A stretch of 64,000 nt of DNA. Source: Campylobacterales bacterium (GTDB taxonomy: Bacteria; Campylobacterota; Campylobacteria; Campylobacterales; QNZT01). Below, piece by piece: positions 1-64,000 of the stretch (positions are counted from its first letter, which is position 1; every line of letters starts with the position of its first letter). The position numbers were made by a program, and so were the translations under genes. Below the pieces are notes generated by a model. The model saw nothing but the letters and a program-made list of their open reading frames with translations, did no database searches and had not been told where the DNA came from. The stretch spans positions 41,907-105,906 of the forward strand of contig JAJRSK010000025.1 of the NCBI GenBank assembly GCA_024278835.1, written 5' to 3'.

Positions 1-177
1 TCTGTCATACACAATGACTTTGAAAAAGGATTTATCCGTGCAGAAGTGATTGCTTATGAGGACTTTATAAACTATAAAGGTGAAAATGGCGCAAAAGAGG
101 CAGGGAAAATGAGACTAGAGGGAAAAGAGTATATCGTTAACGATGGCGATGTGATGCATTTTAGATTTAATGTATAG
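1..177 (+). CDS. ychF: Ribosome-binding ATPase YchF, C-terminal fragment (5' end outside window)
   Basis: Frame 1 is open from base 1 and ends ...[41 protein letters not shown], which is the conserved YchF/OLA1 C-terminal ending. Confidence 0.8.
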
Positions 178-183
178 AGAGGT

Positions 184-213
184 TTAACTTGCAGCTTAAA
201 AGCTGCAAGTTAA
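184..213. terminator. Bidirectional hairpin terminator between convergent ychF and the lipoprotein gene
   Basis: Perfect palindrome TTAACTTGCAGCTT-AA-AAGCTGCAAGTTAA, followed by A/T runs on both sides. Confidence 0.6.
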
Positions 214-226
214 AAGAGATGATGAC

Positions 227-1030
227 TTAGTCACCAGCACCTGTAGTTCCTGTTGAACCTGTTGAACCTGTCGCAGGTGCACCAGTTTTTAAGATTGAAA
301 ATACTGTCAATTTAGCTGGAACTTTACCATTTAAACCTGTCAATTCAATAAAAGGCTGATCATCTTCAACACCATTGCTCTTACGAGTGACATCAACTTT
401 AACCCACTCACTTGATCCATCTGCATACTCAACAAGTACCATCACATATCCAGCAGAGTTTGTACTTGTATTCCAGTAGTGATCTCCATCTTTAGTAACT
501 GCACATACGATAAACGTACTAAAATCAAAGCCACAAGCACCAATACCACCAGCTTGAGATATAATCGCTACACCAGAGAATGTAGGATACGTTGAATCAT
601 CATTTCTTTCAGCAACAACATCAGCATTACCTGTGTTATTGTAAGCATGCCAAGCACCGATAGCATCTGTGTCATTTGCATAATTCAAGTTTGACGGACA
701 CTTTGCTTCCACGGTTACAGAACAAGGCGATGCTGGTGTACACACTTCTACACATGGAGCTGGTTGCTGATTTGCATCCACACAATCACTAATTCCACGA
801 ACACTCACTGTAGTTTTAACTGTAGAAGCTTGAGAGACTGCAGTCGGCGTACCCTCTACAGTAACAACAGAATCCACCTTACCATCAACAATAGCAACAT
901 CTACAGTCTCTATACCTGTATAACCTTGATCAGCTTGCTCAGGACTGCTACTACTACCACAACCACTCATCATTAAAACACCTGTTACTACAGTCGCAGC
1001 AACTGTACTTAAAATCACATTTTTTCTCAT
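227..1030 (-). CDS. Cys-rich lipoprotein of unknown function
   Basis: Signal peptide with lipobox (LMMSG-C). About 10 further Cys residues. C-terminal Gly/Ser/Thr tail (GSTGSTGTTGAGD). No family recognised. Confidence 0.55.
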   Translation of the reverse strand: MRKNVILSTVAATVVTGVLMMSGCGSSSSPEQADQGYTGIETVDVAIVDGKVDSVVTVEGTPTAVSQASTVKTTVSVRGISDCVDANQQPAPCVEVCTPASPCSVTVEAKCPSNLNYANDTDAIGAWHAYNNTGNADVVAERNDDSTYPTFSGVAIISQAGGIGACGFDFSTFIVCAVTKDGDHYWNTSTNSAGYVMVLVEYADGSSEWVKVDVTRKSNGVEDDQPFIELTGLNGKVPAKLTVFSILKTGAPATGSTGSTGTTGAGD

Positions 1031-1180
1031 TAAAATCTCCTTAATTTTTGTTATATTTTAAACTTAACCAGATAATATCAAATCTAATATTAATTTAATA
1101 TAAAGCTATATCGACCAATATACTCAAGACTTTAATAAAATCTATCAAATAAGTCAAAATAGGCTTTAAAAGCCCATAAA

Positions 1181-1202
1181 AATTAAAATAGTTTAATTTT
1201 TA
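1181..1202. promoter_or_regulatory. 22-nt box AATTAAAATAGTTTAATTTTTA (copy 1), a candidate protein-binding site
   Basis: Identical 22-mer recurs at 16503..16524. It contains the inverted repeat AATTAAA-ATAG-TTTAATT. It lies in the divergent promoter region between the lipoprotein gene and the export operon. Confidence 0.35.
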
Positions 1203-1361
1203 TGGGTAAATATTATTAATTTATATTTTTAAAAATAAATATATTATTTGATGAAAAAAATAAATATATTGAATATTCTTAAATATCTCATCTATATTTA
1301 TCTTTTTGTCTCTCTCTTATGGGATTTTCTCTACAATCATCTACAATTATATTTTTGAGGA

Positions 1362-4154
1362 ATGTTTACAATGATGAAAAATTTACTCTCTATCATGATG
1401 ATACTCTTTTTGAGTATCTCCGCACATGCGCTTTCGCAAGACCAGATAGCACAGATGGTCTCTAAGAACCCCGCGCTCTTAGACTCACCACAAGCCAAAG
1501 CTTATATGGCTAAACAAGGAGGAAGTTTACAAAAGGCTAAAAAACCAACTAGAAACCTCCCCAAAGTAGAAAATGACATATCAACAACTGTCATCATGGA
1601 CGATACCATGCCAGAAGAGACTCAAAAGACAGATGAAAATGTCCTTATCAATAAAGCAAAAAAAGAGAACTTACTTAAAGACGGTTCTCTCAGACTTTCC
1701 CCCTTACAATATAAAAGTGACGATGAACAGATAAAAAGAATCAAATCTGTCCAAACCCCTCGTATCCATAGAAAAAATCTTGAGCGTTTTTCCAAAGAGT
1801 TTTTCCGTAATAAAAACAAAATATCCCAAAAAAATATCAGCACGCCAAGAGACTACACACTCTCACGTGGTGATATACTCACTTTTTGGATATATGGAAA
1901 GACAGAAAAGAATTTTACTCTGACAGTTAACAATGAAGGCAATATCGAAATTCCTGAAGTGGGACCTGTACGGGTTGCTGGTGAACAGTTTGGGGAAGTA
2001 AAAGAGTTGCTTACCAATTATCTCTCTAGTTCTTATAAAAATTCTAAAGTTGTTGTCAGCTTGGATGCTTTCTCCAATGCACAAATCACAGTGACTGGAT
2101 TCATCAATGCGCCGGGCATTTATAACACCACTTCTGTTTCTAGTGTCAAAGACATACTGATAGAGGCACAAGGTGTAGGTGCAGTAGGTTCTGTAAGAAA
2201 TATCTATGTCAAGAGAGCTGGTGCCGTCATCGCCAACATCGACTACTATCATCTCCTCTCCAACGGTCTCTCGGATGGCGATGTGGTTTTAAAACCCAAC
2301 GACACCATATATGTACCTCGAGCACATGGCTTGGTCACTATCGAAGGTGCTGTCTATAAAGAGGCTATCTATGAGATAGAACCTAGGGAGAGTTTGGCGC
2401 ATATCTTAAAGTTTGCAGGGGGTTTAAAGGCCGAAGCAGATGGCTACAGTATCCAAGTCAAACGCTACTCTCACAATAGAAGCATCCAAAACTTAACACT
2501 CACCATGCGCGAAGCTCGAAACTTCATCCTAAAAGATGGGGATGAGATATATGTAGATGGTTTAAATGCGACCAATGACTACTACGTCCTCATCACGGGA
2601 AATATCGTACGTGAAGGCAAACGTGAGATGAACCGTGGAGGTATGAAACTCTCTACGCTTTTACACAATGAACTGAGAGGTGGAAGGCTTGATTCATTTT
2701 TCTTGGAAAATACCCGTTTTGATTATGCGATGATTAAGCGTGTAGATGCAGACTTACAGGTGAAGGTGTTCAACATCAACTTGCAAAATGTCTTAGATGG
2801 ACAAGCTGATTTTCTCCTACAAAATAGAGATGAACTCTATATCTTCAATGCCCTTGATACAGGAACAGCACCCTATGTCACTATCTCGGGTAAATCCCTT
2901 ATCAAAGAGGGAAAATATATCTATCATGATGGGATGAATATCTCAGACCTTATCAATCAAGCGGGTGTAAAATCCCCTTATGATAAACATAAGGTCAAAC
3001 TCGTTTCAAAACAAAATGAAGAGGGGAAATCTACGGTCATCATGATAGATGTAGAAAATAACCCTGAACATCCACTCCACGCTTTGGATGCTGTAACGCT
3101 TTTTGATTTAGATGAGACCCATCCATTACATACAGCCAACATCAGTGGAGAAGTCGTCAAACCTGGTACTTATGTCGTGGCAGATGGGATGAGTTTGACT
3201 GAGTTTATTGAAGGGGCTGGAGGATTGAGTGAAAAGGCTTATCCAAAAGAGTATGAAGTCATCCGATATCACATAGAAAATGGTGAGAGAATGAAAAAGA
3301 TATTTACTATCACGCCAGAGGAAGCAACTTCATTTTTAGTACAGCGCCATGATGAGATTCAAGTGAAGCGTATTCCTTACTGGAATGAGAGAAAAACTAT
3401 CACACTCACTGGAGAGGTGAAATTCCCAGGCACCTATGTCATCCACTCTGGAGAAAAGCTCTCTTCTGTTATAGCCCGTGCTGGTGGTTTTACTAAAGAA
3501 GCCTTTCTTTACGGGGCTGTTTTTACGAGAGAGAGTGTCAAAAAGCTACAAAAAGAGAGTTTACAAAAAGGTTTAGCTCGGCTAAAAGAGCAAGTCATTC
3601 TCATCAATGTGCGAAATAGTTCAGATAGAAGAAAACAACCAGCCGATATCACGGGGATTGTTGCTGCTGTGGATTCATTGGTAGAGGCAGCAAAAAAGAT
3701 AGAGCCAAAGGGAAGAATCACTATCAATCTTGAAGATGATATGTATGGCTTTGAGCAAAGTCCTAGCAATCTTGTCTTGAAAGATAAAGATACATTAGAT
3801 ATTCCATCATTTAATGATACAATTGTTGTCAATGGCGAAGTGATGTTACCAACTGCCCTCACCTACCAAGGAGACAATATCAAAGATTATATAGATAGAA
3901 GTGGTGGTTTAACGCACTTAGCTGATTCTGAGCATATCTATGTAATTCATGCCAATGGGGAAGCGAGAAAAGCAAACCTTGGTTCATTCCTCTTCTCATC
4001 CAATGATGTAGAGATTAAAAGGGGAGATGTTATCATGGTGCCTAAGGAATACTATCTTGATACAAGAGGCATGGATTTGACCAAAGATTTAGCAGATATC
4101 TTCTATAAGCTCTCACTCACTGTGGCAGCGGCACATACAGTAGGAGCGATATAG
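1362..4154 (+). CDS. Polysaccharide export protein with multiple SLBB-type repeats (Wza/KpsD-like, long form)
   Basis: N-terminal signal peptide. Poly_export-like segment (YTLSRGDILTFWIYGK...NEGNIEIPEVGPVRVAG). Repeated 'D.I.VP'-type beta-grasp modules throughout the 930 aa. Confidence 0.7.
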   Translation: MFTMMKNLLSIMMILFLSISAHALSQDQIAQMVSKNPALLDSPQAKAYMAKQGGSLQKAKKPTRNLPKVENDISTTVIMDDTMPEETQKTDENVLINKAKKENLLKDGSLRLSPLQYKSDDEQIKRIKSVQTPRIHRKNLERFSKEFFRNKNKISQKNISTPRDYTLSRGDILTFWIYGKTEKNFTLTVNNEGNIEIPEVGPVRVAGEQFGEVKELLTNYLSSSYKNSKVVVSLDAFSNAQITVTGFINAPGIYNTTSVSSVKDILIEAQGVGAVGSVRNIYVKRAGAVIANIDYYHLLSNGLSDGDVVLKPNDTIYVPRAHGLVTIEGAVYKEAIYEIEPRESLAHILKFAGGLKAEADGYSIQVKRYSHNRSIQNLTLTMREARNFILKDGDEIYVDGLNATNDYYVLITGNIVREGKREMNRGGMKLSTLLHNELRGGRLDSFFLENTRFDYAMIKRVDADLQVKVFNINLQNVLDGQADFLLQNRDELYIFNALDTGTAPYVTISGKSLIKEGKYIYHDGMNISDLINQAGVKSPYDKHKVKLVSKQNEEGKSTVIMIDVENNPEHPLHALDAVTLFDLDETHPLHTANISGEVVKPGTYVVADGMSLTEFIEGAGGLSEKAYPKEYEVIRYHIENGERMKKIFTITPEEATSFLVQRHDEIQVKRIPYWNERKTITLTGEVKFPGTYVIHSGEKLSSVIARAGGFTKEAFLYGAVFTRESVKKLQKESLQKGLARLKEQVILINVRNSSDRRKQPADITGIVAAVDSLVEAAKKIEPKGRITINLEDDMYGFEQSPSNLVLKDKDTLDIPSFNDTIVVNGEVMLPTALTYQGDNIKDYIDRSGGLTHLADSEHIYVIHANGEARKANLGSFLFSSNDVEIKRGDVIMVPKEYYLDTRGMDLTKDLADIFYKLSLTVAAAHTVGAI

Positions 4155-5138
4155 ATGCAAGAACAGTACCAACCACCTTATATAGAAGAGGATGAGATTG
4201 ATTTAAGAGAACTCTTTAGTACGATATGGGGGAATAAATGGAAAATCATTTTTCTCTCTATCTTGATTACTTCTTTGGCACTTGTCTATGCACTGACTAA
4301 GCCAAACTCTTATGCCTCAAATACTATTTTAATTTTAAAAGAGCAGAGTAAGCCTAGTCTGGGTGGAGGTGCTGCCGCGCTGGCTTCTATGGCAGGTATC
4401 AGCCTCGGGGGAAGTGGTTCAAGCATCGATGTAGGAGCACTGTTTAAAAATCTTATCAATGATTATGCTTTTAATAGAGATGTTTTAACGCGCAATCATC
4501 TCGTACAAAAACTCTCAGATGAAGCGATGGAGAGTGAAAGAGTCTATGTCCTCAATGGTCAAGAGATGAAAAGAGATATCGCAAAATTTTTTGGATCTAA
4601 GAAAGAAGATAAAGATAAAGAAGAGATGCTATTTGACACCTTCAAAAAGATGAAAGATATCCTCTCTATTTCTACAGATAAAGAGTCAGGAGCTATCACT
4701 CTTTCTGCGACACTAGAAGATCGTGTTTTGGCTAAAGAGTTAGTCAATACCTATCTCAAAGAGATGAGCGATTATATCAAGAGATTGGATTTAAAAGAGA
4801 TAGATGAGCAAAAGGTTTATTATGAAAATGAGTTAGCCGATACGACAAGTCTAGACTTAAAATCCAATCTTACAGAACTTATCTCCGCCTTAGTCAAAAA
4901 GAAAGTCCTCTCACAAGCGGGAGAATTTTATATGGTCAAACAGTTGACCAAACCAGAAGTCGCCTATATCAAAGATAAAACTAAACCTAAAAGAGGCTTG
5001 ATAATTGTCGTGGCATTTATCACGTCTATTATATTGGGTATATTTATGGTCTTTTTTGGGGAATTTTTGAAAAACTCTAAAGAGAATGGAAAAGAAGAAT
5101 ATGAAGAAAAAGAGAGAGAAAGCGAAATGTCATTTTAG
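4155..5138 (+). CDS. Wzz-like polysaccharide chain-length determinant / co-polymerase
   Basis: Wzz N-terminal pattern (IDLRELFSTIWGNKWKIIF + TM), a coiled-coil periplasmic part and a C-terminal TM. The start abuts the stop of the export gene. Confidence 0.65.
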   Translation: MQEQYQPPYIEEDEIDLRELFSTIWGNKWKIIFLSILITSLALVYALTKPNSYASNTILILKEQSKPSLGGGAAALASMAGISLGGSGSSIDVGALFKNLINDYAFNRDVLTRNHLVQKLSDEAMESERVYVLNGQEMKRDIAKFFGSKKEDKDKEEMLFDTFKKMKDILSISTDKESGAITLSATLEDRVLAKELVNTYLKEMSDYIKRLDLKEIDEQKVYYENELADTTSLDLKSNLTELISALVKKKVLSQAGEFYMVKQLTKPEVAYIKDKTKPKRGLIIVVAFITSIILGIFMVFFGEFLKNSKENGKEEYEEKERESEMSF

Positions 5139-5194
5139 CTTTTTGCTTTATAGATAAAGGGCCCCTCTAAACAGATAACACACAAGGAACAATC

Positions 5195-6169
5195 ATGAAA
5201 AACAGCATAAAACCACTTCTTTTACTCCTCACTCTTAGTACACTCTCACAAGCAGATATCTCAGCTACCACGCAAAATATCCGTGCTTTTGTACTGCCAG
5301 TAGATACACTCACCATCCGTGGTTCATATCTACGCGCTAATGATGCTATCGATATGTTAAATCTCAATGACAAAGCAGATGCAGGTGACATCTATAGTGC
5401 GATTGGAGATAGTTCTGGTATAGATTTTTCTCTTGGCTATGGTGCCCATCAGTTTGCTTCGCTCTACTATAATTTTGAAGCACTCAATATCCATTATGCA
5501 GGGGGTAAGGTAAAAAACATAAAAAATGAACTCTTTGCGAGAATTAATTTTTATGATACGCCACACTATAGCTTTGATGACTTCTCTATGGATTTAGGCT
5601 ATATCAGAAATAGTGCAGATGACTTCAATACGCTTTCTGATTTAAGCGATAACTCCTATTATATACGTCTACTACTAGGAAGTAGGTTTAACTCTTCTTT
5701 ACTTAACTTTTATGGTGGATTTAAATACTCTTCTATCAGCACAACACACAATGCAATAGACTTAGATAGAGATGAAAGAGCATTGATGGCAGGAATTAGC
5801 TATACCCTAGAGATGTCCAACTATATCCTTGATGCCAACTATGAATATATGAGAATGTTTGGACGAGAAAATGCTTTGGCTGACAATAAAAGTAATCATC
5901 TTATCAACCTCAATCTCTCACGCGCCTTTAGTGAAAACTTTCTTATCTTTATAGGGACAAAAATTATGCTTAATCAATTCAATGGCATCATCCCTTATCT
6001 TTACAACACCCAAACACAAAGTGCCTTTGACAAAACCTACTCACTTATGAAAGTGGGATTTGTCTATAACTTTGACTTAGATGCCAAAAATAGAAAAAAT
6101 AGAGTATACCAAGCCCCAGCCTGCGATACAAAAAAATCCACAAGCCTCTTCTCATTTTTTGGCTGGTAG
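5195..6169 (+). CDS. Putative outer-membrane beta-barrel protein
   Basis: Signal peptide (LLLLLTLSTLSQA). Alternating aromatic/Gly-rich strands and an aromatic C-terminus (FSFFGW). Third gene of the export operon. Confidence 0.4.
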   Translation: MKNSIKPLLLLLTLSTLSQADISATTQNIRAFVLPVDTLTIRGSYLRANDAIDMLNLNDKADAGDIYSAIGDSSGIDFSLGYGAHQFASLYYNFEALNIHYAGGKVKNIKNELFARINFYDTPHYSFDDFSMDLGYIRNSADDFNTLSDLSDNSYYIRLLLGSRFNSSLLNFYGGFKYSSISTTHNAIDLDRDERALMAGISYTLEMSNYILDANYEYMRMFGRENALADNKSNHLINLNLSRAFSENFLIFIGTKIMLNQFNGIIPYLYNTQTQSAFDKTYSLMKVGFVYNFDLDAKNRKNRVYQAPACDTKKSTSLFSFFGW

Positions 6170-6200
6170 GTATAGCTAGAGAGAGGTGCGGTTCACTGCA

Positions 6201-6264
6201 CGTGAGCCTTCCGCTGAGGAGAACGCAGCGTTAGCGTAGCAATATGGGCTTTGCTCATATTGCG
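6201..6264. repeat. Intergenic hairpin repeat, copy A (conserved GGGCTTTGCTC loop)
   Basis: About 85% identical to 35544..35608. Stem GCAATATG / CATATTGC around the loop GGCTTTGCT. Lies between convergent genes. Confidence 0.6.
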
Positions 6265-6272
6265 TATCAAGA

Positions 6273-8246
6273 TTAAAATAAAAGTTCTTGTTCCAACTCT
6301 TCCGCTGCACTCTTTGCATCATTTGGTGGTGGGGAGGTATCGGTAAAGTACTCACTCTTTTTCGCTGTTAGTTTCACTTCCCTTACCCCCTCAGGGATAT
6401 CAAACTCTCTTTTAGTTTCAGGATGAAGCTTGATATACTCACGATAAAACGCAGCAAATGCAGGTCCAGCTGCTTTACCACCCGTCTCTTTACCCATTCT
6501 TGCATTATTGTCTTTTCCAAACCAGACAAGCGTCTCTATCTCTGGGGAGTATCCACAAAACCATGCATCTTTATAGCCATTGGTGGTACCAGTCTTACCT
6601 GCTACAGCTAAACCTTCTACCCTTGCTCTACGCCCCGTACCTCTTTTTACGACATCTTCCAAGATAGAAGTAATTAAAAAGGCTTGTTCTGGTGTTGTGA
6701 CATTTTCTTCCTGGGTTTCATATATCTTCACACCTCCATCACTAGAGACTACTTTTTTAACCAGCATAGGTTCTACTTTTGTCCCAGCATTGGCAAATAT
6801 ACTCCACTCTGAAGCAAAATCCCAAGGAGAGATAGAAAAAGTCCCTAAAGAGATAGAGAGATCAGAAGGAAGGTTCTTAAACCCCATCCTCTTTATCTTC
6901 GCATACACATTGGAGAGCCCTAGTTCATTGACCATGTTGATAGTCGCCAAGTTACGCGAGTGTACCAATGACTCACGCAGGGTGATTAAGCCTTCAAAAT
7001 TTTTCTCATAATTTTTTGGACGCCACTCTTTATCTTCATCTTGGTCTTTGTAGGAAAAAGAGCGTGAAATATCAGTCAATTTACTCTGCGTTGAGTATCC
7101 TGCATTGAGCGCTGTGAGGTAAAGAAAAGGTTTGAAACTAGACCCTGGTTGACGCTTGCCCTGTACCGCGCGATTAAAAACACTTTTACTATAATCCACC
7201 CCACCTACTAGTGCCAAAACCTCTCCAGTTTTACTCTCCATCACTACCATCGCACCATTTAAATCACTATAATCCACCATTTCATCACTTTTAGCTTTGG
7301 CATTGTACTTATCTCCTCTCTCCAAAATACCCTGATACGCGTCAATGAGTGCTTTTTGTGCTATCTCTTGCGCTTCTAAGTCAATCGTTGTATGTATCTC
7401 ATAGCCCGCTGTTTTGATGTCAGGATACTCTTTTTGTAAACGCTTTAAGACTTCATTGGCGATATAAGGTGCTCTATTTTTCGTCAAGGTATCATCATAA
7501 ATCTTTGGACGTGCTTCTTGATACTTTACAAGTTCTTCCTTGCTTATCCAACCCAAGGCATGCATACGATGCAAAACCGTATTAGCACGTGAAAAAGAAG
7601 CCTCTAAATGCCGTGTAGGATCAAAGGCAGAGGGGCGTTGGGGAATCCCAGCCAAAATCGCTATCTCTTTAAGATTTAAATCACTCAAATCTTTTCTAAA
7701 ATAGCCCTGCGCTGCTGTTTTTACACCATAGTAGTGATGTCCATAAAAGACTTCATTTAAGTAGCGCTCTAGTATCTCTTCTTTGCTAAGTTTTGTCTCA
7801 AGTTTTATCGCTAAAATCGCTTCATTGATTTTACGCTTTAATTTTTTTTCGTTAGAAAGAAGTGTCAATTTGACCAACTGCTGTGTAAGCGTACTAGCCC
7901 CCTCTTTGAGTTTCATATGTTTGATATCTTTCATCACCGCACGCATAATCGCCTCAGGATTGATACCATGATGCTCAAAAAATGCCGTATCTTCTATCGC
8001 GACAAGTGCCTCAACCAAACGAGGAGGAATCTCTTTAAAAGGGACATAGGTACGATGTTTTTCGCCAAAGATATTGGAGATAAGTTCTCCGTTTCTATCA
8101 TATATCTTGGTGGTGAGATTTGGATTGTAGTTGAGTAATTTATCTACATCGTACTTTAACTCTTTAGAGATATAACAATATCCAGCTATCACACCCGCTA
8201 TCATCAGTATAAAAAAGAGACCAATCAGCCGTAACAATATCTTCAT
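6273..8246 (-). CDS. mrcA: Bifunctional penicillin-binding protein 1A (glycosyltransferase + transpeptidase)
   Basis: GT51 motifs EDTAFFEHHG and GASTLTQQ. Transpeptidase motifs SSFKP (SxxK), SRN and KTGTT. Confidence 0.85.
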   Translation of the reverse strand: MKILLRLIGLFFILMIAGVIAGYCYISKELKYDVDKLLNYNPNLTTKIYDRNGELISNIFGEKHRTYVPFKEIPPRLVEALVAIEDTAFFEHHGINPEAIMRAVMKDIKHMKLKEGASTLTQQLVKLTLLSNEKKLKRKINEAILAIKLETKLSKEEILERYLNEVFYGHHYYGVKTAAQGYFRKDLSDLNLKEIAILAGIPQRPSAFDPTRHLEASFSRANTVLHRMHALGWISKEELVKYQEARPKIYDDTLTKNRAPYIANEVLKRLQKEYPDIKTAGYEIHTTIDLEAQEIAQKALIDAYQGILERGDKYNAKAKSDEMVDYSDLNGAMVVMESKTGEVLALVGGVDYSKSVFNRAVQGKRQPGSSFKPFLYLTALNAGYSTQSKLTDISRSFSYKDQDEDKEWRPKNYEKNFEGLITLRESLVHSRNLATINMVNELGLSNVYAKIKRMGFKNLPSDLSISLGTFSISPWDFASEWSIFANAGTKVEPMLVKKVVSSDGGVKIYETQEENVTTPEQAFLITSILEDVVKRGTGRRARVEGLAVAGKTGTTNGYKDAWFCGYSPEIETLVWFGKDNNARMGKETGGKAAGPAFAAFYREYIKLHPETKREFDIPEGVREVKLTAKKSEYFTDTSPPPNDAKSAAEELEQELLF

Positions 8247-8932
8247 TCTCTAAATCCTCTATGTGTAAAATTTGACCTTATCAAGGCCTTAGAATAATCA
8301 TGTCGTGGATGTTCTAACACGTCGCTAATCTTACCACGCTCGACTATCAGACCATCTTTTAAGATTGCGATATCTTCACATAACATCCGCGTTATCTCCA
8401 CTTCATGGGTTACAAAAAGTATCTTATATCCCATCTCTTTTTGTAACCTTTTTAAGAGTATCATGATAGCCTTTTTTGTCTGGGAGTCAAGCGCGGTGGT
8501 TGGCTCATCTAAAAGTAAAAGCTTTGGATGGGAACTAAGTGCCATGGCGATGACGGCACGCTGGAGTTGTCCACCACTTAGTTCTGAGGGGTAACGAAAG
8601 AGTAAATCCCCTTCCAATTCCACCATCTCCAAAAAGCGCATCGCTTCCTCTTGGGGGATAAAAAACTGTTCATTGATCTTGGTCAGTGGGGAGAGCGCCG
8701 TAAAGGGATTTTGCACCACAATAGCCACATTTTTTCCACGCGTTAAGGAGAAGTCGCTCTTCACATCAAGTACCACATCCAAACTCTGAGGCAACATCCC
8801 CAAAAGCGCTTTTAAGGTTAGTGATTTACCACTACCACTCTGCCCCACTAAAGCCAAAGAGTTTTTTATCTCAAATGCGATATCGACTAAGATCTTATCA
8901 TCGGATTTTATCTCTAGTTTATTGACTATCAT
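8243..8932 (-). CDS. ABC transporter ATP-binding protein
   Basis: Walker A GQSGSGKS, signature LSGGQLQR, Walker B LLLLDEP. 4-nt overlaps with both neighbouring genes. Confidence 0.8.
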   Translation of the reverse strand: MIVNKLEIKSDDKILVDIAFEIKNSLALVGQSGSGKSLTLKALLGMLPQSLDVVLDVKSDFSLTRGKNVAIVVQNPFTALSPLTKINEQFFIPQEEAMRFLEMVELEGDLLFRYPSELSGGQLQRAVIAMALSSHPKLLLLDEPTTALDSQTKKAIMILLKRLQKEMGYKILFVTHEVEITRMLCEDIAILKDGLIVERGKISDVLEHPRHDYSKALIRSNFTHRGFRE

Positions 8933-10020
8933 GATAACTTCTCTTTTAATTTCATTAAAAAATCTCTCATCACTCTCTCCTCTACATTGAGACGCAAGAT
9001 AATACGCAATATCGCCGACTTCACCGTAGGTGGACGAATCGCCCCTATCAAAAATCCCTCTTCTTTAGCAAAAGCTTTTAACGCCATCACCTTCTGAGTA
9101 TCCCCTACGTCTATCTTTAAAATCAAGCCTTCTATCTTTGTGTCAAAAATCTCTCTGACTATCAACTGTCGCTGCTTTTTCGCAAGAGAAAAATCTTCAA
9201 GCTTCTCCTCAATCTGCAATAAAGCTTGATGTGCTAAAGCGATATCAAAAAGAGAAGGCGCCGTCGCATAGACTATCGCCTTGGCTCTATTTTGTAAAAA
9301 ATCGATGATTTCTTGACTTGCCAAGATATACGCTCCATAAGAGCCCATCGCTTTTCCAAGTGTGCCCATCTTGATATGATTAGGTTTTGGACTGATATCA
9401 TGATAGGTAAAGACACCCAAGAAATCCTCACCAAGCACACCAGAGCTATGCGCCTCATCCACTATCATGATAGCATCAAATGCATCACAAATAGTAAATA
9501 TCTCCTTCTCTAGCACATCCCCGGCCATAGAGTAAATCCCCTCCACCGCTACAATAGCGCGCTGATAAGTTCTATTTTGCAAAATACGCTTTAAATCCTC
9601 TGCATCATTATGCTTGAAAAAAACCACTGCACATTGTAAAAGCTTAGAGGCTAAAATTCCAGATGCGTGATACTCTTCATCTAAAATCAAAATATCTTTT
9701 TTACGAGGCAAGGCTTCTATGAGAGAGAGATTGGCTAAAAAACCACTTCCTACCACCATCGCTGCTTCAAAACCATTGCGCCATTTGAGGTAGTTTTCAA
9801 ACTCTTGATGTATAGGATGGTAACCATTAACAAGTTGTGAAGCCTTAGGAGCGTGTGTGCGATATCCTCTCACTACTTCAACCGCTTTATCAAATATCTC
9901 AAAATCTTCAGCCAAGCCTAGATAATCATTGGATGCCAAGTCTATCAAGTTATCATGATAGAGTTCTCGACTTCGATAGAGATTTACTTTTTTGAGGGCT
10001 TTTAACTCTTTTTGATACAT
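8929..10020 (-). CDS. bioF: 8-amino-7-oxononanoate synthase-like class-II PLP aminotransferase
   Basis: SNDYLGL motif, DEAHS, and a PLP-lysine context GTLGKAMG. Length is typical of BioF/Kbl. Confidence 0.6.
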   Translation of the reverse strand: MYQKELKALKKVNLYRSRELYHDNLIDLASNDYLGLAEDFEIFDKAVEVVRGYRTHAPKASQLVNGYHPIHQEFENYLKWRNGFEAAMVVGSGFLANLSLIEALPRKKDILILDEEYHASGILASKLLQCAVVFFKHNDAEDLKRILQNRTYQRAIVAVEGIYSMAGDVLEKEIFTICDAFDAIMIVDEAHSSGVLGEDFLGVFTYHDISPKPNHIKMGTLGKAMGSYGAYILASQEIIDFLQNRAKAIVYATAPSLFDIALAHQALLQIEEKLEDFSLAKKQRQLIVREIFDTKIEGLILKIDVGDTQKVMALKAFAKEEGFLIGAIRPPTVKSAILRIILRLNVEERVMRDFLMKLKEKLS

Positions 10021-10562
10021 TAGATAAAAGGGAGTAGTTTCTCTATTCCCAGTCCCATTGCATTTGACTCCAATCCCTTAACTTCCTTAATATAAGGTTT
10101 ACAAAAACCCTCTACCATGCATGCTCCTGCCTTGCCTTGCCACTCACCAGAATCTAGATATGCTTCCAAAGCCTCTTCATCAAAGATATCAAAAATATAA
10201 TCCGTCGAAGAGATATCCAGAAAAAAGAGAGATTTTGACTCATAAATCATACAGGTAACGATAGAAGTCACAGACCCACTTTGAAGTGTGAGTATCCTTT
10301 TTGCATCATCTCTATCTTTGGCTTTTCGTAAAATCTCTCCAGCTGAAGTGACTACCGTATCAGCTACTAAAAGTGGTATCTCTAAACCCATCTCTTTTTT
10401 ACACGCTTTGTACTTACCCATCGTCGCTTGATAGACAAAGTTTTTAGGTGTTGTTGCGATGATAGCATCTTCATCAAAATCACACCCTTTTTGTCTAAAA
10501 GAGATGCCAAAATCTCGTAATATCTTTGCACGTGAATCTGAATTTGACGCCAGCACTATCAT
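10020..10562 (-). CDS. maf: Maf-like nucleoside-triphosphate pyrophosphatase
   Basis: [15 protein letters not shown]... N-terminus and overall Maf pattern; 180 aa. Confidence 0.7.
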   Translation of the reverse strand: MIVLASNSDSRAKILRDFGISFRQKGCDFDEDAIIATTPKNFVYQATMGKYKACKKEMGLEIPLLVADTVVTSAGEILRKAKDRDDAKRILTLQSGSVTSIVTCMIYESKSLFFLDISSTDYIFDIFDEEALEAYLDSGEWQGKAGACMVEGFCKPYIKEVKGLESNAMGLGIEKLLPFI

Positions 10563-11041
10563 GATAATATCATCCCAAAATAGAGTGCGGTAAGTCCCAA
10601 AAAGATATTAATCGTAAAGAGATAGTGTGCAATGAGTCGGATGTTATCTTTTGCCTGTGGCGAATCACTCGCCAAACAGCGCTTTTTAGCCTCAATGATT
10701 TTATAATACCCAAGAAGAAAATTTAAAAACATCAAGACCCAAATCGCCTCTTTACTCCCTACTATCGCCCCAAGCGTAGGATCTTTAGTCTCATAGCCCT
10801 GCCCTATCTCCATGATAGCACCTGTAATGGCCAAGATGATGATAAAAGGAAAGAGAAAATTAAAATAGCGTCTAAAGGTACGAAGAGAAGTGCGAATCAT
10901 CACCTTTTCATTAGGAATCTGCTTGAGTGATGGATAAACCGCCACGATGAACATCACCATCCCCCCTATCCAAACCATAGAGGCAATATTGTGTAGGGGC
11001 AAGATGATAAAAGCAAACTCTTCATAAAATGATTTTATCAA
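10559..11041 (-). CDS. Small 4-TM membrane protein (CopD-like / unknown)
   Basis: Four hydrophobic segments; no diagnostic motif recognised. Confidence 0.35.
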
Positions 11042-13587
11042 GAAAGTGTCGCTTTTATAAACGCTAATGCCTTGGCTTTAGCCTCATTGATTTTTGAAGC
11101 ATCTTTTCCACCCGCTTGGGCAAAGTCATCACGACCTCCCCCACCACCACCTACTATCGGAGCGACCTCTTTTATCCAAGCACCCGCTTTAGCAGGCGCA
11201 TTTTTCACCCCTGCTGCCATCATCACCTTGTCACCTTTTTTCTGAAGCAACAATACTGCCAAAGACTCTTTCTGGTTTTTAAGTTCATCAATCATCGTTT
11301 TGATATCCCCGCTCTCTACTACTTCAACTGCCACATCCACACCAGCGATATTGGCAAATGTAAGTTCTGCTTTTGTTGAGGATTGCAGGCTTTGTATCTC
11401 ACTTTTGAGTGTTTTTATCTCAGATTTGAGACGATTGACACCCAAGAGCGGGTCAGTATTTTTCACTTCACTTGCCACTTTTAAAAAGTTCTCTCTTATC
11501 TCTTTGGCATAGGCATACGCCGCGCGTGAACAGACGGCTTCGATGCGTCTCACCCCTGCACTCACCCCTGACTCTTTGGTGATAAAAAAGGCACCTATTT
11601 CTGCTGCATTATTGACATGGGTTCCACCACAAAGTTCTTTACTCACTTCACCCACAGAAACAACCCGCACTTCATCCCCATACTTTTCACCAAAGAGCGC
11701 CATTGCACCAGAGTTTTTCGCCTCTTGAATGCTCATGATTTCTGTCTTGGCTTCTAGCCCATTGGCAATGGCATCATTGACAAAAACTTCTATCTTTTCT
11801 AGCTCCTCTACACTGAGAGCTTTTGGATGGGAAAAATCAAATCGCAACCTTTTATCATCATTGAGTGAGCCCGCTTGTGAGACATGACTTCCCAAAATCT
11901 CTTTTAACGCCGAATGCAAAAGGTGTGTCGCGGAGTGATGACGCTGAATCTCTTTTCTTGTTGCTGAGACTGCTACCTCTACACGCTCCCCTACTTTGAG
12001 ACTATCATATACTTCTACTTCTGAAAGATTGAGTTCAAAAAACTTCTTTGTATCCAAAATCTTTGCCTTGCCAACTATCTCACCACTATCTCCTACCTGT
12101 CCACCACTCTGGGCATAAAATGGCGTCTTATCTAGAAAAATCCACCCTTTATCACCAGCATTTAACACATCGACACGCTGATAACGCTCATCCAAGAGTG
12201 CCAATACTTCTACATGCGCGTTAAGTGTTGTATAACCGATAAATTCATTATGACCAAACTGCTCTAAAAGTGCTTTAAAATCACCACTCACTGCGTCATC
12301 TCCAGAGCCTTTCCAGGCAGCTTTTGCTCGCTCTCTTTGGCTCTTCATCAGCGCATCAAAGGCATCGATATCTACCCGTTTTCCTTCCTCTTTTAGCATA
12401 TCTTCTGTCAAATCGAGTGGAAAACCAAAAGTATCATAGAGTTTAAAGGCTACTTCACCAGAGAAAACCTCTTTGGTATTAACTAACTCTTTTGAAAAAA
12501 GCTCCAATCCTGAGGCAATAGTTTTGAAAAAGCGTTGCTCTTCTAGGCGGATAATTTCTTTGATATTGTCTGATTTTTCTATCAAGTAGGGATACTGCTT
12601 GCCCATGATATCACCCAGTGTATCCACGAGTTTAAACATAAATGGCTCTTTTATCCCTAGTAGATATCCATGTCTCACGGCACGACGAAGAATTCGACGA
12701 AGTACATATCCACGCCCTTCTTTATCAAAGTTTACCCCCTGTGCGATGAGGAAAGAGACCGCTCTGATATGATCAGCGATAACACGAAAACTCGCCCCCT
12801 CATCATAAACATATTTTTTTCCAGAAAGTGTAGAGACTTCATCAATAAGTGGCATAAAGTAAGAAGAGTCATAGTTTGAAATCTTCCCTTCCATCACAGC
12901 AACCACACGCTCTAGTCCCATCCCTGTATCGATAGAGGGTTTAGGAAGTGGATTGAGCGTGCCACTTGCATCTCTCTCATACTGCATAAAGACAAGATTC
13001 CAAATCTCTAAAAATCTATCACCCTCGCCACCCATCTTATCTTCAAGGGAGTTAAAGTGCTCTGCGCCTTGATCATAAAAGATTTCAGAACATGGACCAC
13101 AAGGTCCCGTATCACCCATCTGCCAAAAGTTATCCGCATCACCAAGACGCATGATACGGTCAGCGGCGATATGTTTTTCCCATATCTCTTGGGCTTCATC
13201 ATCACTATCATGCACCGTTACCCAGAGCTTATCGACAGGGAGTTTGAGCACCTCAGTAATAAATTCCCAAGCATACGCAATCGCCTCTTCTTTAAAATAG
13301 TCTCCAAAAGAGAAGTTGCCTAGCATCTCAAAAAAGGTGTGATGACGATTAGTAAACCCAACATTTTCCAAATCATTGTGTTTTCCCCCTGCGCGGATAC
13401 AGGTTTGTGAAGAGGTTGCACGCGGTGGCGTAGGTGCAGGTATCTCTCCCGTAAAAACCGTCTTAAACGGCACCATACCGGCATTGGTAAATAGTAATGT
13501 CGCATCATCGGGTACTAGTGGAGCACTCTCTTTTCTTGCATTCCCTTTTTGTTCACAAACGTTTACAAATTCTTGGCGGATATCCAT
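11038..13587 (-). CDS. alaS: Alanine--tRNA ligase
   Basis: [18 protein letters not shown], editing-domain HSATHLLH...CGGTHV, and C-terminal [15 protein letters not shown]. Confidence 0.95.
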
Positions 13588-13665
13588 GTCAACGTGTCCT
13601 TAAACATAAAATGGAGATATTTTATCCAAATTTGACTAAAAATGGTACTTCTGCTAAAGTAAGGA

Positions 13666-14157
13666 ATGAAAAGATTTCTCAAAGAGGGCATTATTACCCT
13701 GATTTTAGCCTTTATTCTTGTCAATGTTATCAGCTATTTTAAAAGACCCCAGCTCACATTTGACACTCTTCCTTCTATGACGATACCGATGGTAAATGGT
13801 AAAGAATTTCATAGTGATGCCTATCATGATAAGCCCCTTATCGTTCACTTTTGGGCAACATGGTGCCCGACTTGTAAACTAGAGATTTCCAACTTCAATA
13901 CCATTGCAAATGAATATAATCTCATCACTATAGCTGTGCAATCAGGAGAGAATGAAGCGCTTAAAAAATTCATGAAAGAGAAGGAATTAACATTCCCCCT
14001 TATCAATGATAGAAATGGCGTGTTAGCTAAAAAGTTTGCTATTAGTGCTTATCCCACCACATTTATCTTTGATAAAGATGGCAAGGTAGCATTTTCCGAG
14101 GTAGGTTATACTTCGACTTGGGGGATTAAACTTCGGATGTGGTGGCTTGGGCTATGA
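13666..14157 (+). CDS. TlpA/ResA-family thiol:disulfide oxidoreductase
   Basis: N-terminal TM anchor and thioredoxin motif WATWCPTC. Confidence 0.75.
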   Translation: MKRFLKEGIITLILAFILVNVISYFKRPQLTFDTLPSMTIPMVNGKEFHSDAYHDKPLIVHFWATWCPTCKLEISNFNTIANEYNLITIAVQSGENEALKKFMKEKELTFPLINDRNGVLAKKFAISAYPTTFIFDKDGKVAFSEVGYTSTWGIKLRMWWLGL

Positions 14158-15154
14158 TAGCATCTACAATTTTCTTAGCCCCATCTCTCTCTATCATGAT
14201 AGTCAATCCCTTGCTCATCGCTTCTATATCTAACGCCAAGATTTCATCTATCATGATAGGTTCCAACGCTTCCTGTGCCACCACCATCGCCAAGCCCTTG
14301 TCAGCTAAAAACTTTGCGTTATGATACTGATGATTTCCGGCAGCGTATGGATAGGGAATGAAGAGTGCGGGTAACTGCGAGGCGGTGAGTTCCCAGACTG
14401 TGCTTGCCCCAGCACGACATATAGCAAAGTCAGCCTCTTTTATCTTCTCTGCTAAGTGCTTGGAAAAATCAAATAAATCTACCTCTATCGCATTATCATG
14501 ATAGAACTTTTTGCACTTCTCTAAATCTCTCTTTCCGCATTGGTGGATGATGTTTATCCCTCTATCTCTCAGTTTTTTTGCCACGCTCAGGGCAAAGTCA
14601 TTTATCGCACTTGCTCCCTGACTCCCTCCTAAAAAGATGATTGTCTTTATCTCTTTTCTCACCCTTGCATTGTCAAAGTAAATATCTCTCACAGGGTAAT
14701 CTTTTATCTCACTATCATGATAAGAAGAAAAGAGCATCATGGCTTTGGGGGCGAAGAGTTTGTTGAGCCTGCCCATGATAGCATTTTGTTCATGCATATA
14801 AAACTTTTTTTCACTCATAATAGCGGCAAATGATGCGGGAGCAGCGGAGTAGCCACCCACAGAGAAAACAGCCTCAACCTTGTGAGTCTTAAAGATATGA
14901 CGCACCTCCACCGTAGCTTTAAAGATATCTAGCAAAGCACCTATTTTAGCAAAGCCCTTTTTGTTGACCACACCTGAAGTCTCTAAAAAGTACTTATCCT
15001 CCCAGCCTTCATCCTCTTGAAACCATGCTCTATCTTGTCCGTATGTTGAACCTATAAAGAGTGGTTTGATACCTCTCTTATTAAGTTCTTCTTTGATAGC
15101 TTTGGCGATGGTGAGGTGTCCACCAGTACCACCACCTGTGATAGCAATATTCAT
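14126..15154 (-). CDS. murG: UDP-GlcNAc:lipid I GlcNAc transferase MurG
   Basis: N-terminal GGTGGH motif and MurG-length GT28 fold pattern. Sits next to ftsW. Confidence 0.9.
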   Translation of the reverse strand: MNIAITGGGTGGHLTIAKAIKEELNKRGIKPLFIGSTYGQDRAWFQEDEGWEDKYFLETSGVVNKKGFAKIGALLDIFKATVEVRHIFKTHKVEAVFSVGGYSAAPASFAAIMSEKKFYMHEQNAIMGRLNKLFAPKAMMLFSSYHDSEIKDYPVRDIYFDNARVRKEIKTIIFLGGSQGASAINDFALSVAKKLRDRGINIIHQCGKRDLEKCKKFYHDNAIEVDLFDFSKHLAEKIKEADFAICRAGASTVWELTASQLPALFIPYPYAAGNHQYHNAKFLADKGLAMVVAQEALEPIMIDEILALDIEAMSKGLTIMIERDGAKKIVDAIIAQATTSEV

Positions 15155-16371
15155 AAGCGTACCTTTTTAGAGAGCATCAAAACCATCCCTATCGCTATTG
15201 CATGTGCCAAGAGTGAGGAGCCACCATAACTTAAAAGTGGTACCGCGATGCCTTTGATAGGCGTAATCCCCGTAATGCCATAAGAATTAATAAAAAATGC
15301 TAAAGAGAGCAGAAGCCCCACCCCCAAAACAAAGAGCGATTCCATACGATTTTCCAATCTATTGGCAATTCTAAATATACGAAACACCATCCAGAAAAAG
15401 AGCCCGATGATGAGACTAAGCCCCACAACACCTATCTCCTCTGCAATACCTGCTAATACAAAGTCTGTATGTACTTCAGTAAGATAGCCTAGTTTTATCG
15501 TACCATTTCCCAATCCCTCTCCCAAAAAACCACCATTTTTGATAGCATAAAAGGAGTTGGATATCTGATAGGCTTCTATCGTATCTTTGACCCGTAAAGT
15601 GTCCGCTAAAGAGTCAGGCAAAAATGAGAGGATAAAGTCTTGGATAGTGCTCCACCAACTCTTGATGCGTAGTATTCGGTGATCAGAAGTGACAATCGTC
15701 ACCACAAACACGGCAATAGCCGAAAAGATAGCGAGCATAAAAAAACGCGCACTCGTTCCTGCCATAGAAGCCATGATGACCAAACTAAGCCCCAATACGA
15801 TTACTTGCCCTAAATCATTTTGCATGATAGCGATGAGATAGACCACCACGGAAAATGCCGCGACATAAGGCAAAAAGGTGATTAACTCCTCTTTTAGACT
15901 CTGGGCATCATGTTGAATCTTTCGTGAAAAACTCCATGCCAAGAAAAAGACAAACCCCACCTTGAAAAACTCAACCGGTGCGATAGAAAACCCTGGTACT
16001 TTAATCCATCTTTTCGCACCTCCCACTTCTGTGACAAAAGTGGGAGGTAAAAAATGCATGATTGTCATCAAAAAGAGAAACAACCCAAAAAATAAAAACC
16101 CTAAAAAAGTAAAACCATGCTCAGGATTCATACGAGAAATCAACCACATCAAAGTGATAGCCAGCAAGCCTGCTATCAACTGCTTTTTAAAAAAGTAAAA
16201 CTGTGATACATCTTGTAGTACAGAGACATAGGTTGTTAATGAAAAGGTAAAAACAATGCCTATGGTTATCAAGGCAATACTAATATAGAAAAGTGTTTTA
16301 TCTACTGCCAATGCATCATCCTTAAAGTAATAGAACCCTCTGATAAACTCCCTCACCTCAAACGGCTTCAC
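15151..16371 (-). CDS. ftsW: SEDS-family peptidoglycan polymerase FtsW/RodA
   Basis: About 10 TM segments with a conserved C-terminal part (PLLSYGGSSLL). The GTG start at 16371 is uncertain. An alternative TTG at 16311 has an AAGGA Shine-Dalgarno sequence. Confidence 0.85.
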   Translation of the reverse strand: MKPFEVREFIRGFYYFKDDALAVDKTLFYISIALITIGIVFTFSLTTYVSVLQDVSQFYFFKKQLIAGLLAITLMWLISRMNPEHGFTFLGFLFFGLFLFLMTIMHFLPPTFVTEVGGAKRWIKVPGFSIAPVEFFKVGFVFFLAWSFSRKIQHDAQSLKEELITFLPYVAAFSVVVYLIAIMQNDLGQVIVLGLSLVIMASMAGTSARFFMLAIFSAIAVFVVTIVTSDHRILRIKSWWSTIQDFILSFLPDSLADTLRVKDTIEAYQISNSFYAIKNGGFLGEGLGNGTIKLGYLTEVHTDFVLAGIAEEIGVVGLSLIIGLFFWMVFRIFRIANRLENRMESLFVLGVGLLLSLAFFINSYGITGITPIKGIAVPLLSYGGSSLLAHAIAIGMVLMLSKKVRL

Positions 16372-16456
16372 GGTGGGTACCCCAAAATTTCAGAGAAATT
16401 TTGACCCTTCCGTTGCAGAGGTTGTTCGGCTGAGGGAGTTTATCAGAGGGTTCTAT
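16330..16456. repeat. 26-bp perfect inverted repeat bracketing the annotated ftsW start
   Basis: ATAGAACCCTCTGATAAACTCCCTCA (16330..16355) is the reverse complement of 16431..16456. The 75-nt spacer holds a second hairpin, CAAAATTT-CAGAG-AAATTTTG (16383..16403). Confidence 0.7.
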
Positions 16457-16502
16457 GAAATATATTACATTAATCTTGATTAAAATACAATTTAGCTAAA
16501 AT

Positions 16503-16524
16503 AATTAAAATAGTTTAATTTTTA
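16503..16524. promoter_or_regulatory. 22-nt box AATTAAAATAGTTTAATTTTTA (copy 2), immediately upstream of the flgB sigma-54 promoter
   Basis: Identical to 1181..1202. Ends 9 nt before the -24 GG. Confidence 0.35.
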
Positions 16525-16532
16525 AATAACTT

Positions 16533-16548
16533 TGGCATACTCTTTGCT
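16533..16548 (+). promoter_or_regulatory. Sigma-54 (-24/-12) promoter of the flgB operon
   Basis: TGGCAT-ACTCT-TTGCT matches TGGCAC-N5-TTGCW. It lies 33 nt upstream of the flgB ATG. Rod genes are RpoN-dependent in Campylobacter and Helicobacter. Confidence 0.7.
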
Positions 16549-16580
16549 ATGTCTGAACTATAAGTTTATGAAAGGGTAAA

Positions 16581-17009
16581 ATGGGAATCGAAATTAGTAA
16601 ATATGCTTCTATCGCGGAAGATGCTTTAAAGTATCGTGGTATCAGACAAGATATGATTGCTGGCAATATTGCCAATGTTGATACTCCCTTTTATAAAGCA
16701 AAAGATATAGGCTTTGAAGAGATGCTTGCCAAGAGTGCCTCTCTCTTAGAGGAGAAAGAACCAAGGTTAAAAATGGCAAAAACAGACGGTATGCATCTCT
16801 CCCCAGCAGAGGAGACGAGTGCCCACAAGGCAGATATCTTTTTTCGTCCAAACCACGGCACGCGCAACGATGGCAATAGTGTGGACTTGGATGTAGAAAC
16901 GACAGAGATGAGTAAAAATGCTATCATGATAAACGCGATTGCAGCAGCACTCAAAAAGAAATCTATGCTCTTTAAAAGCATGATAGATACTTCATCGAGA
17001 GTATCATGA
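16581..17009 (+). CDS. flgB: Flagellar basal-body rod protein FlgB
   Basis: Rod-protein N-terminal motif (IAGNIANVDTPFYK) and the flgB-flgC-fliE order. Confidence 0.85.
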   Translation: MGIEISKYASIAEDALKYRGIRQDMIAGNIANVDTPFYKAKDIGFEEMLAKSASLLEEKEPRLKMAKTDGMHLSPAEETSAHKADIFFRPNHGTRNDGNSVDLDVETTEMSKNAIMINAIAAALKKKSMLFKSMIDTSSRVS

Positions 17010-17018
17010 TAGAAAAAA

Positions 17019-17258
17019 CAATTAAAGCGATGCGATGTGTAGCATTGTGTTTTAGTCGCAATGAATTTTTGAAAGGCTTTGCCTCTCAAGAAAACAATTA
17101 AAGAAATACGATGCGCAGCATTGTGCTTTAGTTGCAATGAATTTTTGAAAGGCTTTGCCTCTCAAGAAAACAATTAAAGAAATACGATGCGCAGCATTGT
17201 GCTTTAGTTGCAATGAATTTTTGGGAGGCTTTGCCTCTCAAAAAGAAAACAATTAAAT
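17019..17258. repeat. 76-bp tandem repeat, about 3.2 copies, in the flgB-flgC spacer
   Basis: Unit starts (CAATTAAAG) at 17019, 17095, 17171 and 17250. Copies 2 and 3 are near-identical. Each carries a hairpin around GGCTTTGCC. Confidence 0.85.
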
Positions 17259-17268
17259 AGGAAAAACA

Positions 17269-17763
17269 ATGGCATTTATGAGTAGTTTTGATATCAGCGG
17301 ATATGGACTTTCAGCGCAGAGACTTCGTATCAACTTAGTCTCCGCCAATATCGCCAACGCTAACACCACAAGAACAGCAGAAGGTGGTCCCTATAGGCGT
17401 AAAGAGGCGATATTTAAAGAGATAAGTTTTGAAAATCAGTTAAATAGTGCTATCGCAAAAAACAGTAACTTGGTACAAAATGAGAACTATATCAATGACC
17501 CAAGTGCCAAAGAATTTCCAAATACTGCACTCTCTTCGGTAGTTGTAGATAAAATAGTGCGAGATGATAGTCCCTTTAAATTACGATTTGACCCATCTCA
17601 TCCAGATGCCGATGAAAATGGCTACATTTCCTTACCAAACATTAACCCTGTCATCGAGATGGCCGATTTAATAGAAGCAACCAGGGCGTACCAAGCCAAT
17701 GTGGCGGCATTTCAAAGTACAAAAAGCATCGCCCAAAGTGCGATAGATATGATGAAAGGATAG
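17269..17763 (+). CDS. flgC: Flagellar basal-body rod protein FlgC
   Basis: SANIANANTTRT N-terminus and C-terminal LIEATRAYQANV. Confidence 0.9.
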   Translation: MAFMSSFDISGYGLSAQRLRINLVSANIANANTTRTAEGGPYRRKEAIFKEISFENQLNSAIAKNSNLVQNENYINDPSAKEFPNTALSSVVVDKIVRDDSPFKLRFDPSHPDADENGYISLPNINPVIEMADLIEATRAYQANVAAFQSTKSIAQSAIDMMKG

Positions 17764-17767
17764 ATAA

Positions 17768-18067
17768 ATGGCAACAGCATTACAGAGTATTTCACCCCTC
17801 TCCATGACAGATGCGGTGACACACAGCAAAGATGTGCAACCTGAAGGAAATGACTTTTTCTCTATCCTTCAAAGCACTATCGGGGAAGTCAACGAAAAGC
17901 AAAAAACTGCAGACAACGCGCTAGGGCAAATAGCCACAGGTCAAGTCAAAGACCTCCACCAAGCTGCCATCGCTATCGATAAAGCAGAGATCAGTATGAA
18001 AGTGATGCTAGAAGTGCGAAATAAAGCAATAAATGCCTATAAAGAGTTACTCAAAACGCAGATTTAG
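17768..18067 (+). CDS. fliE: Flagellar hook-basal body protein FliE
   Basis: 99 aa with a FliE C-terminal pattern (MLEVRNKAINAYKELLKTQI). Synteny with flgBC. Confidence 0.8.
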   Translation: MATALQSISPLSMTDAVTHSKDVQPEGNDFFSILQSTIGEVNEKQKTADNALGQIATGQVKDLHQAAIAIDKAEISMKVMLEVRNKAINAYKELLKTQI

Positions 18068-18097
18068 CGCTAGGATTTTTAGGGTACCCATATTTAA

Positions 18098-18125
18098 TCA
18101 TAGATTGAATATAATCAATCTATGA
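18098..18125 (+). promoter_or_regulatory. 11-bp inverted repeat covering the PBP2 start codon
   Basis: TCATAGATTGA-ATATAA-TCAATCTATGA. The right arm contains the ATG at 18122. Confidence 0.3.
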
Positions 18126-19879
18126 ACCAGAACGAAAGCAAAAAATTTAAAATCACCTTTATTTTTTTCATTATCCTTTTCTTTTTTCTTCTCTTGATTG
18201 GCGCGCTTGTCCACATCGCTACGAGTGATAAAAGATTGCCTAGATTAACTATCTCGGAGACGGATAAAGCCATCCACGGGGATATACTCTCACGTAATCA
18301 TTTTACAATCTCTTCTAGTAAAAAACTTTATAAAGCCGCTGTCGATACTAGAAATATTGACCCCACAAAAAAAGAACTTTTTATCACCTTATTTTCAACA
18401 TTTTCTAATATCCCCCAAGAAGAGATACGCCAAAAGATAGCGTCAAAATTTGGCTTTGTTACCCTCACCTATAAGCTCGATTCCAAAGCTGCCCGTTATG
18501 TAAGTAAACTCTCAAAAAGGCTTTTTGAACTAGGGGTGATAAAACGCTATATCAATGTAGAAAAAAATCAAAATTTTTTGCATGGATTGGAGATAACAGA
18601 GAGTGGGGAACAGCGTTTTTATCCATTAGGAGAGACACTCACCCCTATCATCGGATATGTCCAAAAGTTTGAAAAAGATAGATATACCACTATCAAAGGC
18701 AAATATGGTCTTGAGAAGTATTATGCCAAGGAGTTAGAAGGACTTCAAAGTACACAAATCACAGGACGACGGGATGTAAGAAACAATATCATCCTTGATA
18801 ATGAAAGTGAAGTCAAGAATCGATATGATGGCTATAACGTTGTCACCAGCATCTCTCTTAAACTTCAAAAAAGTATCGAAAAACTCCTTCTTTCTCACAA
18901 AGAGAAGCTTGGAGCAAAAGAGATTATGGTAGCTGTCATGGAGAGTAAAAGTGGCAATCTTTTAGCTGTGGCTTCTTCTCGTCGCTTTATCCCTGGTCGC
19001 ATCAAAGATGCAGATGCACTGACGATATCTGCTATTCGCCACATTTATGAGCCTGGTTCTGTCATGAAGCCTATCGTCTACTCCTTGCTACTAAAAGAGA
19101 ATCTTGTTAAAAACGATGATATCATCCGAACCTACAATGGGCGTTTTATGCTTGGTAAAAAAGAGATTACAGATGAGCATAGATACCCCTATCTTAGCGC
19201 TGAAAATGTTATCGTACACTCAAGCAACATCGGTATGGCACAACTCTCCCAACGACTAGACCCACTCAACTACTTCCAAGGCTTGAGAGATTTTGGATTT
19301 GGTCGTCCTACGGGGATAGACCTCTCTTATGAACTCTCTGGCTCTATGCCTGATATCCATCGTCTGAAAAACTCTATCTATCGCGCTACTGCCTCTTATG
19401 GATATGGTATCAAAGTTAATTTTTTTCACCTACTTCAAGCGTACAATGTCTTTAACAACGAGGGAAAACTAGTCCATCCATCTATAGGAGAGTTTTTACA
19501 ATCTGGCTCCAAAAAGCAGGCAATATTTCATAAAAAAGCGACACAAGTCCTCCCAGCTAGTGTCGCCCTAAAGATGCAAAAGATTCTTTTTAAAACTGTC
19601 CAAGAGGGAACTGGTAAGAATGCTATCACAAAGGGTGTCATGGTCGGTGGCAAAACGGGTACCGCCCAGATATCAGTGCGCGGTCACTATGAAGAGATAT
19701 ACAATAACTCATTTTTTGGCTATGCCAATGATGGCTCTCATCGCTATACCATAGGTGTCACGGTGATTGAACCAGACCCAGATGGTATCGGGCATTATGC
19801 TTCTACGAGTGCGGTTCCTGTTTTTAAAGATATTGTAGATTGTTTGATAAAAGAGAGCTTTTTAACACCCTTAAAATAA
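18122..19879 (+). CDS. Class B penicillin-binding protein (PBP2/PbpB-type transpeptidase)
   Basis: N-terminal TM. Transpeptidase motifs SVMKP (SxxK), SSN and KTGTA. Sits downstream of fliE, as in Campylobacter. Confidence 0.8.
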   Translation: MNQNESKKFKITFIFFIILFFFLLLIGALVHIATSDKRLPRLTISETDKAIHGDILSRNHFTISSSKKLYKAAVDTRNIDPTKKELFITLFSTFSNIPQEEIRQKIASKFGFVTLTYKLDSKAARYVSKLSKRLFELGVIKRYINVEKNQNFLHGLEITESGEQRFYPLGETLTPIIGYVQKFEKDRYTTIKGKYGLEKYYAKELEGLQSTQITGRRDVRNNIILDNESEVKNRYDGYNVVTSISLKLQKSIEKLLLSHKEKLGAKEIMVAVMESKSGNLLAVASSRRFIPGRIKDADALTISAIRHIYEPGSVMKPIVYSLLLKENLVKNDDIIRTYNGRFMLGKKEITDEHRYPYLSAENVIVHSSNIGMAQLSQRLDPLNYFQGLRDFGFGRPTGIDLSYELSGSMPDIHRLKNSIYRATASYGYGIKVNFFHLLQAYNVFNNEGKLVHPSIGEFLQSGSKKQAIFHKKATQVLPASVALKMQKILFKTVQEGTGKNAITKGVMVGGKTGTAQISVRGHYEEIYNNSFFGYANDGSHRYTIGVTVIEPDPDGIGHYASTSAVPVFKDIVDCLIKESFLTPLK

Positions 19880-19923
19880 CCCTATCATGATACAATAAGT
19901 AGAAGAGCCAAGGGAGATGAGAG

Positions 19924-22900
19924 ATGATAAAAAAGTTTATTGCGTTTTCTATAGAGAAGTCGATACTTAACCATATATTTTTTCTTTTTTTACTCCTGCT
20001 TGGAAGCTTTGCTTATCTCAACATACCCAAAGAGATTTTTCCCCCTACCAACCTTGATGCTATCGCTATCTCTGGCTCTTATGCAGGGGCTAGTCCAGAT
20101 ATCTTAGACAAGATGGCAGTCAGTACCATCGAAGATGAACTCAAAAATCTCTCAGAGATAAGTAGCATAGAGAGCACTATCAAAAATGGTTTTTTTAGGA
20201 TAAAAGCCAATCTCAAAGATGGCGAGGACTTAGATGATACCCTTAGTGATGCCAAAGATATCATCTCCAATATCAGGCGTGATTTACCTAGTGATATGGA
20301 TGAACCAACTGCCAAAGTCATCAAAAATGCTTACCCACTCGTGACCATCGCCATCGCCTCGAATGAAGAGACAAAAAAACTACTTGTTGTCGCTGAGGCT
20401 CTCAAAAAAGAGCTCTCTTCTATAGGGGATTTAAGTGAGATTGATATTCGTGGTGATGCAGATGAGGAGTTGCTTTTTTCATTAGAAGAGAAAAAGATTG
20501 CAGCCCTTGGATTAGACAGCACAGCCATTATCCAAGCCCTCTCTTCTCTAAGCACTATCTTTCCTGTGGGGAGCATCAAAGAGCGTGGCAATCACCTCAC
20601 TTTAAGTACCTACAATGGTTTAAAGGATATTAAAGCCATTCGCCAAAGCATCATCACAGTGGGCAACAAAAAGGTACGCATAGGGGATATCGCAAAAGTC
20701 GATTTTGCCCTAGCCGATGCCACAGAAATCTCTCATTTTAACGCCCTACCCAATATCTCTGTCAATATCAACAAAGCAAAAACAGGTAACGCTATCACAC
20801 TAGTAAAAGAGATAAGAGCCATTCTTAAAACTTATGAGCAAAAATATAGTGCCTATAAGTTTGATGTCTATACGGACTCTTCTATCTGGATACGAAACCG
20901 CCTCAATACCGTTATCTCAAACATCCTTTTTGGGCTCATTCTCGTCACCCTCTCTATCTATATATTTGTCAATGCGCGTATCTCTTTTGTTGTTGCTATC
21001 GGTATCCCGACAAGTTTTCTCATCGGGCTCATCGCTACTGAAATGCTAGGTTACTCACTCAATATGCTCTCTTTATTAGGCGCGCTCATCGCCCTTGGTA
21101 TGCTTGTCGATGAAGCCATCGTCGTCGCTGAAAATATCCAACGCCACATCGAAGAGGGAGATGATGCCAAAACGGCTGCTATCAATGGGGCTAGTGAAAT
21201 GTTTCCAGCCGTACTTACCGCGACAGCTACCACGATATTTGCCTTTTTACCACTTTTGATTATGAGTGGAGAGATGGGTGTGTTTATCAAAATTCTTCCT
21301 ATCATGATATCTATACTACTACTCTCCTCTTTGTTTGAAGCTTTTTACTTTCTACCTCTGCATGCAAAAGAGTTACTCAAAGCCCATAAAGGGGTACATA
21401 GAAACGATAACTTATGGGAAAAGATGAAGAAAACATACATCAAAATTTTACACTTCTTACTCTCTTATCGTTTTATCATGATGGCTGTTTTTGTCATCAC
21501 AGTCCTAGGTGGTACTGCCTTGATGCTAAAAAATAGTAAGTTTCAACTCTTTCCTACCTTTGATACCACGCAGATTTATGTCAGCGGTAAAGTCAACAAA
21601 AACTTTTCCCTAGAACAGACCCAAGAACTTGTCACCAAAGTAGAAAAAATCTTACTAGAAAATCTTGACAAAGGAGACGTCAGCTCCGTCACCTCTATCT
21701 CAGGAATGAAACTAGATGCCAAATACAAAGCAGAGATAGGTGATAATCTCTTTCATATCTTTATCAACTTGCATGAACATATCCCAGAAAATTTTTACAA
21801 TCGCCTCATCAATCCTATCCTCTCGCCTGAGTATGATGATAGCGATATGCTGCGCTCCCATACTGCCCAACAGATAGCGGATGAGATAAAAGAGCTCACA
21901 AGAAGTTTCAATGACGATAAAGATTTTGAAGAGTTCTCTGTTGTCGTTCCAGGTGCGGGTATCGTAGAGAGTGATATCGATATCGCATTTTCAGGCGATG
22001 AGGCAAAGGTGATTGAAAGTATCGAAAAGTTAAAAGCCAAGATGCAAACGATAGAGGGTGTATACAATATCTCTGATGATTTAGTCGAGGGAGAAAAAGA
22101 GTTAAAACTCAAAGTCAATCGCTATGGGGAGTCTCTAGGATTTACAGAAAACTCCCTTGCTAGTACCTTACGACCCCTCTTTTTAAAATCAGAAATCTCT
22201 AAAATGTTTTATGAGGGCAAACTTACTAGGATAAAATCCCAAAGCCTCCATAAAGATGACTTTTCCACCTTACAAAATATTACTGTCACTATCCCTAACA
22301 CCAGCCAAAGCATCCTCCTCTCAGAAGTAGCAGCGTTTATCATCACGCCTTCCTACGCCTCTATCTTTAAAGAAGATGGTGAAAAGCTCTACTCTGTCCT
22401 TGCCTCTTTAAATAAAGAGTTATTGACCTCTAGCGAATTTTTAAGCCAAATAAAACCAACGTTAGAGAGTATCAAAAATTCTGCTGTGCATATAGAGATA
22501 AAAGGGGAAGAGAAAGAGAACAAAAAGATACAAAAAGAGATGATGCAGGCAGCAATTATCGCGATTTTTCTTATCTTTATCGCACTTATTTGGATGTTTG
22601 ACTCTATCTCTCTTTCACTTTTTGTACTCTCGACCATCCCACTCTCCCTCTTTGGAGTACTGCTTGGACACATCATCATGTCACTCAATCTTACGATGCC
22701 TGGTATGCTTGGTATCGTGGGACTTGCGGGCGTAGTGGTCAATGATGGCATCATCATGATAGACTTTATCAGACGCGCGGAGAGTTATGAGAGTTTTATC
22801 AAAAATGCCTCTTTAAGACTACGACCGATATTGCTCACTTCTATCACCACGATACTAGGACTCTCTACACTCATCTTTTTTGCCGCAGGGCAATCTGTCA

Positions 22901-23010
22901 TCTTACAACCTATGGCAGTCTCACTAGGATTTGGTATCGCGTGGGCTACGGTACTCAACCTCTTCTTTTTACCACTTCTTTATGCAAGTGTACATAAGAT
23001 AAAAATCTAG
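19924..23010 (+). CDS. RND-family (AcrB-like) efflux permease
   Basis: 1028 aa with 12 TM segments and two large periplasmic loops. No adaptor or OMF gene is adjacent. Confidence 0.8.
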   Translation: MIKKFIAFSIEKSILNHIFFLFLLLLGSFAYLNIPKEIFPPTNLDAIAISGSYAGASPDILDKMAVSTIEDELKNLSEISSIESTIKNGFFRIKANLKDGEDLDDTLSDAKDIISNIRRDLPSDMDEPTAKVIKNAYPLVTIAIASNEETKKLLVVAEALKKELSSIGDLSEIDIRGDADEELLFSLEEKKIAALGLDSTAIIQALSSLSTIFPVGSIKERGNHLTLSTYNGLKDIKAIRQSIITVGNKKVRIGDIAKVDFALADATEISHFNALPNISVNINKAKTGNAITLVKEIRAILKTYEQKYSAYKFDVYTDSSIWIRNRLNTVISNILFGLILVTLSIYIFVNARISFVVAIGIPTSFLIGLIATEMLGYSLNMLSLLGALIALGMLVDEAIVVAENIQRHIEEGDDAKTAAINGASEMFPAVLTATATTIFAFLPLLIMSGEMGVFIKILPIMISILLLSSLFEAFYFLPLHAKELLKAHKGVHRNDNLWEKMKKTYIKILHFLLSYRFIMMAVFVITVLGGTALMLKNSKFQLFPTFDTTQIYVSGKVNKNFSLEQTQELVTKVEKILLENLDKGDVSSVTSISGMKLDAKYKAEIGDNLFHIFINLHEHIPENFYNRLINPILSPEYDDSDMLRSHTAQQIADEIKELTRSFNDDKDFEEFSVVVPGAGIVESDIDIAFSGDEAKVIESIEKLKAKMQTIEGVYNISDDLVEGEKELKLKVNRYGESLGFTENSLASTLRPLFLKSEISKMFYEGKLTRIKSQSLHKDDFSTLQNITVTIPNTSQSILLSEVAAFIITPSYASIFKEDGEKLYSVLASLNKELLTSSEFLSQIKPTLESIKNSAVHIEIKGEEKENKKIQKEMMQAAIIAIFLIFIALIWMFDSISLSLFVLSTIPLSLFGVLLGHIIMSLNLTMPGMLGIVGLAGVVVNDGIIMIDFIRRAESYESFIKNASLRLRPILLTSITTILGLSTLIFFAAGQSVILQPMAVSLGFGIAWATVLNLFFLPLLYASVHKIKI

Positions 23011-23069
23011 CTTCATATATCATTCACTTTTTCTTGCTATAATATACCATCAAGCTAATGGGAGATTTT

Positions 23070-23291
23070 ATGGAAGAAAATAACGATATTGATATCACTA
23101 AAAAAGATGATTACATCACAGAAGTAGCAGCACTTAAAAAAAAGTATAAAGCAGAAAAAGAGAAGATTGAATGGGCAGATGATGAGTGGGAAGAAGCGAT
23201 GATTCAAGAAGAAATGGATAAGTATGCCACAAAAATAAGAGCATTAAACCAACAACTAGCCAGTATAGAAAAGATAGAAAAAAATGCTTAA
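23070..23291 (+). CDS. Small acidic coiled-coil protein, unknown function
   Basis: The second ATG (23070) has a GGGAG Shine-Dalgarno sequence 5 nt upstream. A TATAAT box lies upstream. Confidence 0.4.
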   Translation: MEENNDIDITKKDDYITEVAALKKKYKAEKEKIEWADDEWEEAMIQEEMDKYATKIRALNQQLASIEKIEKNA

Positions 23292-23294
23292 ATT

Positions 23295-23320
23295 AAAAGC
23301 TGAGCAACCGCCCAGCTTTT
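23295..23320. terminator. Bidirectional hairpin terminator
   Basis: AAAAGCTG-AGCAACCGCC-CAGCTTTT between convergent small genes. Confidence 0.5.
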
Positions 23321-23552
23321 AGACCTCTTTTTTAGAAAAGATTTTAGAAAAGCCTTTCCAAACTCCCCTAAAAATCCATAAACCAAGATACCCTACCAAA
23401 GCAAATACCAATGGATGCAAAGCACCAATGCCATAGGCTCCAGCATGTGGAAGTTCTGAAAATCTCTCTATAGGAGAAGTTAATAAATCAGGATGCAAGA
23501 CAAGTGCCAAGACCACTAAAACAATGCCATAAATAACTAATTCTTTCTTCAC
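23319..23552 (-). CDS. Small 2-TM membrane protein downstream of the NrfD-like gene
   Basis: A GTG start at 23552 is preceded by AAGGA. Two hydrophobic helices. The longer TTG start of the ORF track is less convincing. Confidence 0.35.
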   Translation of the reverse strand: MKKELVIYGIVLVVLALVLHPDLLTSPIERFSELPHAGAYGIGALHPLVFALVGYLGLWIFRGVWKGFSKIFSKKEV

Positions 23553-23632
23553 ATAAATCCTTTTGAAGGTTAATGATATTAAAAGATTCCTTTTGACTTG
23601 CGAATAACAAGCCAAAAGGAGAAATAGAATGC

Positions 23633-24838
23633 TTAGTGTGCTTCTTCTTCATCAAGATTAAACATTTTAGTACCGACCCAGTAAAGTGCCATACAGATAC
23701 CAAGTCCACCTAGAGATATCATCACCTCAGTCGAACTAGGTATATAATGTATCCACTCAGGGGCAAGTTGATACTCTGCATTTTTTAACATATGTAGTGG
23801 TTTTAACTGTGTATCATGTACAAGATTATATCTCATAAACATGATACCTACCATACCACTTAGTGAAACCCAAAAGAGAAGAACATGAGATTTACCCATA
23901 TCTTTTAAAATCACAATCAATGGAATCAACATGGCAAGGATAACCTCAGCCCAGAATGTCCACGAACCAAGTATATGCAGTGCCACTTCAGCACGATCTG
24001 GCATACCTCCATAAATATCTGTTAATGTCTTCCATGTGACAAAGAAAATCAAGATAGAAATCAAGAGTGCTTGTATCTTTGCCAAACCTGTCAACATCGT
24101 TTTCACTTTCTCTGGAAATTCCAATCTATATCTAAGACCCATGATAATAAAGGCGATAAAAACACCTGTTATAAATGCCGTCAAGATGAAATAAGTTGGA
24201 TAGAACACACCATTTGAAATCGGTCTGGTATTTAAAAAACCAAACACAGACCCAAGATTTGAGTGCGCTGCAAGACCAACCATAAGACCAGTAAGACCAA
24301 ATATTCTCGCCATTTTCATATCATGTTTTAATAAAAAAATAAACTCAATGATCATAAAAGTTAGATAAAGTCCATAAAGTGTACCCATCCACCAAATAGC
24401 TGAAGTGAGTCCCGGACTTAATATATTGTAAATAATCATTGTCACAGGATGCCCTATCTCTAATAATATAACAGCAAATCCCGCTAAAATAGTTACTATA
24501 GATCCAAAAATAGCTCTTTTTGAGATAAGTTCATAATCTTCAAATTTAAACACATCCCCAAGCGAACCTATGATACAAAGCCCTGTGGAAGAGACCACAA
24601 AGAAAATATATACTGCAAGTAGAAGCCCCCAAGGATGCTGTCTTGTTACATTGTAAGCGTGATGTCCATGCACCAAATAAAGAATAGCACCTACTACAAA
24701 CAGCCCCAAAAATAGTACTGTTAACCCTGCTAATAGCATATTTCTAGGCGTCTTTTCAAAACTCAATAAATCTTTAATCCCTATCTTATTAAAAGGAATT
24801 GTTGATATAAATTCTTTACCTTTTTCAATAATACTCAT
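23633..24838 (-). CDS. NrfD/PsrC-family membrane quinol-interacting subunit
   Basis: 401 aa polytopic membrane protein directly downstream of the 4Fe-4S and molybdopterin subunits. Confidence 0.75.
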   Translation of the reverse strand: MSIIEKGKEFISTIPFNKIGIKDLLSFEKTPRNMLLAGLTVLFLGLFVVGAILYLVHGHHAYNVTRQHPWGLLLAVYIFFVVSSTGLCIIGSLGDVFKFEDYELISKRAIFGSIVTILAGFAVILLEIGHPVTMIIYNILSPGLTSAIWWMGTLYGLYLTFMIIEFIFLLKHDMKMARIFGLTGLMVGLAAHSNLGSVFGFLNTRPISNGVFYPTYFILTAFITGVFIAFIIMGLRYRLEFPEKVKTMLTGLAKIQALLISILIFFVTWKTLTDIYGGMPDRAEVALHILGSWTFWAEVILAMLIPLIVILKDMGKSHVLLFWVSLSGMVGIMFMRYNLVHDTQLKPLHMLKNAEYQLAPEWIHYIPSSTEVMISLGGLGICMALYWVGTKMFNLDEEEAH

Positions 24839-24848
24839 ATCAATCTCC

Positions 24849-25412
24849 TTATGTTAGATAGAAAAGTTTTGGTTTAGTACCAAGATGCGCTTTGAGTGTA
24901 AAGTGATCTCTGGTTATCAACAACTGACTAATTTCACTCTCTGGATCATCCAAATCACCAAAGGTTCTTACTTTTGTTGGGCAGGTATTTTGACAAGCAG
25001 TCGTCACCTCACCACGTGCAAGTCTTGTATCTGTACAGAAAGTACATTTATCCACCGTCATCGTTCTATCATCTACATATCTCGCATCATAAGGACACGC
25101 TTCCATACAGTAACTACAAAGAATACACTTATCTGCGTCCACCTGCACAACACCATTAACATCATAATAAGTTGCCTCCGTTGGACAAACATCTTGACAA
25201 GGTGCATCATCACACTGCTGACACTGACTAGGCACAAAAGTACTCGATACAATAGATAGATTTGGCCATTCACCATCTATCTCTTTCACACCTACCCAGA
25301 TTCTATGCTTATCTGCACCTAGTAGTATCCCATTTTCCTCTTTACAAGCCACTTCACATGCCTTGCAATTAATACAATTTTTATAATCTAATGCCATTCC
25401 ATATCTTGCCAT
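24849..25412 (-). CDS. 4Fe-4S ferredoxin-type electron-transfer subunit (PsrB/PhsB-like)
   Basis: Four Cys clusters: CINCKACEVAC, CQQCDDAPC, CILCSYCMEAC and CTFC...C. Confidence 0.85.
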   Translation of the reverse strand: MARYGMALDYKNCINCKACEVACKEENGILLGADKHRIWVGVKEIDGEWPNLSIVSSTFVPSQCQQCDDAPCQDVCPTEATYYDVNGVVQVDADKCILCSYCMEACPYDARYVDDRTMTVDKCTFCTDTRLARGEVTTACQNTCPTKVRTFGDLDDPESEISQLLITRDHFTLKAHLGTKPKLFYLT

Positions 25413-25414
25413 GA

Positions 25415-27814
25415 TTACACCTTCCTTATTTCTACATTTGTTTCATGCATCGCAGCAGCACCATAGACTGGCTCTTTGATATCTTCAATGATAGTATTAT
25501 CATTGGCACCATTTTTGTAAGCCCATGTTAACTCTTCACTCTCTTGCCCAAAGCCATGGATAAAGAAAGTTTGATTCGGTGCAATTTTTTCAGTTGGATA
25601 TGCTTTAATCTCGACCTTTCCAATCCTACTTGAAACTTCCACTTTATCACCAAATGAGATTCCCATCTCTTTAGCCACTCTTTTATTAATCCATATGTAG
25701 TTTTCAGGCATTAAGTCCCTCAACATCATATTATTACCTGTCCCACTCTGTGTAAATTGTGCATGACGTCCTGTAAGGAGTCTAAATTTTCCTTTAGGTA
25801 CGACAAAGTTATATTCATCTCTCCAAGTAGGCATTGCATCAACACCTTTATTTGCAAGAGATTTTAAATTACACTCTATTTTCCCAGAGTTGGTTTTTGG
25901 CTTACCGCCAGCTACAGAATAATACTTTTTCTTTTCAGGATAGTATTGAAACTTATTAAGCGCGAGCTGTTTATAGTATTTATCTATATTTGGATAGAAA
26001 ACACCATGTTCTTTTAATGCTTCATGTGCACCTGGATAGTCAGCCACGGCATGTTCATTTAAGATTTCTTGATCATGCTTAAATGGTAGTGAAATATCAA
26101 ATTCAGCAAATACCGTCGCTTCATCCGAATCGGCTATTTCACTTTGTACCTCTTCATCATGTTTTTTAGTATTTTCAAATATTGGTTTAGAAATCTTTTC
26201 AGTCAAGCCTCTTAAAATCTCCATCACGGGTTTACTCTCAAACATAGGCTCAACAACTTTGTTTCTCACTGCTATCGAAGGTTCAACACCACCAAATGTC
26301 TTTACAGGATCAGTACGTTCTAAGTAGGTACACTCTGGCAATACGACATCTGCATACATCACTGTATCACTTGGCATCGTATCGATACAAACTACAAGTT
26401 CCATTCTTTGTAGCATTTGGGCTGTTTTAGCGGAGTTTGGCATGTTCATCATTGGATTGTGTTTATAACAGAACATTCCACGCACTTTATAAGGCATTTT
26501 ATCTTCTAAAAATCTATTTCTCCACCCGAGCCATGAACCACCACCACTGACAACAGCACAGTCATCATAGCCAGCTTCACCTTTTTTGGCATCTTTTTTC
26601 TTTAAAACTGCCCTAGCTTGCGCTCTATCATACATAGGTAAAAGACCTTCGTGCCCTTTGAGTTTGAGTTTACTACCAAAAACAAGACCACCCTTGGTAT
26701 CGATACCACCACCTAAGGCTTGAAATATCGCCATAGCACGACGCAATTGAAAGTCATTTTTAGCAAATGTAGATCTTCTTCCTGGATAGTAAACAGCTTT
26801 TGGAGCATGCGCCATAAATTCTCTAGCAATAGTCTCTATATCTTTGGCTCTGATACCTGTGATTTTTGATGCCCATGCCGCTGTATACTTACTAGAAAGT
26901 ACATGTGCTTTATACTCATCAAAACCATTAAAAAACTTCTCCACATATGTTGTATCATACAACTCTTCATCTAAAACAATATACGTTAATGCTAAAACAA
27001 ATGCTAAATCGGTACCTGGATTGATTGCCAACCATTTATCTGCTTTTGCTGCGGTATTGGTAAAGCGAGGGTCGATACAAATCATCTTTGCACCTCTGCC
27101 TTTAGTACGTTTAAAGGCATCCATCGTATCAGGAGTGACTATCGCTTCCGCTCTATTGGCTCCTGCCATGATGATATACTCTGCATTATCCAAATCTGCT
27201 TGAGGATAAGCACCTATCGTCACACCATAACCAGAAGCAACTGTTTGAAGACAGATAGAGGCATGATTTAACCAGTTTGCTGAACCAAATGCTTCATAAA
27301 ATTGCTTAAAAGTATGCTCAGCCATACCTTCCCCTGCACAAAATAAAAATGAAGATCTATTGTCTTCTTCTTCATCGAGAATCTTTAACATCTTCTCTTT
27401 GATATATTCATTTGCCTCATCCCACGTAACTTTTTTAAACTTGCCACTTCCTTTTTCACCATCTCTAATCATTGGGTACTTAAGACGATCTGGATCATAC
27501 AATGCCTGTAGTCCAGCATTCCCTCTTGCACATAACATATTTTTAGATTTAGGGAACAGTGGGTTTGGATTGAGTTTGGTAACAACACCATCTTCAACTC
27601 TTGCAATAGCTGCGCATTTATTAACACACATCTCGCAAAGCGTTGCAATCTCCTCTGCTTTTCCTGTACCCGTCTTGGTCGTTGCTTCTATCTTTCGCTT
27701 CTCTTCACTATTAGAAAAGAGGTTTGTAGCGGTCAGGGCTGTACCACCCGCCACCGATAAAGCAACACTACCTTGAAGGAATTTTCTTCTTGAAACTTCA
27801 ACCTTCATCAGCAT
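25415..27814 (-). CDS. Tat-exported molybdopterin oxidoreductase catalytic subunit (polysulfide/thiosulfate reductase family)
   Basis: Twin-arginine signal SRRKFLQGS. N-terminal Fe-S motif CEMCVNKC...C. Size and ABC operon layout match Psr/Phs. Substrate cannot be assigned from sequence alone. Confidence 0.75.
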   Translation of the reverse strand: MLMKVEVSRRKFLQGSVALSVAGGTALTATNLFSNSEEKRKIEATTKTGTGKAEEIATLCEMCVNKCAAIARVEDGVVTKLNPNPLFPKSKNMLCARGNAGLQALYDPDRLKYPMIRDGEKGSGKFKKVTWDEANEYIKEKMLKILDEEEDNRSSFLFCAGEGMAEHTFKQFYEAFGSANWLNHASICLQTVASGYGVTIGAYPQADLDNAEYIIMAGANRAEAIVTPDTMDAFKRTKGRGAKMICIDPRFTNTAAKADKWLAINPGTDLAFVLALTYIVLDEELYDTTYVEKFFNGFDEYKAHVLSSKYTAAWASKITGIRAKDIETIAREFMAHAPKAVYYPGRRSTFAKNDFQLRRAMAIFQALGGGIDTKGGLVFGSKLKLKGHEGLLPMYDRAQARAVLKKKDAKKGEAGYDDCAVVSGGGSWLGWRNRFLEDKMPYKVRGMFCYKHNPMMNMPNSAKTAQMLQRMELVVCIDTMPSDTVMYADVVLPECTYLERTDPVKTFGGVEPSIAVRNKVVEPMFESKPVMEILRGLTEKISKPIFENTKKHDEEVQSEIADSDEATVFAEFDISLPFKHDQEILNEHAVADYPGAHEALKEHGVFYPNIDKYYKQLALNKFQYYPEKKKYYSVAGGKPKTNSGKIECNLKSLANKGVDAMPTWRDEYNFVVPKGKFRLLTGRHAQFTQSGTGNNMMLRDLMPENYIWINKRVAKEMGISFGDKVEVSSRIGKVEIKAYPTEKIAPNQTFFIHGFGQESEELTWAYKNGANDNTIIEDIKEPVYGAAAMHETNVEIRKV

Positions 27815-27986
27815 TTCTCCTTGAGTTTATTAGATGCACTGCCTTAATTAAGACAATATTTATCTTAATCATTAGTTTATCTTATAAATTATATCACTAA
27901 AAACAATAAAATTCGATGATTTAAATCAAGAAATTGTGTTTTTTTTACAATTTTTGCTTACTTTTATCGTCAGCTATAAGAAAGGC

Positions 27987-29132
27987 TTATTTTTTACGAT
28001 ACATTATTTCCATATCATCCAAAACACCAGATTCAAAATCTTTATGACATGCAGCGCAATTTGACTTATCTTTAATTTTTTTATCTCTATAGGCACTTCG
28101 TGGAATATGGCTATGTGTTACTCTCCAATATGGCGTTTTTGTAATTGCTTTTGGTCTTCTCTCTCCAAGAGAATCCATTATCTTTACTGCTGCTTCTCTA
28201 GTGGAGTGTTCTGCACTGTTTTGATATAAAAATTCTCGTATAGAGGCTTGTTTGGACATTGATATATTGGCATCTGTGATTTTTACACCAAAATGATTAT
28301 CTAAATCATCCATGACACGTTTCCATGATTTCTCGGGCAGCAAAAATGGTGGATAGATTTTGTGACAATCACCACACTCTTTAAAAAATACTGGATGTTC
28401 TGTAGCATAATCAATAGGAGTAAATTTACGCATTGTTAAAAAGTTATAATTAGAACTGATGATAAAAAAGTAACTTGCAATGGCAACCAATATCATGGAG
28501 TAGGCAAAAAAATTCAGGATTGGCTTCACCGATGTATCTTCACCATCTGTTTTCTTATATCCATTTATCATAGCAAACACCATGCCTGTCTTGTGCCAAA
28601 ACTGTTCTACCATAACCCCCGCTATGTGGATAATGACCCAAACTAAAAAAAGATAGGATGCATATCTGTGTATCCCATCTAGCATTCCCATATAGTGACT
28701 ATAATCATCGTTTAAATGCATAAAAAGCCCCTTACCTTCTTGTACACCATAAAGTAACAGCCCTGAAATAACAATAACAGTTCCCACCATCAATGCCCAT
28801 ACTGTGAACCAAGAAGAGGCGGGATTATGTCCCGCAGGAATCTTTCTCCATCTATTGGTTACTTTTAGAACAAAATACTCTTTTAATTGAGGCAAACTGA
28901 GTTTAAATGTATTAAATGTGGCGTATTTTGGTCCAATAATCCCCCAAATAACCCTATATATAATAATTGTTAAAAAGATAAAACCAAGTGCAACATGACT
29001 ATGTAACAAATAAGCATAAAATGAAGTGACAAATGCTGCAGTAAAAGAGAATGCCATCATCCAGTGGATGATACGTGTGCCTATAGGCCATACAAATACG
29101 TATCCGGGCTTTTTGTTCATAGTTCGTCCCAT
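27987..29132 (-). CDS. Fusion of a cytochrome b561-type membrane domain with a C-terminal diheme cytochrome c domain
   Basis: The N-terminal half is a His-containing 4-5 TM cytochrome-b-like domain. The C-terminal half has two CxxCH motifs (CGDCH, CAACH) in a DHC-like context. Confidence 0.6.
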   Translation of the reverse strand: MGRTMNKKPGYVFVWPIGTRIIHWMMAFSFTAAFVTSFYAYLLHSHVALGFIFLTIIIYRVIWGIIGPKYATFNTFKLSLPQLKEYFVLKVTNRWRKIPAGHNPASSWFTVWALMVGTVIVISGLLLYGVQEGKGLFMHLNDDYSHYMGMLDGIHRYASYLFLVWVIIHIAGVMVEQFWHKTGMVFAMINGYKKTDGEDTSVKPILNFFAYSMILVAIASYFFIISSNYNFLTMRKFTPIDYATEHPVFFKECGDCHKIYPPFLLPEKSWKRVMDDLDNHFGVKITDANISMSKQASIREFLYQNSAEHSTREAAVKIMDSLGERRPKAITKTPYWRVTHSHIPRSAYRDKKIKDKSNCAACHKDFESGVLDDMEIMYRKK

Positions 29133-29301
29133 ATATTTAAATTAAGTGGAAGTGTAGCATAGTTTTGTTGACGCAGTAATAAAACTTAAATGAGACAATT
29201 TTCGTCATTTTTGAGGATAAAAGGAGCGTAAGATAAAGAGAGAAATATTTGATATAGCTATAACCAAGAGAAAACTTTCCCTTGATTATATTATAAAACT
29301 A

Positions 29302-29682
29302 TTATTCAGGTTTTTTATAAAAACTTTTTTCTATAAATTCTGCCATTGCTTTAGGATCATAGTTATACCCTTTGTCTAGAAGCTTTTTCATGTTATGTTC
29401 CATCACATCGTGTTCTGTCCCAGAAGACTGGTTTGTTCCACCATTTTTAACATCATACAGATCAAGTTCTAACTCAGCAGCTTGTCTATCATTGAGTGCA
29501 GGTGCCTTTTTCTCAGTGATACCAGCACCATCAGCACCATGGCATTTCACACATGAACTATCGTAGACCTCTTTTGGCGATTTACTATATGTAACTTTTT
29601 CACCAGCATTAGGCGTTTGTGTACAGCCCGAAAATGTCAAGAGAGCAGCAACAGAGATTAATATTATATTCGTTTTTTTCAT
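29302..29682 (-). CDS. Monoheme c-type cytochrome lipoprotein
   Basis: The internal ATG at 29682 has an AAGGA Shine-Dalgarno sequence. Lipobox LLTFSG-C. Single CVKCH heme motif. Confidence 0.7.
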   Translation of the reverse strand: MKKTNIILISVAALLTFSGCTQTPNAGEKVTYSKSPKEVYDSSCVKCHGADGAGITEKKAPALNDRQAAELELDLYDVKNGGTNQSSGTEHDVMEHNMKKLLDKGYNYDPKAMAEFIEKSFYKKPE

Positions 29683-29713
29683 TATTTTTATCCTTTTTTC
29701 TTGTACTTGTTTC

Positions 29714-31186
29714 TTATGCACGGCCCGAAAGCATACCATATTGTGTCATTGGTTTAAGTGCGTATACTTTTAATAACCACCAGATATATCTCTCTTGTGT
29801 AGGGTCTAGAGGGAATGAAGGTGTTGGTTTTTTAGTCCAGTTAAACTCAGCCAACATAACAGTACCGATACTAGTGATAAGTGGACAAACCGTATAACCA
29901 GCATATTTTGCCGTCAACTCTTTGCCTTCCATTCTAGAGATAAGATTATCTACCACTACTTTATACTGCTTTCTTGCAGATCCACCTGTTTTACCCATAG
30001 GTACAGCAGCGATATCACCAAGTGCAAAAATATTATCAAATTTTACATGTTGTAATGTCTCTTTATTTACAGGAACCCAGCCTTTACCAGAACCAACTGG
30101 AGATTTTCCGATCTCTTCTGCTGCAACCATAGGAGGTGTAATATGCATAAAATCGTACTCTACTTCTACCTCTTTACTTTTCATCTCAACACCATACTCT
30201 TCAAGATCCTCATCCCAAGCACCTTTTTCTTTCCAATGTCTGTTGAATGTAGCAATCTTTTTCTCTGGGTTTACTTTGATAAGATTATGCCTATAGTTCC
30301 ACTTCATATCTCTTGCTTCAAATTGTTTTTGAATCGCATTATGATACTCAGTTACACCAAACATTTTACTACCGTTTGGATAGAAAGTAAGATCTGCATT
30401 TGCTCTAACACCTGCTTCTCTCAGTCTTGCATCTGTCAGATACATGATTTTCTTAGGAGCACCACCACATTTTACTGGTGTGTTTGGATGTGTAAATACA
30501 CCTTTTACTTTCTTGCCACTTTTTGCTTCTTCAATAAATTTTTGCATCTGTGTCCATGTGTCCACAGCACCATTAGCAAAATAGATTGAAGCAAGACCAT
30601 TTTTACCGATAACATGTCTTACAGCGCTATCATCACCACGTGTTGTAATCGATTCAGAGATACCAAGACCTTCGATTTTTGAGAAATCAAGTTTCAAACC
30701 AGCAGCTATAATCATAAAATCATATTTGATTGTTTTACCGCCACTTGTTGTAACCGAATTATTTGTAGGATCAAACTCCACAGCCTTCTCTTTAATCAAA
30801 GTAACGCCACTTGGTACAAAATCGTCTGTTTTGTAAGTAACATCATCGCCTGTCCACAAACCACCACCAACTAGTGTTTGTCCTGGTTGATATGATGTAG
30901 CAGTTTCACCCGGTTCAAGTACTGTAATATCAGGATTAGAAAGTGTATTTGACAATCTCGCCGCTGTTGACATACCTGCAAGTCCGCCACCAATGATAAG
31001 GATTTTACCATTTGCAGAACTAGCTCTTGCTTCCGTCGCCGCCTCCGCTTCTGTGCCAGCACCTAAAAGAAATGCCGTTGAACCCACTGCGGCCATCTTC
31101 ATAGCTTCTCTTCTTGAAACGCCATGCTTTCTTAATTCATCGCCAACCATGTCGACCATTTTTTTGATATCTTGTTCCTTGCTCAT
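29714..31186 (-). CDS. sqr: Sulfide:quinone oxidoreductase-family flavoprotein with a Tat signal
   Basis: SRREAMK twin-arginine signal. FAD motif IIGGGLAGM. SQR/SQRDL signatures PVKCGGAPKKIMYL and YTVCPLITSIGTVMLAEF. Confidence 0.75.
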   Translation of the reverse strand: MSKEQDIKKMVDMVGDELRKHGVSRREAMKMAAVGSTAFLLGAGTEAEAATEARASSANGKILIIGGGLAGMSTAARLSNTLSNPDITVLEPGETATSYQPGQTLVGGGLWTGDDVTYKTDDFVPSGVTLIKEKAVEFDPTNNSVTTSGGKTIKYDFMIIAAGLKLDFSKIEGLGISESITTRGDDSAVRHVIGKNGLASIYFANGAVDTWTQMQKFIEEAKSGKKVKGVFTHPNTPVKCGGAPKKIMYLTDARLREAGVRANADLTFYPNGSKMFGVTEYHNAIQKQFEARDMKWNYRHNLIKVNPEKKIATFNRHWKEKGAWDEDLEEYGVEMKSKEVEVEYDFMHITPPMVAAEEIGKSPVGSGKGWVPVNKETLQHVKFDNIFALGDIAAVPMGKTGGSARKQYKVVVDNLISRMEGKELTAKYAGYTVCPLITSIGTVMLAEFNWTKKPTPSFPLDPTQERYIWWLLKVYALKPMTQYGMLSGRA

Positions 31187-31361
31187 GCAGTTCCTTTATA
31201 ATTAAATGTGATGGAAATTGTATCCAATATTTTAGCAATGTCAACTGAATTGAAAAGAAAATAAATAATTATCTAGTTTTTTCGTCATTCGTTACAATTC
31301 TAGGAAAATATAGAGTTAAAAAAAACTTTAGATACAATAAATCTATACTAAAGGAACTATC

Positions 31362-32036
31362 ATGATAGCACTCTTATTAAAGTCATTTAAAGATTTTATG
31401 CACCCCAAAATATTACTCTATTCTCTTATCCCACTTTTTTTAGCTGCTTTAGTACTAGGAGGACTGTTTTACCTTCTACATACGCATATAGAAGGTTATT
31501 TCATCACCATTGCCAGCTATATCCCTTTTGTCTCAGCTGAATGGGTACAAAAAATATCTGAATCTTTTTTAGGAGTTTTTCTCTTTTACGAGTTTTGGAT
31601 TATGCTCTCTTTAGTCTTTGTGGGTCTTATCTCTGAAAAAGTGGTTGATTTTATCAATATTAAATATTACCAATTAGAAAAAAATGGCTTTGGTTCTGCA
31701 ACTGGTTCTATCATGATAGCCCTAAAATCCAATGCTATTTTCTTGATACTTTTCATCATAACCTCACCCCTACTCTTAATCCCACTTGTTAATATACTTT
31801 TACATATACTGCTATGGATGGTGATGTTAAAAGCACCGATGTATTATGATGCCTGCGCCTTCTATGCGACAAAATTACAATATAAACAGATACAAAAAAA
31901 GCACAAAAGCGGACTGAGATTTATCACACTAGTTTCTGCTTCTTTGTTACTCATCCCTTTTGTAGGTGTACTACTTTACGTGTTGCAACTTATCATGTAC
32001 ACACACTTTTCCCTCACAAAATTGAAGGAAGACTAA
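31362..32036 (+). CDS. EI24/CysZ-like membrane protein
   Basis: 224 aa with 4-5 TM segments. N-terminal pattern resembles the EI24/CysZ family. Weak assignment. Confidence 0.35.
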   Translation: MIALLLKSFKDFMHPKILLYSLIPLFLAALVLGGLFYLLHTHIEGYFITIASYIPFVSAEWVQKISESFLGVFLFYEFWIMLSLVFVGLISEKVVDFINIKYYQLEKNGFGSATGSIMIALKSNAIFLILFIITSPLLLIPLVNILLHILLWMVMLKAPMYYDACAFYATKLQYKQIQKKHKSGLRFITLVSASLLLIPFVGVLLYVLQLIMYTHFSLTKLKED

Positions 32037-32722
32037 TGTTCTTTGGGTGCCTCTTTTTTACCTAAGATTTTCAAATATTTTTTTGCTTTCATCTCTTTGC
32101 CTTTATAAACAACATGGGTTGCTATCTTTCTCTCACAGAGTTCTTGGGCACCCATCCAAAAATCCTGCCCTATTAGCATCTTTTCAAACTCTTTATCTGA
32201 TAAAAATCCCTGGTCTACGATGATTTTTCTAAAAAATGCTTTGATATGTGCATCCGTATGTTCCACCCTAGAGATGATTTCACCACCTTTACCACCCACA
32301 CCTGAAGAGTAGTTATGAAACATCAAGTCCGAATAGGGATAGATTACTCTTTTATCTCCCATACAAAAGAGTAATGCTCCCATACTATATCCATGGTTAT
32401 CAAGATATGTTGTCGTGCGGTTATGAAACTTTTCATTCATAAGGTTATAAAACTGTTTCCCCTCATTGACAAAACCACCACCAGAGTTAATTCGGATAAC
32501 AAGTCTATCATCGACTCCTGCTGTTCTAAGTTCATTTAAGACGGAGTGAAGCCCTCTTTTTAACTCCTTAAATCTCTCTATGTAAATCGTATAAATTTTG
32601 TGTTTAGCTCTTATCTCAACTATGTTTTTATGACGGTCTAAGGTGCGTCTAAATTCAGGTACTTGTTTTACAAAAAGTGTATGATTTTCGCTGCTTATTT
32701 CATTTGGTTTTTTACTTTCCAT
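32033..32722 (-). CDS. ClpP-fold (S14-like) serine protease homolog
   Basis: INSGGGFVNEG...GYSMGALLF...LMFHN aligns to the ClpP pattern (SPGG..., catalytic Ser in SMG, His in xHQ/HN). Confidence 0.55.
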   Translation of the reverse strand: MESKKPNEISSENHTLFVKQVPEFRRTLDRHKNIVEIRAKHKIYTIYIERFKELKRGLHSVLNELRTAGVDDRLVIRINSGGGFVNEGKQFYNLMNEKFHNRTTTYLDNHGYSMGALLFCMGDKRVIYPYSDLMFHNYSSGVGGKGGEIISRVEHTDAHIKAFFRKIIVDQGFLSDKEFEKMLIGQDFWMGAQELCERKIATHVVYKGKEMKAKKYLKILGKKEAPKEH

Positions 32723-32794
32723 CGACTTCCTTTATTCTGGATACTAGTTTACAATATCTATCATGATAAGAATATTAAATAACTTTGAATTAAT

Positions 32795-32830
32795 ATAACT
32801 AATAAATATATTTCATTTTTTATTAGTTAT
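32795..32830. promoter_or_regulatory. 12-bp inverted repeat upstream of the nfeD-SPFH operon
   Basis: ATAACTAATAAA-N12-TTTATTAGTTAT, followed by a TATAAT box at 32838..32843. Confidence 0.35.
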
Positions 32831-32861
32831 TCTCTCCTATAATGAAACAAAAAGGATTATC

Positions 32862-33317
32862 ATGATAGATTTTTTGATAGGCAATATGCTATGGTGGCAC
32901 TGGATAATCTTTGGAATAATCTTGGTAGTTAGCGAAATCATGGTGCCTCTTTTTGTCATCATTTGGTTTGGTTTAGCTGCTATCATTGTTGGTTTTATCG
33001 ATCTTCTTTTTGACACTCCATTCACTCTTGAGATTGCGATTTGGACGATACTCTCAGTAATTTTACTTTTTCTTTGGTTTCGATATTTCAAGGAGAAAAG
33101 TATCAGCAAAAGTGGTCAATCAGACTTTAGACTCAAAACCAAAGGTATCGTTATCGAAAAGATTCCTCATGGCGAGCGTGGAAAAGTGCGTTTTGAAGCT
33201 CCAGTACTAGGCAGTTCAGAGTGGCATGCCACAAGTGAAGAAAATCTAGAAGTTGATACAATAGTCCATATCGTAGAAGTCAATGGTCAGCTAATCAAAG
33301 TCGCTAAAGCGTCATAA
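32862..33317 (+). CDS. NfeD-family membrane protein (short form)
   Basis: Three N-terminal TM segments plus a C-terminal OB-fold segment (GKVRFEAPVLGSSEWHATSE...). Precedes an SPFH gene. Confidence 0.75.
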   Translation: MIDFLIGNMLWWHWIIFGIILVVSEIMVPLFVIIWFGLAAIIVGFIDLLFDTPFTLEIAIWTILSVILLFLWFRYFKEKSISKSGQSDFRLKTKGIVIEKIPHGERGKVRFEAPVLGSSEWHATSEENLEVDTIVHIVEVNGQLIKVAKAS

Positions 33318-33336
33318 AATAAAACAAGGATAAAAA

Positions 33337-34185
33337 ATGGAAATTTTAATAGTACTACTATTTGCCGTCATCATCACCCTCTTTGCAGGGATAAAAATCG
33401 TACCACAGGGGGAAGAGTGGGTCGTTGAACGTTTGGGAAAATATAGAAAAACCCTGAATCCTGGACTAAATATCATCATCCCCTATATGGATACAATACG
33501 CCAAAAAGTCTCCACACGTGATATCATCTTGGATATCCCACAACAAGAGGTGATCACCAAAGACAACGCTGTCATCTTGACAAATGCCATCGCCTTTGTG
33601 CGTGTTACTAATCCCCGTGATGCTGTGTATGGTATAGAAGATTTTAAACGCGCTATTCAAAACCTTATCATGACAACCTTGCGTTCTATCATCGGTGAGA
33701 TGAAACTTGATGAAGCCCTCTCTAACCGTGATCTCATCAAAGCTAGACTAAAAGACCAAATCATAGATGACGCGGCAGACTGGGGAGTCACCGTCAAGTC
33801 TGTGGAGATACAAGATATCACACCTTCTGGTTCTATGCAAGATGCTATGGAGCAACAAGCAGCCGCAGAGCGTGAACGACGCGCTGTAGAGACACGGGCA
33901 GAGGGAACAAAAAATGCGATGATTTTAGAATCTCAAGGTAAACTAGAAGCTGCTAGACTAGAAGCAACAGCCCAAGTAGCCCTATCAGAAGCCTCTGCGC
34001 AAGCTATCAAGAATGTCTCAGAAGCCATAGAAGATAAAGAGCTCCCAACAATGTTTTTACTCGGGGATAGATATATCAATACCTTAGAGAAGATGACTAT
34101 GAGTCCTAACTCTAAATTTGTCGTCTATCCTGCGGATTTACAAGGTGCTATCAAGGGAATGTTAGGATCTGTTCTTAAAAAATAA
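33337..34185 (+). CDS. SPFH/band-7 (stomatin-like) protein
   Basis: N-terminal TM, SPFH core and an Ala/Glu-rich coiled coil (EQQAAAERERRA). Confidence 0.85.
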   Translation: MEILIVLLFAVIITLFAGIKIVPQGEEWVVERLGKYRKTLNPGLNIIIPYMDTIRQKVSTRDIILDIPQQEVITKDNAVILTNAIAFVRVTNPRDAVYGIEDFKRAIQNLIMTTLRSIIGEMKLDEALSNRDLIKARLKDQIIDDAADWGVTVKSVEIQDITPSGSMQDAMEQQAAAERERRAVETRAEGTKNAMILESQGKLEAARLEATAQVALSEASAQAIKNVSEAIEDKELPTMFLLGDRYINTLEKMTMSPNSKFVVYPADLQGAIKGMLGSVLKK

Positions 34186-35142
34186 ATCAACCAAAGTGCT
34201 ATCCAATTGATAGCGCTTATTCGCCACCTCTTTTATAGATTTGTGGTTAAAAAAGCCATTGTTATAACAGACAATGGCATCCTTTTTTCCCTCTAACAAT
34301 CCATCTATCCCAAAGTGCACAAAACGATATGCCATCAGTCTATCTCTTGATGTAGGATTTCCCCCTCTTTGGGTGTGACCTAGCACCGTCACCCTCGCCT
34401 CGATACCTATCTTTTCTTCAAACCACTTGGCTATCATGATAGGTTCCTCTTTTATCCCCTCAGAAACAACTGCTAAAAAATATCCCCTACCTTTTTTTAG
34501 CGCATCTTTAAATCTCTCTTCATAAAAAGTTAAATCATAAGTCACTTCAGGAATCAAACAGAGCTCCGCACCAGAAGTCAGCGCTGAGACCAAAGCCAGA
34601 TACCCGCAATCTCTGCCCATCGTCTCTACCACAAAAGCCCGTTTAAAAGAAGATGCCGTATCACGTATATGATCTAGTGATGTTCGTATACTATTAAGCG
34701 CTGTATCCACGCCTAAGCAATACTCCGTGCCCACGATATCATTGTCAATAGTAGAAGGAACTCCCGCAAAAGCAATACCATGTTCTTTGTAAAAGATATC
34801 CATCCCACGAAAACTTCCATCCCCACCTAATACAAGCAATTTATCTATACCATGTTTATCCAAATTCTCTTTTGCTTTGCGCCGATAGCTTACCTCTAAA
34901 AAACGCTTAGACCTTGCCGAACCTATCTTGGTGCCACCACGAAAGATGATTCCCTGCACATTACAATAACTCGCTTCATGGATGTTATCATCTATCAAGC
35001 CTTCAAATCCATCATAGATAAAAAAAGGTGTGAGATTTTTTTCTTTAGCATACTCAACAAAATGTTTGATAGCAGGATTCATACCTGAGACGTCACCGCC
35101 GGAACAGAGGATGGCAATATTGCCTTGTGATTTGTTTATCAT
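34162..35142 (-). CDS. pfkA: 6-phosphofructokinase
   Basis: PFK motifs SGGDVSGMN, GGDGS, TIDND, MGR and GHTQRGG. Confidence 0.85.
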   Translation of the reverse strand: MINKSQGNIAILCSGGDVSGMNPAIKHFVEYAKEKNLTPFFIYDGFEGLIDDNIHEASYCNVQGIIFRGGTKIGSARSKRFLEVSYRRKAKENLDKHGIDKLLVLGGDGSFRGMDIFYKEHGIAFAGVPSTIDNDIVGTEYCLGVDTALNSIRTSLDHIRDTASSFKRAFVVETMGRDCGYLALVSALTSGAELCLIPEVTYDLTFYEERFKDALKKGRGYFLAVVSEGIKEEPIMIAKWFEEKIGIEARVTVLGHTQRGGNPTSRDRLMAYRFVHFGIDGLLEGKKDAIVCYNNGFFNHKSIKEVANKRYQLDSTLVDLFFKNRS

Positions 35143-35231
35143 GATAGCTCTTTTGAGGGTATTATACTAAAGGGAAGGTAAAAAAATAGGAGGGTTTGTA
35201 ATGTACAAGCTAAAAAGCTTGCACATAAGAG

Positions 35232-35495
35232 TTATCTAAAATCCGCGAAAGGATTGTCGATAAGTTTAGTTCTTGATGCTACATATGGAATGATCGCTGC
35301 GTGTCTTGCACGTTTGATTGCATTTTCAACCATTACTTGATGTTTTTTACAGTTTCCCGTTAAACGTCTAGGCATGATTTTATATCTCTCTGAGAGAGAA
35401 AATTTAAATGCGCTAGGATTTTTATAATCTAAAAAATCCACTTTTCCTTCACAATATCTACAATATTTCTTTGAATATTTTCTTCTTTCTGCCAT
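35232..35495 (-). CDS. rpsR: 30S ribosomal protein S18
   Basis: 87 aa with the S18 pattern (CRYCE...IDYKN...RITG). rpsF-ssb-rpsR order. Confidence 0.9.
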
Positions 35496-35543
35496 AATTT
35501 TTCCTTAAATTGTTATCATTTTTTTGCTTAAAGCGACTAGTCG

Positions 35544-35608
35544 CGTGAGCCCTGCGCTGAGCAGAACAAAGCGTTAGCGTAGCCATTTTGGGCTTTGCTC
35601 AAAATGCG
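35544..35608. repeat. Intergenic hairpin repeat, copy B
   Basis: Aligns to 6201..6264. Stem CATTTTG / CAAAATG (compensatory relative to copy A) around the same loop GGCTTTGCT. Preceded by the palindrome GCGACTAGTCGC. Confidence 0.6.
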
Positions 35609-35611
35609 TCT

Positions 35612-36091
35612 TTAAAATGGTATTTCATCATCATTAATGTCTATCGATGGGACATCATTTGATGGTGCTTGATACGCTTGCTGTTGCTGCTGTGGCGCTG
35701 CTTGTTGTTGTGGCGCACTACTTGGTGCTTGGTTATAGTTTCCACCGCCACCACCAGGGTTGTCACCTTTAGAATCAAGCATCGTCATATTTTCTATAGT
35801 CACAGAATGCTTGCTTCTTTTGCCACCATTTTGATCTGTCCAAGAGTCAAGTTTTAATCTTCCTTCAACAAGGAGTTTAGACCCTTTTCTAAGATACTGA
35901 TTCATCACTTCTGCCGTACGCCCAAATGCTGTGATGTCTACAAAAAGAACTTCTTCTTTCATCTGACCATCACCACCTTTGAACTTTCTTGTAGATGCGA
36001 TACCAGTACTACCGATAGCTGTACCACTAGGTGCATACTTTAGTTCTATATCTCTTGTTAAATTTCCGACTATTATCACTTTATTGAACAT
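35612..36091 (-). CDS. ssb: Single-stranded DNA-binding protein
   Basis: OB-fold N-terminus (MFNKVIIVGNLTRD), Gly/Gln/Pro-rich linker, and an acidic tip DDEIPF. Confidence 0.95.
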   Translation of the reverse strand: MFNKVIIVGNLTRDIELKYAPSGTAIGSTGIASTRKFKGGDGQMKEEVLFVDITAFGRTAEVMNQYLRKGSKLLVEGRLKLDSWTDQNGGKRSKHSVTIENMTMLDSKGDNPGGGGGNYNQAPSSAPQQQAAPQQQQQAYQAPSNDVPSIDINDDEIPF

Positions 36092-36108
36092 ATCAATCTG
36101 CCTTTATC

Positions 36109-36561
36109 TTATTCAGCACTCTCAGCTTTTGGTTGCGCTGCTGGAGTTTCTGCTTTTACTTCAGTTTTTTCTTCTGCCGCTGGAGCTTCTGTTTTCACTT
36201 CTGCCTTTGCTGCTTTTGCTGCTGATTTCTTACTAACATTGGCTACCAATTTATCCCATTGAGTAACTTCTTTTTTACTTTCAAATTTGATATTTAAAAA
36301 TCTAAGAACATTTTCATCAAGTCTAAGATTTCTGAGTACCTCTTCCATAGCAGCTGGAGGTGCTATAAAGTAAATTACAAAGTAATAACCTCTCTCAGCT
36401 TTTTCGATTTCGTAAGCAAGTTTTCTTACACCCATCTCATCAACAATCTTAATTTCAGCACCGTTTTTTGTTAAAACGTCTTTAAAAAACTCTAATCTAC
36501 CTTGTACTTCCTCTTCAGTCAGTGTAGGTTTTACTACAAATAGTAGTTCATAATGTTTCAT
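36109..36561 (-). CDS. rpsF: 30S ribosomal protein S6 with an Ala/Glu/Lys-rich C-terminal extension
   Basis: [12 protein letters not shown]... S6 N-terminus. Confidence 0.9.
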
Positions 36562-36645
36562 ACATTTCCTTTTGGTTTTTCTAGCTCAAGCCTTATAAGT
36601 TGAGCAAGGTTCTTAGCTGTTATTACAGATAAGTTCGCGATAGTA

Positions 36646-37626
36646 CTATAAAAATGTTTGAAGTTTTATTAAAGCAGAATATAAATAAGTATTTTTATCT
36701 AGATTTGAGGAAGTTTTGAGTTGGAATTCTGCTTCTAAGAGGTGTGTTAACATCGCTTGATAGACTTCTAACTTTATCTTGGTGCTCTGCGTGGCACGTT
36801 CTTGCACAAGGGCAGGCGGCAGAGGAAATCCTAGTATCTCGATAGCATCATACCTACCATGCACGGTGATATAGGTTCTAAACATCATCAGTTGTACGAT
36901 ATAGGCTTGCATGGCGTTGATGATACGTATCTCATCAGAACTCCCTGCATCAAGAAGTTGTTTTAAATCCTCTTTTATCTCTTCACCGGCTAAAAAATGT
37001 TTGATGAAATTATCCATACTCATAGCACCCATGCCAAAAACATGCGTATCTATATCTTGTACTTCGACTTTTTTATCTAAAAGAAGAAGTTTTTCTAGTT
37101 CATTGGCAGAGAGTGCGATATCTTCATTTTGGACCATAAAGAGGTGTTGCAGAGCAAAGTTATCTATCCCAAGTCCTATTTTTCCAGCACGTTTAGCAAG
37201 GATGGCCACCGCTTCTGAAAGATTTGGCTTGAAAAAACGGACAAAGTCTGCCTTTTTCTTTTTAGAGAATGACTTGGTGATATCTTTAGCAATCTTATCC
37301 TCTCCCGAAAATTCATAAACAAAAAAGCTATTAGCATTTTTCTCACAAAATCCGACCAAGGTGTCTATCTCTTTTTTAGGGATTTTTTTATTGCCTTTGA
37401 TATACAGCACAGAGATATCCCCAAAAAGAGAGGGTTGAGAGATATAGTTTTTGGCACTTTCAAAATGGTACTCTTCAAAATAAAATGACAATATATTCTC
37501 TTTTTCACCTATCTTATTTGCGATAAACTTTGCATAAGTTGATGAAGCAAAGTCCTCCCCATAAAGTAGCAGGGATTTAGGAAGATTACCCGCACCTATC
37601 ATAGAGTCGAGTTCGCGTTTATACAT
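36646..37626 (-). CDS. holA: DNA polymerase III delta subunit
   Basis: Size, N-terminal pattern (LPKSLLLYGED) and position between rnr and rpsF. Moderate assignment. Confidence 0.6.
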   Translation of the reverse strand: MYKRELDSMIGAGNLPKSLLLYGEDFASSTYAKFIANKIGEKENILSFYFEEYHFESAKNYISQPSLFGDISVLYIKGNKKIPKKEIDTLVGFCEKNANSFFVYEFSGEDKIAKDITKSFSKKKKADFVRFFKPNLSEAVAILAKRAGKIGLGIDNFALQHLFMVQNEDIALSANELEKLLLLDKKVEVQDIDTHVFGMGAMSMDNFIKHFLAGEEIKEDLKQLLDAGSSDEIRIINAMQAYIVQLMMFRTYITVHGRYDAIEILGFPLPPALVQERATQSTKIKLEVYQAMLTHLLEAEFQLKTSSNLDKNTYLYSALIKLQTFL

Positions 37627-39568
37627 CTTCTATCTTCCCCACAACACTAGCGATGATTTTAGTTGTGGTGATATGCGCTTCAACTATCTCTACTTTGACC
37701 TTATCAAAAAGTTCTACCTCAGCCCCTAGCAAAAAGACTCTTGCCCCTGAAATATCACCTTCTATATACGCTGTTGGCACGGATGAACTCACATCTGTCA
37801 CCATCGCTACAAAAGTTTTACCGATATTCTCTTTTGCCCATCTCGCATACTTTCTATCTGAATAATCCCAAGCACACTTGGCACTCTCTCGCTCAAGTTC
37901 GCTCACACGCAGTGCGATGACATCTGCATTGCCCACGATATAAGCGATTTGTTCTTTGTTACCTATCATGATAGCTTTGATGAGACGATGCACTATCAAA
38001 TCACTATATCGTCTGATTGGTGAAGTAAAGTGCGTGTACGTAGCAAACCCCAAACCAAAGTGTCCACCATCATTTTCCGCTGTGTACTGTGCCTGTTTTT
38101 GGGTTCGAATGATGAGTTGGTCTACCTCTTTACGAAGTCCTTTTTCATCCGATTTTTTCTGTAATTCTCGGATAGTTTTATAGATATCATCATAACTCTG
38201 CGCAAAAATTCCTATCTCTTCCAGGGAGTTTAGTAACTCATCTATTTTTTCATACGTTGGCACACCATGCGTTCTAAACATCCCTTTTTCATACTTGTTA
38301 GCGGCTGCTTTGTTGGCTAAGAGCATCGCATCTTCTATCAGAGCATGAGAAGGTGTCTCACTCTCTACACGTGTAGCGATGAGATTTTGATTTTCATCAA
38401 GTATCATGCGTACCTCCTCGGAGGCAAATTCACAACCATTGGCTAAACGTTTCTTTTTGACCTTGAGTAAAAACTTTTGCAGGGGTTCTAAATAACCCCA
38501 TATCAAGGCATCTATCTCTCTTTTTTTCGAGAAATCCCCCGCCAAAAATGCGTCGATTTCATCATACGTGTAACGACGCTGTGAGTGGATAAGCGCATTC
38601 ATCACCTCTTCTTTTATCGGCTCTAAACTGACAGGGTCAAGAGTGATTTTAAAAGTAAAGGCGAGTCTATCGACATCTGGTTTTAATGAACAGATATTTT
38701 CACTCAGACTGCGTGGTAACATCGGGATAGACTTATGCGGGAAATAGATAGAAAATCCCCGTGCCTTTGCCTCTTTGTCAAGTTCAGAATCCTCCACCAC
38801 ATAGGTACTCACATCTGCAATAGCCACATAAAGCGTCGTCGTCTCCACATCAAAATAGATAGCATCATCAAAATCCTTCGCATCAGGAGGATCAATAGTA
38901 CAAAAAGGCAGATGTGTCAAATCCACTCTATCAGGGTATTCATCCTTATAAACACTATCGCCATGCGCCTTGGCATCTGCTTCAGCCTGCGAGGAGAAAA
39001 ACTCTGACTTATTGTAAAGCCCTAGCGAAATCTTTTCATCCACTTTTGGGTCACTCAAAACACCTAGCACTTCCATGATGGAAGAGGTATAGTTATCTAT
39101 CTTTAAGACCGTACCCAAAGGCAACTCTCTTAGTGCTTTTTGTGAAGAGGCGATAGTCATCGGCAACTCTGTCTTGATATTTTTCACCAAGATTTGCCCT
39201 TGTGCCTCTTCTGTATATGCCACACTCACAGCATTGGCGCGTTTTAATATGAGGATAACTTTTGCTTTGGCACCCTTTTTGGAAAAGAGTCTCTTCACCA
39301 AAACGATATCACCTTTATAGGCGTTATTGAGATTAAAATCATCAATGGTCAAATCTTTAGAGCGCTCATTACCAAAGGCATCGAGATAGCCTGTACCATT
39401 GCGTGAGACATCCAAGATACCCACACGGTACTTTGAATCGAGCTTCATCACACCCATCTTTGTTTTGAGTGCTTTTTGTAAAGTAAGTTTTTGTACCAAC
39501 TCTTCAAATTCAGCAGGTATATCTGCGACCTTGATGCCATGCGTCAGCGCTAATAGGAAATTTTTCAT
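37619..39568 (-). CDS. rnr: Ribonuclease R (RNB family 3'-5' exoribonuclease)
   Basis: RNB catalytic motifs (DPPDAKDFDDA, HFGL...YTHFTSPIRRYSDL) and a C-terminal S1-like domain. Confidence 0.85.
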   Translation of the reverse strand: MKNFLLALTHGIKVADIPAEFEELVQKLTLQKALKTKMGVMKLDSKYRVGILDVSRNGTGYLDAFGNERSKDLTIDDFNLNNAYKGDIVLVKRLFSKKGAKAKVILILKRANAVSVAYTEEAQGQILVKNIKTELPMTIASSQKALRELPLGTVLKIDNYTSSIMEVLGVLSDPKVDEKISLGLYNKSEFFSSQAEADAKAHGDSVYKDEYPDRVDLTHLPFCTIDPPDAKDFDDAIYFDVETTTLYVAIADVSTYVVEDSELDKEAKARGFSIYFPHKSIPMLPRSLSENICSLKPDVDRLAFTFKITLDPVSLEPIKEEVMNALIHSQRRYTYDEIDAFLAGDFSKKREIDALIWGYLEPLQKFLLKVKKKRLANGCEFASEEVRMILDENQNLIATRVESETPSHALIEDAMLLANKAAANKYEKGMFRTHGVPTYEKIDELLNSLEEIGIFAQSYDDIYKTIRELQKKSDEKGLRKEVDQLIIRTQKQAQYTAENDGGHFGLGFATYTHFTSPIRRYSDLIVHRLIKAIMIGNKEQIAYIVGNADVIALRVSELERESAKCAWDYSDRKYARWAKENIGKTFVAMVTDVSSSVPTAYIEGDISGARVFLLGAEVELFDKVKVEIVEAHITTTKIIASVVGKIEDV

Positions 39569-39623
39569 AAGATTATAGTAACGAAAAAGGATTTAGAAGT
39601 CGCCTTTAGGTAAGATAACCCTC

Positions 39624-40169
39624 ATGAAAAAAAATAACACACTCCTACTTGGTATCGGAAATGTCCTCCAAAAAGATGACGGCATCGGCGTTTATGCTGC
39701 GGAGTATCTACTACACAACTACACTTTTACCCCTCACTTATCCATCATCAATGGTGGTGTAGAAGGCATCAAGCTACTTGATTTGTTTATAGAGTATGAA
39801 GAAATCATCATCATAGACACTATCATGATAGAGGATACTCCTGCCTCCATCTACAACATCCCCGCCCAAAAGCTAGGCGGCTATGGTTTAAACAGTGGCA
39901 GTGCCCATGAGATAGGTGTACTACAATGTCTTGATATGCTCGATATGCAAGCAAAAAAGAGACCAAAAGCCAATATCATCGGTATCATCCCTCAAGAAAT
40001 CACTTTTGAATTTGCTCTCAGTGAGAGACTTACAGAAGCATTTGATGGCTATATCAAGGTCATCTTGGCAGATTTACAATCCAAAGGCTTTGAAGCAACA
40101 AAGCATGATGATATCTCTCTAGAAAAAATCATAAACAAGTTTAAAGACCCTGCCTCTTTTAGAGTTTAA
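39624..40169 (+). CDS. [NiFe]-hydrogenase maturation endopeptidase (HyaD/HybD/HupD family), second copy
   Basis: LLLGIGNVLQKDDGIGVY N-terminus and a conserved His near the C-terminal third. Confidence 0.75.
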   Translation: MKKNNTLLLGIGNVLQKDDGIGVYAAEYLLHNYTFTPHLSIINGGVEGIKLLDLFIEYEEIIIIDTIMIEDTPASIYNIPAQKLGGYGLNSGSAHEIGVLQCLDMLDMQAKKRPKANIIGIIPQEITFEFALSERLTEAFDGYIKVILADLQSKGFEATKHDDISLEKIINKFKDPASFRV

Positions 40170-40908
40170 CCAGACTTGTCTCCCAGCCATCATACGCCCC
40201 ACCAAACTGCTCTGACTTTTCGATAAGCCAGAGTGTCAACGCATCGATATCATGATAGAAAGGCTTGTCTATTCTATAAAACTTCACTCCCTTGACTCCC
40301 TCTTCATTTTCGATATCTTCTTGAAAAGAAAACCCCTCCTCTTCTAGCATCTGGACAAAACCACTTCTATCGCCACCTTCAGGGAAATAGACCTTATGTT
40401 CAATAGCCCGTTTTTGATGTAGGGCATCGCCCTGCTCGGCTAAGCTTTGGCATACTTTATGATTTTGGATGATTTGCCACTCGGCTGCTGTGGGGAAAAG
40501 AAGATGTTGATAATAGTTCCACTCATGGTCTTCTTGGTAACCACTACTCACTTCATAGTGTGAAAATTCATCTAGTGCATAGTCTAAAAAGTCTTGCCAA
40601 TTGTAGGTAAACTGAAGATAATAGATAAATGTTACCGTGCCATTGGAGATAACCCTCCCCACATACTTTCCGATACGAAACTTGATAAGTGAAGCTTCTA
40701 ACTTATCCTCCAAGTAGAGTATCTCAGGCTCTTCACTTTCAGATAAAAGTCCCTTTTCATTGGGCTCTTTTAATGTCACCTTGACAAATGCCACATTGGG
40801 ATGGATAAACTTTTGATTTTCAATCTCCATCGAGATACCTGCATTAAACTGTATGGAGGCAGGATGACCATCCACATTTTTCATATAAATTTCCCAATAC
40901 TCTTGCAT
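40159..40908 (-). CDS. DUF695 / RraB-like two-domain protein
   Basis: The N-terminal half resembles DUF695. The C-terminal half resembles the regulator-of-RNase-activity-B fold. Assignment is by pattern only. Confidence 0.4.
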   Translation of the reverse strand: MQEYWEIYMKNVDGHPASIQFNAGISMEIENQKFIHPNVAFVKVTLKEPNEKGLLSESEEPEILYLEDKLEASLIKFRIGKYVGRVISNGTVTFIYYLQFTYNWQDFLDYALDEFSHYEVSSGYQEDHEWNYYQHLLFPTAAEWQIIQNHKVCQSLAEQGDALHQKRAIEHKVYFPEGGDRSGFVQMLEEEGFSFQEDIENEEGVKGVKFYRIDKPFYHDIDALTLWLIEKSEQFGGAYDGWETSLVKL

Positions 40909-40957
40909 TTATACCTTTCCTAAATTATATTAACGCTTTTACGTCGTTGAATGTTCA

Positions 40958-41299
40958 TTACTCCATCTCCAAACTCATCAGATACATATCTTCCCCATCA
41001 GTCGTATCCATGCCAAGATGCCCACAGTTTCTGCACTTATAATTTATCTCATCTATCTCATACTCTTCTTGACATTCACGGCATTTGACTTTGAGTTTCT
41101 GTTCATTTATCACAAACTCCGCCCCATCACAGAGTGTCCCCTCTTTGAAAGTATCAAACGCCACTTGAAGCAGATGTATCTCAATCCCACTCATCACACC
41201 TATCTTGCAGATGACTTTGGTAATCTTTGTAGCACTATTTTGCTGGGCTATCTCTTCGCATTGATTTAAAAGGGCTTGAACGACACTGTACTCATGCAT
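40958..41299 (-). CDS. hypA: Hydrogenase nickel-insertion protein HypA
   Basis: MHEYS N-terminal Ni site. Zn motif CRECQ...CRNCG. 113 aa. Confidence 0.9.
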   Translation of the reverse strand: MHEYSVVQALLNQCEEIAQQNSATKITKVICKIGVMSGIEIHLLQVAFDTFKEGTLCDGAEFVINEQKLKVKCRECQEEYEIDEINYKCRNCGHLGMDTTDGEDMYLMSLEME

Positions 41300-41326
41300 T
41301 TATCTTCCTGAATAGTTATTCAGTTA

Positions 41327-42937
41327 TTATACTTTGTTAAATCTTTTAGGTGTCGCAGTCGGACACACTTTATACACAAATTCATATCTTAGCTTATGAA
41401 ACACACTCCCTTCATCCCAAAACTCTGGATGCATCACTTCTAGTTCTCTCTCTTTTAAAGCTTCTATTTTTTCACGGTTTTGCTCTAAAAAATCCTGCTT
41501 ATCCCAGATAAAATCATCATCCATTTTTGATAGACAAAAGCTATTCAACTCTTCATAATAGTTGCTATCATGATAGACTTCATCCACCATGCCTATCTTT
41601 TTAGCTTCACTCACCGATATCGGCAGGCACGATTCTAATAACTCTTTTGCCTTCTGCTCTCCCACTCTTTTTGGTAAAGTGTAGCTGTGATACTCACTCC
41701 CACTAAGCCCCAAAGTTTTATAGTGAGGATTTAAAACTACACCCTCTTTGCCTACTACATAATCACAAGCTAATGCCATGAAAACCCCTCCAGCACCTGC
41801 ATTTCTAGCGAGGCTTGCGATGGTGACTATCTCATCAGCATAGAGTATGGAGCTTATGAGGTCATTCATGGCATTGATATTTGCCCAGCCATCTTCGCCC
41901 TGTTTTTGACTATCTTCGAGGATGTTTAAGTGTATGCCGTTGGAAAAAAAATCCATCCCACCCACTAAAACCAACACCTTGCAATGCTCTTTGAGATAAT
42001 CAACACAATATTTCAGCCGTGTGCATTGTGCGTCACTCATCGCACCATTGTGAAAGTTAAAGCACAGATATGCCACCTCATCTCGCATCTGGACACTCGT
42101 CTCATAAAAAGTCGCATAAGATTTATCAAACAACAGTGGCAATCTATCCTCCCTCACCCCTGCCAACCTATCTTTGAGCAGATAAGTAGCAGGAAGTTTA
42201 AAATGCTGAGGCTCTTTGAGATGTGTTATCCACACCGCCCCATCCACCGTCCCTAGACAAATTGCCCCATCTCGCTTGGCTAAAATCTCTTTGGGCTTAC
42301 CCACAAGCTTCTCCTCTCTCCAACCGCCAAAGAGATAACACACCACACCCAATATCTCATCCAACACACCAGGAAAACTATCTGCTTGATAAATCTTTTT
42401 CAATATCACTTCCGTGCTATCATGATACCAGTCGATACTTCGCATATCTTGGGTAAAAGGCTTGTGCAGAGGATTTAAAACTTGCTTCATATCCAAAGGA
42501 TTTTCAAAAAACTGATCCAACGCCTTTAAAAAACTCCTCGTCACCTCTTGGCGATACAAAGAAGCCTTATAACTATCTCGCACCTCAAAATCCACACAAG
42601 AGATGATATCCCCAGCATCCAACTCCTCAGAGGCTCTTAGTATCACCACACCCCACTTTTTCGAATCCAAAGCATACTCCAACGAAAAAGCACCCCTATC
42701 CCCAACGGGACCCGGATGAAAGATAAAGGTCGAATACTTCTCATAGATGGTAGGTGGAATATACTTTTTAAGATAGGGACAAAGTATCAGCTCAGGCTCA
42801 AAATCCCCTATCTCTTTTAACATCTGTGCTTCATCAATGGCATAAACCACACCTATATCATGATAGCCATCTTTTAGCTTTGTGTAAACAGCTTGTGTAA
42901 GGGAGTTGAAAGTGGTGGTTAGGAGAAGGATTTTCAA
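41327..42937 (-). CDS. hypX: HypX/HoxX hydrogenase maturation protein (formyltransferase-like + enoyl-CoA hydratase-like domains)
   Basis: N-terminal part: ILLLTTTFNSL...CPYLKKYIP...FHPGPVGDRG...WGV...DAGDI. C-terminal part: FHNGAMS..QC..L....VLVLVGGMDFFSNGIHLN. TTG start. Confidence 0.8.
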   Translation of the reverse strand: MKILLLTTTFNSLTQAVYTKLKDGYHDIGVVYAIDEAQMLKEIGDFEPELILCPYLKKYIPPTIYEKYSTFIFHPGPVGDRGAFSLEYALDSKKWGVVILRASEELDAGDIISCVDFEVRDSYKASLYRQEVTRSFLKALDQFFENPLDMKQVLNPLHKPFTQDMRSIDWYHDSTEVILKKIYQADSFPGVLDEILGVVCYLFGGWREEKLVGKPKEILAKRDGAICLGTVDGAVWITHLKEPQHFKLPATYLLKDRLAGVREDRLPLLFDKSYATFYETSVQMRDEVAYLCFNFHNGAMSDAQCTRLKYCVDYLKEHCKVLVLVGGMDFFSNGIHLNILEDSQKQGEDGWANINAMNDLISSILYADEIVTIASLARNAGAGGVFMALACDYVVGKEGVVLNPHYKTLGLSGSEYHSYTLPKRVGEQKAKELLESCLPISVSEAKKIGMVDEVYHDSNYYEELNSFCLSKMDDDFIWDKQDFLEQNREKIEALKERELEVMHPEFWDEGSVFHKLRYEFVYKVCPTATPKRFNKV

Positions 42938-42953
42938 TCTATTTTACTTTTTC

Positions 42954-43043
42954 TTACTTATTCAATAACAAGGTTTTCTTCTTCAATATACAACAAATAC
43001 AACTACGATACAAAGCCTCTTCTATTATCTCAGGTAGGCTCAT
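42954..43043 (-). CDS. Candidate 29-aa Cys-rich small ORF (MSLPEIIEEALYRSCICCILKKKTLLLNK) upstream of hypX
   Basis: ATG at 43043 is preceded by AAGGAG (43049..43054) with 5-nt spacing. A TATAAT box lies at 43070..43075. The stop codon is 17 nt before the hypX TTG. Confidence 0.35.
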   Translation of the reverse strand: MSLPEIIEEALYRSCICCILKKKTLLLNK

Positions 43044-43244
43044 AACTTCTCCTTAGTCATATTTTTTAAATTATAGCGAAAAATTGATATGTTATTTATG
43101 TGTACCTACACCTTCCAAACCAAACAAAATCTTAACCTTTTTTCTATCTTTTTAGATACAAGCTACACTTTTGATGAAGCTTCCTGTAAACCCACGCTTG
43201 ACTTCAAAAAAGTCTTTAAGAGATTTAGGAAGTAAAGAGCAACG

Positions 43245-44237
43245 CTAACAAATCCTCGGCAACAACTCCCCAGTCGGCAAGTCTAAAAACCTCTTCGTAC
43301 CCCATGACGAGTTAAGCACTACTTTTGCGATGTGCTCTTTTGTGACTGTGCCAATGATTGTGGCACTATCATGATAGCTTCGCATCACTTCAAGGGCTAA
43401 CATCGCATGCATCTTAGGCACAGCCAATACAAAAGTCCCCTCATTTGCCAAGCTCATCGCTTCAAATCCAAGAAGCTCACATATACCCTGCACCTCATCT
43501 TGTACTGGCACAGAAGCCTCCTCTATCTCAATACAGACTTCTGAAGCTTTTGCCCACTCGTTAAGTACTGCTGCCACGCCACCACGCGTCGCATCTCTTA
43601 GGGCTACGATATCGATATTTGCATCCATGAGAGCTTTTATCTCTGGATAGAGTGAAGCACAGTCCGTTTTAAGCTCACTCTCCAAATCCATTCCCTCTCG
43701 CGCGGCAAATATCGTCGCTCCATGGGCTCCAACATCACGACTTACAAGGATACTCATCCCCTCTTCCAAGCTTGAAGCGGAGATGCCCTTTTTCTCTATT
43801 ACTCCGATACCCGTTGTGTTTATAAAAAGCTTATCAACACTCCCTTTTGGTACCACTTTTGTATCGCCGCTGACTACTTTTGCACCATTTATCTCAAGCT
43901 CTTTTTTCATGCTTCGCACTATCTTTTCAAGCTCTCTTGTTGAAAATCCCTCTTCGATGATAACCGAACATGTCAGATACTTTGGCTTCGCTCCCATCAT
44001 GGCTAAATCATTACAAGTGCCACAAACGGCTAACTTCCCGATATCTCCACCAGGAAAAAAGAGAGGCGAAACAGTAAAACTATCGGTAGTAAAAGCAAGC
44101 TTTCCATCTTCGATAACCGCCGCATCTTCACTGCGTGCTAAGATATCATTTTCAAAATGCTTGTAAAATATCTGGCTTATAAGTTCATTATTCTCTTGCC
44201 CACCGTTTCCATGGGCTATGGTGACTGTTTTGTTCAT
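43245..44237 (-). CDS. hypE: Hydrogenase maturation protein HypE
   Basis: AIR-synthase-like fold pattern and the diagnostic C-terminal PRIC. Confidence 0.9.
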   Translation of the reverse strand: MNKTVTIAHGNGGQENNELISQIFYKHFENDILARSEDAAVIEDGKLAFTTDSFTVSPLFFPGGDIGKLAVCGTCNDLAMMGAKPKYLTCSVIIEEGFSTRELEKIVRSMKKELEINGAKVVSGDTKVVPKGSVDKLFINTTGIGVIEKKGISASSLEEGMSILVSRDVGAHGATIFAAREGMDLESELKTDCASLYPEIKALMDANIDIVALRDATRGGVAAVLNEWAKASEVCIEIEEASVPVQDEVQGICELLGFEAMSLANEGTFVLAVPKMHAMLALEVMRSYHDSATIIGTVTKEHIAKVVLNSSWGTKRFLDLPTGELLPRIC

Positions 44238-44245
44238 CTATATCC

Positions 44246-44596
44246 TTACATCAAATCGCAAATTTTCTCTTTTAAAAAAGCAAACTCTTTATCGTCTAGT
44301 TTTGTTATCAAGCCTCTATCTACCAACACATGCTCAAAGTCAAGTGTGCATATCCAGTTTGCTATCATAAAACTATCTTTTTTGAGATTATCTCTAGCTT
44401 TTATAGCTATACGATAATCATCCTCTATCGGTAATGTTGAAAAAGGTACAACAACAACCTGCTTGTAAATATTTTGTTTAATCGCTTTGTTAAAGAAATT
44501 ATTTTGCATCACAACAGCTGGTCTAATTTTACCAATCTCAGAGTTGTACTTTTCTCCAAAATCAACTAAATATACCTCTCTTTGCCTAATCATCAT
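44246..44596 (-). CDS. PemK/MazF-family type II toxin
   Basis: REVYLVDFG...GKIRPAVVMQN pattern. Overlaps the stop of the upstream antitoxin gene. Confidence 0.7.
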   Translation of the reverse strand: MMIRQREVYLVDFGEKYNSEIGKIRPAVVMQNNFFNKAIKQNIYKQVVVVPFSTLPIEDDYRIAIKARDNLKKDSFMIANWICTLDFEHVLVDRGLITKLDDKEFAFLKEKICDLM

Positions 44597-44864
44597 ACAC
44601 CAGCCTATCTCCAAGCTCTTTTATGGCTTCATCGAATAATCCTTCAAACTCTTTCGCTGAAGCTTCTAACCCTTTTTTATTTCGCTTCAACCACTTTCTA
44701 TACTCAATCTCTTCTATCATCTCTTTGATATATGGAATATCATCTGCCCCTATAAAGATGCCTTTGACTTCATTTGTCTTTTTGTTGACTATCTCTATGA
44801 CATCATCTACATTGTCTAATACAGAGGGTTTTTTGGCTATATCTGAAATTGAAATTGTTTTCAT
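44586..44864 (-). CDS. Putative antitoxin of the MazF-like toxin
   Basis: ATG at 44864 with an AGGAG Shine-Dalgarno sequence 8 nt upstream. A small acidic protein overlapping the toxin start. No family recognised. Confidence 0.55.
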   Translation of the reverse strand: MKTISISDIAKKPSVLDNVDDVIEIVNKKTNEVKGIFIGADDIPYIKEMIEEIEYRKWLKRNKKGLEASAKEFEGLFDEAIKELGDRLVYDD

Positions 44865-44906
44865 ATTTGTATCTCCTATATTCATATAGGATAAGTATAG
44901 CAGATT

Positions 44907-46076
44907 TTAAAGCAAATTTCCATACTTATAATATGCCGCACATGCACCCTCACTACTAACCATGCAAGAACCAATAGGCGTACTTGGCTTACACGCTGTG
45001 CCAAATATCGTACACTCTGGTGGTTTTGCCATGCCTCTTAGGATATCGCCACAGATACAGAGTTTGTGGTCTTCTATCTGGGCAATGGGAAGGATATCAT
45101 GATAGATCACTTCTGCATCATACGCTTTAAACTTATCTTTTAGTTTCAACCCACTTTCAGGGACATTACCAAGTCCCCTCCAGCGAAATAAATCCACTTT
45201 TTCAAAATAGGTATCGATTAGTTTTTGTGCATTTAGATTGCCTTCATGGGTCACTACTCTTTTGTACTGGATTTCTAGTTCACAGCGATTTTCTACAAAC
45301 TGCTTGACAATCATAGATATCCCCTGCATCACATCCACAGGCTCAAATCCACTCACCACCACAGGTCTGCCAAAATCTTTTGGAAACTTTTCATATATCT
45401 TAGCCCCTGCTATCACACTCACATGGCTAGGTCCTATAAAAGCATCTATCTTGTTGTTATAACTATCCACATGGACATCACGGCTGTCTATTAATTCTAC
45501 CATCACTTCAGGCACTGTCACATGGTTTATATGAAAATAGATATTTTTGATATCTTGTTTGATAACTTGTTCGATAAGCACCGCTGTCATGGGTGTAGTC
45601 GTCTCAAACCCTATAGCAAAAAATATCACTTTTTTATCGCTATTTTCTTTGGCTATCTTGATACACTCCATCGGAGAATAGACAAATCTTACATCTGCCC
45701 CTTTGCTTCTGGCATCTTGTAAACTTCCCTTGCTTCCTGGTACTTTTATCATATCTCCAAGTGTGACAAGTATCACATCTTCTTGTAAGGCTAAGACATA
45801 GGCATGGTCTATTCTCTCTTTTGGCATAACACATACAGGACATCCAGGACCGTGAATAAAGTTGATATTTTCAGGCATCAGCTGAGGGAGTCCAAACTTC
45901 ATGATAGAGTGGGTATGTCCACCGCACACTTCCATGATATTGATAGGATGTTTTAGTTTTTTAGCATCATTTGCGATGATTTTAGCATAGGCTTTGAGTG
46001 TATCGCCATCACGAAAATCATCATAAAGATTTTTGAGTTCAAGTCCCATTTGGCTCTCGATTTGGGCATTCATCAT
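44907..46076 (-). CDS. hypD: Hydrogenase maturation protein HypD
   Basis: CGGHTH, GPGCPVCV and PCICG-type Fe-S/Cys motifs. Confidence 0.9.
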   Translation of the reverse strand: MMNAQIESQMGLELKNLYDDFRDGDTLKAYAKIIANDAKKLKHPINIMEVCGGHTHSIMKFGLPQLMPENINFIHGPGCPVCVMPKERIDHAYVLALQEDVILVTLGDMIKVPGSKGSLQDARSKGADVRFVYSPMECIKIAKENSDKKVIFFAIGFETTTPMTAVLIEQVIKQDIKNIYFHINHVTVPEVMVELIDSRDVHVDSYNNKIDAFIGPSHVSVIAGAKIYEKFPKDFGRPVVVSGFEPVDVMQGISMIVKQFVENRCELEIQYKRVVTHEGNLNAQKLIDTYFEKVDLFRWRGLGNVPESGLKLKDKFKAYDAEVIYHDILPIAQIEDHKLCICGDILRGMAKPPECTIFGTACKPSTPIGSCMVSSEGACAAYYKYGNLL

Positions 46077-46338
46077 CTTCTAGTATTGCCCTCTTTCGCT
46101 CCTCTTCATCCATCGCTTCTAATATCTCTCTATAAGTCTCTATGGAAGAGAGAGCCTCTTTTTCATCTATCTTGTTCATCACAAAACCGATATGAAGTAG
46201 GACATAATCCCCTACATTGACATCACCTTCTTGCATCATCAAAAGATTTGCTTCTCTTTTGACACCCATGGTATCGACTTTACACATCATCTTGTCATCG
46301 CTGACTTCTACCACTTTACTAGGAATCGAAAGGCACAT
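46039..46338 (-). CDS. hypC: Hydrogenase maturation chaperone HypC
   Basis: MCLSIPSKV N-terminus with the essential Cys2. Confidence 0.9.
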   Translation of the reverse strand: MCLSIPSKVVEVSDDKMMCKVDTMGVKREANLLMMQEGDVNVGDYVLLHIGFVMNKIDEKEALSSIETYREILEAMDEEERKRAILEDDECPNREPNGT

Positions 46339-46339
46339 C

Positions 46340-47107
46340 TTAGCTTCTCATCTTTTGTTTAAATGCTATCCAGTCTGCTACTGCTTTGACTGACTCTATA
46401 TCGTTGATATTAACTTCTAAGATATCAACATTTGGTTTAATGCGTCTAGCGGTCGCTTTTTCAGCTTCTATATCATACTTAAAATGAGGCAATAAATCCG
46501 TTTTAGTGATAAGCACTAAATCAGCTTGGCGAAACATCACTGGATATTTTGCTATCTTATCTTCACCCTCTGGCACAGAAACAAGCACGATATTTAAGTG
46601 TGTTCCCACATCATAAGAGGCTGGACAGACGAGATTTCCTACATTTTCTACAAAACAGACATCAAGCTCATCAAGTGGCATATCATGAAGCCCTTTATGC
46701 ACCATAAACGCATCCAAGTGACAGGCTGAACCTGTTTGTATCTGATGGGCAACTATCCCTTTTGCTTTTAATCTATCTGCATCTTTGCTAGTCTCCAAAT
46801 CCCCCTCAACCACACCAAACTTAAATGGTGCGATATCAGCTAGATACTCCAAAAGTGTCGTTTTACCACTTCCAGGAGAACTCATCAGATTGATACCAAG
46901 CACTCCGTGAGAGTCAAAATGTGCTCTATTGTGTTCAGCTTCATGGTCATTTTTGTCCAATATCTTCTGTATCACTGAGATAGTTTTGGCATCGTTTAAC
47001 TGTGGATTATGATGCAGATGCTCATGTGCCTTTTGGTGGTCGTGACTATGTCCTTCATCGTGCGTGTGTGAATGTTCTGTGATACTACAACCGCAATCTT
47101 TACACAT
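46340..47107 (-). CDS. hypB: Hydrogenase nickel-incorporation GTPase HypB
   Basis: N-terminal CxxCGC site and a His-rich stretch. P-loop SPGSGKTT. Confidence 0.9.
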   Translation of the reverse strand: MCKDCGCSITEHSHTHDEGHSHDHQKAHEHLHHNPQLNDAKTISVIQKILDKNDHEAEHNRAHFDSHGVLGINLMSSPGSGKTTLLEYLADIAPFKFGVVEGDLETSKDADRLKAKGIVAHQIQTGSACHLDAFMVHKGLHDMPLDELDVCFVENVGNLVCPASYDVGTHLNIVLVSVPEGEDKIAKYPVMFRQADLVLITKTDLLPHFKYDIEAEKATARRIKPNVDILEVNINDIESVKAVADWIAFKQKMRS

Positions 47108-47116
47108 ATTTTCCCC

Positions 47117-47755
47117 TTATCCTACTAATATATTTGTACCAACAACAAGCGATGTAACACCTGCTACTGTAAAAGCTCTTCTAACATTTTGAATATTACC
47201 TAAAAAGTTTTGATTTAAAAAGAGTATCAAAAACCCAAATCCAACAAATATCACCATCACCCCCAAAGTAAATGCAAGCACCATACTCATGCTAACATCC
47301 CCTCCAGCAACAGCTCCCAAAGTGATAAGCATCCCTCTCACGCCACCTATCCCCATCAAAAGCCCCATGGTAAAAGAAGAAGTGGTATCGACTTCGCTAT
47401 GTTCATGGGACTTTCCAAACCAGATATGGATATGCTCTTTGTTATCATGATAGTGTTTTCTTAGATGTATGCGATTGCTTACAACCATAAAAAGCAGATA
47501 CAAACCCATCATGATAATAACCGTAGCAGAGATGATATCCCCATATCCTAATATCTCATCTGAAATCGTCACACTTTGCAAAATCTTCGCAAAAACAAAA
47601 AGACTCAAGCCATGACCGATAGCAAAAAGAGTCGTAATCATAAGCGTCTTTCTCTTTTGCTTACCGATAGAAAAATCAGCAATAGCCGTCAAATGATCAG
47701 GACCAAAAGCATGAAGTATCCCATACCAAAAAATCAATAATAGTGAAAATTCCAT
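47117..47755 (-). CDS. Putative nickel/cobalt transporter (NicO/NiCoT-like)
   Basis: TM motif LHAFGPDHL (HX4DH type) and a His-rich loop HLRKHYHDNKEHIHIWFGKSHEH. Sits adjacent to hypB. Confidence 0.6.
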   Translation of the reverse strand: MEFSLLLIFWYGILHAFGPDHLTAIADFSIGKQKRKTLMITTLFAIGHGLSLFVFAKILQSVTISDEILGYGDIISATVIIMMGLYLLFMVVSNRIHLRKHYHDNKEHIHIWFGKSHEHSEVDTTSSFTMGLLMGIGGVRGMLITLGAVAGGDVSMSMVLAFTLGVMVIFVGFGFLILFLNQNFLGNIQNVRRAFTVAGVTSLVVGTNILVG

Positions 47756-47837
47756 CTTTAGCCCCTATTTGAATGAACATTCACTTATTGTACACTATTT
47801 ATCTTTTAGGTAGTTTGAAAAAGAGTCAATAAGCCTC

Positions 47838-48434
47838 TTGATTTTACTTTTATGGTACAATATGGCAAATAAGGAGTTTATCATGAGTGCCACTTTAAAG
47901 ATTGATGATGTCCGCTATACCTACAATGAATATAAAACTTGGGAGGGAGATTGGGAGTTGATTAACGGTTTTCCACTTGCTATGGCTCCTGCTCCTATGA
48001 AAAAACATCAAAGTATCGCCAGCCTTATCATCCATCATCTTTTAGAACAGCTCGAAGAGTGCATAGAGTGCGAAGTACTCGGCGAAGTTGATTACAAGAT
48101 AAGCAACGATACTGTTGTCAGACCAGATGTCGTCGTCACTTGCAATGAAGAGGGAGAACACTACCTCACAAAAGCACCAAAAATTATCTTTGAGATAGTC
48201 TCAAACACCTCTGCAAAAAGAGACGAAGAGTACAAATACACCCTATACGAATCTGAAAAAGTATCCTATTATGTCCTTGTCTATCCAGATGACTTGATAG
48301 CAAAAATCTTCAAAATAGATGGCAAACAGTATGACAAACAGGGAGATTTTTCAAAAGAGAAGTTTCTATTTGATGGCTTTGAGTGTGATGTAGAGCTTGA
48401 TTTTGAGAGGGTGTTTAGGAGATTTAAGAAGTAG
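47838..48434 (+). CDS. Uma2-family (DUF820) PD-(D/E)xK endonuclease
   Basis: YELINGF-like WELINGFPLAMAPAP...RPDVVV...IFEIVS pattern. Confidence 0.7.
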   Translation: MILLLWYNMANKEFIMSATLKIDDVRYTYNEYKTWEGDWELINGFPLAMAPAPMKKHQSIASLIIHHLLEQLEECIECEVLGEVDYKISNDTVVRPDVVVTCNEEGEHYLTKAPKIIFEIVSNTSAKRDEEYKYTLYESEKVSYYVLVYPDDLIAKIFKIDGKQYDKQGDFSKEKFLFDGFECDVELDFERVFRRFKK

Positions 48435-48455
48435 TTTTAATCATACCATATGAGA

Positions 48456-48761
48456 TTATATCTCTAATTTTATCTTACCAGTAGCATAGTTATGAACCAA
48501 AGCTTGGATAATATTTTGATATGGAATGCTGATATCTTTTGCTTTTTGTTTGATGATGAGTAAATCTTTTTCTTTAAATTTTATGCTAATCTGCTTTTTA
48601 GACTCCAATAGATCAAGCGTCTGTTTTGCACTATTTTTTAACATATCCAATCTCTCTTGACTTGGTTTTTCAAAAACCATATCACTACTCTCAATAGCCT
48701 CTATCAAATCTTTTTCATACTCATCCATAGGCATGAACTCTTTTTCGTCTAATTTTTTCAT
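48456..48761 (-). CDS. brnA: BrnA-type antitoxin
   Basis: C-terminal RHH-like ISIKFKEKDLLIIKQKAKDISIPYQNIIQALVHNY. Immediately follows the brnT-like gene. Confidence 0.7.
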   Translation of the reverse strand: MKKLDEKEFMPMDEYEKDLIEAIESSDMVFEKPSQERLDMLKNSAKQTLDLLESKKQISIKFKEKDLLIIKQKAKDISIPYQNIIQALVHNYATGKIKLEI

Positions 48762-49037
48762 TTACTTATCCTTTTTTAGGTATTTTTTAGTTGCAGCTCT
48801 ACTTGGATATATCGTCTTTAGAAAAATCTTTGTATCTCCTTGCACATAAGGAATAACATAACAATACCCATCAAACTCTATGATAAAAATAGACTGACTT
48901 GGATACTTTTCAAAGTTTGGATGTTTAGTATCACTCAATATCTCTGAGTTTTGTATCTTTTGAACAACCATCTCAAAACTTATACCCCGTTCTCGTAAAA
49001 GTAGCCTATTTTTTTCTTCACTCCATTCAATAGTCAA
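48762..49037 (-). CDS. brnT: BrnT-type (DUF497) toxin
   Basis: IEWSEEKN..L..ERGISFE N-terminus and a C-terminal IYPSRAATKKY pattern. TTG start. Confidence 0.7.
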   Translation of the reverse strand: MTIEWSEEKNRLLLRERGISFEMVVQKIQNSEILSDTKHPNFEKYPSQSIFIIEFDGYCYVIPYVQGDTKIFLKTIYPSRAATKKYLKKDK

Positions 49038-49062
49038 AAAATTACCTCATATATTTACTATA

Positions 49063-49091
49063 ATTATATAGAAAATATTTAGAATTGTCAA
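49063..49091 (-). promoter_or_regulatory. Consensus sigma-70 promoter for brnTA
   Basis: Minus strand reads TTGACA-17 nt-TATAAT. Confidence 0.6.
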
Positions 49092-49103
49092 TACATTGTA
49101 TCG

Positions 49104-49144
49104 GTCAACAACAAGTTGACAAACATATGCCGATGTAGTATAAT
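49104..49144 (+). promoter_or_regulatory. Consensus sigma-70 promoter with an overlapping palindromic operator for the RHH/RelE-like operon
   Basis: TTGACA (49116..49121), 17-nt spacer, TATAAT (49139..49144). The palindrome GTCAAC-AACAA-GTTGAC (49104..49120) overlaps the -35 element. Confidence 0.6.
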
Positions 49145-49173
49145 GTATCTACAAATATACACAAAGGCATACA

Positions 49174-49404
49174 ATGAAAAAAGCTATCAATATACGACTT
49201 GACGAATCCCTGCTTGGTGATTTGGATAATTATGCCAAAGAACTTGACAGAACAAGAACTTACATCATAGAAAAAGCAGTTACTGCATACTTCGATACAC
49301 TCGATGAAATGATAGCCGACCAAAGAATCGATGAGATTAAAAATGGCAATTCCACCCCAGTTTCACTCGAAGAGGTTTTTCAAAAAGCAGGTTTGAGTGT
49401 ATAA
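49174..49404 (+). CDS. Ribbon-helix-helix antitoxin (RelB/ParD/CopG-like)
   Basis: KKAINIRLDESLLGDLDNYAKE... RHH pattern. Overlaps the toxin start. Confidence 0.7.
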   Translation: MKKAINIRLDESLLGDLDNYAKELDRTRTYIIEKAVTAYFDTLDEMIADQRIDEIKNGNSTPVSLEEVFQKAGLSV

Positions 49405-49648
49405 AGTAGCATTTGATAAACATGCTCAAAAAGAGTTTTTAAAACTTGAAAAATCGGCACAAGAGCTAGTCTCTACAAAGATACTAGAATTACAAGATTG
49501 CATTTTTAAAAACGATAAAACACTCCAAGGAAAACACAAAGGAAAGTACCGAAAAAGAGCGGGAAATTATCGTATCATCTATCTTAAGGAAAACAAAATT
49601 GTGCTTATCACTATCATCCGAATCGCACATAGAAAAGAGGTTTATTAG
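49397..49648 (+). CDS. RelE/ParE-family toxin
   Basis: GTG start. C-terminal YRKRAGNYRIIYLKENKIVLITIIRIAHRKEVY. Confidence 0.75.
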   Translation: MYKVAFDKHAQKEFLKLEKSAQELVSTKILELQDCIFKNDKTLQGKHKGKYRKRAGNYRIIYLKENKIVLITIIRIAHRKEVY

Positions 49649-51812
49649 CCACAACCTGCCCCAACGCCACTCCTCCGTCATTTGGTGGTATCTCATTTGG
49701 AAATATCGCGTCAGGAATCTTCTCTAAAATCAGCTCTACCAAAACCCTATTTTGAAACACACCGCCACTTAGCACGAGGAGTAGATCATACTCGCCTGCT
49801 ATGGCTATGATGATTTCGACGATGGTGTTGAAAAACTTTGAGATTGCCTCTTTGGGTTTGTCGTTTACTATATCTTCTATCATAGGTAAAAAGTCTATCT
49901 CATCATCGTAGATGGCTATGGGGTAGCTTTCGGTGATGTTTTTATCGTACATCTCTTCTAACAACATACCGCTCTCGCCCTCGAAACTCATCTCTTGACA
50001 AATGCCTGTGAGTGAAGCGACGGCATCGAAGAGTCTGCCCATGGATGAGCTTAGTGGGGCGTTGAGTCCTTTTTGCCATGCTTTGTAGTGGATTGCGAGT
50101 TCCTTTTGGCTAAAGGCTTTTGTGGTGGGGTTTTGTATCTGCAACACTTTTTCGCTATAGAGATCAAACAGCAGACTCAAAGCGACACGACGAGGCTCTT
50201 TTATCGCTCTGGCTCCGCCTAAAAGTCTAAAAGGTTTTAGATGGGCTACCCTTTCATACCCTGTATAATCACAAACCAAAAACTCCCCACCCCACAGTGT
50301 GCCGTCATCGCCATATCCTGTGCCGTCAAATGCCACGCCAAGCACCTTCTCTTTTATCCCTTTTTCAGCCATGACGCTTAGTATATGTGCGTAGTGGTGT
50401 TGTATCTCTTTGATGTTTGTGAAGTTGGCTTTGGCGTATTTGGTCGATTCATAGTTTGGGTGTTTGTCGCAGGCTACGATATCGGGTGTAAATGCATAGA
50501 CTCTCTTTAGTATCTCTATATTTTTCTCAAAATACCCCACCGACTCTATCGTATCGAGGTCGCCGATATGAGGGGAGAGTATGACATGGTTATCAAATCC
50601 TATGGCGATTGTATTTTTTTGATTTGCTCCAAGGGCTAATACTTTTTTATCGAGTTTAAAGGGAAGTTTTATCGCACTAGGGGCGTATCCTCTGGCACGG
50701 CGTATCATGATAGTCTGGTTTTTGACCACCATCGTGACACTATCATCGCAACCATTGACTATCTCTCTATCGTGGTCAAGTAAAGCATCATAAACACCCT
50801 CTAATTTTTGCATCGATTCTAAATTGGTGGCAATGGGCTCGTCGGTGACATTGGCACTGGTTGCGACTAAGGGTCTGTTACATTTTTCCAACACAAGTAG
50901 ATGCAGTGGTGTGTAGGGTAGGAAAATGCCGATTTTTGAGATATGTGGAGCGACATATTTTGAGAGGGTGTTTGGTTTTGCTTGTAAAAGGACGATGGGG
51001 CGTTTGTTGGAGGTGAGGAGTGTTTGCTCTTTAGGGTTGATTTTGGCTAACTTTTTCGCTTCTTCTAATGTTTTTACCATGATAGCAAAGGGTTTGCTCG
51101 GGCGATGTTTTCTCTCTCTTAAAAGTTTCACAGCTTCATCATTTGTCGCATCGCAGAGCAGATGATAACCCCCTACCCCTTTGAGTGCCAGAATCTTCCC
51201 CTCTTCTAAGATTTTGACGGCTTCATCGATACGCATGTTCGTTGTAGGACCACACTCCCAGCACCCTATGGGTTGGGCATGGTAACGGCGATTTGTCGGG
51301 TCGTGGTACTCTTTCTCACAAGCGTTACACATCTTAAACTTATCCATGGAGGTGTTTTCTCTATCATAGGGAAGGGTTTTGATGATAGAGTATCGTACAC
51401 CACAATTTGTGCAAGTGATAAAAGGGTAGAGATAGCGTCTGTTATCTTTGTCAAAAAGCTCTCTTTGGCACGCTTGGCAGATGGAGATATCTGGAGGGAT
51501 GAGAGTGTTTGTCTTATCATGATAACTGCTTTGGATAATCATAAAAGCATCAAATGATTTTTTCTCAATCTCTTCTATCATGATAGACTCTATGCAAGAG
51601 AGTGGTGGCGCATCTGACTCTATCTCTTTGACAAATCTCTCTAAAGTTTTTTTATCACTATCTATCATGATAAGCACCCCCAAAGAGTCGTTGCTTACCT
51701 CGCCTTTGAGTTGATACTTTGTCGCTAGATTGTAGATAAAGGGGCGAAACCCCACCCCTTGTACCACGCCCGTGATACGAATCTTATAAGTAGTTTGCTC
51801 CATAGACGACAC
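49614..51812 (-). CDS. hypF: Carbamoyltransferase HypF
   Basis: Acylphosphatase domain (GVVQGVGFRPF), two Zn-finger pairs (CQAC...CTNCG; CNAC...CWECG), and YrdC-like and Kae1-like domains. Confidence 0.9.
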   Translation of the reverse strand: MSSMEQTTYKIRITGVVQGVGFRPFIYNLATKYQLKGEVSNDSLGVLIMIDSDKKTLERFVKEIESDAPPLSCIESIMIEEIEKKSFDAFMIIQSSYHDKTNTLIPPDISICQACQRELFDKDNRRYLYPFITCTNCGVRYSIIKTLPYDRENTSMDKFKMCNACEKEYHDPTNRRYHAQPIGCWECGPTTNMRIDEAVKILEEGKILALKGVGGYHLLCDATNDEAVKLLRERKHRPSKPFAIMVKTLEEAKKLAKINPKEQTLLTSNKRPIVLLQAKPNTLSKYVAPHISKIGIFLPYTPLHLLVLEKCNRPLVATSANVTDEPIATNLESMQKLEGVYDALLDHDREIVNGCDDSVTMVVKNQTIMIRRARGYAPSAIKLPFKLDKKVLALGANQKNTIAIGFDNHVILSPHIGDLDTIESVGYFEKNIEILKRVYAFTPDIVACDKHPNYESTKYAKANFTNIKEIQHHYAHILSVMAEKGIKEKVLGVAFDGTGYGDDGTLWGGEFLVCDYTGYERVAHLKPFRLLGGARAIKEPRRVALSLLFDLYSEKVLQIQNPTTKAFSQKELAIHYKAWQKGLNAPLSSSMGRLFDAVASLTGICQEMSFEGESGMLLEEMYDKNITESYPIAIYDDEIDFLPMIEDIVNDKPKEAISKFFNTIVEIIIAIAGEYDLLLVLSGGVFQNRVLVELILEKIPDAIFPNEIPPNDGGVALGQVVANKPLFYVRFG

Positions 51813-53706
51813 TCTCTTTTCCTATCGGGTAGGATTTATTTAAGAGTGGATTTCTCACTCTCATATTTCGCTCTATTCTACCCCAAAGTGACTGATTGGC
51901 AAATGTCGCACCTGAGAGTGTCAGCGTCGTGGCTTTTGTCTTGTCACTTAGTTGGGTAACGATATCAGCGATATAATCTCCAAAACTCTCATAGATGCTA
52001 TAACAGAGGATTGGATTTTGGGCACCACTAAGTTTAAAGCTCATCAGCGAAGCCAAAAAGGCATAATCATTGAAACGATTATCCTTGACTTTCGTATCGA
52101 TAAGCATACCCCCTTTACCCAAGAAACTTAACGCTTCAGAAGAGATACCATCAAAACTCTCATCTTCCAAACCTATCATGATAGCCACCACTTCAAAGAT
52201 ATCCACTTCGCCGCTTAGATTGTCTAATCTTTTGTACCTGTCTGGATATTTTGCTTTAAAGTTCTCTACCAATCTATCCGAACCCTCTCGAAGCTTGGAA
52301 ATATTTTCAAAAAGATTTTGGGTATCAAAGCTATTGGGTGGCACGACATCGATGACCTCTTTTTTGTTGTAGTACAAAAAGTGCAGACGACTATCAAAAT
52401 GCACACCGATAGCAGTCTCGCCCAATTTATCATGCTCAGCTAATACAGATAACATGGCTGCTTTAAACGCTGGAAATCTTTTCTGATTTTCGATAGTGAG
52501 TGTGATGTTTTCACGCTCCTCAATATAAACTTCCGTCGTCAAAATCTCTGAAAATCTATCCACACTATCGATAATTCGCCTACCATCGACCATCACAGAT
52601 GCTCTACCATCAGCGATAGCGACACGGTTTTTATCATTTTCTAACAGCGTAGGAAAGATAGCTCTCTCACCAGATTGTAAAAGTTTTGTATCTTGATTGA
52701 TAAAGAGTTTAAAATCCTCTTGAGGCTTGATAGGGATATCAAAATCAATCAAAAAATCCGCCTCTTCATCCTCATCACACTCCTCATAACTCAGATATGA
52801 AACACCCGCATTGCTAAGCTCTTTTGCCAATAACATACTCATCCCATCATCAGGATACTTAACCCATGTGCTACTGCCATAGAGGGCTTTTATCTCATCG
52901 CTCTTGGTGGCGACTCTCACAAGCGGTCGTTCGATACTCAAAAGTGCATTGAACTCTTGGGTAACCATCATCAGGTGCTTGTTTAAACTCGCAACTTCAG
53001 TCACCATCATGATAGAGTTTTTTAAGAGATTTTCTGGCTTTGGTACAAAAAACTTACGATACCCATGTGTGGTTTGCATCAATACTGTTTTACCTTTTGC
53101 GATAGCCCTTGCTGCCACTTCAAAAAGGGTGCGATAACTTCCTTTGTCATTGGCATATCTCTCAGATTTTTTATCGACCATCTTGATAGCGATACCACAC
53201 TCTATACAAGAGATAAGTGGAAAATCTTTTCGTAAAGGATTGCTCTTTAGCTCCTCTTGACAACGCTCACATGGCACCAAAAACTTCATACTTGAATTTT
53301 CACGAAGCATAGGATGCTTCTCTAAAAATGTATGCTGACTGCCACAAGCATTACAAGAGGTAAAAGGATAATAATAGCGTCGGCTACTAACATCAAACAT
53401 CTCTTTTTGACAAGTAGGACATAAGGAGATGTCGATAGGCAAGTCATTTTCCAAGAGTGGCTCAAATGCTGGTTTTTCATCTGTGATTTGATGTGAACTT
53501 CCAGACAAGTAGATAGAAGCTGGCAAAGCAGACTCAAGGGCAAGAAGATAACGCTCTATATGTTCATCCTCTTCATCCATTATCATGATAAGCTTCTCTT
53601 TACTATGACCTAGCTCTAACTTGACACCATGCTCTTGTGCCAAAGCTTTGATAATAGTTGCGATATACGCCTTGTTGCTCTTAAAATCTAAAGTAAATAT
53701 AAACAT
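51784..53706 (-). CDS. HypF-like paralog (Zn-finger region retained, catalytic domains degenerate); possible HydE-type accessory protein
   Basis: CPTC...CNACG and CERC...CIECG spacing matches HypF. The N-terminal acylphosphatase motif and the YrdC/Kae1 signatures are not recognisable. Confidence 0.5.
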   Translation of the reverse strand: MFIFTLDFKSNKAYIATIIKALAQEHGVKLELGHSKEKLIMIMDEEDEHIERYLLALESALPASIYLSGSSHQITDEKPAFEPLLENDLPIDISLCPTCQKEMFDVSSRRYYYPFTSCNACGSQHTFLEKHPMLRENSSMKFLVPCERCQEELKSNPLRKDFPLISCIECGIAIKMVDKKSERYANDKGSYRTLFEVAARAIAKGKTVLMQTTHGYRKFFVPKPENLLKNSIMMVTEVASLNKHLMMVTQEFNALLSIERPLVRVATKSDEIKALYGSSTWVKYPDDGMSMLLAKELSNAGVSYLSYEECDEDEEADFLIDFDIPIKPQEDFKLFINQDTKLLQSGERAIFPTLLENDKNRVAIADGRASVMVDGRRIIDSVDRFSEILTTEVYIEERENITLTIENQKRFPAFKAAMLSVLAEHDKLGETAIGVHFDSRLHFLYYNKKEVIDVVPPNSFDTQNLFENISKLREGSDRLVENFKAKYPDRYKRLDNLSGEVDIFEVVAIMIGLEDESFDGISSEALSFLGKGGMLIDTKVKDNRFNDYAFLASLMSFKLSGAQNPILCYSIYESFGDYIADIVTQLSDKTKATTLTLSGATFANQSLWGRIERNMRVRNPLLNKSYPIGKESVVYGANYL

Positions 53707-53714
53707 CGACTTCC

Positions 53715-54275
53715 TTATAAATTTCGGTGGTCATGTGTCGCCATCGTGGGGTTGGCAAAATCTTCTATAATCTCCTCTAGTGAGACTTTAGAAGACTTTG
53801 ACTCTACTTGTATATCATGATAGGCTAAGACTTCTATGATTTTATCCACAAGAGAAGGGAAAGCATCTTTAACAACCTCAGTTAAATTGGCATCTACTGG
53901 GAGTATATCATCAGGTTTCATCGATACGATATCCACCTCAGCCATAGCATCATCTAAAAATGAACAGATTTCTAACATCATCAAAAGTTCTACTTCATTA
54001 GGGCTTTGTCTAGTATTTCCAAGGCTCATCATCTCTTCTACTGAAAAATGCGACACAGCACCAGAACTCTCTCCAACAGAAGTGGTACTAACAAGCAAGA
54101 CATAGTCATACTCTTGGAAATAGGGCATTAGGCTAAAACCAAATGTCCCGCCATCCATAACATCTACATTTTTGGGAAGTATGAAGTTCTTTTCTATATA
54201 GCTGGTAGCATAGACACCTAGTCCGTCATCATTAAACATGATGTTTCCTATCCCAATGAGTGCAACTCTCTTCAC
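53715..54275 (-). CDS. hydD: Hydrogenase maturation endopeptidase HydD
   Basis: GTG start. ALIGIGNIMFNDDGLGVY pattern. Follows hydC. Confidence 0.8.
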   Translation of the reverse strand: MKRVALIGIGNIMFNDDGLGVYATSYIEKNFILPKNVDVMDGGTFGFSLMPYFQEYDYVLLVSTTSVGESSGAVSHFSVEEMMSLGNTRQSPNEVELLMMLEICSFLDDAMAEVDIVSMKPDDILPVDANLTEVVKDAFPSLVDKIIEVLAYHDIQVESKSSKVSLEEIIEDFANPTMATHDHRNL

Positions 54276-54366
54276 ACATAACCTCTTTTTACATATTTAC
54301 TAAAGGAGGAAAATACTAAAAAATAGAGCTCTTGCTAGCACCACATCTTAATACTTTCAAAACATT

Positions 54367-54390
54367 GTGCTGATGTCATACCATCAGCAC
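54367..54390 (-). terminator. Hairpin (possible attenuator/terminator) between hydC and hydD
   Basis: GTGCTGATG-TCATAC-CATCAGCAC, followed on the minus strand by AAUGUUUUG. Confidence 0.4.
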
Positions 54391-54418
54391 AACTTACTTT
54401 ATGAACTGATTTTACACA

Positions 54419-54443
54419 CTATAATGAGCAAAGCCCATTATAG
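54419..54443. repeat. Intergenic hairpin repeat, copy C (opposite orientation)
   Basis: On the minus strand, CTATAATG-GGCTTTGCT-CATTATAG: the same loop as copies A and B with a third stem sequence. Confidence 0.5.
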
Positions 54444-54522
54444 CGGCAGGGACAAAATGTCCCTACGACCCCCTAAAGCTACGAAAAGTAGTACTTTTCG
54501 AGAAAATAGTGTGTAACAACAG

Positions 54523-55269
54523 TTATAACTTCTTTTTAGAATCCTCTTTGACAAACTTACTACCACCTACAACGATAGCGATATCACCCTCTTTCCAAAA
54601 GATAGTTCTCCATACTTGATAATAGATATGAAAAGCCACCCAAGTGATGATAAACCACATCGTATAGTGATGTACGATACGCACATCCATGATGTTTGTT
54701 CCTGTTGCTGTTGAACCAACCAATGATGAACTCACAGGCAATGTCCAATCCGTCACCGCATGCAACATCCAAGGCCACCAAGTACCGATGCTACTCTCTC
54801 CACTAGCTAATCCATGCACATAAAGTTGAAGCCCTGTAAAAAGCATCCAAGCAAGGAGCAGATGAAAAATCGTAAAATAGACCGTATTGAAACTATCTGC
54901 ATGTGAAGAGTCAAAGTTCTTTCTACGATTTAGCGTGATTAGATTTAAGAGAACTTCAAAAAACTCTTTTATATTTGTTGGCGTTGGCAATATCTTTTTC
55001 CACGGCTGTTCAAAACGCGAGAAAAAGAAGAGATACGCCACGATGATAGAAGTCACATCAAAGATAATAGCCACGATAAAGTGCCCCCATCTATTCCATG
55101 CCATCACATATTTATCCACCGCACCCTCAGCTATCAATGTCTGATAGTAAGGCGCTGCGATATAGAGTCCTGTGATAACTGCTACAATCATAGAGATAAC
55201 ATTGACCCAGTGGATGATACGCATCGCACCGGTCATTCTCTCTACTTTTTTATATCCTTTAGTATCCAT
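54523..55269 (-). CDS. hydC: [NiFe]-hydrogenase b-type cytochrome subunit
   Basis: 4-TM protein with conserved His ligands, directly downstream of the large subunit. Confidence 0.85.
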   Translation of the reverse strand: MDTKGYKKVERMTGAMRIIHWVNVISMIVAVITGLYIAAPYYQTLIAEGAVDKYVMAWNRWGHFIVAIIFDVTSIIVAYLFFFSRFEQPWKKILPTPTNIKEFFEVLLNLITLNRRKNFDSSHADSFNTVYFTIFHLLLAWMLFTGLQLYVHGLASGESSIGTWWPWMLHAVTDWTLPVSSSLVGSTATGTNIMDVRIVHHYTMWFIITWVAFHIYYQVWRTIFWKEGDIAIVVGGSKFVKEDSKKKL

Positions 55270-55278
55270 GATAGACTC

Positions 55279-57159
55279 CTAAAAAGTACAAGTAGGGTCA
55301 ACTTTATAAACAGCTAACTCCTTACCTTTGGTATCTACCACGTGCACAGCACAGGCGATACATGGATCAAAACTATGTACTGTTCTGATGATTTCTAGTG
55401 GCTCTTCTGGGTTTGCAACAACTGTTCCGATAATCGCTGCTTCATACGCCCCTACTTCACCATTTGGTCCACGAGGTCCTGCATTCCAAGTAGAAGGAAC
55501 GATAGCTTGGTAGTTAGAAACAAGACCATCCTTGACTCTTACCCAGTGACCAAGTGCACCACGAGGCGCTTCTGCAAGTCCACGACCTTTACAATCAGCA
55601 GAAACAGCATCAAAATCAAACTCAGTCCAAGTACTTAAATCTCCACCAGCTGCATTTGCCGCCAACTCATCTACCCACTCAACCATTATATCACCCATCA
55701 TCTCCGTTTCGATAGCGCGAGCTGCTGTTCTACCAACCGTTGAAAATAGTACAGTCAAAGGCAGACCTGAACTCTCAAGGAAGTTACCAGCATATTTTTT
55801 TATTCTCTCATCACCAGCAACATATCCAACGACGATACGCGCAAGAGGCCCAACCTCTACTTTTTGACCATCATAAAGAGGTGATTTAATCCAAGAATAT
55901 TTCTCATCTGTTTTCAGATAAGCATAACCATCATCTTTTTTATCAAGTCCTGTATATTTAGGAATTGTTGTACCATCATAAGGATGTTCAGGTGCACCTG
56001 TTCCTTCATACCAAGAGTGTGTCACATCTTCTGTGATTTTTGACTCATCAAGTTCATGCACTTTAGTGATATCTCCACCAAGCACTAAACCTCTTCCAAA
56101 CAGTGTTTTTGCCTTATAAAAACCAGTATCATCTAGTCTAAAGTCACCATAAGTCATATACGAGAGGATACCACCACCAGTACCACCCACTTCTTTACCA
56201 AGTGCGCCTTTGTGACTTGATGCATGAAAAGTTGCTGCACCATCTGTTGCCTCTGCTTTATACATCGTACCAGCCATATAGACATCTGGAAGATATGCAC
56301 CTTTGATAAACTCATTTGTCTCTTTGAGTAGTTGTTTAAAGAGTGCTATTCTTGCAGGATTTTGGATATCTTGTACACATGTGACACCACCAACAACGAT
56401 AGATTGTGGATGTGGATTTTTACCACCAAAGATTGCTTGCATCTTTGCCATCTCTCTTTGAACATCAAGTGCTTTAAGATAATGTGCTACACCGATAAGG
56501 TTTTGTTCTGGTGTTAGTTTATAGTTGTTGTTACCCCAGTAACCATTTCCAAAGATACCAAGTCTTCCCTCTTTAGCAAACTTAACAACCCTATCTTGAA
56601 TCGCTTTAAAATCTGCCTCAGCCGAGATATATGGCTTATGCCCTGCCACCTTAGCCCATTTAACTGCTTCAGCTGCTGTTTTAGCAGGATCTGCTTTTGT
56701 CGCTGAAAGGATATCAACAAAGTCAAGTGCATGAAGATGATAAAAGTGTACCAAGTGATCATGCACATACAATGCACCCTGAATCAAGTTTCTTACGATT
56801 CTTGCATTTTTAGGGATAGTGATATTAAAAGCATCTTCTACTGCTTCGATACTTCTTTGGTAGTGAGTACCAGTACAAACACCACAGATTCGCATCGTCA
56901 TCAAACCGACATCTCTAGGATCTCTGTTTTTAACGATAGTCTCAATCCCTCTAAACATCGTAGAAGAAGAGAATGCATCGACAATTTTATTATTTTCGTC
57001 GATAACTGCTTCGATACGAAGATGCCCTTCGATACGCGTGATTGGATCTACGATGATATGCTTTTTCCCACTGCTATCCGCCTTGTGAAAGTTTCCATCT
57101 GCACCATGTGCTTGCTCTTTTGTTGCTTCTACTGCTTGTGTTGTATTGTTTTCACTCAT
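55279..57159 (-). CDS. hydB: Membrane-bound uptake [NiFe]-hydrogenase large subunit
   Basis: N-terminal RICGVCTGTH. C-terminal DPCIACAVH followed by a cleavable extension (VVDTKGKELAVYKVDPTCTF). Confidence 0.95.
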   Translation of the reverse strand: MSENNTTQAVEATKEQAHGADGNFHKADSSGKKHIIVDPITRIEGHLRIEAVIDENNKIVDAFSSSTMFRGIETIVKNRDPRDVGLMTMRICGVCTGTHYQRSIEAVEDAFNITIPKNARIVRNLIQGALYVHDHLVHFYHLHALDFVDILSATKADPAKTAAEAVKWAKVAGHKPYISAEADFKAIQDRVVKFAKEGRLGIFGNGYWGNNNYKLTPEQNLIGVAHYLKALDVQREMAKMQAIFGGKNPHPQSIVVGGVTCVQDIQNPARIALFKQLLKETNEFIKGAYLPDVYMAGTMYKAEATDGAATFHASSHKGALGKEVGGTGGGILSYMTYGDFRLDDTGFYKAKTLFGRGLVLGGDITKVHELDESKITEDVTHSWYEGTGAPEHPYDGTTIPKYTGLDKKDDGYAYLKTDEKYSWIKSPLYDGQKVEVGPLARIVVGYVAGDERIKKYAGNFLESSGLPLTVLFSTVGRTAARAIETEMMGDIMVEWVDELAANAAGGDLSTWTEFDFDAVSADCKGRGLAEAPRGALGHWVRVKDGLVSNYQAIVPSTWNAGPRGPNGEVGAYEAAIIGTVVANPEEPLEIIRTVHSFDPCIACAVHVVDTKGKELAVYKVDPTCTF

Positions 57160-57160
57160 T

Positions 57161-58405
57161 TTACGCCTCCTCTTCTTCTACATGACTTTTTTTACCAGCT
57201 ACGATACTTGCTGCTGCATGGATACCGATACCGATACCCGCTGCGGTTAAGAGTCCTAAACCAAACTCATCAACTGTTTTTTCGACACCACCCGTAGGTG
57301 CTTTGATATTGGCATTTGCCATCGGTCTCTCATAGGCATATTTGTCCCAAAAATCAGGCTCAGAACAACCGATACAACCTCGTCCTACACCGATAGGCCA
57401 GTTAACCCCTTCGTTATAACGGACAATTGAGCAGTTATTAAATGTCATAGGACCTTTACAACCCATCTTATAAAGACAGAAATTGTTTTTCGCACCTTCA
57501 TCGCCCCACTCTTCTACAAATTCACCCGCATCAAAGTGTGCTCTTCTTTCACAGTTGTCATGGATTCTATACCCAAATGCAAACTTAGGACGAAGTAGTG
57601 AGTCAAGTTCAGGTACTTGACCAGTAAGAACAAAGTGTAAAATCACACCCACCATATTGGATGGATTGGCAGGACAAGCTGGTATATTGATAAGTGGTTT
57701 GCCTTGAACGATGTCCATCACACCAACAGCGTCTGTTGGATTTGGAGCAGCAGCAGGGATACCACCATAAGTCGCACAACTTCCAACAGCCACAACAGCC
57801 GCTGCATCTTTTGCTACTCTCTCAAGATGATCTTTAAATGTTTCAGCTTTTGCACCGATAGTTCCAAACTGCCCATCTATACCCAATGGAATCGCACCTT
57901 CAACAAAAAGGAGATACTTCCCTTTAAAGTGTTCTATCGCCTCTTCCATCTGCTTTTCTGCTTGGTGTCCAGAAGCGGCTTGTAGTGTTTCGTGAAACTC
58001 TAGTGAGATGATGTCAAGAACGATTTCATCAATCTTTGGTCCATCACTTCTTAGTAGTGCTTCAGAGTTTCCAGCACAATCAGAAAGCTCCATCCATATC
58101 ACAGGCACACGATTCATCAATACAGCCGCTTCTGCGACAAGTGGAGAGAAAGAAGCAGGTAGCATCAACATCGCTGTTGTTGCAGAGACCCACTTTAAAA
58201 AATCACGACGATCAAGACCCTCATCGGAAATCGCTTGTTTAAAATCGATTCTGTTGTTCATCACAGGAAGTGCTTTTAATTCATCAAGTCTCGCTCTACA
58301 CTGTGCATAAAGCGCATCATAATACGCCTCACCTCTGTTGGTATCTACTTTTGCACTCTGAGAGGTGAAAAGTTTTTTAACTGATTCAAACCGCTTATCG
58401 CTCAT
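57161..58405 (-). CDS. hydA: Membrane-bound uptake [NiFe]-hydrogenase small subunit (Tat-exported)
   Basis: RRDFLKW twin-arginine motif, Fe-S Cys ligands and a C-terminal TM anchor. Strong AAGGAG Shine-Dalgarno sequence. Confidence 0.95.
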   Translation of the reverse strand: MSDKRFESVKKLFTSQSAKVDTNRGEAYYDALYAQCRARLDELKALPVMNNRIDFKQAISDEGLDRRDFLKWVSATTAMLMLPASFSPLVAEAAVLMNRVPVIWMELSDCAGNSEALLRSDGPKIDEIVLDIISLEFHETLQAASGHQAEKQMEEAIEHFKGKYLLFVEGAIPLGIDGQFGTIGAKAETFKDHLERVAKDAAAVVAVGSCATYGGIPAAAPNPTDAVGVMDIVQGKPLINIPACPANPSNMVGVILHFVLTGQVPELDSLLRPKFAFGYRIHDNCERRAHFDAGEFVEEWGDEGAKNNFCLYKMGCKGPMTFNNCSIVRYNEGVNWPIGVGRGCIGCSEPDFWDKYAYERPMANANIKAPTGGVEKTVDEFGLGLLTAAGIGIGIHAAASIVAGKKSHVEEEEA

Positions 58406-58428
58406 GAAACGCTCCTTGTTTTTATAAA

Positions 58429-58442
58429 TGAATAATCATTCA
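58429..58442. promoter_or_regulatory. Fur-box-like element upstream of hydA
   Basis: TGAATAATCATTCA contains the ATAATCATT core of the Fur consensus GATAATGATAATCATTATC. It lies about 25 nt upstream of the hydA start. Confidence 0.3.
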
Positions 58443-58515
58443 TATTGTAAAGGATTTTTTCTTAATTCAAGGTAAAATATAATAAAAAGTTATAATAGGA
58501 CTATTTTAGTCTGAA

Positions 58516-59811
58516 TTAGTGCGTCGTACAAACAGAGCAAACATCAAAGGTTTTGAAAACAAACTCTGCTAGTTTTTCATCGCTTAAGCCTAACATCGCT
58601 TGTTGAGAGATACCTGGTGTTTCTCTATCGCCATTGCTTAGATTCCATTGTGTGGGTGTTATCATCTGATAGTTTCTGATAATCCCCTCCTCTAGTGTGA
58701 CTTTATGGATAAGTGAACCTCGCGCTGCTTCGACTGCTCCCACCCCAAATCCACTTAGTTTTTTGATATCTACCTCTGGCTTGATGTACGAAGGCTCACT
58801 CAAATCTATCTCTTTTAAAAGTGTCAAAGAGTGGTGTAGTAGTTGCAGTATCTCACAAGTTCGTGCTATGATACGAGAAAAGAGACTATCCCCATGTCGT
58901 CTATGTGATGCTTTGATGAGTGGGGTTTTTAAGAGCATCGCACGGCTGAGGGGGCCTACTTCGTAGTATTTTCCTTTATACATGACATTTTTAGCAAGGG
59001 AGTCCACATTGTCAAAGAGTTGCAGGTGGGATTCATCGATGCGTTCTTGCACGCGTGTTTTGAGTGATTTTCCTCTTTTAAAATAGGAACTTTCCCCAAA
59101 AACGATAAATCTATCAAAACTTTTCCCCAAATCTTCCCAACCATTTTTGATAATTGTATTGAGCATATAGGGCAAATCCCCCTCTTTGGAGAGTAGTGTC
59201 TCAATATTTTCACAAGAGAGTAACTTCTCACTCTCTGCCACAACGATATGCGTTTCAAAAAATTGCAAAGTCTCTTCAAGGATATTTTTCACTTGCAATA
59301 TCTCTAAGCCAGTCGGTTCACAAACCACACCACCCACGATGGCATAAGAGTTGTGTGGATACTGCCCTGCTAGATGTGCGATGGCTTTGGACATCAATCC
59401 ACTAGGCTTAGCAGCATGCATAATCTTCTGTTTCTCACCTAAAAGTGGCAAAAGCGTGAGATAAAACCACTTAAAATGGTTTTGAATGAGTTCAAAATTG
59501 AGTGTTAATTCGCGTAATATCTTTGCCTTGTTGCTTATCATGATAGAGGGATAACAGGCTTCTAGTGCTTTGACAGAGGCTTGCAGATGGGCATGTCCAC
59601 AGATACCACACACGCGTGGGGTAATCGTCAAGGCATCGAGTGCTGGTTTTGATTTGAGTATCTCTTCCATCCCACGACCCGAAAGAAACGCGATATCCAC
59701 AAAAGAGATTTTATCCTCTTCAAAATGAAAATTGAGTGTCGCCTCCCCTTCAATCTTCTCTATCAACTTTTTTACCGCAATCTTTTTACTCATCAAACAG
59801 ATCCTTTTCAA
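58516..59811 (-). CDS. Cytoplasmic group-2-like [NiFe]-hydrogenase large subunit
   Basis: PRVCGICGHAH N-terminal motif. The protein ends exactly at DVCSVCTTH, with no C-terminal extension. Confidence 0.8.
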   Translation of the reverse strand: MKRICLMSKKIAVKKLIEKIEGEATLNFHFEEDKISFVDIAFLSGRGMEEILKSKPALDALTITPRVCGICGHAHLQASVKALEACYPSIMISNKAKILRELTLNFELIQNHFKWFYLTLLPLLGEKQKIMHAAKPSGLMSKAIAHLAGQYPHNSYAIVGGVVCEPTGLEILQVKNILEETLQFFETHIVVAESEKLLSCENIETLLSKEGDLPYMLNTIIKNGWEDLGKSFDRFIVFGESSYFKRGKSLKTRVQERIDESHLQLFDNVDSLAKNVMYKGKYYEVGPLSRAMLLKTPLIKASHRRHGDSLFSRIIARTCEILQLLHHSLTLLKEIDLSEPSYIKPEVDIKKLSGFGVGAVEAARGSLIHKVTLEEGIIRNYQMITPTQWNLSNGDRETPGISQQAMLGLSDEKLAEFVFKTFDVCSVCTTH

Positions 59812-60655
59812 GTCTCTCTATCTTAAAAGCTTTTGTCACACCACTCAAAGTCAGATACGCCCGCTTGGGTACACCTAGTGGCAAAGTGTGCGGGATACCC
59901 ATGTTTTTCTTCGTAGTAAAAAGATTTTGTTTTGGGAAAGAGGGCTCCGTACATCCCATACATGGTTGCCCTGCTCTGGTTTTGGAGTTTACTTCATTCC
60001 ATAAAATCTTATTGCAACTCCCATGGGTATATGGTGCTTGGCAGCCATGGTCATAAAACATACACCCCTCTTTTTTACCAAAACTGTGGTCATCTATCTT
60101 GTATTCAAAATATTCATTTCTCGTGCAGCCATTATGTACGGTGTAAGAAAAAAACTCTTTAGGACGGTGATACTTATCTAAATTTAGGGTGATTTCATCG
60201 CGTATCATATAGAGCGTATTTGCCAAGAGATCAGGATGGATAGGACAGCCAGAGATACTCACTACCTTATCATGATAGGCAAACTCCCTACGCACCTCTT
60301 CTGTAAAGAGTAATCCACCACTATCATGATAGGGACTCTCTTTAAAGATTCCGCCAAAAGTAGAACAAGTCCCAACCGTCACAATCTTTTTGACATGTGG
60401 GGCATAAAGGTTGATGATATCAACGATTGACTCTCCTGCCCGTTTAAACTCCGAAGAGATAGAACCTTCGATGAGCAATATATCACTATCATGATAGCTT
60501 CTTACCATCTCTTCTAAGCTATAAGCACTATCAAAGAGAGGATGATGCACAAAGCTAAAATCTTCTAAAAATTTTTCAAGATGTGGATAATTTAAAAATG
60601 AGTGTGTATTGCCATTGCAGGCAATGCCTTGTAGCCAGAAAAGTTTAGGTTTCAT
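59786..60655 (-). CDS. Cytoplasmic group-2-like [NiFe]-hydrogenase small subunit (no Tat signal)
   Basis: The likely start MKPKLFWLQGIACNGN lacks any signal peptide. Fe-S Cys ligands are present. Confidence 0.8.
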   Translation of the reverse strand: MKPKLFWLQGIACNGNTHSFLNYPHLEKFLEDFSFVHHPLFDSAYSLEEMVRSYHDSDILLIEGSISSEFKRAGESIVDIINLYAPHVKKIVTVGTCSTFGGIFKESPYHDSGGLLFTEEVRREFAYHDKVVSISGCPIHPDLLANTLYMIRDEITLNLDKYHRPKEFFSYTVHNGCTRNEYFEYKIDDHSFGKKEGCMFYDHGCQAPYTHGSCNKILWNEVNSKTRAGQPCMGCTEPSFPKQNLFTTKKNMGIPHTLPLGVPKRAYLTLSGVTKAFKIERLEKDLFDE

Positions 60656-61244
60656 AAGAGCGCAACGCTTGGTAGATATTATTTGCGATATCATCAACAT
60701 AGTTATCTAAACTTTTAGGCAATATCTCTTCACCTTTTAGAAAAACCATGCCACCAAGATAGCCCATAAAGAGCCCAAATGCAGAGAAAAAATCTTGATC
60801 TCTAAGCTCCCCTTTCTCCACACCCTCTTCAAAAAATATCATAATTTCTGTCACAAAATCACTCACACAAATCATCCCCTCACAACCATCTTTAAAGACT
60901 TCACGATTTGAGAGATAGACACGCAAAAAATACTCAATCATCTCTGGCTCTTTTTGCGCGATAGTAAAATAGGTCGTAACAAAAGCGTGAATTTTCTCTT
61001 TTCAAGATAACTCTTGTTCATTGATTTTTCTAAGCTCTTTTCCAAGATAGGTAGAGATATATTTGATAATTTCCTTGGCTAAAATATCTTTGGATTTGAA
61101 GTAGTTGTACATATTGCCCACACTCATGTTGAGGGCTTTAGCGATATCAGGAATCGTCGTCGAATAAAAACCATCTGCAGAAAAAAGCTTGAGTGCCCCT
61201 ATCATGATAGACTCTTTTCGCTGCTCTTTGCTTGGTTTTGCCAT
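60645..61244 (-). pseudogene. TetR-family regulator interrupted by one in-frame TGA
   Basis: The N-terminal HTH ORF (61005..61244) and the C-terminal ORF are in the same frame, separated only by TGA at 61002..61004 (...NEQELS*KEKIHAFVTTYF...). Confidence 0.65.
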
Positions 61245-61394
61245 AAAAATCCTCTCTTTTACATTAGTATAGCAAAGAGAAGCTTTTTATGTTTTTAGAG
61301 GTGCCCTTGAGATTAAAAAATATTATGTGTAACAAAAAATGTAAATAGCCTCATGAACACCTAAGATATCGAACTTTATTATCTTGATATAATA

Positions 61395-61451
61395 AAAAGT
61401 GTAAATAAACCACCTTCCTCAGTAACATTTACTATATTTATTTACACTTTT
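61395..61451. promoter_or_regulatory. 15-bp perfect inverted repeat (TGTAAATA boxes) between the helicase 3' end and the TetR promoter
   Basis: AAAAGTGTAAATAAA-N27-TTTATTTACACTTTT. A further TGTAAATA copy lies at 61340..61347. Confidence 0.4.
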
Positions 61452-61523
61452 CATATTACACTATCCATAACAAGTTGCATGTTGAACAATGCTAAATCTC
61501 TTTTGAGATTATTGTTATAAAAC

Positions 61524-63611
61524 TCACAACAACACAGAACGCTCACCATACGATGTAATCAAAAGAGACTTCTTCGCCCTTGTAGCTGCTACAAAAACTA
61601 AAGATTTTTCTTTTAGTAGTCTTTCATCTTCTATTTGAGTTTCTTCTGATTTTTCACCTATTTCTAGTGGTACTACCCTATCATTCATACTTGCTATTAT
61701 CACATGGTCAAAATCAAGCCCTTTAACTCTATGCATAGTCGCTAGTCTTATAGCATCATTGGATAAATTATCTTTTGAATTTCTTGAGATTTTAAGTGTA
61801 TCGATACTATTTTCTGCAAAATAACTATCGTAACTATTTACTAGTTTTTGAGTTCTTACAACTATACAAATTCGGCTCTCTTTATGCTCATCTTTGATAC
61901 TTTTAATGTATTGATTTATAAACTCTACCTCTTCTTCATAGCTTTCAAAAAATTCAAGTTTTGGTTCTGGTCCATGGTATAGCGATTTATAATCCCCACT
62001 ACTATCGACTCCATCATCCAAGTTGTCAAAAGTTTCACCCTCCAAAAGTGATACTGCCCACTTTCGTATCTCGTCTGTTGTTCTATAATTAAGTTTTAGT
62101 TTTTTACTTCTTCCTACTATTTTTATGCCACATTGTCCAAGTACTACTTTGTGCCCATAAATTCTTTGATGTGCATCACCTACAACGAATATATCATTTT
62201 TTGCCTCTTCTACCATTTCTCTTAATAGCATAAAAGATTGTGCTGTTAAGTCTTGTGCCTCATCCACTATAATTGAAGAATACTTTTCTTTCATTTTCTC
62301 ATTATCTATCAAGATCCTAGCATCTCTCATTGCATCGCTTGGCTCTTTATAATTTTTAGCTGATAATAGTAATCTATACTCTTCAAAAACTTCCCATATT
62401 AATTTTCGTTGCTTTCTATTTAGCCTCGTACCTCTACCTACTCTTGATGCACCTATGTAGTCATTTATAGTATTAACAGATTGTGGCTGTATAACACGCT
62501 CCCACTCCTCTTTAAAAAAGCTATCAGGTAAATCCAGCTCACTTGGTTTAGACACTAGTGCTTTTTCCCATATAGCCTTTGTTTTATCATTATATACTAT
62601 CTCATTTTGATATCCATTTTTAGACAAAAACTCATATACCCATTGGTCTAAATTCTTTACTTCGATTTTATTTAGAGTCTCTTCATCACATATTTTTCTC
62701 AAATTCTCATATATATCAATCGCTAAATTTTTAGTGTAAGTAGTAAAGAGTATCTTTTTTGCATCAAATAAACTTGCTTTTTGTGCAAGATATTTTGCTC
62801 TGTGCATGGCAACGACTGTTTTACCTGTTCCAGCACCTCCTAACACTCTGACTGGTCCATTATAGTCTCTCTCAACAAGTTTTCTTTGTGTTGGATGTAG
62901 AAAAACTCTCCACTTCTCTAGTGGAGCATTAAGCATATTTATAAGCTCTGTATCATTCTCTTCTACAACATAAAAATGTCTTTTAGAACTATCATTATCC
63001 AATGCTTTGGTAAAGTTATCTGTATCTACTGCTTCTGAACTTGCAGTATAAATATAATTATACACCTCTTCAAAGTCATCTCCTGCTAACAGATAAAATA
63101 ACCCCTCATAAACTTCTTCAGGAAGATACTCTCTTATGGCATCTAAATCAGCCTCATTATCAATACTTCTAACATGCTCAAGCATCTCATCTAGAACACC
63201 TATTTTTAATAACTCTTTATCTTTAAATTTTGTAAAAAATGTCTCTTTTTTCTCTGTGACATTAACTGAAATTTTTTCTATCTCTTTTTCTACTTGAATA
63301 ATCTGCAAGCTACCTGTTTCGGGATTTACCATACATTTATGTTTCTTTGCCCAATCGTATGCTTCATCATGATTATCTACCCAAAGTAAAATATAAACAT
63401 CATCTTTTTGAGGGCTCATAACTATGCATCTATACGCACTATCTACCCTTATAGAGTGCATGTTTGGAGCAAAGTGCAATTTTTCATAATTTAATCCTGT
63501 TGATTTAGGATTGTTTTTAAACTTCTCTACTAACCTTATAGTTTTATTTAATTGTGTTCTTGGAAGTTTTGCAAGTGCTGTAAAAAAGTCTGATGAGATA
63601 GCTACTTTCAT
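61524..63611 (-). CDS. SF1 UvrD-like helicase with an N-terminal RelE/ParE-like domain
   Basis: Helicase motifs GGAGTGKT, IIVDEAQDL, VVGDAHQRIY, YRTT, TMHRVKGLDFDHVII and VAATRAKKSL. The N-terminal 95 aa follow the RelE/ParE pattern (IRVDSAYRCIVMSPQKDDVYILLWVDNHDEAY). Confidence 0.75.
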   Translation of the reverse strand: MKVAISSDFFTALAKLPRTQLNKTIRLVEKFKNNPKSTGLNYEKLHFAPNMHSIRVDSAYRCIVMSPQKDDVYILLWVDNHDEAYDWAKKHKCMVNPETGSLQIIQVEKEIEKISVNVTEKKETFFTKFKDKELLKIGVLDEMLEHVRSIDNEADLDAIREYLPEEVYEGLFYLLAGDDFEEVYNYIYTASSEAVDTDNFTKALDNDSSKRHFYVVEENDTELINMLNAPLEKWRVFLHPTQRKLVERDYNGPVRVLGGAGTGKTVVAMHRAKYLAQKASLFDAKKILFTTYTKNLAIDIYENLRKICDEETLNKIEVKNLDQWVYEFLSKNGYQNEIVYNDKTKAIWEKALVSKPSELDLPDSFFKEEWERVIQPQSVNTINDYIGASRVGRGTRLNRKQRKLIWEVFEEYRLLLSAKNYKEPSDAMRDARILIDNEKMKEKYSSIIVDEAQDLTAQSFMLLREMVEEAKNDIFVVGDAHQRIYGHKVVLGQCGIKIVGRSKKLKLNYRTTDEIRKWAVSLLEGETFDNLDDGVDSSGDYKSLYHGPEPKLEFFESYEEEVEFINQYIKSIKDEHKESRICIVVRTQKLVNSYDSYFAENSIDTLKISRNSKDNLSNDAIRLATMHRVKGLDFDHVIIASMNDRVVPLEIGEKSEETQIEDERLLKEKSLVFVAATRAKKSLLITSYGERSVLL

Positions 63612-64000
63612 GTTTGTATCCTTTGCTCTATAGTTTTTATAATTTTATCACTTTCTTGTATGTGAAATATATCCCAACCATCTAGTTTGATATCGGGCTT
63701 TATTGTGATAGCGATGTTTAGTTCTTTCCATATCAACTCTGCTTCTTCTTCATTTTCAAGTTCCTCACCAACTAAAGGAACTGGGATATTTATATTTTTA
63801 GAGAGCTGTTTGACAAGTTCTTTGGCTATAGCTTGAACTTCTTCATAAACAAACCCCCACTCTTCATTTGTATCATCTTTTTTACCAAAAGGTATATCAT
63901 CATAAAGATTTTCATTTATTCCTTTTGTTGTTGTAAAAAAACTATTTTCCAAAAACTGCGTTACATTATAAAGTCGAAGTAATCCAGCCCATGATTTAAA
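63608..64000 (-). CDS. 3' part of an unknown gene co-transcribed with the helicase (5' end outside window)
   Basis: The frame stays open to the window edge (...FKSWAGLLRLYNVTQFLENSFF...). 4-nt ATGA overlap with the helicase start. Acidic; no family recognised. Confidence 0.5.
   Translation of the reverse strand, partial: FKSWAGLLRLYNVTQFLENSFFTTTKGINENLYDDIPFGKKDDTNEEWGFVYEEVQAIAKELVKQLSKNINIPVPLVGEELENEEEAELIWKELNIAITIKPDIKLDGWDIFHIQESDKIIKTIEQRIQT

Follow-up and report, generated by a model that had tools for sequence, protein, structure and literature searches.

A short palindrome that point mutations have scattered through unrelated genes of uncultured Campylobacterota, resembling HIP1 and Neisseria uptake sequences

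Introduction

Why does one short palindrome recur in gene after gene of a Campylobacterales bacterium, and is it kept as DNA or as protein? The window analyzed here is a stretch of 64,000 nt (GCA_024278835.1, contig JAJRSK010000025.1, positions 41,907 to 105,906) in which the 10-bp palindrome TATCATGATA occurs 42 times by exact count, where about 0.1 copies are expected. A first-pass annotation of this DNA knew of no described equivalent for the motif, and our literature search likewise found no earlier description.

Results

Exact recounting reproduced the 42 starts listed by the first-pass annotation and the 15 copies that extend to the 12-mer CTATCATGATAG (Table 1). Its eight core-only sites also stood in number, with 50 copies of the 8-mer ATCATGAT in the window, except that the site placed at 3049 lies at 3039; gene names agreed with Pfam where checked. 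In 100 dinucleotide-preserving shuffles of the window, TATCATGATA appeared 0.12 times on average and twice at most, which puts the excess at about 350-fold. With an order-3 Markov model, for whose training the motif was masked in DNA of the clade, the excess came to about 100-fold (340 observed against 3.2 expected in 383 kb). Under the maximal-order Markov model that the first-pass annotation had suggested, the window yields 42 copies against 41.4 expected (observed/expected about 1), since the 9- and 8-mer sub-words are almost never found outside the motif; this test is thus uninformative here and refutes nothing. Around the copies, conservation stops one base out on each side, with C at -1 in 25/42 and G at +1 in 30/42. 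Across the motif-bearing Campylobacterota lineages, density is about one copy per 1.4 kb (~0.7 per kb); it is uneven, with motif-poor blocks of 6-10 kb; by extrapolation, a 2-Mb genome would hold roughly 1,400 copies.

Table 1. Copies and near-copies of the word in the window (YHD, Tyr-His-Asp; IMI, Ile-Met-Ile; fractions, genomes with the site conserved; L numbers, loci of relatives)
Feature	Position	Strand	Gene and reading	Relatives
TATCATGATA 10-mer	8459..8468	.	ABC ATPase, IMI	5/5
TATCATGATA 10-mer	8927..8936	.	ABC ATPase ATG start + BioF-like gene TGA stop	
TATCATGATA 10-mer	9396..9405	.	BioF-like, YHD	5/5
CTATCATGATAG 12-mer	9462..9473	.	BioF-like, IMI	3/5
TATCATGATA 10-mer	9951..9960	.	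BioF-like, YHD	3/5
TATCATGATA 10-mer	10557..10566	.	Maf ATG start + CopD-like gene TGA stop	
TATCATGATA 10-mer	13822..13831	.	TlpA-like, YHD	5/5
CTATCATGATAG 12-mer	14191..14202	.	MurG, IMI	2/5
CTATCATGATAG 12-mer	14248..14259	.	MurG, IMI	2/5
TATCATGATA 10-mer	14494..14503	.	MurG, YHD	5/5; outgroups FYEKN etc.
TATCATGATA 10-mer	14713..14722	.	MurG, YHD	5/5
TATCATGATA 10-mer	16922..16931	.	FlgB, IMI	3/5
TATCATGATA 10-mer	17002..17011	.	flgB TGA stop	
TATCATGATA 10-mer	19883..19892	.	intergenic, PBP2 / RND pump	
TATCATGATA 10-mer	21300..21309	.	RND pump, IMI	
CTATCATGATAG 12-mer	31357..31368	.	EI24/CysZ-like gene ATG start	
CTATCATGATAG 12-mer	31708..31719	.	EI24/CysZ-like, IMI	
TATCATGATA 10-mer	32759..32768	.	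intergenic, ClpP-like / NfeD-like	
TATCATGATA 10-mer	32858..32867	.	NfeD-like gene ATG start	
CTATCATGATAG 12-mer	34431..34442	.	PfkA, IMI	
TATCATGATA 10-mer	35137..35146	.	PfkA ATG start	
CTATCATGATAG 12-mer	37963..37974	.	RNase R, IMI	
CTATCATGATAG 12-mer	39820..39831	.	HycI-type protease, IMI	
TATCATGATA 10-mer	40248..40257	.	DUF695/RraB protein, YHD	
CTATCATGATAG 12-mer	41565..41576	.	HypX-like, YHD	
TATCATGATA 10-mer	42418..42427	.	HypX-like, YHD	
TATCATGATA 10-mer	42856..42865	.	HypX-like, YHD	
CTATCATGATAG 12-mer	43366..43377	.	HypE, YHD	absent in L105/L107
TATCATGATA 10-mer	45095..45104	.	HypD, YHD	also in L105
TATCATGATA 10-mer	47443..47452	.	Ni-transporter-like, YHD	also in L103
TATCATGATA 10-mer	50703..50712	.	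HypF, IMI (QTIMIRR)	
TATCATGATA 10-mer	51515..51524	.	HypF, YHD	window only (relatives DER/NSS)
CTATCATGATAG 12-mer	51575..51586	.	HypF, IMI	
TATCATGATA 10-mer	51663..51672	.	HypF, IMI	
CTATCATGATAG 12-mer	52173..52184	.	HypF paralog, IMI	
TATCATGATA 10-mer	53581..53590	.	HypF paralog, IMI	
TATCATGATA 10-mer	53813..53822	.	HydD/HycI protease, YHD	
TATCATGATA 10-mer	59536..59545	.	hydrogenase large subunit, IMI	
TATCATGATA 10-mer	60268..60277	.	hydrogenase small subunit, YHD	L103 = one-off TATCATGACA
CTATCATGATAG 12-mer	60321..60332	.	hydrogenase small subunit, YHD	
CTATCATGATAG 12-mer	60486..60497	.	hydrogenase small subunit, YHD	
CTATCATGATAG 12-mer	61199..61210	.	TetR-family gene, IMI	
one-off TATCATGATG, 8-mer core intact	1392..1399	.	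Wza-like exporter	
one-off TATCATGATG	2923..2930	.	Wza-like exporter, YHD frame	
one-off CATCATGATA	3039..3046	.	Wza-like exporter	
one-off TATCATGATG	21475..21482	.	RND pump	perfect motif in L189
one-off CATCATGATA	22753..22760	.	RND pump	perfect motif in L189
one-off CATCATGATA	47508..47515	.	Ni-transporter-like gene	
one-off CATCATGATA	53006..53013	.	HypF paralog	
two-off CATCATGATT	63366..63373	.	UvrD-like helicase	

The frame bookkeeping of the first-pass annotation held on recount: 17 copies read as Tyr-His-Asp and 17 as Ile-Met-Ile, an ATG start comes from five, and two lie between genes. To the flgB stop at 17002, the only stop it had counted, two must be added, giving three TGA stops in all; at 8927 and 10557 stop and start overlap as ATGA, and both copies figure among starts as well as stops. 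The window's proteins contain 19 YHD, where 0.9 would be expected, and 18 of these are encoded as TATCATGAT; IMI occurs 20 times against 3.7 expected, 19 of them as ATCATGATA, where Ile codon usage predicts motif codons at about 14%. The sole protein-conserved YHD, in the EYHDP of HypF, is encoded by other codons (TACCACGAC). Shared tripeptides in distant orthologs had been named in advance as the mark of protein conservation; none of ~90 Sulfurovum-like HypF homologs carries IMI or YHD, and MurG homologs at <=66% identity have variable residues at the motif sites. At QTIMIRR of HypF, IMI is common to a wider set of relatives.

Comparison with orthologs revealed that copies arise through substitution without indels, point changes converting existing coding sequence to the word in the two frames that tolerate it; together with the unshared flanks, this bears out the earlier denial of a mobile-element origin. 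Copies once made stay across species, synonymous positions included: 24/36 orthologous sites (67%) were retained between species, against 10% for control 10-mers, at a third-codon identity of just 49-59% in the same comparison. Such retention is equally compatible with any selected function.

The word YTATCATGATAR has a hard core, TCATGA, and soft outer positions, since one-off variants are in excess (4.8-fold) only where the mismatch falls at positions 1/10 or 2/9; those with a mismatch in the inner six stand at background level, as do two-off variants. Full words contain 66% of all TCATGA occurrences, and outside ATCATGAT there are 49 copies versus ~68 expected. CATG as such is not enriched.

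The excess is a property of the lineage, present in independent assemblies (from NCBI, ENA, JGI and Logan). In eight such assemblies, all from related uncultured Campylobacterota, density is 0.5-0.95 copies per kb, and their loci chosen independently of the motif hold 125 copies in 179 kb. Densities per kb in motif-bearing loci were 0.52 (L188), 0.86 (L189), 0.67 (L190), 0.78 (L191), 0.95 (L103), 0.55 (L207) and 0.93 (L208), versus 0 (L192), 0.13 (L105) and 0.06 (L107) in motif-poor sister loci; L208 and L192 are themselves sisters. Outgroup loci (866 kb) hold two copies altogether. In a HypF tree, motif-rich proteins are interleaved with motif-less ones. Distribution among relatives is patchy, as judged partly from a protein proxy (IMI/YHD counts) and, for some lineages, from DNA. 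MurG is 93% identical to that of L188, where its neighbours reach 75-85%, and the pattern is reversed against L189, which is evidence of recombination between lineages.

Discussion

YTATCATGATAR is a genome-wide DNA word, neither a protein motif nor a mobile element, and we put at about 95% the probability that it is a hyper-abundant word maintained at the DNA level across the lineage. The first-pass annotation proposed a DNA-level signal kept at the cost of protein sequence, with which the near-exclusive motif codons, the distant orthologs without the tripeptides, the substitution origin and the lineage-wide excess in independent assemblies agree. Perfect two-fold symmetry and an all-or-none hexamer core suggest a symmetric (dimeric) protein that reads double-stranded DNA sequence-specifically, and gain and loss of a reader or driver gene is suggested by the presence of the word in one sister lineage and its absence in another.

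The word is best read as a HIP1-like or uptake-sequence-like self tag with a symmetric reader protein, in probable connection with methylation and transformation. A methylated TCATGA/CATG site would probably be the place where this reader acts or the cue that guides it, and the word would tag self DNA in natural transformation or recombination. DNA with the (methylated) word would be preferentially taken up or integrated; word-gaining alleles would spread, and word-losing alleles would be replaced. Such molecular drive has been proposed for the uptake sequences of Neisseriaceae (DUS) and Pasteurellaceae (USS), and recently for HIP1. A methyltransferase-motif screen of 485 kb of loci returned only a small MTS-type methyltransferase, and no uptake receptor or competence gene was identified in the loci examined; since neither a cognate methyltransferase nor a receptor was found there, the self-tag mechanism is one that we infer. 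Uptake or recombination bias as the mechanism behind the word is proposed tentatively, at somewhat under even odds.

HIP1 (GCGATCGC) and other cyanobacterial highly iterated palindromes are, like TATCATGATA, perfect and short; they too exceed expectation 15- to 300-fold and lie scattered among unrelated genes. HIP1 also spread by substitution, with one-off variants deviating at the ends (PMC4390886), and its sites are conserved between genomes (PMC5861425). Both words exceed controls in conservation, enclose an inner hexamer resembling a Type II methyltransferase site, and are patchily present, with exceptional lineages (PMC4390886, PMC5861425). Furthermore, HIP1 increases transformation, an effect that depends on methylation (bioRxiv 10.1101/2024.09.10.611283; 10.64898/2026.06.24.733823). 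TATCATGATA differs in sequence, in being A+T-rich, in length (10-12 bp versus 8), in phylum (Campylobacterota), in density, which is below the up to 1 per 350 bp of HIP1, and in that no cognate orphan methyltransferase was identified in the loci screened.

DUS and USS likewise are words of 9-12 bp that recur about once per kb, are common to related species and are tolerated in particular frames where they impose tripeptides on less constrained protein parts, with sister lineages lacking the word and evidence of recombination between lineages. They are asymmetric and often form inverted pairs at terminators, whereas TATCATGATA is its own reverse complement and almost wholly intragenic (only 2/42 copies intergenic), which runs counter to an uptake tag. 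The uncultured organisms that carry it are not known to have a ComP-like receptor or a competence phenotype. In the same phylum, uptake by Campylobacter jejuni needs recognition of methylated own DNA, through CtsM and the short methylated palindromic site RAATTY (PMC8468864). RAATTY is a 6-bp degenerate site that is not known to be hyper-abundant.

A different origin would be a methylation-directed biased repair ratchet without organism-level function (Elhai's HIP model), in which an orphan methyltransferase marks TCATGA and biased repair nearby drifts the neighbours to the full palindrome, which is then protected. The model predicts the pattern observed here, a hard inner hexamer and an excess of one-offs confined to the outer positions (PMC4390886). 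The scarcity of TCATGA outside the full word, the spread through substitution and the on/off pattern of sister lineages, as from gain and loss of one enzyme, fit it too, but the methyltransferase was not found in the screened loci, and MutS/MutL-type mismatch repair is required. To our knowledge, Helicobacter and Campylobacter do without such repair, and these relatives may lack it too. Xu et al. took strong positional conservation to favor selection over neutral replenishment (PMC5861425), but a protective ratchet could produce the same pattern. On balance, we regard the ratchet as unlikely.

Still less probable, in our judgment, is that ordinary purifying selection keeps the word as a target bound by an abundant protein of chromosome architecture or genome maintenance (nucleoid organisation, segregation, Chi-like recombination signal). 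For a dimeric DNA-binding protein, a perfect 10-12 bp palindrome is a fitting target; sites persist from species to species, and the motif-poor blocks are of a size similar to the HIP1 periodicity, which Xu et al. took as chromosome structure (PMC5861425). Moreover, unrelated phages and genomes, phage contigs L195 and L199 among them, carry the same 10-mer in operator- or iteron-like arrays, although its flanks are C..G in the clade and G..C in phages. Fur-box-like TGATA/TATCA half-sites, matS, Noc and SlmA sites and phage operators are also dimer-read palindromes of 10-16 bp, but they number tens per genome and are intergenic or regional, where the word is about thousand-fold and intragenic. 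The same holds for parS: palindromic architectural sites occur in tens, not about a thousand. An architectural role would also leave the ~95% intragenic placement at the protein's expense without functional reason, and close sister lineages do without the word.

Protein-level selection for the two tripeptides, which the shared IMI of QTIMIRR might favor, is rejected on the codon data and the tripeptide-free distant HypF and MurG homologs, and has next to no probability when one DNA word gives two unrelated tripeptides, start/stop overlaps and intergenic copies. Equally negligible is an origin as the footprint or insertion of a very small mobile element, or as an error of sequencing or assembly, suggested by repetition alone and rejected given indel-free sites, unshared flanks, in-frame placement within conserved genes and recurrence in independent assemblies.

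Several long conserved genes (AlaS, PBP2, FtsW, PBP1A and Wzz) are motif-free in 5/5 genomes; there, a free-running drive would need a strong check by protein constraint.

Abundance and fine structure of the word

The 10-bp palindrome TATCATGATA is a DNA-level, lineage-specific feature, generated by substitution, conserved in position and built on a hard hexamer core. The first-pass annotation had claimed 42 exact copies in the window and 15 copies of the full 12-mer CTATCATGATAG, and both counts were reproduced, the 42 copies with coordinates unchanged; its list of sites carrying only the 8-mer core ATCATGAT agreed with a total of 50 octamers, except that the site placed at 3049 lies at 3039. 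The large excess was likewise borne out, since dinucleotide-preserving shuffles of the window (38.9% G+C) gave 0.12 expected copies and a maximum of 2. Indeed, the word is by far the commonest 10-mer of the window, ATCATGAT is the sole outlier among its palindromic 8-mers, and only 18 one-mismatch variants occur beside the 42 perfect copies. Over-representation amounts to ~100- to 350-fold, where the HIP class (named for HIP1, the highly iterated palindrome of cyanobacteria) is delimited by at least 15-fold genome-wide, and the pooled motif-bearing loci of eight assemblies hold 125 copies in 179 kb (0.70 per kb). A maximal-order Markov model, proposed earlier as a check, predicts 41.4 copies against the 42 observed (ratio ~1), and was rejected as uninformative because the sub-words occur almost only inside the motif.

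In 383 kb of clade DNA, 340 perfect copies were counted against 3.2 expected; one-off variants were 4.8-fold enriched at positions 1/10 and 2/9, chiefly as CATCATGATA, TATCATGACA and their complements, and stood at background level at the inner six positions (0.9-1.1-fold), as did two-off variants. In the 179 kb of motif-bearing loci, two-thirds of all TCATGA occurrences lie inside the full word, and no enrichment of CATG as such was found. Since one-off variants are enriched at the outer positions only and TCATGA lies mostly within the word, the latter consists of an all-or-none TCATGA core with softer shoulders, the same pattern that Elhai described for HIP1 (PMC4390886). Beyond one flanking base per side nothing is conserved (in the window, C at -1 in 25/42 and G at +1 in 30/42), and the flanks are Y..R in 77% of all clade copies. 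The outer flanking pair counts as a soft component of the word, because the 5' C is favoured even at free third codon positions.

Reading frames and protein level

The earlier frame table agrees gene by gene with a simple gene set of the window, and the gene identities examined were confirmed by Pfam and neighbour annotations. Seventeen copies are read as Tyr-His-Asp (YHD), 17 as Ile-Met-Ile (IMI), five serve as Met-Ile starts and two lie between genes; TGA stops are supplied by three copies, two of them ATGA stop/start overlaps that are counted among the starts too. YHD is the most over-represented tripeptide in window proteins (19 vs 0.9 expected), written TATCATGAT in 18/19 cases and followed by an A-initial codon in 17, and IMI occurs 20 times vs 3.7 expected, 19 of these written ATCATGATA, for which Ile codon usage predicts ~14%. 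The only YHD conserved at the protein level, in the EYHDP of HypF, is encoded by TACCACGAC, and there the motif is avoided; this site makes a handy internal control for codon choice.

Among 120 HypF homologs, a handful of close relatives carry 4-6 IMI/YHD per protein, and none were found in the ~90 Sulfurovum-like sequences. Almost every MurG homolog of at least 69% identity preserves both YHD sites; below ~66% identity they are mostly variable (FYEKN, FYKKE and others), a few homologs at 63-65% retaining FYHD. The claim that the signal is maintained in DNA had been staked on what distant orthologs carry, and it survived, most distant HypF and MurG orthologs being without IMI/YHD at motif sites. 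Selection on the protein for these tripeptides is excluded by the fixed codons and by the variable distant orthologs, which mostly fail to carry them at motif positions.

Origin, upkeep and placement of copies

When motif positions were aligned with orthologs, as had been suggested, HypF, MurG, FtsW and 30 other genes showed no indels at motif sites. In genomes without a given copy, the orthologous site is ordinary coding sequence, often 1-3 substitutions off (e.g., I-F-I, I-H-V, Y-D-D). The word is dispersed in unrelated sequence and, as in the HIP class, spread by nucleotide substitution, the codon alignments being substitution-only. The view that it is not a mobile element holds, with dissimilar flanks, no indels and no extended consensus; a MITE, REP or RPE-type mini-element is ruled out by the absence of indels relative to empty sites and of conserved ends.

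In genes common to five genomes, the perfect word was retained in 24 of 36 comparisons (67%) of window sites, against 10% for control 10-mers of the same alignments, with third-position identity of 49-59% (binomial 4e-16, phylogeny uncorrected); site conservation above that of control words is also characteristic of the HIP class. Five sites are perfect in 5/5 genomes; the remaining ones, perfect in 3/5, 2/5 or 1/5, conflict with one another in pattern. MurG site 657 is common to the motif-bearing relative L208 and the main group and absent from L207 (motif-bearing) and L192 (motif-poor), which suggests that predisposed codons gained the word repeatedly or, alternatively, that lineages exchanged it. 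Over window positions 4155-19879, compared with L188-L191, MurG is 93% identical to L188 and 82% to L189, its neighbours being 75-85% identical to L188; FlgC, FtsW and PBP1A show the reverse (93-98% to L189, 83-90% to L188). Such gene-by-gene mosaic identity is consistent with, and suggests, homologous recombination between lineages.

Copies are unevenly spaced in the window, with gaps of 10.1, 8.5 and 5.7 kb (P = 0.002 for the second-largest gap under random placement). One copy excepted, the word is missing from AlaS, PBP2, FtsW, PBP1A and Wzz of the five genomes, each of which has copies in MurG, BioF, TlpA, ABC ATPase and FlgB; the places open to the word are clearly limited by protein constraint. 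A motif-free 10-kb block with PsrABC-like genes is variable and possibly acquired, because it adjoins PBP2 in the window and L189 but is not found there in L188, L190 or L191.

Distribution among lineages

Among named homologs, even the closest (Caminibacter for MurG, Sulfurovum for HypF) reach no more than 60-64% identity, and the source is therefore an uncultured Campylobacterota lineage. A census, in which contigs of one genome per species were scanned for two copies 30-60 nt apart, returned at least 101 stretches, dominated by the metagenome-assembled genomes CAZCUH01 and JANTGR01, both labelled Sulfurospirillum, with many stretches each; the other matches listed came from unrelated taxa and were single pairs or short arrays with a regular period.

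Copies of TATCATGATA per kb in the window and in relatives' loci picked by homology, not by motif
Locus	Identity to window	Copies per kb
Window	reference	0.66
L188	MurG 93%	0.52
L189	MurG 82%	0.86
L190	MurG 80%	0.67
L191	MurG 74%	0.78
L207	MurG 68%	0.55
L103	HypF 74%	0.95
L208	MurG 65%	0.93
L192	MurG 66%	0
L105	HypF 73%	0.13
L107	HypF 69%	0.06

A MurG search of metagenome contigs yielded two close relatives only, the rest serving as outgroup background (78 MurG loci, 866 kb), with 2 copies altogether. An exact match to the window MurG came from a 1.6-kb Logan contig alone. Assemblies rich in the word include GCA_054041865.1, GCA_054040595.1, GCA_054035135.1 and GCA_024762875.1; of the motif-poor loci, L192 stems from JGI 3300005095 and L105 from ERZ2433807. 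L208 differs from its sister L192 (MurG 78%, aconitase 90%), the former being word-rich and the latter empty; four ATCATGAT 8-mers in L192, vs 0.4-0.9 expected, may be remnants of the word. In the HypF tree, where IMI/YHD serve as a protein proxy for the motif and DNA was checked for four members, the proteins rich in IMI/YHD form four or more clusters, between which motif-less proteins are placed; clusters predicted from the proxy include those of P0017, P0021, P0022, P0023 and P0027. Presence of the word is patchy, as if a driver had been gained and lost. No alternative hyper-abundant 10-mer was found in the motif-poor relatives, L107 having a 33-nt in-frame element instead.

L190 (JANTGR010000002.1), a syntenic relative of the window, bears the GenBank label 'Sulfurospirillum sp.', as does CAZCUH01, whose motif density is like that of the clade and whose fetched loci overlap the window nowhere. 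This label looks doubtful for both JANTGR01 and CAZCUH01, because the best 120 matches of the window MurG, of which ~1/5 carry any name, include no Sulfurospirillum, the nearest named one being ~60% identical (Caminibacter).

Relation to known words and possible function

To our knowledge, hyper-abundant short words that override coding are confined to very few groups, namely cyanobacteria (HIP1), Neisseriaceae (DUS, a DNA uptake sequence) and Pasteurellaceae (USS, likewise), and their origin is still debated. A word of ~10 bp at about one per kb, common to a clade and absent in outgroups, resembles DUS/USS; the latter, however, are asymmetric, with inverted pairs frequent at terminators, whereas the Campylobacterota word is a palindrome. 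Neither of the two intergenic window copies, among 42, is terminator-like. DUS/USS are also defined by a specific receptor through which DNA bearing them is preferentially taken up. HIP1 proper (GCGATCGC) is not matched, the word and the context (Campylobacterota) being different, and a strand-biased word of the Chi/KOPS type is ruled out for a sequence equal to its own reverse complement. Neither the sequence nor any HIP- or uptake-type word of Campylobacterota turned up in full-text searches, in line with the earlier remark that no described equivalent was known, and we file the word as a HIP/DUS-type hyper-abundant word outside HIP1 or DUS proper, with no earlier description found.

The reading that we favour, at a probability of about 0.4, is a self-DNA tag that would act in transformation or recombination, probably in a methylation-dependent manner, and would be read by a symmetric protein. 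It is favoured because the word is like uptake sequences in its density, its behaviour in reading frames and its sharing within a clade, and like HIP1 in its palindromy and core. The core of a HIP-class palindrome is the site of a resident, orphan DNA methyltransferase, and TCATGA/CATG has the form of a typical Type II site. In place of a tag, the copies could reflect a ratchet of methylation-directed repair, which we hold to be unlikely, or an architectural binding site, which seems more improbable still. The self-DNA tag is further favoured because HIP1, when methylated, raises transformation (bioRxiv 10.1101/2024.09.10.611283) and correlates with DNA-uptake machinery (bioRxiv 10.64898/2026.06.24.733823), and because C. 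jejuni, of the same phylum, admits only appropriately methylated DNA (PMC8468864). A motif screen with Pfam follow-up found no DNA methyltransferase, uptake receptor or competence gene in 485 kb of loci; it yielded nothing beyond a small methyltransferase of the MTS type and an HhH-GPD glycosylase, neither of them a driver candidate. An Rfam search of the window gave no match.

It is conceivable, at rather less than an even chance, that this is a HIP-/DUS-type palindrome for self-recognition which evolved independently of those in cyanobacteria, Neisseriaceae and Pasteurellaceae, and which is switched on or off between sister Campylobacterota lineages, the pairs being L208 (on) vs L192 (off) and L103 (on) vs L107 (off). 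If so, comparison of these pairs could name a single writer or reader gene (methyltransferase, uptake receptor or repair nuclease), and the question of how such words arise, now 30 years old, would become directly testable. In this third, unrelated case the word is longer and very sharply defined, sister genomes contrast clearly in its presence or absence, and independent metagenome assemblies are numerous; these properties amount to a natural comparative experiment from which the driver could be found, and which could test methylation-dependent self-recognition in transformation as a general principle. In practice, the word marks the lineage in metagenomes and its absence flags foreign DNA; future genetic tools for this lineage would probably have to include it, methylated.

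Other repeats and features

Coordinates of features in the window, in the motif-poor locus L107 and in phage contigs
Locus	Feature	Coordinates	Strand
Window	Motif-free block: PsrABC-like molybdopterin oxidoreductase, cytochromes b and c, flavoprotein	21311-31357	
Window	MazF/PemK-like toxin gene	44246-44614	-
Window	Uma2-family putative endonuclease gene	47838-48434	+
Window	HypF EYHDP, YHD codons	51300-51308	-
Window	TetR-family gene	60645-61244	
Window	In-frame TGA in TetR-family gene	61002-61004	-
L107	GAAGTAAGAGGTAAGAGTGAAGAAGTAAGAATT	5196-5228	+
L107	GAAGTAAGAGGTAAGAGTGAAGAAGTAAGAATT	5489-5521	-
L107	GAAGTAAGAGGTAAGAGTGAAGAAGTAAGAATT	6052-6084	-
L107	GAAGTAAGAGGTAAGAGTGAAGAAGTAAGAATT	11639-11686	+
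L107	GAAGTAAGAGGTAAGAGTGAAGAAGTAAGAATT	13894-13926	+
L195	TATCATGATA array, IMG/VR phage contig, related to L199, 27-30% G+C	443-2138	
L199	TATCATGATA array, IMG/VR phage contig, related to L195, 27-30% G+C	520-2198	

The viral scan returned no phage with a dispersed, clade-like density of the word, the matches being arrays of operator or iteron type, differently flanked and judged to be unrelated. The phage contigs L195 and L199 hold 14 copies in ~1.7 kb of mostly non-coding DNA, in the context GGTATCATGATACC, where the flanks are G..C, opposite to the C..G of the window; these copies look like an operator or iteron array that probably has nothing to do with the clade motif. In unrelated genomes and phages (L084, L066, L204, L203, L022, L030 and L046), TATCATGATA occurs in short arrays with periods of 22, 24, 32, 44 and 68-75 nt, which look like iteron or tandem-repeat arrangements.

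The L107 element (GCA_054040575.1, a motif-poor sister lineage) is a ~33-nt repeat built of 7-nt units, three copies of which are inserted in frame in hypF; it is seen as extra peptides, such as LEVRGKREEVRIDGG and LTSYFLPLTS, in the HypF homologs P0008, P0010, P0020, P0024 and P0025, and looks like an RPE-like in-frame mini-insertion element.

The toxin and Uma2-family genes lie inside the hyp cluster of the window, and a literature search for a link between Uma2/DUF820 and HIP1 found none. In the motif-poor L105 and L107, the hyp cluster is interrupted by PemK, HepT/NTP-transferase, ParE and McrBC modules. The TetR-family gene, split by its TGA (ELS*KEK vs ELTSKEK in L103), is either a pseudogene or the product of a sequencing error. 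Across the 179 kb (window, L103, L188-L191, L207 and L208), GAATTC is strongly avoided, with 5 copies where hexamer palindromes of equal composition have a median of ~25 (range 5-222), which suggests an EcoRI-type restriction system, and GATATC is very frequent (222 copies), which may be a codon-pair effect.

Follow-up and report, generated by a model that had tools for sequence, protein, structure and literature searches.

ARMADA is a bacterial anti-phage immune system that was first described in 2025 (Bell et al. 2025 preprint, PMC12458937; bioRxiv 10.1101/2025.09.22.677730). Its type II variant, represented by E. coli NCTC 12900 and by OI-172 of strain EDL933, is composed of ArmA, ArmB, ArmC and ArmD; all four are needed in E. 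coli, and importance was shown for the ATPase motif of each of the three helicases (the Walker A motif of ArmD included) and for the methyltransferase motif of ArmB (PMC12458937; bioRxiv 10.1101/2025.09.22.677730). Infected E. coli cells survive, which indicates direct, non-abortive protection, and in EDL933 deletion of armD cost less protection than deletion of armA, armB or armC (PMC12458937; bioRxiv 10.1101/2025.09.22.677730). In this type ArmA is a BrxHII/SNF2-like helicase, ArmB a PglX-like methyltransferase and ArmC a YprA-like DEAD/DEAH helicase with OB-CON-DUF1998 and C-terminal Vsr-type nuclease domain(s). ArmD of this type was described as a "GajB-like UvrD helicase with N-terminal RelE-like domain" (Bell et al. 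2025, PMC12458937). A strict gene order was reported for the system, and Actinomycetota and Pseudomonadota were given as the phyla in which it is most abundant, Campylobacterota being unmentioned (PMC12458937).

The window, i.e. the whole 64,000-nucleotide stretch of DNA analysed here, ends with a region (61524-64000, minus strand) that very probably belongs to an ARMADA type II anti-phage operon, of which it comprises the distal part, namely the end of armC and the whole of armD. The feature singled out by the first-pass annotation is genuine, but the system to which it belongs already has a name, and the statement that no named system could be matched has to be withdrawn: the helicase is ArmD and the fragment next to it is the C-terminus of ArmC (PMC12458937). 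ArmD of the window aligned with that of E. coli EDL933 (Z5902; the genome used for comparison was NZ_CP008957) over residues 2-695 versus 7-701, with 46% identity and 641 bits. This assignment is based on pairwise homology and two preprints, without a curated profile, because ARMADA models are absent from both PADLOC-DB 2.0.0 and NCBIfam. It turns what would be annotated as a 'UvrD-helicase domain protein' and a 'DEAD/DEAH helicase' into a defined defence system.

The armC and armD genes and the edge of the block

The window ends inside armC, so that most of this gene, as well as any armA and armB of the source genome, would fall outside it. What is present of armC is its 3' end (63608..64000, minus strand), namely the last 130 codons and the TGA stop of a gene for a YprA/DruE-like helicase-nuclease of about 2050 aa. 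The frame, read directly, stays open all the way from 63611 to base 64000, where the window ends, and the TTG 'start' listed for this upstream ORF is therefore an artefact of the edge. The fragment is indeed acidic (25 D/E versus 14 K/R) and runs off the window as the first-pass annotation had stated; nevertheless, the 'unknown acidic partner' is not a small protein but the last 130 residues of a very large one. With residues 1927-2056 of the complete ArmC from one of the related loci (denoted here by L and a number), L003, it shares 80% identity. The latter protein contains DEAD, Helicase_C and MZB/DUF1998 domains, and aligned with E. coli EDL933 ArmC over about 2100 columns with 36% identity and 1332 bits. 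The armC product is thus predicted to be a very large DEAD-box helicase of the YprA/DruE-like kind, which carries a DUF1998 zinc module and, at its C-terminus, domains of nuclease type; this presupposes an intact N-terminal part of ~1920 residues in the source genome, where the fragment alone was read.

The final ~80 residues of ArmC make up a small conserved domain (P.P.VG.EL...AEL.W...K.A...GW), which is kept across phyla. Its profile matched the C-terminus of ZorE (hhalign 95.9%, E 5e-9), hinting at a docking or regulatory module shared by these proteins, and its pattern appears to resemble an inactivated Vsr/DUF559 motif. Comparison of the C-terminal profile with PDB sequences returned chance matches only, none of them credible, and a protein search with the 130-aa fragment gave just two short matches; AF2 modelling of this fragment, with an alignment of just 3 sequences, reached a pLDDT of 42.5, too low to be of use.

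The armD gene (61524..63611, minus strand) is complete and encodes 695 aa, in which an N-terminal RelE-like domain, a middle region and a UvrD/GajB-like SF1 helicase follow one another. The UvrD-type motif set reported earlier was located in the core, formed by residues 236-695 (61524..62906 including the stop codon, minus strand), where Pfam recognised UvrD-helicase at residues 239-487 (E 1e-26), UvrD_C (E 1e-23) and AAA_19. The motifs are Walker A, GGAGTGKT, at residues 258-265 (62817-62840, minus strand, with K264), Ia, TYTKNLA, at 291-297, Walker B, DEAQD, at 450-454 (62250-62264, minus strand, with D450), III, GDAHQRIY, at 478-485, and VAATRAKK at 674-681. Pairwise alignment equates K264 and D450 with K266 and D454 of E. 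coli ArmD, in which the K266A substitution abolished defence and D454N weakened it (PMC12458937). The middle region, residues 107-235 (62907..63293, minus strand), is mostly helical, aligns with E. coli ArmD and was modelled by AF2 with pLDDT of 86-97 across most of residues 121-220; a Pfam search with it gave no match. Campylobacterota contain full-length homologues of ArmD that are 56-95% identical to it. ORFs on the plus strand of 61524-64000 are all of 53 aa or less, and a gene on that strand was therefore rejected.

The stop codon of armC and the start codon of armD overlap in ATGA (63608-63611, minus strand; read directly), as the first-pass annotation had indicated. A 4-nt or 1-nt overlap of the two genes is found also in E. 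coli EDL933 (L026, 46799-46802), L003, L005 and L010-L019, and such coupling fits joint production of ArmC and ArmD, which probably form a complex.

The armC-armD block was horizontally acquired, which is evident from its low G+C content, from the end of homology just past the armD stop and from its variable flanks. The G+C content is 31.8% in 61245-64000 versus 39.2% in 1-61244, and GC3 of armD is 0.22 versus 0.31-0.42 in neighbouring genes, in agreement with the A+T-richness and the laterally acquired look noted before. DNA homology with the closest cassettes (L001-L004, 86-93% identical) ends 4-14 nt past the armD stop, at 61520/61510; genes downstream of armD differ in every relative, and integrases adjoin armA in L028, L030 and L031. 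An A+T-rich spacer (61245..61523) separates armD from a TetR-family gene; its armD-proximal end marks the right-hand boundary of the acquired block. An A+T-rich hairpin (61392..61454, minus strand) follows the armD stop at a distance of 70 nt and is itself followed by UUUUUAUUAU. The inverted repeat described previously as 15 bp long is present, although this length corresponds to its perfect core; the arms (61392-61409 and 61437-61454) are actually of 18 nt and 94% complementary. Folding of the RNA from 61375-61530 (minus strand) gave -36.7 kcal/mol (z = -4.35) with the hairpin stem as the dominant helix, and this structure is probably the intrinsic terminator of the operon; a G+C-based terminator scan did not detect the hairpin. 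The palindrome TATCATGATA, of which there are 42 copies in the window versus 0.12 expected, is truly missing from 61245-64000, as had been observed. Its absence is uninformative, because a stretch of 2.76 kb is expected to hold only about 1.8 copies and palindrome-free gaps of 8-10 kb exist elsewhere; hence, it was rejected as a sign of foreign origin.

The RelE/YoeB-like domain of ArmD

Residues 1-106 of ArmD (63294..63611, minus strand) fold as a RelE/YoeB-type domain according to AF2 and Foldseek. The RelE/ParE pattern that the first-pass annotation saw in the first ~95 residues is sub-threshold in sequence libraries (ParE_like, E 0.037; YoeB TIGR02116, E 0.026) and in comparison of the N-terminal profile with PDB sequences (YoeB, 0.007; RelE3, 0.023), and hhalign of this profile against single YoeB/RelE sequences gave a probability below 1%, its residue pairings serving just as a guide. 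AF2 modelled residues 1-235 confidently (pLDDT 87.9, pTM 0.83); pLDDT is mostly 89-95 over residues 1-100 and 82 at residues 61-70. When the N-terminal model was compared with the PDB by Foldseek, the top 30 matches were without exception RelE/YoeB/YafQ/ParE-family toxins (target TM 0.52-0.75, mostly 0.6-0.75; probability 0.99-1.00; rmsd 2.5-4.7 Å, the best ones 2.5-3.2 Å), and HigB2, Cami1 (ranks 31, 45 and 50) and HigB appeared further down. The ORF at 49397-49648, named earlier as a RelE/ParE toxin, is a genuine one (Pfam ParE_toxin, 29 bits versus a cut-off of 23). Identity of the ArmD domain as a free RelBE, YefM-YoeB or ParDE toxin-antitoxin was rejected, since it forms the N-terminal part of a protein of 695 aa, and no small (antitoxin-like) gene was found between armC and armD at their junction.

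The putative catalytic residues are E43, R55, R61, H81 and Y85. Among 150 ArmD-family representatives less than 50% identical to one another, the first four are retained in 149/151, 148/150, 150/151 and 148/150 cases, respectively, and their equivalents in E. coli ArmD are E48, R62, R68 and H88. In the best 150 family representatives, which range from 620 to 923 aa or else are fragments of continuously varying length, the domain is always N-terminal. ArmD of Arcobacter caeni carries R55F and H81C, therefore the putative catalytic site is not retained in every member. In L015 and L017 the place of the RelE-like domain is taken by DUF4145, which we take to be HEPN-related.

As a working model, ArmB would mark host DNA, as BREX and DISARM do, while ArmA and ArmC would be loaded onto invading DNA without the mark and move along it, and a putative Vsr-type nuclease of ArmC would cut that DNA. 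ArmD could then be an auxiliary motor moving with ArmC. Its RelE-like domain (E43, R55, R61, H81 and mostly Y85) would most likely cleave RNA, e.g. nascent or ribosome-bound phage transcripts at the target; a role as a nucleic-acid sensor instead is less likely. A ribosome-dependent RNase in ArmD fits poorly with the non-abortive phenotype that was reported, and RNase activity of the strongly conserved YoeB-type catalytic set, inside a supposedly non-abortive system, would be a testable lead.

A different explanation, which we consider unlikely, is that the RelE-like domain is a restrained toxin and ArmD a fused toxin-antitoxin-like Abi effector that halts translation on sensing phage DNA. The RelE/YoeB fold with near-invariant catalytic-type residues speaks in its favour, as do the presence among the structural matches of Cami1, a RelE-fold ribosome-dependent RNase acting as a CRISPR ancillary effector, and the swap for DUF4145 in L015 and L017. 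Nevertheless, E. coli cells with ARMADA II remained intact after infection and the phage-induced metabolic rise of controls was largely absent in them (propidium iodide and resazurin assays), which was read by the authors as protection without host metabolic shutdown (PMC12458937). Moreover, no antitoxin gene is adjacent to armD, and there is no report of ArmD toxicity. The earlier suggestion of an anti-phage or abortive-infection module stands in its anti-phage part, whereas its abortive part is unsupported for the ARMADA II family, because the published E. coli experiments show direct, non-abortive protection.

Gene order upstream of armC

In all related loci armC lies directly upstream of armD. 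ArmA (SNF2, SNF2-rel_dom; 936-948 aa) and ArmB (PglX-like, Eco57I/MmeI_Mtase; ~1608-1625 aa) are encoded upstream in L027-L032, the C-terminus of ArmB is found also in L005 and L011, and ArmB of L010 is 41% identical to that of Dechloromonas. The operon was correctly described as coupled to an upstream gene, but in relatives it consists of four or more genes rather than two. All nine Campylobacterota loci (9/9) contain 2-9 extra genes, spanning 3-10 kb, between armB and armC, with the order and orientation of the arm genes retained. The inserted genes are variable, co-directional defence genes, with start and stop codons that often overlap; complete PsyrTA, AbiEi/AbiEii, RES, Fic, Schlafen-AlbA2, PRTase and a CARF-like protein were seen, and a 1085-aa SWI2/SNF2 protein is recurrent. 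The cargo of L031, upstream of armC, includes a 544-aa ABC-ATPase/DUF4435 protein, which is possibly OLD-like. Contiguous A-B-C-D arrays occur in L013 (with a 1.2-kb gap), L015, L017, L018, L022 and E. coli, and in Amycolatopsis L019 an Mrr gene is inserted. Defence genes intervening between armB and armC are unmentioned in the ARMADA preprints (PMC12458937; bioRxiv 10.1101/2025.09.22.677730).

By analogy with these loci, armA and armB would be expected upstream of the window, with a few kb of accessory defence genes before armC. One could argue instead that armC-armD is a module of just two genes, either independent or a remnant, that is inactive or devoid of methylation self-marking, with armA and armB absent or distant. 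The window does end at 64000, within armC, and the 4-10 kb upstream of armC in L003 and L012 hold other defence genes only, therefore armB can be far from armC. Such a module is, however, quite improbable: armA-armB are present on every contig that is long enough (L027-L032; L005 and L011 show the C-terminal part of ArmB), on the L012 contig armB was found 9.5 kb upstream, in at least 15 cases ArmB and ArmD homologues occur on contigs of equal size, and the four genes are all essential in E. coli (PMC12458937).

Returning to a complete ARMADA II operon, in Campylobacterota, and sporadically elsewhere (the Mrr gene of Amycolatopsis), it may be a split scaffold, armA-armB and armC-armD flanking a slot, with the junction as a dedicated site of accessory-immunity exchange; we regard this proposal as evenly balanced. 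If it is true, the inserted genes would be co-transcribed with the effector half and similar cargo should lie in the DNA just past the window. ARMADA would in that case act as a carrier, with toxin-type (abortive) modules layered within a system that targets DNA and is itself non-abortive; to this system the near-invariant RelE/YoeB residues of ArmD would add a putative RNA-cleaving arm. That the armB/armC junction behaves as a cargo slot in Campylobacterota is a testable lead.

Comparison with known systems

A Gabija-like or Druantia-like system, as the PADLOC labels would have it, is highly improbable. ArmD matched GajB with 7.5e-33, among the best PADLOC profiles and tied with the NERD+UvrD model C3a187, and the partner, in its L003 version, matched DruE1 (1.7e-114) and DruE3 (3.4e-95). 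No GajA/OLD nuclease accompanies the helicase, however: a GajA-like gene adjoining the armC-armD pair was not found in any related locus, and the neighbours in the window are ArmC and the TetR-family gene. DruA-D, DruH and DruM/F/G were not found in the related loci either (L003, L005, L010-L013 and L027-L032), and of the two E. coli proteins ArmC and DruE, which are encoded as neighbours, the partner is far nearer to ArmC (1332 bits), DruE giving local matches only (112 and 102 bits). GajB proteins are, by description, devoid of the RelE-like domain (PMC12458937). Running PADLOC, as proposed earlier, is misleading with PADLOC-DB 2.0.0, since 2023-era profiles label the armC/armD pair as orphan GajB and DruE. 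DISARM was rejected as well; there is no PLD nuclease. There is a negligible probability that ArmD has a housekeeping role in repair or recombination, as a UvrD, Rep, PcrA, helicase IV or HelD encoded at a conserved core locus. The NCBIfam PcrA, Rep and UvrD models do match it (E 1e-19 to 1e-26), but with 68-91 bits against curated cut-offs of 911-1144, about ten times higher; in addition, every relative has different genes on the flanks, the base composition of the block is foreign and the invariable partner of armD is a defence-type YprA helicase.

The individual parts of the locus have counterparts in several known systems. With the toxins RelE, YoeB, YafQ, ParE, HigB and Cami1, ArmD shares the fold of residues 1 to ~90 (target TM up to 0.75) and, with YoeB, the Glu/Arg/Arg/His/Tyr set at positions aligning with E46, R65, H83 and Y84. 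It differs from free toxins of this family (~90 aa) by fusion in cis to a 590-aa helicase, two extra beta-strands (91-106), the lack of an antitoxin gene alongside and sequence similarity that is sub-threshold (E 0.007-0.04). Like GajB, ArmD has an SF1 UvrD-type helicase core, but it carries in addition the RelE-like domain and the helical linker, and is paired with a YprA-family protein and not with GajA. ArmC shares the DEAD, Helicase_C and DUF1998/MZB core with Druantia DruE and DISARM DrmA+DrmB, and matches DruE profiles strongly, whereas its loci are devoid of DruA-D, DruH and the PLD nuclease, and ArmC itself is the orthologue of E. coli ArmC. In comparison with E. coli ARMADA II, the locus is different in belonging to Campylobacterota, in its A+T-rich armC, whose ~2050-aa product is ~60 residues shorter than the E. 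coli protein, and in that strict contiguity of A-B-C-D is not kept in its nine Campylobacterota relatives. On the other hand, ArmD matches its E. coli counterpart in length and in domain layout, from the RelE-like N-terminus through the helical linker to the UvrD core, with Walker A and B at equivalent positions, ArmC architecture is common to E. coli and the close relative (36% identity), the start-stop overlap of armC and armD is shared, and ArmA and ArmB are found in relatives of the window locus.

The armC-armD end of a four-gene defense system

The minus-strand reading frame at 61524-63611 encodes a 695-aa protein. Its residues 239-487 match Pfam UvrD-helicase (E 1e-26), and its C-terminal part matches UvrD_C. 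The full UvrD-type motif set ascribed to it in the first-pass annotation could be located, with the Walker A motif GGAGTGKT at residues 258-265, TYTKNLA at 291-297, DEAQD at 450-454, GDAHQRIY at 478-485 and VAATRAKK at 674-681. The partner gene had been described as acidic and as running off the window edge after an ATGA overlap. Indeed, its frame is open from that overlap (63608-63611) through the final base, so the gene continues past the edge, and its 130 visible residues contain 25 D/E versus 14 K/R.

In every related contig, the gene directly upstream of armD overlaps it by 4 nt and encodes a protein of ~2050 aa with DEAD, Helicase_C and MZB/DUF1998 domains, labeled DruE by PADLOC (DruE1 1.7e-114). 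One such protein is ArmC of the related locus L003, and its C-terminus and the 130-aa fragment in the window share 80% identity. Many Campylobacterota, among them Sulfurimonas, Halarcobacter and Hydrogenimonas, encode full-length ArmD homologues at 56-95% identity, some of which JGI already annotates as 'superfamily I helicase/RelE'.

Bell et al. 2025 (PMC12458937) defined ARMADA type II by four proteins: the helicase ArmA, which resembles BrxHII/SNF2; the PglX-like methyltransferase ArmB; ArmC, a YprA-like helicase that carries Vsr-type nuclease domains at its C-terminus; and ArmD, a GajB-like UvrD helicase whose N-terminus holds a RelE-like domain. As a reference we used the experimentally studied locus of E. 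coli EDL933, z5899-z5902. The window ArmD is 46% identical to the E. coli protein over its whole length (641 bits), and its K264 and D450 are aligned to K266 and D454, the residues that were mutated in E. coli. L003 ArmC matches E. coli ArmC at 36% identity over ~2100 columns (1332 bits), versus local similarity only (112 bits) to the neighboring E. coli DruE. The E. coli armC and armD genes likewise overlap by 4 nt. Because of this homology of both proteins and the shared overlap, the feature is identified as the distal part of an ARMADA type II locus, comprising the 3' end of armC and armD. Those traits of the system that can be assessed in the window were all found: ArmD has the expected architecture and is an orthologue, and the ArmC C-terminus is present and coupled to it. 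ArmA and ArmB are present in relatives of the locus. The feature noticed earlier is real and was described correctly, and the named system to which it could not be matched at first is ARMADA type II, named in 2025.

A separate observation concerns the last ~80 residues of ArmC (window ~63611-63850, minus strand), whose conservation extends across Campylobacterota, Actinomycetota and E. coli. The Zorya II effector ZorE (EDL933 locus L026, 19084-20187, minus strand) has a homologous domain at its C-terminus, residues 277-353 of 367, as supported by an hhalign probability of 95.9% (E 5e-9) and an NCBIfam ZorE match at E 6.5e-4. Zorya II and ARMADA II co-localize and synergize in E. coli. The shared domain is mentioned in neither ARMADA preprint, and this homology, which lies largely outside the window, may be new.

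The RelE/YoeB-like domain of ArmD

The N-terminus of ArmD gave only sub-threshold matches in sequence libraries (ParE_like, E 0.037; YoeB, E 0.026), and the best PDB sequences for a profile of 13 diverse ArmD N-termini were YoeB (0.007), M. jannaschii RelE3 (0.023) and an archaeal RelE (0.17). The AF2 model of residues 1-235, built from 69 homologues, is confident (pLDDT 87.9, pTM 0.83) and has the topology beta-alpha-alpha-beta-beta-beta-beta-alpha, with two additional strands followed by a helical region. When it was compared with the PDB by Foldseek, all of the top 30 matches were toxins of the RelE, YoeB, YafQ or ParE families, at target TM 0.52-0.75 (mostly 0.6-0.75), probability 0.99-1.00 and rmsd 2.5-4.7 A (2.5-3.2 A for the best ones); HigB2, Cami1 and HigB appeared further down the list. 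The domain therefore has a RelE/YoeB fold by this model, which bears out the RelE/ParE pattern read from the sequence at first. The ORF at 49397-49648 (plus strand), which had served there as a bona fide toxin for comparison, is one by Pfam as well, scoring 29 bits for ParE_toxin (cut-off 23; E 1.7e-6).

A search with the RelE-like domain alone against 1.84 billion cluster representatives yielded 1161 relatives at E <= 1e-3, 396 of them at E <= 1e-10. Among the best 150 of the 1161, the domain is N-terminal in every protein; 53 of these proteins are 620-923 aa long and the others spread continuously in fragment-like lengths, with no peak found at toxin size. In the same set E43 (149/151), R55 (148/150), R61 (150/151) and H81 (148/150) are near-invariant, and position 85 holds Y in 120 proteins and M in 26. 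Such conservation argues for a conserved putative active site and not a decayed structural domain. HMM and hhalign alignments place the conserved residues on what we take to be YoeB E46, R65, H83 and Y84 and RelE Y60-R61. The counterparts of E43, R55, R61 and H81 in E. coli ArmD are E48, R62, R68 and H88.

Two departures from this pattern were seen in relatives. ArmD of Arcobacter caeni (L010, 16147-16470) carries R55F, D57E and H81C in the otherwise near-invariant motif; in this one lineage, whose locus also has PsyrTA, the presumed catalytic site may no longer be active. In a Myxococcota MAG (L015, 16381-19008) and an Enterobacterales MAG (L017, 16453-19233), the helicase at the ArmD position is 875-926 aa long and bears an N-terminal DUF4145 (E 2.5e-6 and 4.7e-8, respectively) in place of the RelE-like domain, which amounts to a domain swap. 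DUF4145 is presumably HEPN-related, and would then be a second type of RNase domain at this position.

Surroundings of armD

The impression that the block at 61245-64000 is richer in A+T than its neighbors was confirmed, with 31.8% G+C versus 39.2% in the remaining window, and GC3 of 0.22 in armD versus 0.31-0.42 in the adjacent hydrogenase and TetR genes. At the DNA level, the window and its closest relatives cease to be homologous 4-14 nt past the armD stop codon, so armD marks the far edge of a mobile block, which here adjoins a TetR-family gene and a NiFe-hydrogenase cluster. The 414-aa small subunit of the hydrogenase is encoded at 57161-58405. Integrases adjoin armA in three Campylobacterota loci.

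The inverted repeat reported in the AT-rich spacer is real, with 18-nt arms at 61392-61409 and 61437-61454 and one mismatch. As RNA it forms the main stem of a segment whose folding is far more stable than that of shuffled sequences (z = -4.35), and a U-rich run follows. Because of this strong stem and the run after it, the hairpin is probably the operon terminator. The spacer (61332-61454) also contains three copies of TATTTACA(C/T)TTTT, two of which make up the hairpin and the third of which lies at 61335-61347; apart from any terminator role, these may serve the neighboring TetR-family gene as operators. That gene (60645-61244, minus strand), just downstream of armD, is a single 199-codon frame broken by an in-frame TGA at 61002-61004 (...NEQELS*KEKIHAF...), which makes it a pseudogene, a sequencing error or a case of read-through. 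An 18-nt palindrome (61242-61259 / 61274-61291) covers its start codon and ribosome-binding site.

The 10-bp palindrome TATCATGATA, often embedded in the longer form CTATCATGATAG, occurs 42 times in the 64 kb, versus 0.12 expected from shuffles, between 8459 and 61209 (last copy at 61200-61209), many times within coding regions. Speculatively, it might act in DNA uptake, bind a protein or be a target of modification. The block does lack it, as noted earlier, but this carries no weight, because a block of this size should hold just ~1.8 copies and the window has longer stretches free of it (1-8458, 21310-31357 and 53823-59535). Another repeat family, D2, lies at 17015-17249, where an 83-nt unit is repeated three times in tandem with a period of 76 nt, the copies being 86-100% identical.

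Possible mechanism and gene order in relatives

In an E. coli plasmid system, loss of any one of the four genes abolished protection, as did Walker A/B mutations in ArmA and ArmC, Walker A mutation in ArmD and mutations of the ArmB NPPW motif, while ArmD D454N and ArmB G605A weakened it (PMC12458937). Infected cells were impermeable to propidium iodide and mostly did not display the phage-induced resazurin rise of controls, which the authors read as direct, non-abortive defense with no host metabolic shutdown (PMC12458937). In native EDL933, the armD deletion was less sensitive than the other deletions (PMC12458937; bioRxiv 10.1101/2025.09.22.677730). One plausible scheme would have ArmB mark self DNA, as in BREX and DISARM, and ArmA and ArmC act on unmarked DNA, which the Vsr-type domain of ArmC would cut. 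The coupled start would allow ArmD, a second motor, to be made in step with ArmC, and the coupling implies that the two may form a complex. The RelE-like domain might be a locally acting RNase that attacks transcripts, or mRNA on ribosomes, as they emerge from the DNA under attack; we propose this with low confidence, on the basis of residue conservation.

Upstream genes of the relatives were recovered by a genome scan with the ArmC N-terminus and look-ups of ArmB homologues. The contiguous canonical A-B-C-D order is found in Dechloromonas, a Myxococcota MAG, Enterobacterales MAGs, Ferrithrix and E. coli. In all nine Campylobacterota loci examined, gene order and orientation are kept, and 3-10 kb of variable co-directional defense genes lie between armB and armC. 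Arcobacter caeni has a complete PsyrTA (PsyrT 5e-287, PsyrA 3e-131) and a Schlafen-AlbA2 protein there; a Helicobacteraceae MAG has a methylase, PRTase, ORC/CDC6-like, CARF-like and Fic proteins and AbiEi/AbiEii; Halarcobacter (L005) has RES and Fic; Malaciobacter marinus a 1107-aa protein and Fic; and Sulfurimonas SNF2, SF1-like and sacsin-like proteins. At L029, L031 and L032 a 1085-aa SWI2/SNF2 protein recurs, with 66-70% identity from locus to locus, together with RES, a DUF4435-ATPase or AbiEii. In L003, AbiEi/AbiEii lie upstream of armC and the contig ends before armB, and in Amycolatopsis (L019) an Mrr gene is inserted at the junction. The intervals are L027 (A. caeni) 14865-19834, L028 12373-22370, L029 14845-20439, L030 14851-18974, L031 14826-21449, L032 14824-20022, L005 505-3585, L011 480-9984, L003 677-2378 and L019 8814-9668. 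Since the region past the window edge is unseen, similar accessory content upstream of armC in the window genome is an expectation only, by analogy with these relatives.

In A. caeni (L027, 6072-7085), a gene for a WYL/WCX (BrxR-like) regulator is located directly upstream of armA, a position at which such regulators are common in BREX-type systems.

Gabija, Druantia, a free toxin-antitoxin pair and a housekeeping helicase were rejected as identities of the feature, each missing at least one defining trait. According to the ARMADA preprints (PMC12458937; bioRxiv 10.1101/2025.09.22.677730) the gene order is strict, and they make no mention of Campylobacterota or of genes intervening between armB and armC; the putative cargo slot at this junction, largely outside the window, may be new. 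ARMADA type II is the closest known system to the feature; its strict contiguous order is not kept in the Campylobacterota relatives of the window locus.
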